From the IMG/VR virus record IMGVR_UViG_3300032301_000209, positions 1 through 36,318 of that record: DNA of 36,318 nt; one strand, written 5' to 3'. Shown here piece by piece: positions 1-36,318 of this stretch. This DNA comes from a virus (Duplodnaviria > Caudoviricetes). The translations under genes and the position numbers were made by a program. The notes below the pieces were generated by a model. That model was not told the DNA's origin. It ran no database searches and saw only the letters and a list, made by a program, of their open reading frames with translations. Numbering within the stretch: the stretch's first letter is position 1; every line of letters begins with the position of its first letter.

Positions 1-24
1 TATTGTTTTATAAATAAATTGTAC

Positions 25-32
25 TATCTTTG
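25..32 (+). promoter_or_regulatory. Bacteroidota primary-sigma -7 promoter element (TAnnTTTG)
   Basis: TATCTTTG in AT-rich non-coding DNA 54 nt upstream of ORF 87; the -33 element would lie at the window edge. Confidence 0.6.
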
Positions 33-86
33 TACGAGAATTAATCAAATTAACGGGAGCCTTGTGCTCCCATAAAATCTAATCAA

Positions 87-332
87 ATGGAAAAAAAATT
101 AAAAGGGTTTGAAGAATTTAGTGATAGGGGAAGATTCACAAGTAGAGAAGCGTATCTTGATAAGAATCCTGATGCAATCCTCCACAATCAATGCACGGAC
201 GTGATTCAGTATGTTGATGGATGTATCATTCAGTCATTGGACTCAGGTTTTTTTATGGTAGATGATAAGTATGGTAGCCGTTCGCTTGATGAGGCGGAGG
301 TGCAGTTATTTAGAAAATATATTAGCAAATAA
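87..332 (+). CDS. hypothetical phage protein (81 aa)
   Basis: ATG preceded by A-rich AATCTAATCAA leader and a promoter motif; co-oriented with the block; no recognisable motif. Confidence 0.7.
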   Translation: MEKKLKGFEEFSDRGRFTSREAYLDKNPDAILHNQCTDVIQYVDGCIIQSLDSGFFMVDDKYGSRSLDEAEVQLFRKYISK

Positions 333-357
333 ATGAACGATGTATGAACATATTCAC

Positions 358-365
358 TATATTTG
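358..365 (+). promoter_or_regulatory. Bacteroidota -7 promoter element (TAnnTTTG)
   Basis: TATATTTG in the intergenic gap 20 nt upstream of ORF 386. Confidence 0.6.
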
Positions 366-385
366 CTCTCAAATTAAATTAAGTT

Positions 386-688
386 ATGAAGCACGATGTA
401 TTCAATCAATACGTAGAAAGGGTTGCCGACCTATTTGGTGTGGCAAAGGAAGATATATTCTCTAAGTCAAAGAAGAGAGAGTATGTAGATGCAAGGCACT
501 TGGTTTACTATCTATGTGCTAAGAGACCAATGCAGATAACGTACATTCAAAAGTATATGAATGATGCGGGGTATAAAATCAAGCACTCCTCTATCATCCA
601 CGGCATCACCTCAGTTGAGCAGAAGATAGCAGAAGACAAGGACTACGTGTCTATTGTCAAGGATGTAGAGAGAGCAGTTTTCATTTAG
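386..688 (+). CDS. DnaA C-terminal (domain IV)-like helix-turn-helix protein
   Basis: Pattern VADLFGV..EDIFSKSKKREYVDARHLVYYL...HSSIIHG resembles Bac_DnaA_C (V...F.i...dl.sk.R...v..R..amYL...HstViH). Confidence 0.75.
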   Translation: MKHDVFNQYVERVADLFGVAKEDIFSKSKKREYVDARHLVYYLCAKRPMQITYIQKYMNDAGYKIKHSSIIHGITSVEQKIAEDKDYVSIVKDVERAVFI

Positions 689-718
689 TCTATTTAATCA
701 ATAATCAAATCAAATCAA

Positions 719-1363
719 ATGGAGAAGAACAAATCAGTCTTTGAAAGACTATCGTCTATCAACGTCAATGAGCACGTTGAGAAGAAAAGCAACCTAACTT
801 ATTTATCTTGGGCTTGGGCTTGGACGGCCACAAAAACAGAATGCCCTGATGCCACGTACAAAATCGGTGAGACCGAGTATGACGAGGCACTTGGATTTAT
901 GTGTCACACGTCAGTTACAATTGAAGGCGAAACACTTGAGATGTGGTTGCCGGTGATGGATGGTGCGAACAAGTCAATGAAGAAGACAGCTTACACTTAT
1001 AGTTCACGCTTTGGTGACAAGACAGTCGAGGCAGCGACAACTTTCGACATTAACAAAACAATTATGCGTTGCTTGGTTAAGAACTTAGCGATGTTTGGGT
1101 TGGGGATTTATATCTATGCCGGTGAGGATTTACCTGAGGGAGAGTCAAACTACAAAACAGAGGCTCCTAAGAAGATTGTTCCGGCAGTAGGTGATGGCTT
1201 GGTAGATTTAAAGAAAGGTACTGAGAATTGGGATGCAGTTGTAAAATACGTAACCACTAACAAGGCTTTAGGTATTGAGAAGATTGGTGCTCAGTTGGTA
1301 CGCAAGTACAAAATTAGTCCGGCTATCAAGAAAGAAATCGCTAACCTTATAAACGCAGAGTAA
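719..1363 (+). CDS. sak: Sak/Rad52-like single-strand annealing protein (DUF1071 type)
   Basis: INVNEHVEKK..LTYLSWAWAW, MWLPVMD and FDINKTIMRCLVKNLAMFGLGIYIYAGEDLP are DUF1071/Sak signatures; adjacent to an exonuclease gene. Confidence 0.9.
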   Translation: MEKNKSVFERLSSINVNEHVEKKSNLTYLSWAWAWTATKTECPDATYKIGETEYDEALGFMCHTSVTIEGETLEMWLPVMDGANKSMKKTAYTYSSRFGDKTVEAATTFDINKTIMRCLVKNLAMFGLGIYIYAGEDLPEGESNYKTEAPKKIVPAVGDGLVDLKKGTENWDAVVKYVTTNKALGIEKIGAQLVRKYKISPAIKKEIANLINAE

Positions 1364-2103
1364 TGGCAGACATAGATGTTATATCAGTACTACGTGATGA
1401 CAACGAGTACTACAATGGTATTGGCAAACAATACCTATCCAATTCAGACATAGGCATATTGCTTAACAATCCTCAAGACTTCGGTAAGACTCGGGAAGAT
1501 AACAAAGCATTTATGGATGGCAGATACTTTCACCAATTAATATTGGAGCCTGAGAAGGCGAAGGTTGTGCCATTCGTAGATGTGAGCACACGTAATACCA
1601 AAGAGTATAAAACATTCTGCGAAGATTACAACTTACCTTTTTGTATGCTCAGAAAGGAGCAAGAAGAAATTCAAAACCTTGTGAACATTATCAATGGGAA
1701 CATTGCGTTCTATGATGAGATTTACAAGGCCGGTAATCAGTACGAGACTCCGGCAGTTGCTGAGATTCAAGGTATGATGTGGAAAGGAAAGGCTGACATT
1801 GTCACTGACAATGCGGTGATTGACCTTAAGACTACAAGTGATATTCATAAGTTCAAATATACTGCGAAGCAGTACAATTATGATAGTCAGTGCTACATTT
1901 ATCAGGAACTATTTGGTAAGCCATTGGTGTTCTATGTGATTGATAAAGGTACCGGAGTTTTAGGTATCTTTAGGCCAACGGATGACTTTGTAAAAGGTGG
2001 CGAAGCTAAAGTAGGTAAGGCGATTGAGGTGTATAATAAATACTTTAGCGCTAAGCCATCAGATGATATAGTGAACTATTACATTGACGAGTATTTATTA
2101 TAG
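1363..2103 (+). CDS. PD-(D/E)XK exonuclease (RecE/exonuclease VIII-like, DUF3799 type)
   Basis: LSNSDI, G.YFH..ILEP, KGKADIV, IDLKTT and Y.YDSQ.YIY motifs; TAATG coupling to the annealase. Confidence 0.8.
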   Translation: MADIDVISVLRDDNEYYNGIGKQYLSNSDIGILLNNPQDFGKTREDNKAFMDGRYFHQLILEPEKAKVVPFVDVSTRNTKEYKTFCEDYNLPFCMLRKEQEEIQNLVNIINGNIAFYDEIYKAGNQYETPAVAEIQGMMWKGKADIVTDNAVIDLKTTSDIHKFKYTAKQYNYDSQCYIYQELFGKPLVFYVIDKGTGVLGIFRPTDDFVKGGEAKVGKAIEVYNKYFSAKPSDDIVNYYIDEYLL

Positions 2104-2118
2104 TGTCTTCAAAGACAC
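2103..2118. repeat. 16-bp palindromic element, copy 1 (GTGTCTTCAAAGACAC)
   Basis: Read directly; begins at the exonuclease stop codon; A/T flanks extend the symmetry. Confidence 0.9.
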
Positions 2119-2200
2119 TCAAGATAAACTAATTATTAGCTTAGCCTCAGAGGTTAGTGATTGGTATAAATAGACTGAGGCAAAAAATAAATTTAGAACG

Positions 2201-2512
2201 ATGGCAAACGAAGAAAAAATCTTTGCAGACGGATTCTCATTCAAGAGAAACGAAAATGCACCTGACTTTGTAGTTGGGAGATTATCAATGAAAGTAGATG
2301 AAGCGGTAGCGTTCATCAGACAGCACGAGAAAGGTGGATGGGTAAACCTAAACATTAAGACTGCACGTAGTGGCAATCATTATGTTGAGTTGGATACCTA
2401 CGAGCCGACTGCTCAGAGTGGTATGAAACCACAATCAGAGAAGGCTACTACTCCTAAGCAAAAGGCACCTAAACCTGAGGTGGCTGATGAAGAAGAGGGA
2501 CTTCCCTTTTAG
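2201..2512 (+). CDS. putative single-stranded DNA-binding protein
   Basis: Small beta-rich domain, low-complexity linker and acidic tail DEEEGLPF like SSB C-termini; follows annealase and exonuclease. Confidence 0.65.
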   Translation: MANEEKIFADGFSFKRNENAPDFVVGRLSMKVDEAVAFIRQHEKGGWVNLNIKTARSGNHYVELDTYEPTAQSGMKPQSEKATTPKQKAPKPEVADEEEGLPF

Positions 2513-2539
2513 AATTGGCACCCATTAGAAACAAAGATT

Positions 2540-2566
2540 GGGGGAGTGAAAACTTCCCCTTTTTTT
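2540..2566 (+). terminator. rho-independent terminator
   Basis: GGGGGAGT-GAAA-ACTTCCCC stem (one G-U pair, GNRA loop) followed by T7. Confidence 0.85.
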
Positions 2567-2579
2567 ACCTCTAATGCGT

Positions 2580-2738
2580 GACGAAAATGTCGATATATTT
2601 TTCCTATATTCTCTATATGTGTTTTTCTATTCTTCTTATTTTTTTTAATTATATTTTGAATAAAAAATTGACATTATCGACATTAGTATTAATAATCAGA
2701 TAGTTAGATACTTAAAACCGACATAAAACCGACATATA
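2580..2738. other. candidate replication origin or regulatory region
   Basis: Very AT-rich core flanked by a 10-bp inverted repeat (2586-2595/2675-2684) and an 11-bp tandem repeat (2713-2734), directly upstream of the primase-helicase. Confidence 0.5.
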
Positions 2739-5162
2739 ATGGTACATAATGTGACGATATTCCAAAATATTAGAGATACTGACACGCCATTCTTCCGAGA
2801 TGTACACGTTATACTCGAGAGAATAAAGGACGGAGCCGGTGCTACTAAGGATTTGGTAAAGAAAATACGCTTAGAGAAGCGTAAGCCTGAGAGACAGGAA
2901 CTAAAAAAGCAATTGCCGGCAATATGTTTCAGTGGTACATTCAATAAAAGAACAGATGTATCACTGCTTGAGCATTCAGGATTGATATGTTTGGACTTCG
3001 ATGGCTACACTAAGATGAAAGAGTTGTTGCAAGACAAAGAGAATTTATCAAAGAACAAGTATGTGTTCTCTGTATTCATTTCCCCTTCGGGTAATGGGCT
3101 GAAAGTTTTGGTGAAGATTCCGGCAGATGCAGAGAACCATACAATGTACTTTAATTCGTTAGAAAAGTACTTTAATTCGCCTTATTTCGACAAGACGAGC
3201 AAGAACCTTAGCCGAGTTTGTTACGAGTCATATGACCCTCTAATTGCGATTAATGAGAATAGTAGTATTTGGGATGTGATTGAGGAGCCTGAGTACACTG
3301 AGGTAAGTAAGACAAGAGACAAGGCAACCATTCCTATCACGGATGAGAATAAAATTGTGGAGATACTTGTAAAGTGGTGGGAGAAAAAATATCCTATGCA
3401 AGAGGGACAACGTAATCAGAATGCGTATGTGCTTGCAATGGCGTTCAATGACTTCGGTATCAACAAGAGCCTTGCATCTTATGTGCTTAATCAGTTTGCA
3501 ACTGACGACTTTACACTTAGAGAGATTGCAACCACTATTGACTCAGCATATAAACACACTGCGAACTTCGGCACTAAGTACTACGAGGATGAGGAGCGTA
3601 TCAATACCATTAAAGCAAAGTTAAGGAGAGGTGTATCAAAAAAAGAGATTCGCATCCAACTGCAAGACTCCAATTTGGACAGCGAGACTATCGACTCGGT
3701 GCTTAATAAGGTTGAGGAAGAGAATGCAATGCAAACCTTTTGGGACAGAAACGATAGAGGAGTTATAAAGATTGTGCACGTACAATTCAAACAATTCTTA
3801 GAAGACAACGGATTCTACAAGTACTGCCCTGAGGGTGGTAAGAATTATATATTCGTAAAGGTTACCAATAACTTGATTGACCACACGAGTGAGAAAGAGA
3901 TTAAGGACTTCGTGCTTACGCACTTGTTGGAGTTAGATGACATTGCGGTGTACAATTACTTCGCTGATAATACGAGATTCTTCAAAGAAGAGTTTTTGTC
4001 AATGCTATCAACGATTGAGATTTACTTTATTGCTGATACCAAGGATGCCTCATACTTGTACTATAAGAATTGTGCTGTGAAGATTAGTAAGGATGGGATA
4101 ACAACGCTCGACTACTTGGACTTAGGAGGATACGTGTGGAAAGACCACGTGATTGATAGGAACTTTAATATCTGTGATGTCACCGGAAAGTGTGACTTCA
4201 AAAGATTTGTGAGCAATATCAATGGTGGAGACGAGCAGAGAGTTAAGTCTATGGAGAGTACGCTTGGATTCCTAATGCACGGATACAAGAACCTATCATT
4301 TTGTCCGGCTGTGATTCTGAATGACGAGGTGATTAGCGACAACCCTGAGGGTGGAACAGGTAAGGGATTGCTTATGAATGCACTTAGTAAGATGAAAAAA
4401 TTAGTTGTGATTGATGGTAAATCATTTGCTTTCGAGCGTAGCTTCGCTTATCAGTTGGTGTCAGCAGATACGCAGATACTATGCTTCGATGATGTAAGGA
4501 AACACTTTGACTTTGAGCGTTTGTTCTCAGTGGTTACTGAGGGTCTAACACTCGAGAAGAAAAACAAGGACGCAATAAAGATTCCATTTAGTCGTTCTCC
4601 TAAGATAGCTATCACTACGAACTATGCTATCAAGGGTGCCGGTAATTCATTTGCGAGAAGAAAGTGGGAGTTGGAGCTTCATCAGTATTATACTAAAGAA
4701 TTTACGCCACTTGATGAGTTTGGTAAGTTGATGTTTGGAGATTGGAACGATGAGGATTGGTGTGAGTTTGACAACTATATGATTGGATGTTTGACTACCT
4801 ACATTAAGATTGGACTTGTCAAGAGTAAGTTCGTGAACCTTAAGATTCGTCAGTTGTCAGCAGAGACTTGCCACGAGTTTATTGAGTGGTGTGGGCTTGT
4901 AGACACACATCATAACAGAGAGGTAATGTTGCAACCGGACATAAGGCTTTATAAGAACGAGTTATATGCTAACTTTGTTGATGAATATCCTGACTATGGG
5001 CCTCGAGGTAGGATGAGTATAAGTAGAACAAAGTTCTATAAATGGCTTATTGCTTATGGTATTTACAAGGAAGGAGTGATGCCACAAGAGGATAGAGACC
5101 AACAAGGTAGATGGATAATTATTAAAAGTAAACCTGAGGGACTTGAAGAAGCACCCTTTTAA
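2739..5162 (+). CDS. primase-helicase: BT4734/VirE-N-like AEP domain, PriCT domain and SF3-type helicase
   Basis: LPAICFSG, SGLICLDFD, SPSGNGLK (AEP); EGQRNQNAYVLA (PriCT-1-like); Walker A GGTGKG, Walker B ILCFDD, motif C ITTN. Confidence 0.88.
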   Translation: MVHNVTIFQNIRDTDTPFFRDVHVILERIKDGAGATKDLVKKIRLEKRKPERQELKKQLPAICFSGTFNKRTDVSLLEHSGLICLDFDGYTKMKELLQDKENLSKNKYVFSVFISPSGNGLKVLVKIPADAENHTMYFNSLEKYFNSPYFDKTSKNLSRVCYESYDPLIAINENSSIWDVIEEPEYTEVSKTRDKATIPITDENKIVEILVKWWEKKYPMQEGQRNQNAYVLAMAFNDFGINKSLASYVLNQFATDDFTLREIATTIDSAYKHTANFGTKYYEDEERINTIKAKLRRGVSKKEIRIQLQDSNLDSETIDSVLNKVEEENAMQTFWDRNDRGVIKIVHVQFKQFLEDNGFYKYCPEGGKNYIFVKVTNNLIDHTSEKEIKDFVLTHLLELDDIAVYNYFADNTRFFKEEFLSMLSTIEIYFIADTKDASYLYYKNCAVKISKDGITTLDYLDLGGYVWKDHVIDRNFNICDVTGKCDFKRFVSNINGGDEQRVKSMESTLGFLMHGYKNLSFCPAVILNDEVISDNPEGGTGKGLLMNALSKMKKLVVIDGKSFAFERSFAYQLVSADTQILCFDDVRKHFDFERLFSVVTEGLTLEKKNKDAIKIPFSRSPKIAITTNYAIKGAGNSFARRKWELELHQYYTKEFTPLDEFGKLMFGDWNDEDWCEFDNYMIGCLTTYIKIGLVKSKFVNLKIRQLSAETCHEFIEWCGLVDTHHNREVMLQPDIRLYKNELYANFVDEYPDYGPRGRMSISRTKFYKWLIAYGIYKEGVMPQEDRDQQGRWIIIKSKPEGLEEAPF

Positions 5163-5171
5163 AATTAAAAT

Positions 5172-5792
5172 ATGAAATTAAATTCAAGCATACCAAGTTT
5201 TAAAGCAATGGTAAAGAAATCTTACTTTACTAAAGATGAGAAAGATAGCAATGAATACTACAATGTTTATGTTTTTGGTATTCAATCTTGCGGGGGTAAG
5301 ATACTTACGTTTCACATTATGACTGATTCGGGAATGCTAAGGAGCAGAGTACCGCTATCAGAGATATATACCAAGATACCAACCAATGATATACCATTTA
5401 ACTATAAGCAGTTATGGGATTGTTTTAGCGAGAACGTGGCCGTTATTGAATACGACTTCTTAGCGTTTCATAGAGCTCAAGTTGTGCTAAGAGATAGCAC
5501 CAAGGTATGGGCTACCTATATTATGACGGTGGATTGGTTTAACAATCCTTATAGCGATGAGCCGTCTGACTATAAATGTGGACATATATTAGAAGCAGAT
5601 GACGGATACCTACTTTGTATGCCTAACAATAGAATCTTTTGGAAAGACTCTAATTTTGTGACAAAGCAATTACCTGAAGATTTAAAGCAGTTTAAGGTAG
5701 ATACCGAACTTCATTCTGTAGAAAATCAATCAGACAGATGAGTGGCAGAAGATACCAATTCATTTTATTACGACATAATACAAAGTAAATGA
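5172..5792 (+). CDS. conserved phage hypothetical protein with in-frame TGA at 5739-5741 (truncated form ends at 5741)
   Basis: QLWDCFS, TVDW, KCGHILE, PNNRI.W motifs recalled from aquatic phage proteins; frame stays open 16 codons past the TGA to a second TGA (5790-5792) overlapping the next ATG. Confidence 0.7.
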
Positions 5793-6124
5793 CACAAGAA
5801 CAAACAATTCACGTAGGAGTAATCAATTCATTCAATTTAATTACTGAAAGAAATAGTTTTGAGGAGATAGTTGAATCAGACCTGAGTCTATTTGCTCACA
5901 ACCCTAATGAAGACCCATCGATTGATGTAATAAACTTTTTGATAGATTACTTTAAATCGTATGAGATGTTTGAAAATTGTGTAGAGTTGATGAACTATCT
6001 TGGTGATAACTATGATGACAATGGCGTGTTTATATATAAAGAGTGTGAATGTCAGTTGCCAATAATAACAGAGTATAGCGACAAGATGTTTTGTGGTGAA
6101 TGCGGTAAACGATTAAAGAAATGA
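5789..6124 (+). CDS. hypothetical protein with C-terminal Cys cluster (possible Zn ribbon)
   Basis: CEC...CGECGK at the C-terminus; ATGA overlap with the downstream gene. Confidence 0.7.
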   Translation: MTQEQTIHVGVINSFNLITERNSFEEIVESDLSLFAHNPNEDPSIDVINFLIDYFKSYEMFENCVELMNYLGDNYDDNGVFIYKECECQLPIITEYSDKMFCGECGKRLKK

Positions 6125-7581
6125 CAGCCATAATAGAGAGGACGTCAGGCTATACCAATAAATCAATGTGGAACTATTGCGAAGCGCTCAAGCGTGTGAT
6201 AATGCAGAAGACAGAAGTTAAGGTTGGAAGAGACAAGAGTATTGAGACACTTGATATATACAAATACAAGAACAATGCTGAGACTGTTGAGAAAATTATT
6301 AATAGCTGTCAGTATTATAAAAAATTACACGAGATGGAAAGTGAGCAAGGGTTTAACTATAGAGACTATCAGGTAGAGATTATCGAGAAGGGTCAGCATA
6401 TTCTTTCAAAGTATGGCTTCTTGTATTTGGCAATGGAGGTTCGTACCGGCAAGACCCTGACAAGTCTTGGTATAGCCGAGCGTGTGCACGCAAAGAATAT
6501 ACTATTCATTACAAAGAAAAAGGCGCTGAGCAGTATATCAGACGACTACTCAACACTTAGTCCTTCTTATAATATGCAAGTAATCAACTACGAAAGCCTA
6601 CACACTGTAATGGATGAGCAGAGATGGGACTTGATTATTTGTGACGAGGCGCACGGGATGGGTGCATTCCCAAAACCAAGTAATCGAGCAGAGTTGGTTT
6701 CAGATGTTATAAGAAGATGTAAGCCAATGGTAATCTTGCTGTCAGGAACACCAACACCTGAGTCGTACTCGCAGATGTATCATCAGGTCTATGCCATACC
6801 AAACAATCCATTCAAGGAGTTTAAAAACTTCTACCGATTCTGCGATAAGTATGTAGCAGTCAAGCAGCGCAAGATTAATGGGCTACTTGTAAAAGATTAT
6901 AGTGGCGGATTAGAGACCATCATTAAAGAGATGGAGCCGTACACTATTAACTACACACAGCAGGAGGCAGGATTTATGACCGAGACCACAGAAGAAATAC
7001 TTGAGGTAGAGATGAAGGAATCTACCTATAAACTTATTAAAAAGTTAAAGAAGGATTTGGTTGTAGAAGGAAAAGAAGAATTAATTTTAGCAGATACTCC
7101 GGTTAAATTAATGATGAAAGTGCATCAGTTGTGCTCAGGAACGATTAAGTTTGAGAGCGGAAACTCAATGATAATAGACCTTAGCAAGGCTGAGTTCATC
7201 AAAGAGCAGTTTGATGGGTGCAAGATTGGAATCTTCTATAAGTTTAAAGAGGAGTATAATGCACTCAAGCAAGTGTTTGGAGATGACTTAACTTCTGAGT
7301 TAAGTGTCTTTGAAGACACCGGTAAATCTATAGCTTTACAAATCGTATCCGGACGTGAAGGTATCTCTTTACAAAAAGCCGAGTACTTGGTTTACTATAA
7401 TATAGACTTCAGTGCTACAAGTTATTGGCAGAGCAAAGACCGGATGACCACAAAGGAACGCCTCGAGAATCAAGTGTATTGGATTTTTGCCAAGGATGGT
7501 ATTGAATATGACATATATAAGGCTGTCACAAAAAAGAAAGATTATACTTTAAAACATTTTAATAACACATTCTCACAATAA
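6121..7581 (+). CDS. superfamily 2 (SNF2-like) DExH helicase
   Basis: RDYQ (Q motif), EVRTGKT (I), ICDEAH (II), LSGTP (III), SGREGISLQ (V), WQSKDR (degenerate VI). Confidence 0.88.
   Translation: MTAIIERTSGYTNKSMWNYCEALKRVIMQKTEVKVGRDKSIETLDIYKYKNNAETVEKIINSCQYYKKLHEMESEQGFNYRDYQVEIIEKGQHILSKYGFLYLAMEVRTGKTLTSLGIAERVHAKNILFITKKKALSSISDDYSTLSPSYNMQVINYESLHTVMDEQRWDLIICDEAHGMGAFPKPSNRAELVSDVIRRCKPMVILLSGTPTPESYSQMYHQVYAIPNNPFKEFKNFYRFCDKYVAVKQRKINGLLVKDYSGGLETIIKEMEPYTINYTQQEAGFMTETTEEILEVEMKESTYKLIKKLKKDLVVEGKEELILADTPVKLMMKVHQLCSGTIKFESGNSMIIDLSKAEFIKEQFDGCKIGIFYKFKEEYNALKQVFGDDLTSELSVFEDTGKSIALQIVSGREGISLQKAEYLVYYNIDFSATSYWQSKDRMTTKERLENQVYWIFAKDGIEYDIYKAVTKKKDYTLKHFNNTFSQ
7304..7319. repeat. 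16-bp palindromic element, copy 2 (GTGTCTTTGAAGACAC)
   Basis: Inside the helicase CDS; exact reverse complement of copy 1. Confidence 0.9.
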
Positions 7582-7585
7582 ATAC

Positions 7586-7593
7586 TAATTTTG
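7586..7593 (+). promoter_or_regulatory. Bacteroidota -7 promoter element (TAnnTTTG)
   Basis: TAATTTTG in a 16-nt intergenic gap, 4 nt before ATG 7598. Confidence 0.5.
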
Positions 7594-7597
7594 TAAT

Positions 7598-8569
7598 ATG
7601 AAAACAAAACAACAATTGGCGGCAGAATACTTAGAAAAATTCCCGTCCATTAGTAAAAATTCCATTGCAGCTAAACTTTATAATGATTATGACCAAGTAT
7701 TTAATTCAGTTGAAACTGCAAGGACTTCGATAAGAATGGTTTCAGGAGCTTGTGGTATAAAGTCAAGTAAAAAAATAAATATTACACACACACCTGAGTT
7801 GCCTCCTTCTATTATGAAAAACAGGGAGTTTGTAGATTTGCCAATTAGTAGCAATAAGATTTTATGGTTAAGCGATATTCATATTCCTAATCAAGATAAT
7901 GATGCGCTTAAATTAGCAATTGAGTATGGGGTTAAGAATAAAATAAATTGTATCGTATTAGGAGGAGACTTGTTGGACAATACGCCTTTTACTAATCACG
8001 ATGCGCCACCTCCGTCTGCAAATGATGTGATAGATTGGTTTGAGTATTGTCAAATATTTTTAAGCCACTTAAGAACTAAATTTCCTAAGGCGCACATAGT
8101 TTGGATAGAAGGTAATCACGACAATTGGTATGTTAGATATTTAATGAAAAAAGCGCCAATGCTTTTTAATGATGAATACTACAGACTACCACAAAGACTT
8201 GACCTTAAAAAATATAATGTAGACTTTTATGAACAGCACATTGTAGTTCGTGCGGGTAAGTTGCATATGCTACACGGTCACACAATTGTACGTGGTTTTA
8301 TGGCACCGGTAAATGCTGCACGTGGAGTATTTATGAGAGCAAAGAGTTCAATGATTATAGGACACGTTCACTCTACCTCAAATCACTCAGAGACCAATAT
8401 AAAAGAAGAGCCTATATCTTGTTGGAGCACCGGATGTCTTTGCACACTTGCTCCTGATTATGACCCTCATAATACAAAACATAATGTAGGATTTGCGCAT
8501 ATATTAGTTGAGCAGAATGGAGAATTTGAAGTAATTAATAAAAGAATAATCAATAACAAAATACACTAA
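7598..8569 (+). CDS. calcineurin-like metallophosphoesterase with N-terminal helical extension
   Basis: All five motifs present: SDIH, GGDLLD, GNHD, HGH, GHVH. Confidence 0.9.
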   Translation: MKTKQQLAAEYLEKFPSISKNSIAAKLYNDYDQVFNSVETARTSIRMVSGACGIKSSKKINITHTPELPPSIMKNREFVDLPISSNKILWLSDIHIPNQDNDALKLAIEYGVKNKINCIVLGGDLLDNTPFTNHDAPPPSANDVIDWFEYCQIFLSHLRTKFPKAHIVWIEGNHDNWYVRYLMKKAPMLFNDEYYRLPQRLDLKKYNVDFYEQHIVVRAGKLHMLHGHTIVRGFMAPVNAARGVFMRAKSSMIIGHVHSTSNHSETNIKEEPISCWSTGCLCTLAPDYDPHNTKHNVGFAHILVEQNGEFEVINKRIINNKIH

Positions 8570-8575
8570 TTTGAT

Positions 8576-8767
8576 ATGAAACAACCAAAGAATTGGAACA
8601 AAATGAATTTATCTCAACAAGAAAGTTGGCTTATAAAAAAGTTACAGGAAGTATATGAATTAGAAAAAGCTATAAAAAAGGATTTAGCAACAGTACGTGG
8701 TGGACAAATAATAAAAATAAATGACGAGATTGACAGACCTGATGAAATAATGCTTAAAGATGCTTAA
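8576..8767 (+). CDS. hypothetical protein (63 aa)
   Basis: Fills the gap between neighbours, overlaps the next start; helical character. Confidence 0.65.
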   Translation: MKQPKNWNKMNLSQQESWLIKKLQEVYELEKAIKKDLATVRGGQIIKINDEIDRPDEIMLKDA

Positions 8768-9191
8768 AGCTAAAAAAATATTCAGTTTTGGTAAAGTTAT
8801 CAATGATGACCTATACCATCGTGTTCAGTTAATGGACAAGAATATTTTTTCAGGATGTGATGATGAGTTTAAACAGAATCGTGAGTGGTGGGTATTCTTA
8901 GACGACAAGGGAAGCATTGGAGCTTATTGTGGTTCTATATACTCAGAAGGTATTTGCATATTTATCAGGGGTTGGGTTAAGAAATCTTATAGAGGTAAAG
9001 GCATACAAAAAAAATTAATAAGTACAAGATTAAGGGCAGCAAGTAAAAACAATTGCTATATAGCTATAACTTATACCACTCCAAATAACTACCCAAGTGT
9101 AAATAACTTGATAGGAAAAGGATTTAAGTTATATTTCCCTGAGTATGCTTATGGGGGTAAAGAGATGCTGTATTGGTCAAAAAAAGTATAG
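8760..9191 (+). CDS. GNAT-family acetyltransferase
   Basis: Acetyl-CoA motif A V...YRGKGIQ..L and motif B NYPSVNNL...GF. Confidence 0.88.
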   Translation: MLKAKKIFSFGKVINDDLYHRVQLMDKNIFSGCDDEFKQNREWWVFLDDKGSIGAYCGSIYSEGICIFIRGWVKKSYRGKGIQKKLISTRLRAASKNNCYIAITYTTPNNYPSVNNLIGKGFKLYFPEYAYGGKEMLYWSKKV

Positions 9192-9245
9192 ATATGCGCA
9201 TATATCCGTATTTATGCGCATTGATATACGGTAATATAAAAACTT

Positions 9246-9581
9246 ATGATAAAATGTATTTGTGTAGACGACAAGAATCGTCCAAGTAAAGTGCCTAAAT
9301 CCAAATGGGTTAAAGAAGGCAAAGAATACACCGTCATTTTTACACTAATAGTTTTCCCACAGAAAACTTTAGCAGTGCAATTGGATGAGATTGACTTAGA
9401 CGAAAGTTGTATGCCTTACTCTTATTTCTTAGCTAATAGATTTGCTTTTAATAGAGAAGATATTGGCAAATTGGTTGACTTTATTGAGGAATGCACACAC
9501 ATTAATATGTCTATCAAAGAATTGTTAAAACAAACAAATGAAAGAGCAACAAGTACAAGCCAAGAAAATAAAGGAGCTTGA
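9246..9581 (+). CDS. hypothetical phage protein
   Basis: KCICVDD...WVKEGKEYTV...L.EI....RF pattern typical of small phage beta-barrel proteins; in operon. Confidence 0.7.
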   Translation: MIKCICVDDKNRPSKVPKSKWVKEGKEYTVIFTLIVFPQKTLAVQLDEIDLDESCMPYSYFLANRFAFNREDIGKLVDFIEECTHINMSIKELLKQTNERATSTSQENKGA

Positions 9582-9825
9582 GGCTCAGGGGTATTATGTT
9601 ATCAAACTTACAATGACAAACAAGAATGGGATACCGGACTTGCTTGCCATACCAAGAGATAGTGACGTATTATTTATTGAAGTTAAAGCAGCAAATGGGA
9701 AACTATCTAAGCTGCAAGAATATAGATTGAAAGAACTGCAAAACCACGGAATAAAGGTGGAAGTATTTAAAGAACCTAAAACAGAAGAAGATGCAAGGCC
9801 GAAAAGAAATAGAAGAGTTAATTGA
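9538..9825 (+). CDS. VRR-NUC domain nuclease (possible Holliday junction resolvase)
   Basis: E..VQ, GIPDL, FIEVK, GKLS.LQ motifs. Confidence 0.9.
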   Translation: MKEQQVQAKKIKELEAQGYYVIKLTMTNKNGIPDLLAIPRDSDVLFIEVKAANGKLSKLQEYRLKELQNHGIKVEVFKEPKTEEDARPKRNRRVN

Positions 9826-10300
9826 TATTATTAAGAATGTTATGAACGTAGATGTAACCAAGAAAACCAATGAAAGAGTATATGTAGATGGCAGAATGGT
9901 ATTCTCAAAAATATTAACCGATAGAGGTTATGGTATAGCTATATTGGGTAGAGCGCTTAAGAAACACCATTCAAGTATCATCCATTATAGGACTTCAGCC
10001 AATGATTTATTGGATACCAATGAGTTATTTGCTCAGAAATACTTTGCCTGTAAGGATAAATTTATGTCAGATAAGCAAGATGTATTTAAAATATCAAATA
10101 AAGAACAGCTACTTAATCAAATAGATGCACTAATTTTGGAGAGAAATGCCTTATTAAAAGAAGTTCAAAAGTATAAAAGACTTAAAAATATAATTGAGTA
10201 TATAGACAAAAGAACGCCAAACGATAAAGAGTCTTTCGTGCTTAGAAAAATTAACTTAATGTTTAATGGACTAACTGACTATGAACAAGAAATTAAATAG
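9791..10300 (+). CDS. second DnaA domain IV-like HTH protein with coiled-coil tail
   Basis: YVDGRMVFSKIL...LGRALKKHHSSIIHY; shares YVDxR and HSSIIH with ORF 386. Confidence 0.65.
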   Translation: MQGRKEIEELIDIIKNVMNVDVTKKTNERVYVDGRMVFSKILTDRGYGIAILGRALKKHHSSIIHYRTSANDLLDTNELFAQKYFACKDKFMSDKQDVFKISNKEQLLNQIDALILERNALLKEVQKYKRLKNIIEYIDKRTPNDKESFVLRKINLMFNGLTDYEQEIK

Positions 10301-10475
10301 CGAAAACGCTCGAGCAGAGCGAATAGCCTTTAGAATCAATGAACAGCATTTGCTGTTAGCAAATATCTACGAGAATATTGTGGATAGAGACTTTGTGCCT
10401 GCAGAAAGAGATATTAGGAATCTTATTATAGACCTACGACTAATAATAAAATCATTAGAAGACGATGACTTTTGA
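10281..10475 (+). CDS. hypothetical protein (64 aa)
   Basis: Overlaps both neighbours in the same orientation; helical with acidic EDDDF end. Confidence 0.65.
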   Translation: MNKKLNSENARAERIAFRINEQHLLLANIYENIVDRDFVPAERDIRNLIIDLRLIIKSLEDDDF

Positions 10476-10878
10476 AACAGAGATAGACCTAATTAGAGAG
10501 AAGAAAGCAATTGAACTGTTCGTTAGCATATTTGATGGGTCATACAAGAAGCTCGACCCGCAAGATGTGGATTATAAAGTATTTGATAAGGATAAGAATT
10601 TAATAGCTTACGCAGAGGTTAAAGGACGTATTAGAACAATGAAGGCAGCGTATCCTCTACCTTTATCAGCAAGAAAATTAGTCAAGTTAATTGACAAACG
10701 ATTAGCGCCTGTATTGATATGGGCTTGTGAGGATGGTATCATCTATGGCAAAGCAAACAAACTACAAGGAGAAATCAAATGGGGAGGTCGCCCTCCCCGT
10801 GATGGTTCATTTAGTGATGCTGAGATGATGGTCTACTTTGATAAGCAAAAGGAACTTAAGTACATTAGATACGTTTAA
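10465..10878 (+). CDS. putative PD-(D/E)XK endonuclease
   Basis: N-terminal helix with E, then VDY...AYAEVKGR (D...ExK). Confidence 0.6.
   Translation: MTFETEIDLIREKKAIELFVSIFDGSYKKLDPQDVDYKVFDKDKNLIAYAEVKGRIRTMKAAYPLPLSARKLVKLIDKRLAPVLIWACEDGIIYGKANKLQGEIKWGGRPPRDGSFSDAEMMVYFDKQKELKYIRYV
10771..10798 (-). terminator. candidate terminator for the - strand block, embedded in the opposite-strand CDS
   Basis: Minus strand reads GGGGAGG-GCGA-CCTCCCC-ATTTGATTTC, about 77 nt past the stop of the giant gene. Confidence 0.5.
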
Positions 10879-13800
10879 TATAGCTTCTGTAATCCTCCCT
10901 TACCTTTCTCACGTCTTGGAGTGTAATCGTACATCTCATCTTTCATTGCTCTTTCTACACTATCTTTTTCTTTCTTAAGTAATTTCTCTGCTTCTCTTGC
11001 ATCAAAGTCAGGAGCATCAGGTCCAAATGTTCTATACCAAAGGTCATAATCATAGCGCTTCATATCCTCTTGGTTTTGGAATCCCTGAAGTTTTTCCTCT
11101 TCAATTTTATTTTTGTTTTCAGAAACTTTTTTATCCTTCTCTGCTTTCTCAAGGTCTTTGTAAAGGTCTTTCATTACAGCTTTACGAATGTCTTTATATA
11201 AAGGAATAAGACCCGCATTGCCTAATATCTCAAGAGGCATACGAATATTAAGTTCTTTCTTTCTTCTTTCAATAGCATCCTCTTTTGTTTTTTCAGGCTC
11301 TAATGCTTTACGAGTAATGAAGTCAGCAGTTTTTAATGCAGGACCAAATGCACCACCCATATTTAATAAGAAATCAGACAAGTCTCTTTGTCTACCCTTT
11401 TGTTCAGCAGGAACAATTGAATATTGAATAGCATCTTTATATGGGTCGTAATCTCCTTCTCTTAGGAAGTCGAGATAGTTTTCATTAACTCTTTCTAATC
11501 CATAGTTAACCATCATCTTAATGGCGTTACCAAAGTCACGACCTAATGTAAGTGAAGTAAAGGCAGAAGTAAATGCCTGACCAAGTTTCTGTAAAAACGA
11601 CTTTTCTGTTTCAGGCTCTTCATCATCAAAGAATAATCCCATAAGACCTGTACCCATCATTTGAGTTAGCAATGTATAAACAACCATACGTGTTGTAACC
11701 GCTCCAAGTAATGCGACTCCTTGTTTCTTATCTAATGAACCATTACCCATAGCTGCATTAATAGCTGTGCGTGCTGTAACAAATTCAAATATTAAGAATC
11801 GAGTCATAAAGTTATTAAAGTTATTGAACGCTCTAAGTGTTGCACTTTGATTAGGCTTAGTAGTTCCTTTAAGGATACCCATAAATGCATTATCAGTAGC
11901 ACCCGTCATTACAGACCTTTCGTCTGCTAAGGTCTTAGCTTTATTAATAGCCTCTTTATTATCTTCCATATAAGCCTCATCGTTTGCTGCAATCTTTTCA
12001 AAGTCTACATTTTTTCCTGTAATATTCTTAAACTGATTAGAAAAAGAACCAAACCACATTGGACGCATAATTGCTTTATCCGGTGTAGATATTAAAGCAT
12101 CAGCTTGTAGCTCAATAAAATTTGTATATTTCTTGCCTGATAAATTCCAAATCTGTTGAATCTTATTAGCTACAGCATTTTTTGCTTTACCTCCTTTAAT
12201 ACCACTTGCTTGATTTAATATTGAAGTATCAATTAATTTTCCTGATAAAGTATCAGTAGGAAATATTCTATTTGTTTGTTTACTATTTACGTTCTCCATT
12301 ATAAGAGGCGCATCAGTAGACATAATAACTCCTTTATACTTAACTCCTTCTGTAAATGCTTTCGGGTCAGAGATTAAAGCAAATCCAATGTTTGAACTTA
12401 ACTCAGATATAAACCTGCCTGTACCTGCAAGTATCGCACGATATCCTTGCTTGTTAATATAGTTAATTACGTCATCAGCAATTGATGTGCTTACATAAGT
12501 ATTAGTAAGTAAGTTCTCAATAGCTTCTTCAAATGCACTATTAATAGCATTAATAATCTCTCTTTTTTCTTTTGGTATTCTACCTTCCTGCTCTAAGTTA
12601 GCAACTGTTTGGTTGATTGTCTTACGAGCTGTACGAATTGGCTCAGTCAAGTTGTAATCCATTAAGACAAACTTAGCACCACGTTGAGCACTTGCGAATA
12701 CGTCAAAGTTTAATGGAGATACCTTACCTGTTCTCGCTATCAAAGACTTTGCTTTAGTAGATGGTCTCATTGAGTCGTTATACTCAGTGATAAATGCGCT
12801 ACCCGTAGTCAAGTCATTAGGCTGATGCTCGTGTAGTACGTTTAAGTGAACGTAATTATTTAGTGGACTGATTCTATCGCCACGAATAATCGCTGCCGTA
12901 TATTCTGCTTTCTCTCTTAGAGATTCGTTTACACCACGAATATCTTTAATGGCGTCTTTCTCTGCTTGGTTAAATGAATTGTACAATTTTTCATTGTCAA
13001 TATTTCCATCAGCATCAGTGTACTTGTCAAGTATCTCTTGTAACATCTCAGCTTCACGCTCAGCAAACTGAGACTTGCCTGCATCAATATGTTTAATAGT
13101 AGCTTTTAAGTAATTAGCAGCAGGATTTACTTCCTTATTACCTTTATTAGATTCAAATTCAAGTTGAATCATATAAGTCATCATTTTAAACTTAGACATC
13201 AATGTTTTATTAGGGTCAAGTTTAAATGACTTTGCTACCTTCTCTTCAGCTTTTTCTAAAATATTTTGAACCTTCTTAAGTTCTGCGCTAAACTTAGCTT
13301 CACCTTCTGCAGCTTTGTTTAGTATTGAATTGAATATATCCTTTGTCTTAAAGTCTCCAAATAATTGGTCTATATTAAATAATGGGTTTCTTCTAATCAT
13401 TTCAAAAATAGCGCCCTTTTTTGTAATCAATGATTTTGCTCTTGAATACAATCCTGATAATGGAGCAACCTTAGATTTTTTTATAGCAGATGTTAGCACC
13501 TTACCATTATTGATTGCATTCATTTTCTCAACCATCAACTGAGTATAATGAGGTAAATAGTTATTATTAATATTATTAATAACCTTGAGTAAATTTTTTA
13601 ACTCAGTATTGGTTAAACCATCTACTGCATCGGTACCAATAAGCCTACTTAACTCTTTAGCCAAATCTCTTTCATCTTTAGTAGAAAGCTCAGAGCCATC
13701 AACAATAGATTTTTTTACTGCATCAGTTAGTTCATTTCTTTCTGCTGCCAATTCGTCTTCGGTAAGCTCAGTCTCTTCAACTTGCGGAGCAATATCTTCT

Positions 13801-16800
13801 TTATATTTACGCATAGTCTCTGCTTCCTTATCATCAATCTCTTTCTCATCAAGCATTTTTTTAACTGACGCTGCGTAGTCTAACTCATCATCTTTATATA
13901 CTTTGTTATTTGAGTTATTAAATCTGTCAGCTAACTCATCAGCCCTTGACTGCTCGTTGTCAATCTCATCAAGGATAGCTTGAACATCTTTAGTAACTGC
14001 AGACTTCTCATCAAGTGTAAGCACTGCTTGTCTTGCACCAAACATATTAACCAATTCTAAATAACTACCAAGATATTCATTAGGTATAAGCGTTGGATTC
14101 ATAGAAAATAATCTATTCAACGGCCCTACTAATCCATCAGCGATACCAATCTTAGTAACGATATTCTTCTTAGCCATCTTTAACTTACTCTTAGCTACGT
14201 CAATCTTGTCAGCATACTCTGCATTTGCAAATACTTTAGCCATATAGTCAACAAAGTTTGACACTGAAATCTCATTCAGCATATTTACCTTGCCAAATCT
14301 TGATACAATATTAGCTGCTTGGATAGATGTAATCTTTCCTTTTGATGCCATCTCTCTAATGTCCTTAGCCAATTCCTTAGCTGCATCTCTTGACAAGTCT
14401 CTGATTTGCTTGATGACAAGCATCTTTTCTGCTCTTGTAATATTCGTAATATCTTTTAATGCACCAAGCACACGTCCAATTGACACGGCACGCTTAGGTG
14501 CAGCACCCATTTTAGCTCTTGCCTCACGTTCCATTATCTTCTTCTGAGCATCATTGGCATTTTTATACACCTCTGAATTTCTAATAAACGTATCTAAGTT
14601 AGATACTATCTTAGCATCAGCTATACCTCTTGATTTTTGACGAGCGATTAACTCATCAGCCTTTGTCATTAATGCATCGTATTGCGCCTGAATAGGAGCA
14701 ATTTGACTAACAGCATTGATACCATCAATAACATCACGGCTGTTTACATTATTATCTTTAGCAACTCTCTTGATGGCTTCTTGTAATACAACACCTGCGT
14801 CAACCAATGCTTTAATTGCTTTAAGAATGGTTTTCATTACAGGCAATGCTATATTAACACCAAGATTCTCTTTCTCAAACTTGTCAATGTCCTTAATTAC
14901 TTTATCAAGACCTGACTGAATCTTCTGAAGCGTTGTCTTATCATTAGGGTCTAATGCAAGTAAATCATCTAACGCACCTGTTACTTGCTCTTCTACTGTA
15001 GGCTCAGCCTTTGCTTTAGCTTTAGCTTTCTTAGCTGCAACTTTAGCCTTTTCTTTTGCTTTTTTCTTTTGCTCTTTAGTAAATTCTTTCTTCTTAATCT
15101 TATTATAACTATCAGCAACTGCTTGCTTAGCTTCTCCTAATGTTTCAAATCCATCAAAGCCAATCTCATTACCATCAATATCTTCTGCGGTAAATGAGAA
15201 CATTTTATCTTCATCAGTAAGTTTTGTTATGGTTCCAATTTGGTCACCATCTGCATTACGTGCTTCAACAGTAAGTGATGAGATGTATGTTACAGTTCTT
15301 CCGCTTTCAGTTTCTTTTTCATCTTCAAGATAGTCAATGGCATTGTCCTTAGTAAACGCATCAGTCTTAACCTCAGACGCTTGCATAGGGATAAACTGCT
15401 CTTCTTCTATTATAAGCGTAGGCTCAGCCTGAACAGGCTCAGCAACGACTTCTGTATCTCTTTCTTGTAATCCTTCAGGACGCATAGATACATCACCCAT
15501 ATCTTGCTCATCAAACTGAGAGAACTCTTCAGGTAGTAATCCAATCTTTTGTTCTGCAAAAGAACCTTCTTCATATATCTTATCAACTAACTTCTTAGCA
15601 CCTTCAATATCACCTGCCTCACGAAGTTTTCTTGCCTCGTCTCTGTCTTTCTCAATTTTCTCATTAACACCTGAAAAGTTTACAAATGCATTTTGTCCAC
15701 GTGTCTCAGTAGTCATAGCTCGTCTTGCAAGTGGAGAGAACATACGCACGTGTACATTCCAAGCATTCTCTTCACCTTTAGGACCAAATGAATTGCCTAA
15801 CTCAGCGTGTCCAAAGAAATCGTGTACAGCACGGAATAAATCATTTATAAGTAAAGGTTTGCCATTGACATCTTTAAACTTAGTTTTAGCAAGTAAAGGA
15901 TTTTCTTTTCTTTGCTTAGGAGTAATTGCAATATCTCCAAATCCTGATTCTGTAGAGAATATTTTAATACGCTTATTGTTTCTCAAGTCATCAATCATTT
16001 CTTGAGAATTGGCATAAGGCTCTTCATTATTTATTTCTATAGTATATCCTGCATCTAAAAATTCCTTATACTGCTCTATAGTTTCCTTTGCCATTGCCTC
16101 ATATGCCGCTTTGACCTCAGGGTCATTAGGCTTATGCTCCATATCAATAAAGGCTTGGGCTAAGCGTTTTGCTCTTGCTTCATCAAGTCCTCTTGAGCCA
16201 AAGTATTTTGGTCTCTCAGTTCCGAAAATTCGTTGATAATATCTATTCGCAATTTCCGATACTGCCTTGATGGGCTTATTAAAGAGTCTGTTTCCTGAGA
16301 CAGGTCCACCTGTTGGTTTTGTTGTTGGTTCTGCATTTTCTTGTATTTGAGTTGTTGGTTGTGTCTTTAAAGACACTGTAGGTTTTATATCAAATAATAT
16401 ATCAACAGACTTAACTACAGGTGATTCAACACCTTTAGTTTTGTCTTCTTTATATTTATTCATTAATTCATTAACGTCAGCAAATTCAACTTGAGGGCTT
16501 GATTGATTAAGCATTGTGCTTAAAGTAGATAAAGCATCCTGTTTAGCTGCTTGATTTGTATCTGCTCTATCTCCAAATTGGAAACCAAAAAAGTCAGCTA
16601 ATTTTTTAAAAGCCTTATTAGACTTTCTTGTTGCAACTCTTCTCTCGTTTGGAGTTCCTTCACTTGTGGATGTTGCTGCAATATAGTTATCAACTAATTC
16701 ACTTAATTGTCCTCCTATTTCTTGCGACTTCTCATCAGTGATGACTTCTTGGGTCCCTGTGGTAATGACTTGAGGTCCTTGGTCTCCTTCGACCACTTGC

Positions 16801-18737
16801 TGCAATCCCACTTCGGGTTGTTCTGTGCGTAGCACGCCTTCATCTGTTGTTTGTTTTTGAATGGCATCTTGTTGTTTTTTTAATGTTTGTAATTCCTCAG
16901 CAGCCTTAGACCACTCAGGAGATGTTACAGATAATTCAGAGTCAGGAGCAACTAATGCTTCTAACTCAGCAATTCTTGCTGTTCTTTGTGCAGTAACCTC
17001 AGGAGCTTCTATAACCACTGCTTCAACTTGTGGTTTAGACTCCATTATAATCTGTTGTATTTGATTGTTGAGGTCAGCAATCTCTTGCTTTTCTCTTGCT
17101 ACAAGTACATCGTCTTTATTCTGTATGTCAGTTTTTAATTGGTCTCTTTGTCTAAGTAAAGTAGCAATCTGAGCCTTCTCTGCATTGGTAACCTTTAAGT
17201 CTTTTACAGCATTTGAAACCTGCTGTACCTTGTCGAATACATATAATGATTGCTTTGCTTCATCTTCTGAAATCTCACCATCCTTTACTTTCTTATTTAA
17301 GTTCTTAGATAATATATCTCTTGACTTATTAGTATTAGCTATTTGAATTTGCTCTGCTGTAATAGGAGCATCTTTTGACACATTAAATACTTGGTCTAAT
17401 TTTGTATCAGTATCTTTTAATACGGCATTTATCTCTTCCTTAGACTTGTATGTCTCAACAAGATTAGTTATCTTATCCTTTGCTTTCATTGCATTGATAG
17501 GAGCTGTGAACACCACACCACTACCTGCACCTGTTACAAATGCGTCAGCAACACCTTCAAAAGTAGGCTTATTGCTAAGCACATTCTGAGTAATTTGAGT
17601 AGCTGCCTCTTCAATACCTTCACCCAATAGACCAATAGGAGCACCATACTTTGTCAATGCACCTTTATAAGCCTGAACTAAACCATCTCTAAAAATATTC
17701 TTTCCTACTTCTACACCTTCTTTCTTAACAATGTCTTTGTAAACTTGACCAATTGTACCTGTACCAATTGCACTAAATACAGTCTCAGCCGCAGACATAC
17801 CTAATGCTTTTACCGTCTTCTCAATCTCAGGCATATCAGGATTTTCTTCTCCTAATTGTTCTCTATTTTGCTCAAGAAATCCGGCAGTACTAATTGCTGC
17901 TAACTCAGCAGGAGCAAGTGTAGCTCCTCCCATCATCATAGCTATACTTACAGGAGCAGACTCTACAATGCTACTTCCAAGTAATTCAAATGCATCACCA
18001 TAGTTGCCCTTCTGTATATTGTCTACAATACCTGAACTTTCGTATCTTTCTTTATTAAATTTAGCAGTAACCTCTTGTAATCTTTTCTCTTCTTCGTTTA
18101 GCTTATTTAATACGGGATTGCTTATGCCAAACTGTTTTTTAAATGTATCAGCGTTAGCTGCAATGTCCCAACCTGTAGCCCAAGCCAATGCATTCTGAGG
18201 TATAGATGCAATATTGATAACTGTCTCAGGTATAGATGCAACCATCTTCTCTAATGAGGTAAGACCTGATAATGCTCTTGTGCCTATGTTTTTTAAGTAA
18301 ACATTTTCTTCCTCAGGCATTTCAAGCGCTCCTAAATTCTTAATTAATTTTTCTTTCTTAGGCGGAGCCATCTCAGGTATAACATTCGTTATAGTCTCAG
18401 GAAGAGGCGTAACACCTGTTGGCGTTGCAAATCCTGTCTCTGCTGCTACTTGTCCTTCTCTAAGAAATTTAGGAAGCGGTTTTGACGAAACCAAAGAAGT
18501 ATCTTCCGAAGGTAATTCCGTAGTACCTTTTTTTTTTAACTCAGGCTGAGCACCTATACCCATAAGAACTTTGTAGTCTTCAATACTTTTACCATAACCT
18601 TGTGCCGTAAATAGATTATAAGAATCATTCAATGCGTTAGGATTAGTAGCAATTAAACTCTTAAAATCGTCAATGCTTTTACCATATCCTTGTTGAACAA
18701 ATAAGTTATAGGCATCTTGTATTGCTTGCTCGTTCAT
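10875..18737 (-). CDS. giant virion/ejection protein (2620 aa), polyvalent type, with zincin-like domain
   Basis: Last gene of the virion block; largely helical; Gly/Ala-rich hydrophobic segments with GEGIEEAATQ near the N-terminus; HDFFGH...GEENA motif; hydrophobic helices near the C-terminus. Confidence 0.7.
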   Translation of the reverse strand: MNEQAIQDAYNLFVQQGYGKSIDDFKSLIATNPNALNDSYNLFTAQGYGKSIEDYKVLMGIGAQPELKKKGTTELPSEDTSLVSSKPLPKFLREGQVAAETGFATPTGVTPLPETITNVIPEMAPPKKEKLIKNLGALEMPEEENVYLKNIGTRALSGLTSLEKMVASIPETVINIASIPQNALAWATGWDIAANADTFKKQFGISNPVLNKLNEEEKRLQEVTAKFNKERYESSGIVDNIQKGNYGDAFELLGSSIVESAPVSIAMMMGGATLAPAELAAISTAGFLEQNREQLGEENPDMPEIEKTVKALGMSAAETVFSAIGTGTIGQVYKDIVKKEGVEVGKNIFRDGLVQAYKGALTKYGAPIGLLGEGIEEAATQITQNVLSNKPTFEGVADAFVTGAGSGVVFTAPINAMKAKDKITNLVETYKSKEEINAVLKDTDTKLDQVFNVSKDAPITAEQIQIANTNKSRDILSKNLNKKVKDGEISEDEAKQSLYVFDKVQQVSNAVKDLKVTNAEKAQIATLLRQRDQLKTDIQNKDDVLVAREKQEIADLNNQIQQIIMESKPQVEAVVIEAPEVTAQRTARIAELEALVAPDSELSVTSPEWSKAAEELQTLKKQQDAIQKQTTDEGVLRTEQPEVGLQQVVEGDQGPQVITTGTQEVITDEKSQEIGGQLSELVDNYIAATSTSEGTPNERRVATRKSNKAFKKLADFFGFQFGDRADTNQAAKQDALSTLSTMLNQSSPQVEFADVNELMNKYKEDKTKGVESPVVKSVDILFDIKPTVSLKTQPTTQIQENAEPTTKPTGGPVSGNRLFNKPIKAVSEIANRYYQRIFGTERPKYFGSRGLDEARAKRLAQAFIDMEHKPNDPEVKAAYEAMAKETIEQYKEFLDAGYTIEINNEEPYANSQEMIDDLRNNKRIKIFSTESGFGDIAITPKQRKENPLLAKTKFKDVNGKPLLINDLFRAVHDFFGHAELGNSFGPKGEENAWNVHVRMFSPLARRAMTTETRGQNAFVNFSGVNEKIEKDRDEARKLREAGDIEGAKKLVDKIYEEGSFAEQKIGLLPEEFSQFDEQDMGDVSMRPEGLQERDTEVVAEPVQAEPTLIIEEEQFIPMQASEVKTDAFTKDNAIDYLEDEKETESGRTVTYISSLTVEARNADGDQIGTITKLTDEDKMFSFTAEDIDGNEIGFDGFETLGEAKQAVADSYNKIKKKEFTKEQKKKAKEKAKVAAKKAKAKAKAEPTVEEQVTGALDDLLALDPNDKTTLQKIQSGLDKVIKDIDKFEKENLGVNIALPVMKTILKAIKALVDAGVVLQEAIKRVAKDNNVNSRDVIDGINAVSQIAPIQAQYDALMTKADELIARQKSRGIADAKIVSNLDTFIRNSEVYKNANDAQKKIMEREARAKMGAAPKRAVSIGRVLGALKDITNITRAEKMLVIKQIRDLSRDAAKELAKDIREMASKGKITSIQAANIVSRFGKVNMLNEISVSNFVDYMAKVFANAEYADKIDVAKSKLKMAKKNIVTKIGIADGLVGPLNRLFSMNPTLIPNEYLGSYLELVNMFGARQAVLTLDEKSAVTKDVQAILDEIDNEQSRADELADRFNNSNNKVYKDDELDYAASVKKMLDEKEIDDKEAETMRKYKEDIAPQVEETELTEDELAAERNELTDAVKKSIVDGSELSTKDERDLAKELSRLIGTDAVDGLTNTELKNLLKVINNINNNYLPHYTQLMVEKMNAINNGKVLTSAIKKSKVAPLSGLYSRAKSLITKKGAIFEMIRRNPLFNIDQLFGDFKTKDIFNSILNKAAEGEAKFSAELKKVQNILEKAEEKVAKSFKLDPNKTLMSKFKMMTYMIQLEFESNKGNKEVNPAANYLKATIKHIDAGKSQFAEREAEMLQEILDKYTDADGNIDNEKLYNSFNQAEKDAIKDIRGVNESLREKAEYTAAIIRGDRISPLNNYVHLNVLHEHQPNDLTTGSAFITEYNDSMRPSTKAKSLIARTGKVSPLNFDVFASAQRGAKFVLMDYNLTEPIRTARKTINQTVANLEQEGRIPKEKREIINAINSAFEEAIENLLTNTYVSTSIADDVINYINKQGYRAILAGTGRFISELSSNIGFALISDPKAFTEGVKYKGVIMSTDAPLIMENVNSKQTNRIFPTDTLSGKLIDTSILNQASGIKGGKAKNAVANKIQQIWNLSGKKYTNFIELQADALISTPDKAIMRPMWFGSFSNQFKNITGKNVDFEKIAANDEAYMEDNKEAINKAKTLADERSVMTGATDNAFMGILKGTTKPNQSATLRAFNNFNNFMTRFLIFEFVTARTAINAAMGNGSLDKKQGVALLGAVTTRMVVYTLLTQMMGTGLMGLFFDDEEPETEKSFLQKLGQAFTSAFTSLTLGRDFGNAIKMMVNYGLERVNENYLDFLREGDYDPYKDAIQYSIVPAEQKGRQRDLSDFLLNMGGAFGPALKTADFITRKALEPEKTKEDAIERRKKELNIRMPLEILGNAGLIPLYKDIRKAVMKDLYKDLEKAEKDKKVSENKNKIEEEKLQGFQNQEDMKRYDYDLWYRTFGPDAPDFDAREAEKLLKKEKDSVERAMKDEMYDYTPRREKGKGGLQKLY
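16361..16376. repeat. 16-bp palindromic element, copy 3 (GTGTCTTTAAAGACAC, perfect)
   Basis: Inside the giant CDS in a T/Q/P-rich linker. Confidence 0.9.
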
Positions 18738-18755
18738 ATTTTTATTTTATATCAA

Positions 18756-20315
18756 TTAGTATTTTGAACCTACTCCTGCAGGATTTACAGCCGGTGGATT
18801 GTATCCTTGAAGAGTAAATGGATTAGTAGAAGCAGCTCCTACTCTAACTGCTTCAGCCGTTGCTCTACCCGATGGGTTAAAGGTAGCACTTTTTATAAAA
18901 CCACGTTGATTTACTGCATTACCAATATTTGGATTTCCTGTTAATAACGCTCCTGCTGATTTAACAAATTGCTCTTGAGTCATAACTTTTCCATCCACAC
19001 CCTTAAATGGTATTACCTTTTGAGTTAACTTACCTCCTTCGTCAGCAAGTGTAACAGTAACACCTGTTGCATCTCTTGTAACTTTTCTAACTGCAGGATT
19101 AATGTCTCTGAAGAAAGTAGTAGCACCCTGAATAGCTGTATTATCTCCACCATATAATGCACTAACTTGATTAGCTATACTTACGGCATTTCTTTTTTCT
19201 TGCTCATCAAGCACTTGCCATTGTTGTGGCTGAAAGCCATAAGGCTGAAATCCTGTTGTTTTAATATCTTTTTCATTATCCAATCTTGCTAACAACTGAA
19301 CTCTAACCCAATCTTTTGCTTCTTTTAATTGAGCTTTATAATTAGCTCCATCAGTATCTATTGTAGGTAACCCTGTAGATGGATTAATCTTAATTAATAT
19401 TTTGTTCTTATCTTTAGCAGCCTCCTCTTTATTATAAGTGAATGAGTCTTGAGCATACTTTCCTGTATTCTCTGTTAATACTGAAGTGATATTATAAGGA
19501 TTGGCAAAGTATGAATCAATCTGTTGGTTTATAGCATTATTTGCATTATCAACCACAGCCTTTACAGCAGGGTCAGTAGATGCTTCATTTTGTTTTAAAC
19601 CCAAAAGCTCAATTACACTACCTTGCTTGGTAGTAGTAGCAGCAGTAAATAAAGTATTCTTTATCTCACCCATATTCTTTACCGTATTATTAATGGCTGT
19701 ATTAGCATCCCAAGTAGGAATATCTGCTAATATCTTACCCTTTAATACATTAACCGGAGCTACATCTTGAGTCAATTCCATCACTCCTGTGTCAGGATTA
19801 GGTCTCATTATACCAACATTTACCACACCTGTTGATGGGTCAATAATAGCTTTTGACTTTGAGAAATCAGCAAAGCCTTCTATTGATGCCATATTAGCAC
19901 CTGTTAAGGCTTGAAGTTTACCACTTTGGATACCCTCCATTTTATTCTTATAGTTGTCTTGATATAGTTTTTGTAATTCAAACAATGTGTTTGTACCATC
20001 TATATAGTTCTGTCTTCTATATGTATAATCTTGCAGCTTCATTTGACCATTCTTTAATAGCCTATTATCAATCATCTGCTGCTCCATCATTGAATGCGCA
20101 TAATCATTTGTAAACTTGTTAGCATCCTGATACTGTCCTTGTGGTGCGTTTTGTAATACGTTTTGAAACTCACGAGTAGCTTGGTCGATGTCAGCTTTCT
20201 TTTTATTACGAATCTCCACCTCTTGCTTAAGCATATCAGATATGCCTTTGCCGACTTCAGCCCAATTTACTTGACTATCTGCGTTTCGTTCTGCGTATTT
20301 ATAATATGTAGCCAT
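18756..20315 (-). CDS. putative internal virion/ejection protein (519 aa)
   Basis: Lies between the small and giant putative ejection genes; Q/N-rich, Cys-free, helical N-terminus. Function inferred from synteny. Confidence 0.55.
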   Translation of the reverse strand: MATYYKYAERNADSQVNWAEVGKGISDMLKQEVEIRNKKKADIDQATREFQNVLQNAPQGQYQDANKFTNDYAHSMMEQQMIDNRLLKNGQMKLQDYTYRRQNYIDGTNTLFELQKLYQDNYKNKMEGIQSGKLQALTGANMASIEGFADFSKSKAIIDPSTGVVNVGIMRPNPDTGVMELTQDVAPVNVLKGKILADIPTWDANTAINNTVKNMGEIKNTLFTAATTTKQGSVIELLGLKQNEASTDPAVKAVVDNANNAINQQIDSYFANPYNITSVLTENTGKYAQDSFTYNKEEAAKDKNKILIKINPSTGLPTIDTDGANYKAQLKEAKDWVRVQLLARLDNEKDIKTTGFQPYGFQPQQWQVLDEQEKRNAVSIANQVSALYGGDNTAIQGATTFFRDINPAVRKVTRDATGVTVTLADEGGKLTQKVIPFKGVDGKVMTQEQFVKSAGALLTGNPNIGNAVNQRGFIKSATFNPSGRATAEAVRVGAASTNPFTLQGYNPPAVNPAGVGSKY

Positions 20316-20341
20316 AGCGTTATTCGGTTTCTTTTTTATTA

Positions 20342-21040
20342 TTAACTACCACCTAATCCGGGTACGTTAAAAGGATTTGTTATAAATGGACTTGATTGAC
20401 CAAATGGATTTTCGTTTTGTGGTAAATCAAATCTATCAGGTCTAACTGATATAAGATTTCCTAATGCATCTGTATCTTGCTTAGAAAACAATGGAACAAA
20501 TGTGCTAACAGCTTGTTGTCCAACACTTGTAAGACCTTGCATTCCTTGCTGAGTAGCTTTAGCTGCTAATCTTTCTGCATCTCTTGCTGCTTGTTGTGCA
20601 CCCTTTACTTCTTCTAAGTATAAATTATATCCAAGACCTGCTAAACGAGCTTCTTCTGCAGCAGACAATTTCTCAAGATTAGTTAACTCTTGACCCATTG
20701 CTGTTCTTATGCCTGCTTGTCCTTGTTGTTGTGCTAATTGAATACGTCCTGCTGTTGCAGCCGCACCTCTTTCACTCTCTACTCCTGCTTGAATAGCTTG
20801 AGCACCTTGAGAAAGTAATGCTTCTCTTTCTAATTCATATGGTTCTTTTTGGATACCTAAAGTATCATAAAAGTTTAGCTCAAGTTTTTTTCTTGCTTCT
20901 ATCATAGCTTGTTCTGCATCTTGCTCTGCTTGACGCTGTGCTTTTTTCTCTTTACCTGCTTGTGCAAAAGACATACCTGTAGTAGTTGCTGTTGCTGCTA
21001 AACTTGCTAATGCTATTGCTGTTGCTGTTGCGATTGCCAT
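20342..21040 (-). CDS. putative small ejection/pilot protein (232 aa)
   Basis: Hydrophobic Ala/Thr N-terminus followed by Ala/Gln-rich coiled coil, as in small podovirus ejection proteins. Confidence 0.65.
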   Translation of the reverse strand: MAIATATAIALASLAATATTTGMSFAQAGKEKKAQRQAEQDAEQAMIEARKKLELNFYDTLGIQKEPYELEREALLSQGAQAIQAGVESERGAAATAGRIQLAQQQGQAGIRTAMGQELTNLEKLSAAEEARLAGLGYNLYLEEVKGAQQAARDAERLAAKATQQGMQGLTSVGQQAVSTFVPLFSKQDTDALGNLISVRPDRFDLPQNENPFGQSSPFITNPFNVPGLGGS

Positions 21041-21041
21041 A

Positions 21042-21452
21042 TTATAATATTTTTATCATTTCGTTCGTATAGGAATCTCCTTTAACGTATCCAAGTTCTT
21101 CGTACATTCCTATAAGACTTTCGTTTTTAATTAATGCGTAACTATATTTACTTCCTGATTTTTTACAAATCTCTGTCAACGCTGACACCAATAACTTAAT
21201 GGCGTCTCTTCTTTGTAGCTTATTGGTATATTCCTTGTTCGATATTATCCAATCTACCCAAGCTACTTTGGAATTAGTCAGATACATAAAGCCGGCACAT
21301 ACAGGTATATCACCATCATAGATTATGATACCACCCTTGCCATCGTTAGGAAGGAAATCTCTTTTTGGAGCTTCCCATTCCCACTGTTTCCACCATCCTA
21401 CGAGAATATCATCGTAATCGGTTTCGCTCAGTTCTTTTATGATTAAATCCAT
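21042..21452 (-). CDS. GNAT-fold protein of the virion module
   Basis: PVCAGFMY...AWVDWIISN...YEELGY; located between nozzle and ejection genes, like T7 gp13-type genes. Confidence 0.7.
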   Translation of the reverse strand: MDLIIKELSETDYDDILVGWWKQWEWEAPKRDFLPNDGKGGIIIYDGDIPVCAGFMYLTNSKVAWVDWIISNKEYTNKLQRRDAIKLLVSALTEICKKSGSKYSYALIKNESLIGMYEELGYVKGDSYTNEMIKIL

Positions 21453-21459
21453 ATTGCTA

Positions 21460-21467
21460 CAAAGATA
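21460..21467 (-). promoter_or_regulatory. Bacteroidota -7 promoter element (TAnnTTTG)
   Basis: Minus strand TATCTTTG in a 21-nt gap, 7 nt before ATG 21452. Confidence 0.6.
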
Positions 21468-21473
21468 TTAAAT

Positions 21474-22277
21474 TTAAGGAAAACTTTTCATAACTTCTGT
21501 TTGAACAACAAAGAGTTCAACTTTACTTGTAGACGAGTTTTCGATATTAAATGTACAATAATGCCCAAGCACCCCGTGAGACTCCGCAACCGAGTTCTTA
21601 ATATACAAGAAAAAGGCATTCTGTATAGGTATAGGAGTGGTTCCCGGTATTGTGGTATCAATGGTTAATTGGTTAACATTATTAGCTAAATCTACTGAAA
21701 TAGCCGTTACCTTACCACATAATACCGGAGTGGTATATGGAGGCACTGAGAAGTATAAAAGGTCTCCAATACTGATAATACTGCCTATTTCTATACCAAT
21801 TGCAAACTTAACCACATTGCCACCTGTCACTTGAGTGCTTCTTCCAATACCATTTACGCTTCTTAAAGCAAGTTCACCAACAGAGTTATTTCTAACAAAT
21901 GCAAAGAAAGAGGCTTCTTTTTTCTCAAACCAATTGGCATCAATAAATCCTGAATACTGCAAGTCAGTTTCTAAAGTAACCCCCCATTTAGCATCACCTT
22001 CTAAGTTAATGGTCTTAAATAACTTATTCTCAAGAGGTGCTGTATTAAATACGCTTTGCAATGTCGATGGAGTATAAGCTCCTGCAGCATTACCAATCTT
22101 TACAAACCAAGGCGCATAGAAAGTATTTCTATTCTCATTTACATTGTGTCTATATAAGTCACCCCCCTTAAAAGTATAGAAATAGTTGTTCATCCCTATC
22201 ATCCATTCAGGAATAAAGGAATAAAAGGATACCCACCCTTTGACTAAATTGCTATAAGATAATGTATAATTTGCCAT
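21474..22277 (-). CDS. tail protein; probable detached C-terminal part of the nozzle/stabilization protein
   Basis: Starts TLSYS..VKGWVSFYSFIPE, then K.FKTINLEG and F.KKE..FFA, recalled as C-terminal motifs of crAss-like tail stabilization proteins. Confidence 0.6.
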   Translation of the reverse strand: MANYTLSYSNLVKGWVSFYSFIPEWMIGMNNYFYTFKGGDLYRHNVNENRNTFYAPWFVKIGNAAGAYTPSTLQSVFNTAPLENKLFKTINLEGDAKWGVTLETDLQYSGFIDANWFEKKEASFFAFVRNNSVGELALRSVNGIGRSTQVTGGNVVKFAIGIEIGSIISIGDLLYFSVPPYTTPVLCGKVTAISVDLANNVNQLTIDTTIPGTTPIPIQNAFFLYIKNSVAESHGVLGHYCTFNIENSSTSKVELFVVQTEVMKSFP

Positions 22278-22288
22278 AGTTATTTATT

Positions 22289-22798
22289 TTAAATCGGACA
22301 TAAAGGCAACATCGGCCAAAACGATTGATGCGTTAATGAAGTGCTATATGATGCTATTATTGTACCTCCTGAATTTCTTAATTCCAATGTAAAATAAACC
22401 GGAGTAGCCGAACCACTTGGCTCAAAATACACTAATTCCCCCGTAGGTGGCGTTGAATCAGATACCGTAACAGTTGCTGTACTTGATGGTAATCCTGTAG
22501 TTCTTGTTATATAAGAGCCTGCAGGAGCGTTAATTGTATTGATTGTATATTTTACTGAGCAAGCTGCGTTATCATTACAATTATTTTGTCTACAAATAGG
22601 AGAGCCTAATGAAATACTTGGTGTACAAGAAGGGCATTCTTGTTGTGGTAATAATATACAATTTAACTGCTGTCTTACTATTACACCATTAGAATAGAAT
22701 CCATTAGGCGCACATTGAGTCAAAGCAGCATTTGTAAATACTGCTGTTGCCGAAGCAAGAGATGGTGCGTTTAAATAGTATGATGAACTTGTTGCCAT
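22289..22798 (-). CDS. Cys-rich putative tail accessory protein (169 aa)
   Basis: 8 Cys; 106 aa near its C-terminus duplicate the end of the upstream 1613-aa protein. Confidence 0.75.
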   Translation of the reverse strand: MATSSSYYLNAPSLASATAVFTNAALTQCAPNGFYSNGVIVRQQLNCILLPQQECPSCTPSISLGSPICRQNNCNDNAACSVKYTINTINAPAGSYITRTTGLPSSTATVTVSDSTPPTGELVYFEPSGSATPVYFTLELRNSGGTIIASYSTSLTHQSFWPMLPLCPI

Positions 22799-23135
22799 TT
22801 ATTTTTATTTAAAATTAGCACAATGGTAACATTGGCCAAAATGATTGATGAGTTAATGATGTACTTGATGTAGCTATTATAGTTCCACCTGAATTTCTTA
22901 ACTCAAGAGTAAAGTAAACAGGTGTAGCTGAACCACTTGGCTCAAAGTATAATATTTCACCTGTAGGTGGAGTCGAGTCGCTTATTGTAACCGTTGCAGT
23001 ACTTGATGGAAATCCTGTAGTACGTGTTATATATGAACCTGCCGGTGCATTAGTCGTATTAATGCCATATCTTACAGAACAAGCAGCATTATCGTTGCAA
23101 TTATTTTGTCTGCATATAGGAGCACCTAATGAAAT
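22298..23135 (-). repeat. diverged 318-bp direct repeat (22298-22615 and 22818-23135)
   Basis: Ungapped alignment; 96 of 106 aa identical by hand count; most DNA differences are synonymous. Confidence 0.95.
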
Positions 23136-26100
23136 AGTCGCTGCAAAACAATTGGCTTGACACTCTTCTAAAGTCGCATAAGTACCTGTTCCATCACCCG
23201 GGTCTACACAATTACCGCTTTCGCAGTCATAAGACTCTATTACAGGCTCACCACAGCCACAACAAGCGTCTTCTGCACTTACAGCAGAGTAGCATAATGT
23301 AATGGCTACAGCAGCCCTAAAATCCCATATTAAATACAAGTTATTTAATAATGCAGGAACGGTAAAATTAGCATAGTTATTTGAGCCTCCTCCTTGATTT
23401 GGAGTAGCTGTAACAGCTAATGCTAACAAGGCATTAATATCAGCACTATTATTACCATAAATAGTATTTGACATCAAGTACTTAAACTTGTCCGTTGCAG
23501 GATTAAACACAAATGTGTCAGTAGAAAGTTGGTTAGAAATTAAACTAACTGTACTTCCTGCAGGAGGAACTGCTCCTGTTCCTACAAAGTTAGTAGTAGC
23601 ATTATATCTTGATACAAGAGGATTAGCAGTACCTGATGCAAAAGTCACAAGGCTTGATTGCAATGGCGAAACATACGCTCCATTTACATATCTATATTGA
23701 GTATGAATGGTCTCTCCTGAGTCATAATCACTCGTTAAAACTATCTGAACAATTGTAAGTGCAACTGCATTTGTACAATTTGGAAGTACATTTAGCGTTA
23801 TATTTCCAATATAATCAATAGTAATAGTAGCTGTTTCTACAGACACATTGTTTTTATTAAAAGCTAAAGTACCGCCTGTATTTACAAATCCTGTCGTAGT
23901 TGTAACTCCATTATATAAAACCGATATTCTAAATTGAGCACCTGAGCTTATTGCTGCAACGCTATAATTAATATTAGTTGAACCAACAGTAGGACCAAAG
24001 TCAACACAAAACTGAGTAGACTTTTGTTGAGCAAGAGGTGTTGTCAAGCTAAAGGTCTGAGAAATACCACATTGTAAACATTGAGGATTGTCAGGTAAAT
24101 TTACTTCGTTGCTTGATAATACATATTCATTCAGATACGGGTCAAATCCTCCTATCTTTTGAGTATTAAAAGACTCGTTAAAGGTATCTCTAAACCACGT
24201 TCTCATATTCATATCAGATGCAACTATTAACTCTTCGTTAGAATACGAGTTACCTCTTAATTGAATAACGGCTCCACGCTTAACATCAGTAAAATATCTA
24301 TCATATCCCCATTGAACGTAACTCTCAGGATTGAAGCTAATACCATACTTCTCAGTACGAGCAATTTGCGTACCTAATATTTCAGGAACAGATGCTACAA
24401 CTCCTCCACCTGTGGAGTCAGAAATTAAGTTTTTACTTGCTAAAACGTACGAAATTTTGTCTTCTTGTAATACAAGAATATCTGTTTCTCTGCCATCCAT
24501 CAAATAAATAGCACCAAAAGAAGGTTCACAAACTTTGTAGTTAATTAAACCTAAGTTAAATTCATTTAGCTTATTCACATTAGACTCAGCACTATATACT
24601 CCACTATATGTAATATCAGAAAATCTGTCTGCTTCTTTATAATCTTGAGCAGATACACTCGTAACCCTGTTACCAAAATTAAATGAGTTACCTACTATTG
24701 AGTCTCTAATCTTATAACTTTCCGCTCCGTTTCCAAAAGAAAAGCAGTTAAAGAACTTGGTATCAACAATAGCAGGTGTTCCTGTTGAAAAATTTTGGTC
24801 TTGGATATTACCTAAATGATTGCCATTTACTATGGCAAAAGACATTTCATTTTCAAAAAACACATCAGGCAGAGCCTCTGAAGGTTGCGTTTCAAATATT
24901 AAATTCTTATCAGAACGAAATACTGTTATGTTAACTTCTACAGTAGATGCTCTTGCATTTGGAAAATTTAAACCCGTACAAGGCAATGTACCGGTTACCA
25001 TTAATTGCAATTGATTAGTAGAAGTGTTTCTATAAAATCTGTAATAATTTGTGCATAAATCAGTTAATATATCACCTGCAGTATTAGTAATTGTCGAGGT
25101 AAACTCGTTATCAGGAATACATTGACCACCACCTGCATATCTTATCCCATCATTTAAAAACTGAGCTATATCTTCCCCAACAAACCAATCATACATATTG
25201 TCATATGCATTTGCTGATATAAATGTTTTTTCTAATAAATTTCTTCTTTCTTCACAATCATTTCCAACTCCTCCTCTTGATTGTCTAATATACATTACAA
25301 TTCTACTACCCGCAGGTACATCGTAATCTACCCAAGCAGAAGTAACTGAATCATATCTATTCATTGGATAATAAAGAATAGGATAGTTTCCGCCTCTTGG
25401 AGAAGTAACCGTAATTTTTCCCGGAGCTATGATAGCTAATTCATCCTGAACAATATTAAAGCTGTTAGGATTAATCTTCATATATACTCCCGCAGGAATT
25501 GGTATAAGTACGTCAGGGTCTAATGCACTTGGTATTTCTATAAAATTTGACGTCTGAGATGATTTCTCAAGCACAGTGGCATACACACAAGAAGTGGTAG
25601 CACCATTTGAGTCAGCTTTAACAATCAATCTATCACCCGCTTCTACCTTACGTGCATTCTCACCTTCAAGCAAAAAGTAAGCATTATTTGTTAATGGGTC
25701 CTCAAAGAATATGCTACAATAAATTGTCTCATAGTTTTCTTCATCAGGCTTGATAACAAACTTATATCTTGTCGCCCAAAAAGGTGGTAATTGACTTGGA
25801 GGTATTGTTACTTGAATAGAGTTTTTATTAGCAGAGAATCCACAAGGTATGTGCTCTGTATTATTAGGACTTACAAGAGCAGTTGTTGCTCTGTTAAAAT
25901 CATCCATATACACAATGCCAATCTCGTAATCACGATTGCTATGTAAACTTTGTGTGTTTGCAATTTCTTGGAATGTAGCCTGAGCTAATGTTACCTGATA
26001 ATACTCATAAACCGTTTGAGTAGGTGTTGTTACATTATTAACATAACGCATAGCAGGAAACTGAAAACCAATTTCACTACTACCCGGACTTGTAATAATA

Positions 26101-27656
26101 TTGATTGGCTGACCAACTGCACTTATACCACTACCATTTTTAATTAAAGCATCTAAATTATTCGGTATAGCACAGTTAAATGCATCTGTAAAAGTTGTGC
26201 CATTACAAGCATTTGCAATAAGTTGAATATTAGCTGCAGTACCAACTGCGTTTTGAAACTCAACGCTTGTAGCTAAATCATATACTGATGCATAATCGGT
26301 AGATAAGAAAAATGCAAAGTTTAATCTAACTATATCTGTTGTTTCAGTTGGAAATGGTGTTTGACCGCTAAATTCAGAATGAGTTATGCTAACATCTAAA
26401 CTAATTGCAGAACCTGAAATTAAATTTTGACCTCCTAAATCAAACGTAACCACTGCGTTAGCAATAGTTACAGTACCATTAATTGAGTAGTTACCTGAAG
26501 CAAGTCCATCAGTAATACTTGTATTGCCTATAGGAGTTGATATTAAATCAGTTGTGTACTCAAATTTGACAGGAGCACCGTATTGGTCTATTAAATCATA
26601 TCCTTCTACATAGTTACCATACATTAACCTATTACCCATAATAGTCTGAGCCTTTGCGAATCTTGGCACGTTATCGTATAATCTAAGTAATTCTGCTTCT
26701 GACAATACGGTAAATATCTTGCTGTTAGTAAAAGTATATTGATACTCAGTATTATTTGCAAGTCCTAAATTAGACTTGTCAAGTTTCTCAATAACTTTAA
26801 TAACACTTCCATCAGCATTTTTAAATAATAAATCTAAACCAACTACAAGCGAACTTCCTGAATTGTAAGTAATTATAGCAGAGTTGCAAAAGTTAGTCAT
26901 ACCATCATTCAAAAAACTCTCAGTACTAAAGCTAAAAGGATTAGGAACAAAAGCAGGTTGAGACCACTGAGAAGTAGCACTATACTCTCCATCTATATAT
27001 TTATATCTATATGCAAAGCAAATAAATCTTGTATTTAAAAAATTCTCTTGACCATTAGTTACAATAGGCTCAACAGTTGGTGACTCTACAGGTGGCTTCT
27101 TAATAACAAGCAAAGATTCTGCTGTAATTTGGTCTATATTACTAATTGGATTAGGATAGTTTCTATTAATATTTATACATCTTGGAGCATTATAATCATC
27201 AGTAAAGAACAATAAATCATTTAATATATCAATACCCGTAATCAAATATTTAGGGTTAAAGTTTAACGTAGTATTAACACCTCCTCCATTATTAATAGAT
27301 AGAACGTGATAAGTTAACACATTTGTGTAAACATTAAAAGAAACAATCAAATCAAGTTTTCCTGTGGCACCTACTGAAAAGTTTGAGTCGTGTATAAACC
27401 AATAGATGGTCTCAGTAGCGCTATCTTGTAATGCACCAATACATCTTGCAGATGAACTAAGTGCAGTTCCGTTAATATATGCTAATGAAGTAAGAGGTAA
27501 ATTACCTTTTGTATTCTCAAGAACCCCCATCTCTGAGTCTCCTGTAGAACCCATCCTAATATTCATAGCATCGATATACTCTCCTTCAGGTAATAAGCGT
27601 TGGTCTACACCCTTATTCATCTTACCTGCCGTAAAGTTCCTTGTAAATTTTGCCAT
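22815..27656 (-). CDS. tail nozzle/stabilization protein (P22 gp10 / crAss muzzle-like) with Cys-rich C-terminal extension
   Basis: F..GKMNK..D.RL.P.GEY.DA.NIR start, LFFTD..N.PR.IN, FAYRYKY.DGEYS, GNRLMYGNY, YGIS.NPES, YFTD..RG.V; follows ring proteins. Confidence 0.8.
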   Translation of the reverse strand: MAKFTRNFTAGKMNKGVDQRLLPEGEYIDAMNIRMGSTGDSEMGVLENTKGNLPLTSLAYINGTALSSSARCIGALQDSATETIYWFIHDSNFSVGATGKLDLIVSFNVYTNVLTYHVLSINNGGGVNTTLNFNPKYLITGIDILNDLLFFTDDYNAPRCININRNYPNPISNIDQITAESLLVIKKPPVESPTVEPIVTNGQENFLNTRFICFAYRYKYIDGEYSATSQWSQPAFVPNPFSFSTESFLNDGMTNFCNSAIITYNSGSSLVVGLDLLFKNADGSVIKVIEKLDKSNLGLANNTEYQYTFTNSKIFTVLSEAELLRLYDNVPRFAKAQTIMGNRLMYGNYVEGYDLIDQYGAPVKFEYTTDLISTPIGNTSITDGLASGNYSINGTVTIANAVVTFDLGGQNLISGSAISLDVSITHSEFSGQTPFPTETTDIVRLNFAFFLSTDYASVYDLATSVEFQNAVGTAANIQLIANACNGTTFTDAFNCAIPNNLDALIKNGSGISAVGQPINIITSPGSSEIGFQFPAMRYVNNVTTPTQTVYEYYQVTLAQATFQEIANTQSLHSNRDYEIGIVYMDDFNRATTALVSPNNTEHIPCGFSANKNSIQVTIPPSQLPPFWATRYKFVIKPDEENYETIYCSIFFEDPLTNNAYFLLEGENARKVEAGDRLIVKADSNGATTSCVYATVLEKSSQTSNFIEIPSALDPDVLIPIPAGVYMKINPNSFNIVQDELAIIAPGKITVTSPRGGNYPILYYPMNRYDSVTSAWVDYDVPAGSRIVMYIRQSRGGVGNDCEERRNLLEKTFISANAYDNMYDWFVGEDIAQFLNDGIRYAGGGQCIPDNEFTSTITNTAGDILTDLCTNYYRFYRNTSTNQLQLMVTGTLPCTGLNFPNARASTVEVNITVFRSDKNLIFETQPSEALPDVFFENEMSFAIVNGNHLGNIQDQNFSTGTPAIVDTKFFNCFSFGNGAESYKIRDSIVGNSFNFGNRVTSVSAQDYKEADRFSDITYSGVYSAESNVNKLNEFNLGLINYKVCEPSFGAIYLMDGRETDILVLQEDKISYVLASKNLISDSTGGGVVASVPEILGTQIARTEKYGISFNPESYVQWGYDRYFTDVKRGAVIQLRGNSYSNEELIVASDMNMRTWFRDTFNESFNTQKIGGFDPYLNEYVLSSNEVNLPDNPQCLQCGISQTFSLTTPLAQQKSTQFCVDFGPTVGSTNINYSVAAISSGAQFRISVLYNGVTTTTGFVNTGGTLAFNKNNVSVETATITIDYIGNITLNVLPNCTNAVALTIVQIVLTSDYDSGETIHTQYRYVNGAYVSPLQSSLVTFASGTANPLVSRYNATTNFVGTGAVPPAGSTVSLISNQLSTDTFVFNPATDKFKYLMSNTIYGNNSADINALLALAVTATPNQGGGSNNYANFTVPALLNNLYLIWDFRAAVAITLCYSAVSAEDACCGCGEPVIESYDCESGNCVDPGDGTGTYATLEECQANCFAATISLGAPICRQNNCNDNAACSVRYGINTTNAPAGSYITRTTGFPSSTATVTISDSTPPTGEILYFEPSGSATPVYFTLELRNSGGTIIATSSTSLTHQSFWPMLPLC

Positions 27657-27657
27657 T

Positions 27658-28581
27658 TTATTTTATTTGCTTGTCCATACCTCTTAAGTTCATTAAGAGT
27701 CTACCCGGATGAATATTGCTAATTCTTATTTTTGCATTGCTTAATAACGCTCTTCTCTTCTTACGTGCACGAGCAACCACATATTCCTGAACACCAAGTT
27801 TAGAACTTAGTATTTCATACTCAATTGCTGCATAAATATAAGCCTCAAATAACTTATTAACCGTAATCAATGAGTTGTCTCCGCCTTCCATACCATCAGA
27901 AACATATTCAAGAATGCAAGACTCACCTGACATTGACGAGTCAAAGTTAATAACTCCTGCTTTTCTATCAATATTAAATGTAGGATTAAAGTTTGCAGTC
28001 TCTGTATTTAATCCATAAGCAGCTCCAATATTGCCTTCAAAATACCACATTCCATCATAATTCCATCCTAACTGACCATTAAATTGATTGCCTTGGTTTA
28101 AATAAATGCTTTTTTTAGTCTTAGTCAATCTATCAAAGTCAATATTTGAATACTGAGGACTTAATGCATTCCCATCTTGGTCGAATAAGATACGACCTGT
28201 ATTATCTTGTAAGTATGCCTTAGATGAAAGCGTTTGAATATTTTCAGACAATGGGCGTAACCATCCGTCTTTATACAATGAAACACGTACCCAATTCACA
28301 TAATCAGAAGGTAAAATGTATCTCAACATATCAGGAACAGTAAGTTCTAATACTTTAATCTCTTTAAATGCATCATAGTTTAACTCCTGAATTGCACGCT
28401 TAGCGTGAAACAATACTTTATAACGCTCTTCGTTATTAACCAATGAATGGTTGCCTGCATACATTAATAAAAAGTTATTTACAATGTCTTGTAAACTAAC
28501 ATATTGATATGAACCCCAATTGGCGTCCTCGGGAGTAACACCTCCATTCTCATAGTATTGATATTGTGATATATATGCCAT
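27658..28581 (-). CDS. putative tail ring/adaptor protein (307 aa)
   Basis: FHAKRAIQELNYD, LPSDYVNWVR, ILEYVSDG motifs; between capsid and nozzle genes. Confidence 0.65.
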   Translation of the reverse strand: MAYISQYQYYENGGVTPEDANWGSYQYVSLQDIVNNFLLMYAGNHSLVNNEERYKVLFHAKRAIQELNYDAFKEIKVLELTVPDMLRYILPSDYVNWVRVSLYKDGWLRPLSENIQTLSSKAYLQDNTGRILFDQDGNALSPQYSNIDFDRLTKTKKSIYLNQGNQFNGQLGWNYDGMWYFEGNIGAAYGLNTETANFNPTFNIDRKAGVINFDSSMSGESCILEYVSDGMEGGDNSLITVNKLFEAYIYAAIEYEILSSKLGVQEYVVARARKKRRALLSNAKIRISNIHPGRLLMNLRGMDKQIK

Positions 28582-28592
28582 TGCTTATAATT

Positions 28593-29546
28593 TTATTTTT
28601 GCACAGTAAATGAAGGCTCTTGCTGTTGCTCTTGTACCATACCAAACTGAGTAACCTGTGTCTCACGAATAGATATACCACAATACTCAAGTATCTTAGT
28701 CACCAACTTATACTCGTCTTCAATAGGTAGTTCAAAGTCTTGATAATCAGGTTGTGATTGGTCAAATACCGGCTCACCATTAGAAAGCGTAATATAGGTC
28801 CACTTTGGCACTTTAGGGTACCTAAAATACGTTGCTTGAACCTGACCTTTGTTACTTATTGTTGCAGGGTAAAAAGTCAATTGGTCGCCTTCTAATGCGT
28901 AAATAGGAAACTCATTAGTTGGATTAGTCAAATTAGAATTAAGCAACATTGTAAGTCTTGAGTTAAGAACTTTCTCTGCAGGTATAACAGTAGCGGAAGA
29001 TACTATAGCATATCCATTTCCTGCCGCTAAAAATATATTTGAATCCAATAGAATATTTGTATTATTAACTACCGAAACCACAGTAGAGACTAATCCCGTA
29101 GTTAAATTTGTAACAACATCTCCTGCAGAAATACCATTAGATAAAAAAGTTGCTGTACTATCAACCAATCTTAAACTTACTACAGATGTGTTTGTTCCTG
29201 TCTTAAGTACAACAGGCTTACATTTTACATCTAAAAGCATATAAGTATAATAGCCTGTAGTCGCAGGGCTTGGCATAGAAAATCTATTAGCCGCAATCTT
29301 AGAAAGATAGTCTGTACGTAAAAAATATTCTAATACTTCTGCAATTGGTTGCTCCATATCTGCATATTCTGTACCTGATACACGTGCATTTTCAGCATTT
29401 ATAACTTTGTTATAGTTACCAAAGTACTCCTCATATATTTCCATCTGTGAGTTTTGAGCATACAAATTGAAATCAGAAGGAGAAATATAGCCGTAATTAT
29501 TCTTGTTCAGAATAGATAATACTGCATTTCTTACTGAGTTTATCAT
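28593..29546 (-). CDS. putative head-tail adaptor/ring protein (317 aa)
   Basis: VL.ILNKNNYGYISP.DFNL.A..Q, YFRYP..PKW, DFELP....LV.KIL.Y.G motifs; synteny. Confidence 0.65.
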   Translation of the reverse strand: MINSVRNAVLSILNKNNYGYISPSDFNLYAQNSQMEIYEEYFGNYNKVINAENARVSGTEYADMEQPIAEVLEYFLRTDYLSKIAANRFSMPSPATTGYYTYMLLDVKCKPVVLKTGTNTSVVSLRLVDSTATFLSNGISAGDVVTNLTTGLVSTVVSVVNNTNILLDSNIFLAAGNGYAIVSSATVIPAEKVLNSRLTMLLNSNLTNPTNEFPIYALEGDQLTFYPATISNKGQVQATYFRYPKVPKWTYITLSNGEPVFDQSQPDYQDFELPIEDEYKLVTKILEYCGISIRETQVTQFGMVQEQQQEPSFTVQK

Positions 29547-29560
29547 TACTTCTTTTTTTA

Positions 29561-29568
29561 CAAATATA
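29561..29568 (-). promoter_or_regulatory. Bacteroidota -7 promoter element (TAnnTTTG)
   Basis: Minus strand TATATTTG just after a terminator and 14 nt before ATG 29546. Confidence 0.65.
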
Positions 29569-29571
29569 CAT

Positions 29572-29603
29572 AAAAAAAAAGAGGGTACAATAAGTACCCT
29601 CTT
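29572..29603 (-). terminator. rho-independent terminator
   Basis: Minus strand GAGGGTAC-TTATT-GTACCCTC followed by T9. Confidence 0.88.
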
Positions 29604-29631
29604 CTAACCAATAATCAATAATCAAAACCTA

Positions 29632-30375
29632 TTATGCCAAAGTCGCTTCTAACATTTTTAAGGAGTCAATACCTTCATCGCTTTGTAAGAAGTGGGCTAC
29701 CATCTCATAAGGGTCTTCTCCGAATGGAACAGATAACATCTTCTTTTTGTTGGTAGATGTATTAAACCATACCTCTTTTTCGCCATTTCTTAATACCAAT
29801 AGCTTATTTTCAAAGAATAAACGAACCTTAGCTTGAAACTTCAATTCAGGGTCATTTAATATATTTAAGAACTCTTTTGGGTCTCTTTTAGCAAATACCA
29901 AGATGTCACGCTTTAATTCAGCAGTAGACACGGTAGATGGGTCTTTTCCAAACATAACCCTTGTTAAGGTTTCAATTTGGTCAAGTGATAACTGACGAGC
30001 TTCAATTAAAGCCTCAACTTCTAAGTTTAAGTCTTCTACCTCAGCAGCAGCATCTTTTTCTTTATCTACCTCAACAAATATGTTGCCATTCAGTGGATGG
30101 TAGTGTAAGAATTGTTGTAATACAGGGTTTGTTCTTGGAACTCTTAAGAAGCCATCTTCAAAGATAATTGGCTCTATAATTGCATTTCCATCTTGTTCGT
30201 CCTCGAATGGGGACTGTTGATTCGTTGAATACCTCAATGAACGATTAACATTGTTTTTCTCATCAAACCACATTAGTGGGAATCGAGGGTGGTTTCTTGA
30301 CGCTAATGTATATGATAGCGGATTTCCTATTTTTAACTTGTAGACTTTGTCCACAGGTGTTGTACCTTTTGCCAT
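29632..30375 (-). CDS. conserved protein downstream of major capsid gene (247 aa)
   Basis: Own terminator-bounded unit; IIFEDG.L.V, LQ.FL..HP motifs; function unknown. Confidence 0.7.
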   Translation of the reverse strand: MAKGTTPVDKVYKLKIGNPLSYTLASRNHPRFPLMWFDEKNNVNRSLRYSTNQQSPFEDEQDGNAIIEPIIFEDGFLRVPRTNPVLQQFLHYHPLNGNIFVEVDKEKDAAAEVEDLNLEVEALIEARQLSLDQIETLTRVMFGKDPSTVSTAELKRDILVFAKRDPKEFLNILNDPELKFQAKVRLFFENKLLVLRNGEKEVWFNTSTNKKKMLSVPFGEDPYEMVAHFLQSDEGIDSLKMLEATLA

Positions 30376-30399
30376 TTTGTATTTAATTTAATTAGATTT

Positions 30400-30433
30400 A
30401 AAAAAGGGAGAGTGTCTTTAAAGACACCCTCCC
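30400..30433 (-). terminator. rho-independent terminator after the major capsid gene
   Basis: Minus strand GGGAGGGTGTCTTTAAAGACACTCTCCC followed by T6. Confidence 0.8.
30412..30427. repeat. 16-bp palindromic element, copy 4 (GTGTCTTTAAAGACAC, perfect)
   Basis: Forms the upper part of the post-capsid terminator hairpin; identical to copy 3. Confidence 0.9.
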
Positions 30434-30450
30434 GATATATTTACTACCTA

Positions 30451-31869
30451 CTATCCATAACGGAATAATACGAAGTTGTTTGCACCCAAAGTACATACAC
30501 AACGCTCAGATAAGAAGTTTACCTCCATTGCATCCAAGTCGCTTGTGGCAGCACCACCGGCAGAACCTGTAATCCAAGTCTTGTATCTTCTATCTTCTGC
30601 TTCAGAAGCACGGTATCTTACGTGTAAGAAAGGACGCTTAGCGTTCTTACCCATAATTTGGTCGTACACTGAAGTAGAACCTGCAGGAACCATCAAACCT
30701 GTGATAGTACCTGTTGCAGTTGCAGCAGTTTGGTTTAAACCACCACGCATTGTTGGGTCGTTTAGGTATTTCCAATCAGACTTGTAGAAATCGTAACCTC
30801 TACGGAATCCTGTGAAACCTAAGTTTAACGCCATATCAATATCGTTATCGAAAAGACCGAATGAAGCTGATTGAGCAACACCACCTGAAGTGTAGCCGTT
30901 CAATGTAGCTAACATATTGTCAATATCGAAACTCAATCCACGATTTACGAATACTACGTTCTCTTCGATAGCACCTTGCTTATCTAAACGAGAAACGATA
31001 GAATCCCAATCAGATAAAGTTGTTGGAGTACCACCACCCCATACGTTACCACGATTGTTTACTACGTAGAAAATACCCTCAGAACCAATAAAACCTGCAG
31101 TTGCTGCACCTGAAGATGCTGCAGCAGGAACTGCTTCAATCATTGAAGTCTCTAAGTAATCTTCAAAACGTAAACGAGTTTCGTGCTCTGATTTCAAATA
31201 CCACAAGTAACCTGTAGCACCGTTCTCAGTAGTCACTTCAACCCAACCGATTTGAGCCATATCAGAACCGTTAACCGCATACTTATCTTTGATGATAATA
31301 GGGTTGTTAGAGAAGATGTTATCTTCTGCTTCTAATGAACCAACCATTCCGTTTGTTCCTTTCTTGAACTCAGAACCATAAATGAATACAGTACATTGAG
31401 TAGAAACTGCGAATGCTTGACCTGCAGTCTCATAGTAAGCTACTGTGAAAGTAGTTGCTGAAGGAACTGCTGTTACGATAGCCTTGTTGAAAACACCTGA
31501 TGCATTGTTCTGAATCATAACTGTTTGTCCAACACGGATAGCGATATAAGTTACACCACTATCAGCTACAGTAAAAGTTGCGGTTGCCGCACCTGCTGCT
31601 GCTGCTGAAGTAATATTAGTGTACTTAATGTGTAAACGTCCTTGTTCTGCCCATTTAACTTGGTCTGAATTAGACGGCATCTCTGCTCCTACCATACGTA
31701 AGAAAGATGCAATTGTTCTATTACCATAACGCTCAAATTCCTTCTCATAAGTATCAGGAAGATACTGATTCAAGAAGTTGAAGTTGGTAATGTAGTTAGT
31801 TTGTAAGGCTACCTGTTCTGCTGCGGGTTGCAGCGCAAAGGTAGGGTTACTTAATAATGCACTTGCCAT
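30451..31869 (-). CDS. major capsid protein
   Basis: Follows portal and acidic scaffold; W.EQGRLH, GSEF.KG, G.EG.F motifs; strong codon bias; terminator downstream. Confidence 0.85.
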   Translation of the reverse strand: MASALLSNPTFALQPAAEQVALQTNYITNFNFLNQYLPDTYEKEFERYGNRTIASFLRMVGAEMPSNSDQVKWAEQGRLHIKYTNITSAAAAGAATATFTVADSGVTYIAIRVGQTVMIQNNASGVFNKAIVTAVPSATTFTVAYYETAGQAFAVSTQCTVFIYGSEFKKGTNGMVGSLEAEDNIFSNNPIIIKDKYAVNGSDMAQIGWVEVTTENGATGYLWYLKSEHETRLRFEDYLETSMIEAVPAAASSGAATAGFIGSEGIFYVVNNRGNVWGGGTPTTLSDWDSIVSRLDKQGAIEENVVFVNRGLSFDIDNMLATLNGYTSGGVAQSASFGLFDNDIDMALNLGFTGFRRGYDFYKSDWKYLNDPTMRGGLNQTAATATGTITGLMVPAGSTSVYDQIMGKNAKRPFLHVRYRASEAEDRRYKTWITGSAGGAATSDLDAMEVNFLSERCVCTLGANNFVLFRYG

Positions 31870-31887
31870 TTTAATTAATTTTAATGT

Positions 31888-32967
31888 TTATATTTTTTTT
31901 ATGCTGCGAATTTTCAGGTTTCGTCCTGAATCAGGGTTTATCGCTTTCACCTGCATTCCATCTGTAGCCTTTCCTACTTCAGGAGCTTTACGCTCAGACA
32001 TATTGATGTTCTTGATTTTACGAGTAACATCATCTGTGGCGTCAGCTAATCCTTGTTCGTAGAAATACTTAGCAAACTTGTCAGGATGCATTGCTATTGC
32101 CAAAGACCTATGATAACCTGATGCGTCTTTCATCAAACCTTGCTCATCTAAAAACTTGTTAATAAAGTTTTGTGGTGTTGCTTGGTTCTTTTTTAACTCA
32201 TTGGCGTCTCCCGGAGCAAACGTGAACTTTTTGTCATTAACACTGAACTCAAAACCTTTGAACTCTCCGTTAAAAACTTCGTTCGTCTTTTGGTCAAACC
32301 ATTGACGCTTACGATTGTTCTCCTCTTCTATGGTCTTTGCCTGTTGGGTATATTGCTTATAGCTTTCGTACACTTCTTTTTCTGCATCCGGAACAAATCC
32401 CATTCTTGACTCAAGCGGCATTTTATATTGTTCTTTTTGCGAATTAAAGTATTTCTTGGCTTCAGCAAGAACTTTCTTTTTTGCGATTTTTGCCTTTTTA
32501 ACGGTTGACTCATCGTCTAACTCTACGTCAAACTTATACTCATCCATTAACGTCTCAATGTCATCACTATCAAGACCTTCCTGTGTGGAAGCAAGGTATT
32601 CTTTAAGAAGTTGGTCAGGGTCCATTGTTTCAAAGTCCTTTCCTAATTTTACAAAGTCTTCAAAACCACGTCCTGTCTCCTTTTTATATTTCATAAAAGC
32701 AGCTACATCTTCAGGTAATTGCTCAGCTTCTTTACGCTCAGCCACTAAATCATCTAATGAATTAATCTGCTTGTTATATCTTTTACCAATATATGAAAGA
32801 ACATCTTCGTCTTTTAATTCAACCTCATTTGCTTGTGGCTCCGGTTCATTTATTTCTTGCTCCGGTTCTTGATTTAACGACTCTTCGTGTTTCTCAAGTA
32901 ATTGTTGCTCCACTTCTTGAACACTCTTAGGTTCAATTACGTCTAACGCTCTAACTTTTAATTCCAT
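31888..32967 (-). CDS. putative capsid scaffolding protein
   Basis: Highly acidic, helical, basic C-terminal tip; between portal and capsid genes. Confidence 0.7.
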   Translation of the reverse strand: MELKVRALDVIEPKSVQEVEQQLLEKHEESLNQEPEQEINEPEPQANEVELKDEDVLSYIGKRYNKQINSLDDLVAERKEAEQLPEDVAAFMKYKKETGRGFEDFVKLGKDFETMDPDQLLKEYLASTQEGLDSDDIETLMDEYKFDVELDDESTVKKAKIAKKKVLAEAKKYFNSQKEQYKMPLESRMGFVPDAEKEVYESYKQYTQQAKTIEEENNRKRQWFDQKTNEVFNGEFKGFEFSVNDKKFTFAPGDANELKKNQATPQNFINKFLDEQGLMKDASGYHRSLAIAMHPDKFAKYFYEQGLADATDDVTRKIKNINMSERKAPEVGKATDGMQVKAINPDSGRNLKIRSIKKI

Positions 32968-32987
32968 TTGATTTGATTTAATTTATA

Positions 32988-32995
32988 CAAAAATA
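32988..32995 (-). promoter_or_regulatory. Bacteroidota -7 promoter element (TAnnTTTG)
   Basis: Minus strand TATTTTTG 20 nt before the scaffold ATG, followed by TAAATCAAATCAA leader. Confidence 0.6.
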
Positions 32996-33013
32996 GATAA
33001 AAATTTCGACATT

Positions 33014-35449
33014 TTATCGAGGTTCAAATTCTGCTAAGTCAAATCCATCTAAGCTATCTTCATTTGATTCAAAACTCATAGGAGGAAGATTGTTCTTTCT
33101 TTGATTAATTAACTTAGATTGCTCGCTATTTTGTTGACTAATTCTTTGCGCTTTTAAATCTTCTTTCATCTTATCTCTATCAGTAATTTCTTTTGCTTCA
33201 ATACCCTTAAGTTGCATATTGTAGTCAAACTCTTCTCTCATTAACTGAGATTTTAATTTAGCCTCAGCTTCATTTCTTTGAATTTCAAAGGCAACTTCAG
33301 CTTGTTTAATCTGCATCTTAGACCTTGTCTCCATTTCAATTTTCTGCATTGCAACTTGACCCGCTAATTCTTGAGACTTCAATTGCTGTTGAGAAATCAT
33401 TGCTTGCTGTTGCATTTGCATTTTCTCTTTTTGCTCTTGAGTCTTAATACGTTTCATCTTTAATAACTGATTAGCTAACTTAAGATTACGAATCTCACGA
33501 ATGTCAATTGCATCTTCAAGGTTAATATCACCTTTAGATAATGCCATTTGAATATTGGCTTCAAGCTGTGCTTTTTGCTCTTCATCAGGAGAAATCTCAA
33601 TAAATATGCCAAAGTCATAGATATAAAGCTCCTTAATATCATTTAAGATAGATACATTATACTTTCCAATTTGATTAGCAAACTCTTCTTTAAAGTCAGA
33701 ATATTGAAGAATGTCACCTACTCTATAGGTTAATGCCTCAGCTAATGAACGATAAATGTACAAAGAACCATCAAGGATGTGTCTTGTCGCTGTATTTGAA
33801 TTTAATGCAGCCAATTTCTGTAAGCCAACCAATGAGTTAGGGTCAGGATTTGAACCATCTCTTGCCTCGTTAAGACCGGTCACAGACCTAATCATATCGA
33901 TATAATGATTCATATTAGTAATAAGCATTTGCGTTTTAGCCGCACCTGAGCTTGAGTTAAGCTGAGTAATAGGCACTCTTGCATTATTAAACTCACCATC
34001 TTGAGTATAGCTTCTACCAATCACGCTACCTGTTTGGAAGTATAATCTTAAAGCATCCTCAGGATTATATGCGTTACCCGTTCCTAAGTCAATCTCGTTC
34101 AAACCATCAGCATCAATGAAGACACCATCAGGTACAGTACGAGCAATAACTTGTTGTAATTTTAAATGCGTGATTTGAATCAAATCAGCAAATGGTATCA
34201 TTCTTCTACATAATGACTCAATAACACCCTTATACATACGAGGTGCACAAGCAACGTAATTTGGTAAAGCGTGTTGAGAAGCTGACTTAGGACGAACCAT
34301 ATTCTCAGACATCTTCCACTGCAATAAGATATTGGTACCCATTACCATAATACCTTCATACCAAACATCGATAGTCTTTTCTATCTTTTCAAAGTTACCT
34401 TCCTCCATCATTTCAGTAGGAGGATTAAAGGTTTCATCTTTTTCAATAACACGAGAACCACCACCTTCAAGTCTTTTCTTCTTATAAACCACCTTCTTAG
34501 ATGTTTTATAGTTAAAGTACATTAAAGTACAAGTGTCTCTATTAAATAAACTATTCTCATAAAACTGAGCTACATTATAATAATCATACCAAGATTGACT
34601 ATATTGAGTTATTTCTTGTAAATCTTCTTTTGTAAGACTTTGGTCAATCTTCATTAACTCCATAATAGGAAGAGTCTTAATCTCTCCCCAATAGAAACAA
34701 TCTTTAAAGAATGGGTCTTCAGTATAACTATAGACAATGTTAGCAGGGTCAACATATGAAATCTGAACACCTGTTCCTTGTAAAAATTCGTGTTTAGCAA
34801 CGCCAATACCTACGACAGCAATGTCATAGTCTATTCTTTTTCTAATATCGTCATAGTGATTTTCATCAAATATGGTATTGATTGCTTCTTCTTCTGCAAT
34901 TTCAATAGCAGGCTTATACTTAAGCTGCATATACAATGATAATTCTTCGTCAGTTTCAGGAAGCTCCTCAGGGTCCATCATAAAAGCATCAACGCCTGTC
35001 TTATCTTTAATGGTTTCTAATATATCTTTTGAAACCATTTGAGCCTCAATCATATCTTGATACTTGCTTCTTTTAGCTTGAGACATTGCATCTTGTGCAT
35101 AAGTCTTAACCTTAAAAAGTCTATCAGACATACCATTTACAACAATGTCAATAAATTTAGGAAGGATAGGAACGGGTGTCCAATCTAAGTTTAAATAAGA
35201 TAAGTCACCATCAATAGCAATTTCATTTTTATATTTTGCAATAGACTGTTCTCCACGTGCATATAATCGTAATCTGCGGAAATCTCTCCATTGGCTGTAG
35301 TATCTACAGGCGTTTCCATCTTTACGAAACCATTCATATTGGATGGCCTGACCCACTTGTAAACCAAATGAGTCAGATGCCTTTTCTGCGTCAGTAGCTA
35401 ACTGACTTGGAAAAGACACACTATTTATTTCGATTGCTACATTTTTCAT
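33014..35449 (-). CDS. portal protein (811 aa)
   Basis: Directly after TerL with ATGA overlap; P.LPKF.DI.V.G, YVDP.N, VTGLNEARDG motifs; long Gln-rich C-terminal coiled coil like podovirus portal barrels. Confidence 0.85.
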   Translation of the reverse strand: MKNVAIEINSVSFPSQLATDAEKASDSFGLQVGQAIQYEWFRKDGNACRYYSQWRDFRRLRLYARGEQSIAKYKNEIAIDGDLSYLNLDWTPVPILPKFIDIVVNGMSDRLFKVKTYAQDAMSQAKRSKYQDMIEAQMVSKDILETIKDKTGVDAFMMDPEELPETDEELSLYMQLKYKPAIEIAEEEAINTIFDENHYDDIRKRIDYDIAVVGIGVAKHEFLQGTGVQISYVDPANIVYSYTEDPFFKDCFYWGEIKTLPIMELMKIDQSLTKEDLQEITQYSQSWYDYYNVAQFYENSLFNRDTCTLMYFNYKTSKKVVYKKKRLEGGGSRVIEKDETFNPPTEMMEEGNFEKIEKTIDVWYEGIMVMGTNILLQWKMSENMVRPKSASQHALPNYVACAPRMYKGVIESLCRRMIPFADLIQITHLKLQQVIARTVPDGVFIDADGLNEIDLGTGNAYNPEDALRLYFQTGSVIGRSYTQDGEFNNARVPITQLNSSSGAAKTQMLITNMNHYIDMIRSVTGLNEARDGSNPDPNSLVGLQKLAALNSNTATRHILDGSLYIYRSLAEALTYRVGDILQYSDFKEEFANQIGKYNVSILNDIKELYIYDFGIFIEISPDEEQKAQLEANIQMALSKGDINLEDAIDIREIRNLKLANQLLKMKRIKTQEQKEKMQMQQQAMISQQQLKSQELAGQVAMQKIEMETRSKMQIKQAEVAFEIQRNEAEAKLKSQLMREEFDYNMQLKGIEAKEITDRDKMKEDLKAQRISQQNSEQSKLINQRKNNLPPMSFESNEDSLDGFDLAEFEPR

Positions 35450-36318
35450 CTAATCAATTGACTTGTTTTTCCTTCATTGCTATATTTAGCGAAGTTAATA
35501 ATTAATTTCGATTCTTTTTTCTCAGGCACGTACAAATGCTTCTGATTGGCCATTATACATAATCCGGAGCTAATAGAGGCGTCAAATTTTGTTCTATCGT
35601 TTATGTCAAACTTTGCCCAATCCTCAAGTGTTCTTGTGAATGGCATTGTTCCCATTTCCTCAGGGTCTCTGTATTTTGCTTCTAAATCCAACCCAACAAA
35701 CTTCTCTATATACGACTCGATGGCAGAAGCGTGTGCTTGCTTAACATCTTCTGAAGAGTTTGGAATACCTCCTAACTCACGCTCAGTCTTAGTTAATTTA
35801 GCCATTTGCTTATCCGGTCTATTAATAGAGAAGCCTCTATATCCCCTATTTTTAATATGGTATAATAGCCTTGGTTTATTATTCTCCACTAAGATAGGCA
35901 TTCCGTAGAATATACAAGCCATTAAGACTTCTTCAAAGAATATCTCTGCCGTCTGTGGACGAGCAACATATTCTAAGAAAAACTCATTAACAGGCGCATC
36001 GTCCATATGAAACTTAGTCATACCGTGTAGTGCACCATTAGAACCACGTCCACCTACTACGGCTGATATGTCATAAGAGTCACAGCCAAATGAACCAAGG
36101 TGCTCATTACCGGGATATTTAATCCCATTACGCAAGTGCACATTATTCTGCATATGCTTAGGTGGTGCCCAACTAATAAGGAACCTACCACGAGTATCGG
36201 GTGTCCATATTACTTCAGTATCTCTTATGCCATCTCTCCAAGAGAAAGACCCACGAGTTAGATAATGCTCTTTAATCATTGAGTCATTATAGTCAATCTG
36301 CTGATATAACTTAGTTAA
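35446..36318 (-). CDS. terL: terminase large subunit, C-terminal nuclease part (5' truncated by the window)
   Basis: Frame is open to the window edge (LTKLYQQIDYNDSM...); GCDSYD, EY.ARP, LVENNK and final FDASISSG acidic motif of the RNase H-like domain. Confidence 0.88.
   Translation of the reverse strand, partial: LTKLYQQIDYNDSMIKEHYLTRGSFSWRDGIRDTEVIWTPDTRGRFLISWAPPKHMQNNVHLRNGIKYPGNEHLGSFGCDSYDISAVVGGRGSNGALHGMTKFHMDDAPVNEFFLEYVARPQTAEIFFEEVLMACIFYGMPILVENNKPRLLYHIKNRGYRGFSINRPDKQMAKLTKTERELGGIPNSSEDVKQAHASAIESYIEKFVGLDLEAKYRDPEEMGTMPFTRTLEDWAKFDINDRTKFDASISSGLCIMANQKHLYVPEKKESKLIINFAKYSNEGKTSQLIR

Follow-up and report, generated by a model that had tools for sequence, protein, structure and literature searches.

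Four copies of a 16-bp palindrome are dispersed along the 36,318-nt stretch of phage DNA analysed here (hereafter the window), which raises the question of what reads them and to what end. The features concerned are as follows. The last two are the DnaA-IV-like proteins that a first-pass annotation of the same DNA had named as candidate binders.

2103..2118, no strand: site 1, directly 3' of the exonuclease gene, centre CA, exact copy
7304..7319, no strand: site 2, within the helicase gene (SVFEDT) at amino acid 395, frame 1, centre TG
16361..16376, no strand: site 3, within the 2620-aa gene (VSLKTQ) at amino acid 788, frame 0, centre TA
30412..30427, no strand: site 4, top of the post-capsid terminator hairpin, centre TA
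1363..2103, plus strand: exonuclease VIII-like gene, upstream of site 1
6121..7581, plus strand: SF2 helicase gene, host of site 2
10875..18737, minus strand: giant 2620-aa gene, host of site 3
30400..30433, minus strand: intrinsic terminator with a 12-bp stem and U6, following the major capsid gene
30451..31869, minus strand: gene for a virion structural protein, treated here as the major capsid gene and used as anchor for finding relatives
386..688, plus strand: DnaA_C-like HTH protein (ORF386), rejected binder candidate
9791..10300, plus strand: second DnaA-like family protein (ORF9791), rejected binder candidate

Four palindromes in a phage genome fragment

The four dispersed copies claimed by the first-pass annotation were all recovered at these coordinates and with these centres (4 exact copies, whereas none of 100 dinucleotide shuffles had a match). 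When repeated palindromes of 7-2-7 form were sought without regard to the motif (at most 1 mismatch), the window gave 4 and three shuffles gave 2 each. When up to 3 mismatches were allowed, just one further site appeared against 1.74 expected, so that the window holds no halo of weak sites.

What the annotation had said of the setting of individual copies also held. Site 1 starts at a stop codon, its first G being the last base of the exonuclease stop, and together with its flanks it forms an 18-bp palindrome. Sites 2 and 3 lie within unrelated coding sequences in different frames, and the peptides SVFEDT and VSLKTQ would yield the site with probabilities of 0.002 and 0.006, respectively, under the codon usage of the window. 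Site 4 tops a minus-strand terminator whose stem runs into U6 (-21.7 kcal/mol, z -6.3). Neither a hammerhead nor a tRNA was found in the window, and no RNA holder is listed for it.

A single Logan contig covers positions 1-17000 with zero differences and even depth; it may be the source of the window and is thus not an independent confirmation. An assembly artefact, which the annotation had named as a possible refutation, is nevertheless ruled out by the occurrence of identical sites at identical positions in many independent assemblies.

The window covers 36 kb of a GroEL-bearing phage of ~60 kb, with a host probably belonging to the Bacteroidota. It shows only the sparse backbone of the array, the densest part and the likely binder lying in the missing early region. 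It belongs to a large and common group of uncultured phages from lakes and the sea; by estimate, the exact motif occurs in ~1,700 IMG/VR stretches. All 40 of the GTDB capsid relatives (40/40) lie on MAG contigs, and in five MAGs the motif matched only on one 56-kb phage contig, 8 times. As to likely Bacteroidota hosts, which the annotation had suggested scanning, the motif was present in 0/301 genomes from the order to which G079 (titled Flavobacteriaceae) belongs, where a control pattern was present in 2. A host organising protein is accordingly an unlikely reader, and the motif differs from matS and chromosomal parS in not being repeated in these likely host chromosomes. A search of openly accessible papers, supplements excepted, found none with the motif strings.

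Organisation and selection of the array in relatives

Related phages, when scanned for the motif, proved to carry 6-21 copies per complete genome, densest around the first early gene. This gene, F26, encodes ~210 aa and follows a host-type promoter at the point where early and late genes diverge. Sites occur on both of its sides and thin out with distance, with 50 sites in the 0-2 kb bin and at most 10 per bin beyond 10 kb (24 array-bearing near-complete genomes; 10 others are array-less). One site lies upstream of the F26 promoter, 165-250 bp before it, and many are found at the junctions of variable early genes. The motif spellings fall into 12 classes among 48 entries. The centre on the sense strand is CA-biased (119 CA, 69 TG), both orientations occurring. 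Gaps between backbone sites are at most 10-25 kb in 21/24 genomes, and ~50 kb is site-free in G036, G038 and MW202828. Sites are confined to the early region in three genomes, which weakens the parS/matS-like organising, packaging or injection reading of the annotation in its pure form. Collagen-like coding repeats (arm AGGTCCT/AGGACCT) misled the motif finder in five cases: G061 was scored array-less, and G015, G041, L346 and L355 received corrected labels by hand for the motif-distance correlation given below. An array in L573 was rejected as F26 sites, being an oriented GCAA-loop hairpin cassette.

Selection on a two-fold symmetric site at the DNA level, as the annotation had proposed, is borne out in relatives, where the site is kept at synonymous positions. 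Helicase homologues use GTC for Val and GAC for Asp in 16/16 sites, and elsewhere only 2/139 invariant-residue columns show a single codon. The helicase site has decayed in G035, which has no F26 and retains the peptide, and has been rewritten to the genome's own motif in G056 and G048. Similarly, the post-capsid terminator carries the genome's own motif in 6/10 readable variant-motif genomes, and in F26-less phages it is kept with an ordinary hairpin. Sites are thus rewritten when specificity changes, even at the price of altering the helicase protein, and decay where F26 is missing; the helicase is a clear instance in which a DNA site has altered the sequence of a protein. A few sites persist, G021 having one perfect helicase site despite the lack of F26, and the Sak-anchored loci L535 and L542 keeping 2 and 1 exact sites. 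The stretch of the giant gene around site 3 is poorly conserved, and a giant-gene site recurs in 14 other genomes. A post-exonuclease site was present at most 500 bp from the stop in 34/76 scored metagenome loci, mostly the closest relatives.

The motif could instead work at the RNA level, forming a hairpin with a 6-bp stem and a UYRA loop that stabilises processed messages, either bound by F26 or alone. Site 4 is indeed the top of a real terminator, 19/28 hammerhead-like motifs lie 23-36 nt after a site, and 84/244 intergenic sites have at least 3 extra stem pairs. However, sense-strand mismatches within sites are A-C as often as G-U (13 each), and intragenic stems are bare, with at most 1 extra pair in 67/84 and -6.6 and -7.1 kcal/mol, which argues that DNA rather than RNA is read. 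A site upstream of the F26 promoter and the HTH-type fold predicted for F26 also speak against this reading, which we consider very improbable as a general explanation. Some copies do have a genuine role in RNA, which nonetheless leaves the fixed letters unexplained.

Co-variation of the sites with F26

F26 is the sole perfect splitter among 64 families scored: it was found in 24/24 array-bearing genomes, 15 of which share one motif and were first found via that motif, against 0/10 array-less ones, of which three (G047, G049 and G050) are near-identical and three (G047, G049 and G054) are broken by a contig end in the F26 slot. Six independent tree pairs all pointed in the same direction (sign test, p 0.031). 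In a set of 49 Sak-anchored loci, 47 agreed with the pairing (25 with F26 and an array, 22 with neither); of the other two, one had F26 and 3 exact sites and one was an exception. MW202828 carries F26 (UOF82534.1, annotated as hypothetical) with 14 sites of variant spelling, and elemoF lacks both F26 and array.

Spelling follows the same gene. Across the 24 genomes, motif distance correlated with identity in the F26 HTH (rho -0.82) and in whole F26 (-0.79), as compared with -0.34 for the F26 C-terminal domain and -0.34 for the capsid. F26 is thus a single predicted HTH protein of the phage that diverges in step with the motif, by correlation only. Sliding-window partial correlations, run with four rows mislabelled, were weak (best -0.27 and -0.22). 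The divergence of an amidoligase-like gene also follows the motif (rho -0.70). This gene and its GATase-GGCT neighbour were rejected as determinants of the array: G035, L557, L560 and L563 carry such genes but no F26 and are array-less, and G052, which lacks both genes, combines F26 with five 7-3-7 sites. The two DnaA-like families fared no better as binders, since neither their presence nor their divergence tracks the sites: the ORF386 family is present in 24/24 array-bearing but also in 9/10 array-less genomes (rho -0.40, against -0.79 for F26), and the ORF9791 family in 18/24 and 7/10 (rho -0.24 against the same value). Presence and spelling of the motif therefore change together with F26, which likely binds the sites.

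The gene itself lies outside the window.

outside the window, plus strand: F26 in relatives, with its start ~6-9 kb before the Sak gene, as at L321:2136-2771 (G027)

The window's own phage is expected to encode it, given its presence in close relatives, namely in 11/11 loci with an exonuclease identity of at least 88% and at least 6.3 kb upstream; one of these, L586, matches 11 kb of the window at 90% nucleotide identity.

F26 belongs to a family of 368 clusters at 50% identity, for which Pfam, PHROG and the PDB sequences gave no convincing match. Of 50,697 annotated phages MW202828 alone has it, and of the plasmids none. No close relative was found in GTDB by exact peptides, and scans with two variant F26 proteins returned the source alone or nothing. 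By language-model features the nearest named cluster is DUF3102 (PF11300; 0.91, 135/256 shared), with no HMM match.

The structural model (pLDDT 90.8) has an all-helical N-terminus and places helices at 76-84 and 88-98 around Gly85. Its list of fold matches is filled with HTH regulators, the best DNA binder being KorB (Z 5.5; 84 aligned, rmsd 3.3), although scores are middling and the top match is an unrelated photosystem chain (Z 5.6). Other scores (KorB 4.8, VirB 4.2, SopB 3.9, ParB 3.7 over ~80 residues) are in the range of common arrangements. No Foldseek match in the PDB reached E <= 0.001, only four unnamed viral models being returned, and the C-terminal domain had no fold match above Z 3.3. 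Five helix positions show 70 residue sets among 118 sequences. As a homodimer F26 scored 0.53 against 0.00 for the best control, beyond a mark passed by 20/30 solved homodimers and 1/23 single chains, and the runs agreed in at least 95% of contacts with pLDDT of at least 80. The predicted dimer has two separate interfaces with a flexible linker between them, the C-terminal beta-hairpin/helix domain joining in. F26 is thus predicted to dimerise and to have a DNA-binding domain that weakly resembles those of KorB and ParB, with no CTPase domain, and the site is probably dimer-bound, as the annotation had supposed. We consider it very probable that F26 is the binder and that it reads double-stranded DNA.

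Alternatively, the sites might be targets of recombination or cutting that shuffle early genes, or packaging or injection signals for a virion or host protein. Their frequent position at variable early junctions and a 151-letter replacement at site 1 in a related strain would fit, and recombination between repeats is described in the accessible text on the Cluster O mycobacteriophages (PMC4351075). Cutting or recombination inside the helicase, terminase and groEL genes would, however, harm the phage. Neither the presence nor the spelling of the motif is tracked by any virion or core protein, sites are lacking in close relatives that have the same virion genes, and the motif is missing from the likely host genomes scanned; we regard these roles as improbable.

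Candidate functions of the F26 array

Our preferred reading, at roughly even odds (about 0.5), is a self-repression network resembling stoperators or KorB, in which F26 is predicted from sequence and models to bind the 6-21 sites and damp the phage's own transcription. F26 would be the first gene expressed from the early/late divergence, bracketed by sites that become rarer away from it. Its N-terminal coiled-coil dimer is predicted to place two HTH domains on the 7-2-7 site, and a further dimer domain, at the C-terminus and carried by an acidic linker, could either close the dimer or loop two sites. Granted binding, we lean slightly towards F26 lowering early transcription, both through loops around its own promoter and through a block to RNA polymerase at gene junctions and terminators. 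Sites favour transcription punctuation points, and six lie 29-38 bp downstream of the start of a -7 box. None overlaps a predicted core promoter (0/45), which excludes simple occlusion, and looping or a roadblock is assumed. The sites would have been placed where a palindrome is cheap, on terminator tops, on hairpins before hammerheads and in gene gaps, and otherwise in codons. Such negative feedback would time the infection or keep it quiet in a starved host; more speculatively, F26 could silence a superinfecting relative of the same spelling and so drive specificity switches.

An early repressor does not readily account for strongly selected sites far inside late genes. Moreover, integrase (PF00589), ParA (PF13614) and ParB_N (PF02195) were found in 0/32 genomes of relatives (controls 14/14 for PF13614 and 10/14 for PF02195; serine recombinases lay outside these searches), nor did a Pfam scan of 142 accessory proteins reveal an integrase, ParA or ParB. 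There is thus no known latent state that needs a repressor.

The main rival keeps F26 as the binder but makes its job architectural or protective, through bridging by the second dimer domain that loops or compacts the incoming genome, or through the blocking of host nucleases or translocases, with secondary effects on transcription. Two dimer interfaces joined by a flexible linker, the backbone gaps of at most 10-25 kb in most genomes, the keeping of sites at the cost of amino-acid changes, and the want of promoter overlap and lysogeny genes all fit, and the same is argued for the Cluster O repeats in the accessible text of PMC4351075. Against it stand the ~50-kb site-free stretches in three genomes, the preference for transcription punctuation points, and the lack of ParA and of a CTPase domain for spreading. 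We hold it possible, if on balance unlikely. It is doubtful, although conceivable, that these virulent phages without lysogeny genes mark their self DNA in this way, with a CTP-free double-dimer F26, the first protein made, looping the genome's own sites, and with competition among coinfecting relatives splitting the system into dozens of orthogonal codes (12 seen), each switch requiring sites to be rewritten even within essential proteins. F26 could also be an activator or anti-terminator that helps the host polymerase past terminators from upstream sites. Its first place in expression, the enhancer-like distance of the upstream site and the sites on terminator hairpins are compatible with this, but most sites stand at no fixed distance from a promoter and the distant intragenic ones are left unexplained, so that we find it improbable.

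Plasmid RK2 has 12 OB sites. These resemble the self-repression array proposed here in being dispersed palindromes of ~16 bp: the OB site of KorB, 16 bp long, lies proximal to promoters or 45 to >1000 bp from them and serves long-range repression, according to the accessible text of PMC11790492. The conserved R124-S125 of F26 (59% and 79%) sits at the same place after the recognition helix as SopB R219 and KorB R240, which the available part of PMC3597684 puts two helices past it. KorB is, however, a CTPase clamp with a ParB N-terminal domain, whereas F26 has a coiled-coil there and GxRR in only 1/118 sequences; the genomes also differ from ParB/KorB systems in their lack of ParA and ParB_N.

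In Cluster A phages one HTH protein acts at many genome-wide sites, with a proposed roadblock silencing and with motif divergence that tracks the repressor (PMC6550527, as far as accessible). The F26 array is similar in its single candidate HTH protein, its genome-wide sites and the divergence of motif with protein. Stoperators are asymmetric and oriented with transcription, and Cluster A phages are temperate, with integrase or parABS (accessible parts of PMC6550527 and PMC4351075); the sites studied here are palindromes with both centre orientations, and no integrase, ParA or ParB_N was found in the 32 genomes.

A close descriptive parallel is a 17-bp dyad repeat of Cluster O mycobacteriophages, with 7-bp arms, many inter- and intragenic copies, no integrase or parAB and a function given as unknown in the accessible text of PMC4351075. 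Shared features are the 7-bp arms, the many copies within and between genes, the lack of lysogeny genes, the greater density at one end and the prediction of a dimeric binder; they define a descriptive class, not a homologous family. That text gives a 3-bp spacer and one spelling in five phages and names no binder, whereas the present phages have mostly a 2-bp spacer, 12 spellings and a specific candidate binder that co-varies. Cluster O-type repeats in non-temperate phages thus had, by the same text, neither a known binder nor a function; the present group adds a candidate binder whose family is unannotated, along with natural knock-outs and a minimum of 12 natural specificity variants. The pairing is open to testing with one small protein and a 16-mer, may offer orthogonal protein-operator pairs and would explain the fixed hairpin tops in the hammerhead cassettes of this group.

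By their virion genes and GroEL the phages probably fall into one wider group with the Group 2 putative Flavobacteriaceae phages, which have GroEL, and with Elemovirus and MW202828; the accessible description of Group 2 mentions no such repeats (PMC5332604). As to a possible physical genome end near F26, contig ends are somewhat, if not sharply, bunched there, 13/47 of them falling 357-553 bp before the last late gene.

Palindrome copies in the window and in related phages

The four copies of the 16-bp 7-2-7 palindrome described in the first-pass annotation lie where it placed them (0 matches in 100 shuffles), and the reading frames it gave for the intragenic copies, the overlap with a stop codon and the position at the terminator were all confirmed; weak copies of the motif were not enriched in the window.

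2103-2118: site 1
7304-7319: site 2, within the helicase gene (SVFEDT)
16361-16376: site 3, within the giant gene (2620 aa)
30412-30427: site 4, top of the post-capsid terminator

The 36,318 bases are the entire record, with Sak, exonuclease, primase, helicase, portal, terminase and virion genes; since its relatives are about 60 kb long, the early region is missing. Its capsid is most like that of MW202828, followed by Maribacter, Flavobacterium (Elemovirus) and Cellulophaga phages, and we infer a Bacteroidota cell as host. The window also holds a 300-bp duplication (22283-22582 and 22803-23102, 78% identity) through which a 169-aa gene repeats the C-terminal part of the tail protein (1613 aa, C-terminal domain), two more hairpins in early intergenic gaps (55-71, before ORF87, and 2130-2175, after site 1) and an AT-rich gap preceding the primase gene (2513-2738). 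At site 1, positions 2102-2128 are swapped for 151 other letters in contigs from two other runs.

The scan of related phages that the annotation proposed found the motif group-wide, with 162 loci in 5 of 64 parts of IMG/VR and a pyrimidine-purine centre in 155 of 161 distinct contexts; an exact copy is present in 25 of 80 capsid-anchored loci. When 42 records, 35 picked because they bear the motif and 7 by capsid match, were searched whole with at most one mismatch, 37 matched (2 of the 7 capsid-picked ones), and a reversed control gave 0. Positive records at least 90% complete carry 6-21 copies, except for one relative (G021) with a single copy. These form a dense array round the first early gene and, more sparsely, a backbone whose positions recur: just past the exonuclease gene, in the helicase and giant genes, and at the post-capsid terminator, the terminase start and groEL codon ~220. 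All four window copies are backbone sites.

In a motif-blind search, relatives without the exact motif proved to have different palindromes, also 7-2-7, with arms GTGTCGT, GGGGGTT, GAGGGTT, GACGCCT, GTACGGT, GTCCGTT, GTGTACA, GTCTCTT, GTGCACT and others (shuffles yielded at most 3 copies). One genome (G052; L440, L438) has a 7-3-7 palindrome paired with a divergent F26, the protein family discussed below, so spacer length can change. Such changes of spelling among relatives would not be expected of a host protein as binder. Many gapped palindromes in the tail region of G015, G041, G061, L346 and L355 were false, their source being collagen-like coding repeats.

The F26 family as candidate binder

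Protein clustering of 27 records separated them by an unannotated family, F26 (~210 aa, first early gene), which we consider very probably to be the protein binding the palindromes (probability about 0.9). Among 34 near-complete genomes, a count leaving out nine fragments including the window, G052 and G063 (13 sites, with a contig gap covering its F26 slot), F26 is present in 24/24 array-bearing and 0/10 array-less genomes. Sites per 2-kb bin from the F26 start number 28 (upstream), 50, 45, 28, 22 and 13, then at most 10 (24 genomes). In a virion-gene tree (FastTree), the window's nearest genome (G027, 92%) carries F26, and six independent pairs agree on the association (6/6, p 0.031). With the window's Sak as anchor, 49 of 80 loci were scorable: 25 had F26 and an array, 1 F26 and three exact sites, 22 neither, and 1 an array without F26, 8 of the 49, all with F26, being contigs already in the earlier sample and several negatives looking like near-identical strains. 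F26 is also present in 11/11 metagenome loci with exonuclease identity of at least 88% and sufficient upstream DNA, among them one (L586) 90% identical in nucleotides to the window over 11 kb.

The lone array without F26 (L573) is not made up of F26 sites: at L573:2654-4548 it consists of five identical oriented GCAA-tetraloop RNA-hairpin cassettes ahead of early genes, in slots holding sites in other phages.

The DnaA-like proteins ORF386 and ORF9791, put forward in the annotation as binders, do not track the presence of sites in the 34 genomes. Amidoligase-like and GATase-GGCT genes accompany F26 in 24/24 array-bearing and 1/10 array-less genomes; they were discarded as array determinants, being separable from the array in both directions. 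They lie in the early module with F26 (L264:16650-17561 and L262:345-1469), and for similar genes PMC5498523 proposes a cell-wall modification against superinfection. Tad2-like anti-Thoeris and Mom-family genes occur in G007 (L255:10974-11330 and L255:14271-14912).

In the 31 entries that share the window's motif, most predicted recognition helices begin QKS(F/Y) and Lys93 is invariant; most of the 17 entries with other motifs have a different helix. Across 24 genomes, motif distance correlated with identity best for the F26 HTH (rho -0.82), followed by whole F26 (-0.79), the amidoligase-like gene (-0.70), GATase-GGCT (-0.54), GroEL (-0.48), ORF386 (-0.40), and capsid and the F26 C-terminal domain (both -0.34); as pairs are non-independent and 15/24 genomes have one common motif, these values rank candidates and prove nothing. 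A sliding-window partial correlation, run with four mislabelled rows, was weak.

Searches of Pfam, PHROG and PDB sequences gave no convincing match for F26, a family of at least 829 (90% identity) or 368 (50% identity) clusters. In its model (pLDDT 90.8), a long helix (23-59) is followed by an HTH (76-98) and two further helices, and an acidic linker leads to a small beta/helix domain. Structures matching this fold are HTH regulators, the longest alignments coming from ParB-family domains (KorB: Z 5.5, rmsd 3.3, 84 residues); scores of this size are within reach of common arrangements. The homodimer prediction, with contacts through the N-terminal helices and C-terminal domain, passes its controls (0.53 vs 0.00; mark reached by 20/30 true homodimers and 1/23 single chains) and supports a dimer.

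Selection on the sites

The annotation had proposed testing whether homologous genes keep the site at synonymous positions, and in the helicase the Val and Asp codons are identical in 16/16 site-bearing genomes, compared with one codon kept at only 2/139 other invariant-residue columns. SVFEDT is rewritten towards the phage's own motif (SPFERT in G056, SVFNDT in G048), and site-less phages mostly have acidic residues there, e.g. DEFNST. In F26-less G035, peptides are kept at the groEL and DUF5872 positions and the sites are lost through silent changes. The top of the post-capsid terminator is the phage's own motif in 6/10 readable variant-motif genomes and 0/10 F26-less ones. Site mismatches on the transcribed strand comprise 13 A-C and 13 G-U, an equality that an RNA stem would not predict. 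These comparisons indicate that selection on the sites acts at the DNA level; G021, with a perfect helicase site and no F26, counts against this.

Some copies also act as RNA hairpins. Hammerhead-like motifs matching our own pattern lie 23-36 nt after a site in 19/28 cases (27 array-bearing records), with one match in 9 F26-less genomes, and the hairpin top ahead of them varies with motif class, which suggests that the site frequently coincides with a hairpin required anyway. Rfam confirmed one such site-linked hammerhead in 13 sources. Type III hammerhead ribozymes immediately behind site-topped hairpins occur at L505:4645-4717, and likewise in the early regions of G011, G012, G013, G015, G022, G023, G027, G032, G045, G056, G057 and G059; the window has no hairpin-hammerhead cassette.

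Proposed role and known systems

The F26 gene usually lies downstream of a TAnnTTTG-type -7 box, with one site ~165-250 bp upstream of this box and one just past the F26 stop. Sites overlap predicted early promoters in 0/45 cases, and six fall 29-38 bp past the start of a -7 box. Because of these positions we give even odds to a role in which bound F26 would exert feedback repression by looping and as a roadblock, the mechanism put forward for KorB and stoperators. The main rival, that the sites serve genome bridging or protection, is favoured by selection on the backbone sites and by the lack of any integrase, ParA or ParB in 32 genomes; we regard it as rather unlikely.

If the repression reading is right, the system would work like KorB of RK2 or a Cluster A stoperator repressor (PMC11790492; PMC6550527). 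It belongs to neither class: unlike KorB it is without CTPase or ParA, and unlike stoperators its sites are palindromic and no lysogeny genes were found. In appearance the sites resemble Cluster O dyad repeats (PMC4351075). None of the papers searched, a set without supplements and subscription journals, contains the motif.

In GTDB, capsid relatives occur exclusively on MAG contigs (40/40), and therefore no sound prophage was seen there. Two without F26, one near the end of a 3.0-Mb MAG contig (L467) and one in a 1.05-Mb archaeal MAG chromosome (L488), may be prophages or misassemblies. Contig ends in L327-L406 cluster close to the F26 promoter, 350-550 bp upstream of the last late gene, and may mark the end of the genome or a break in the assembly.
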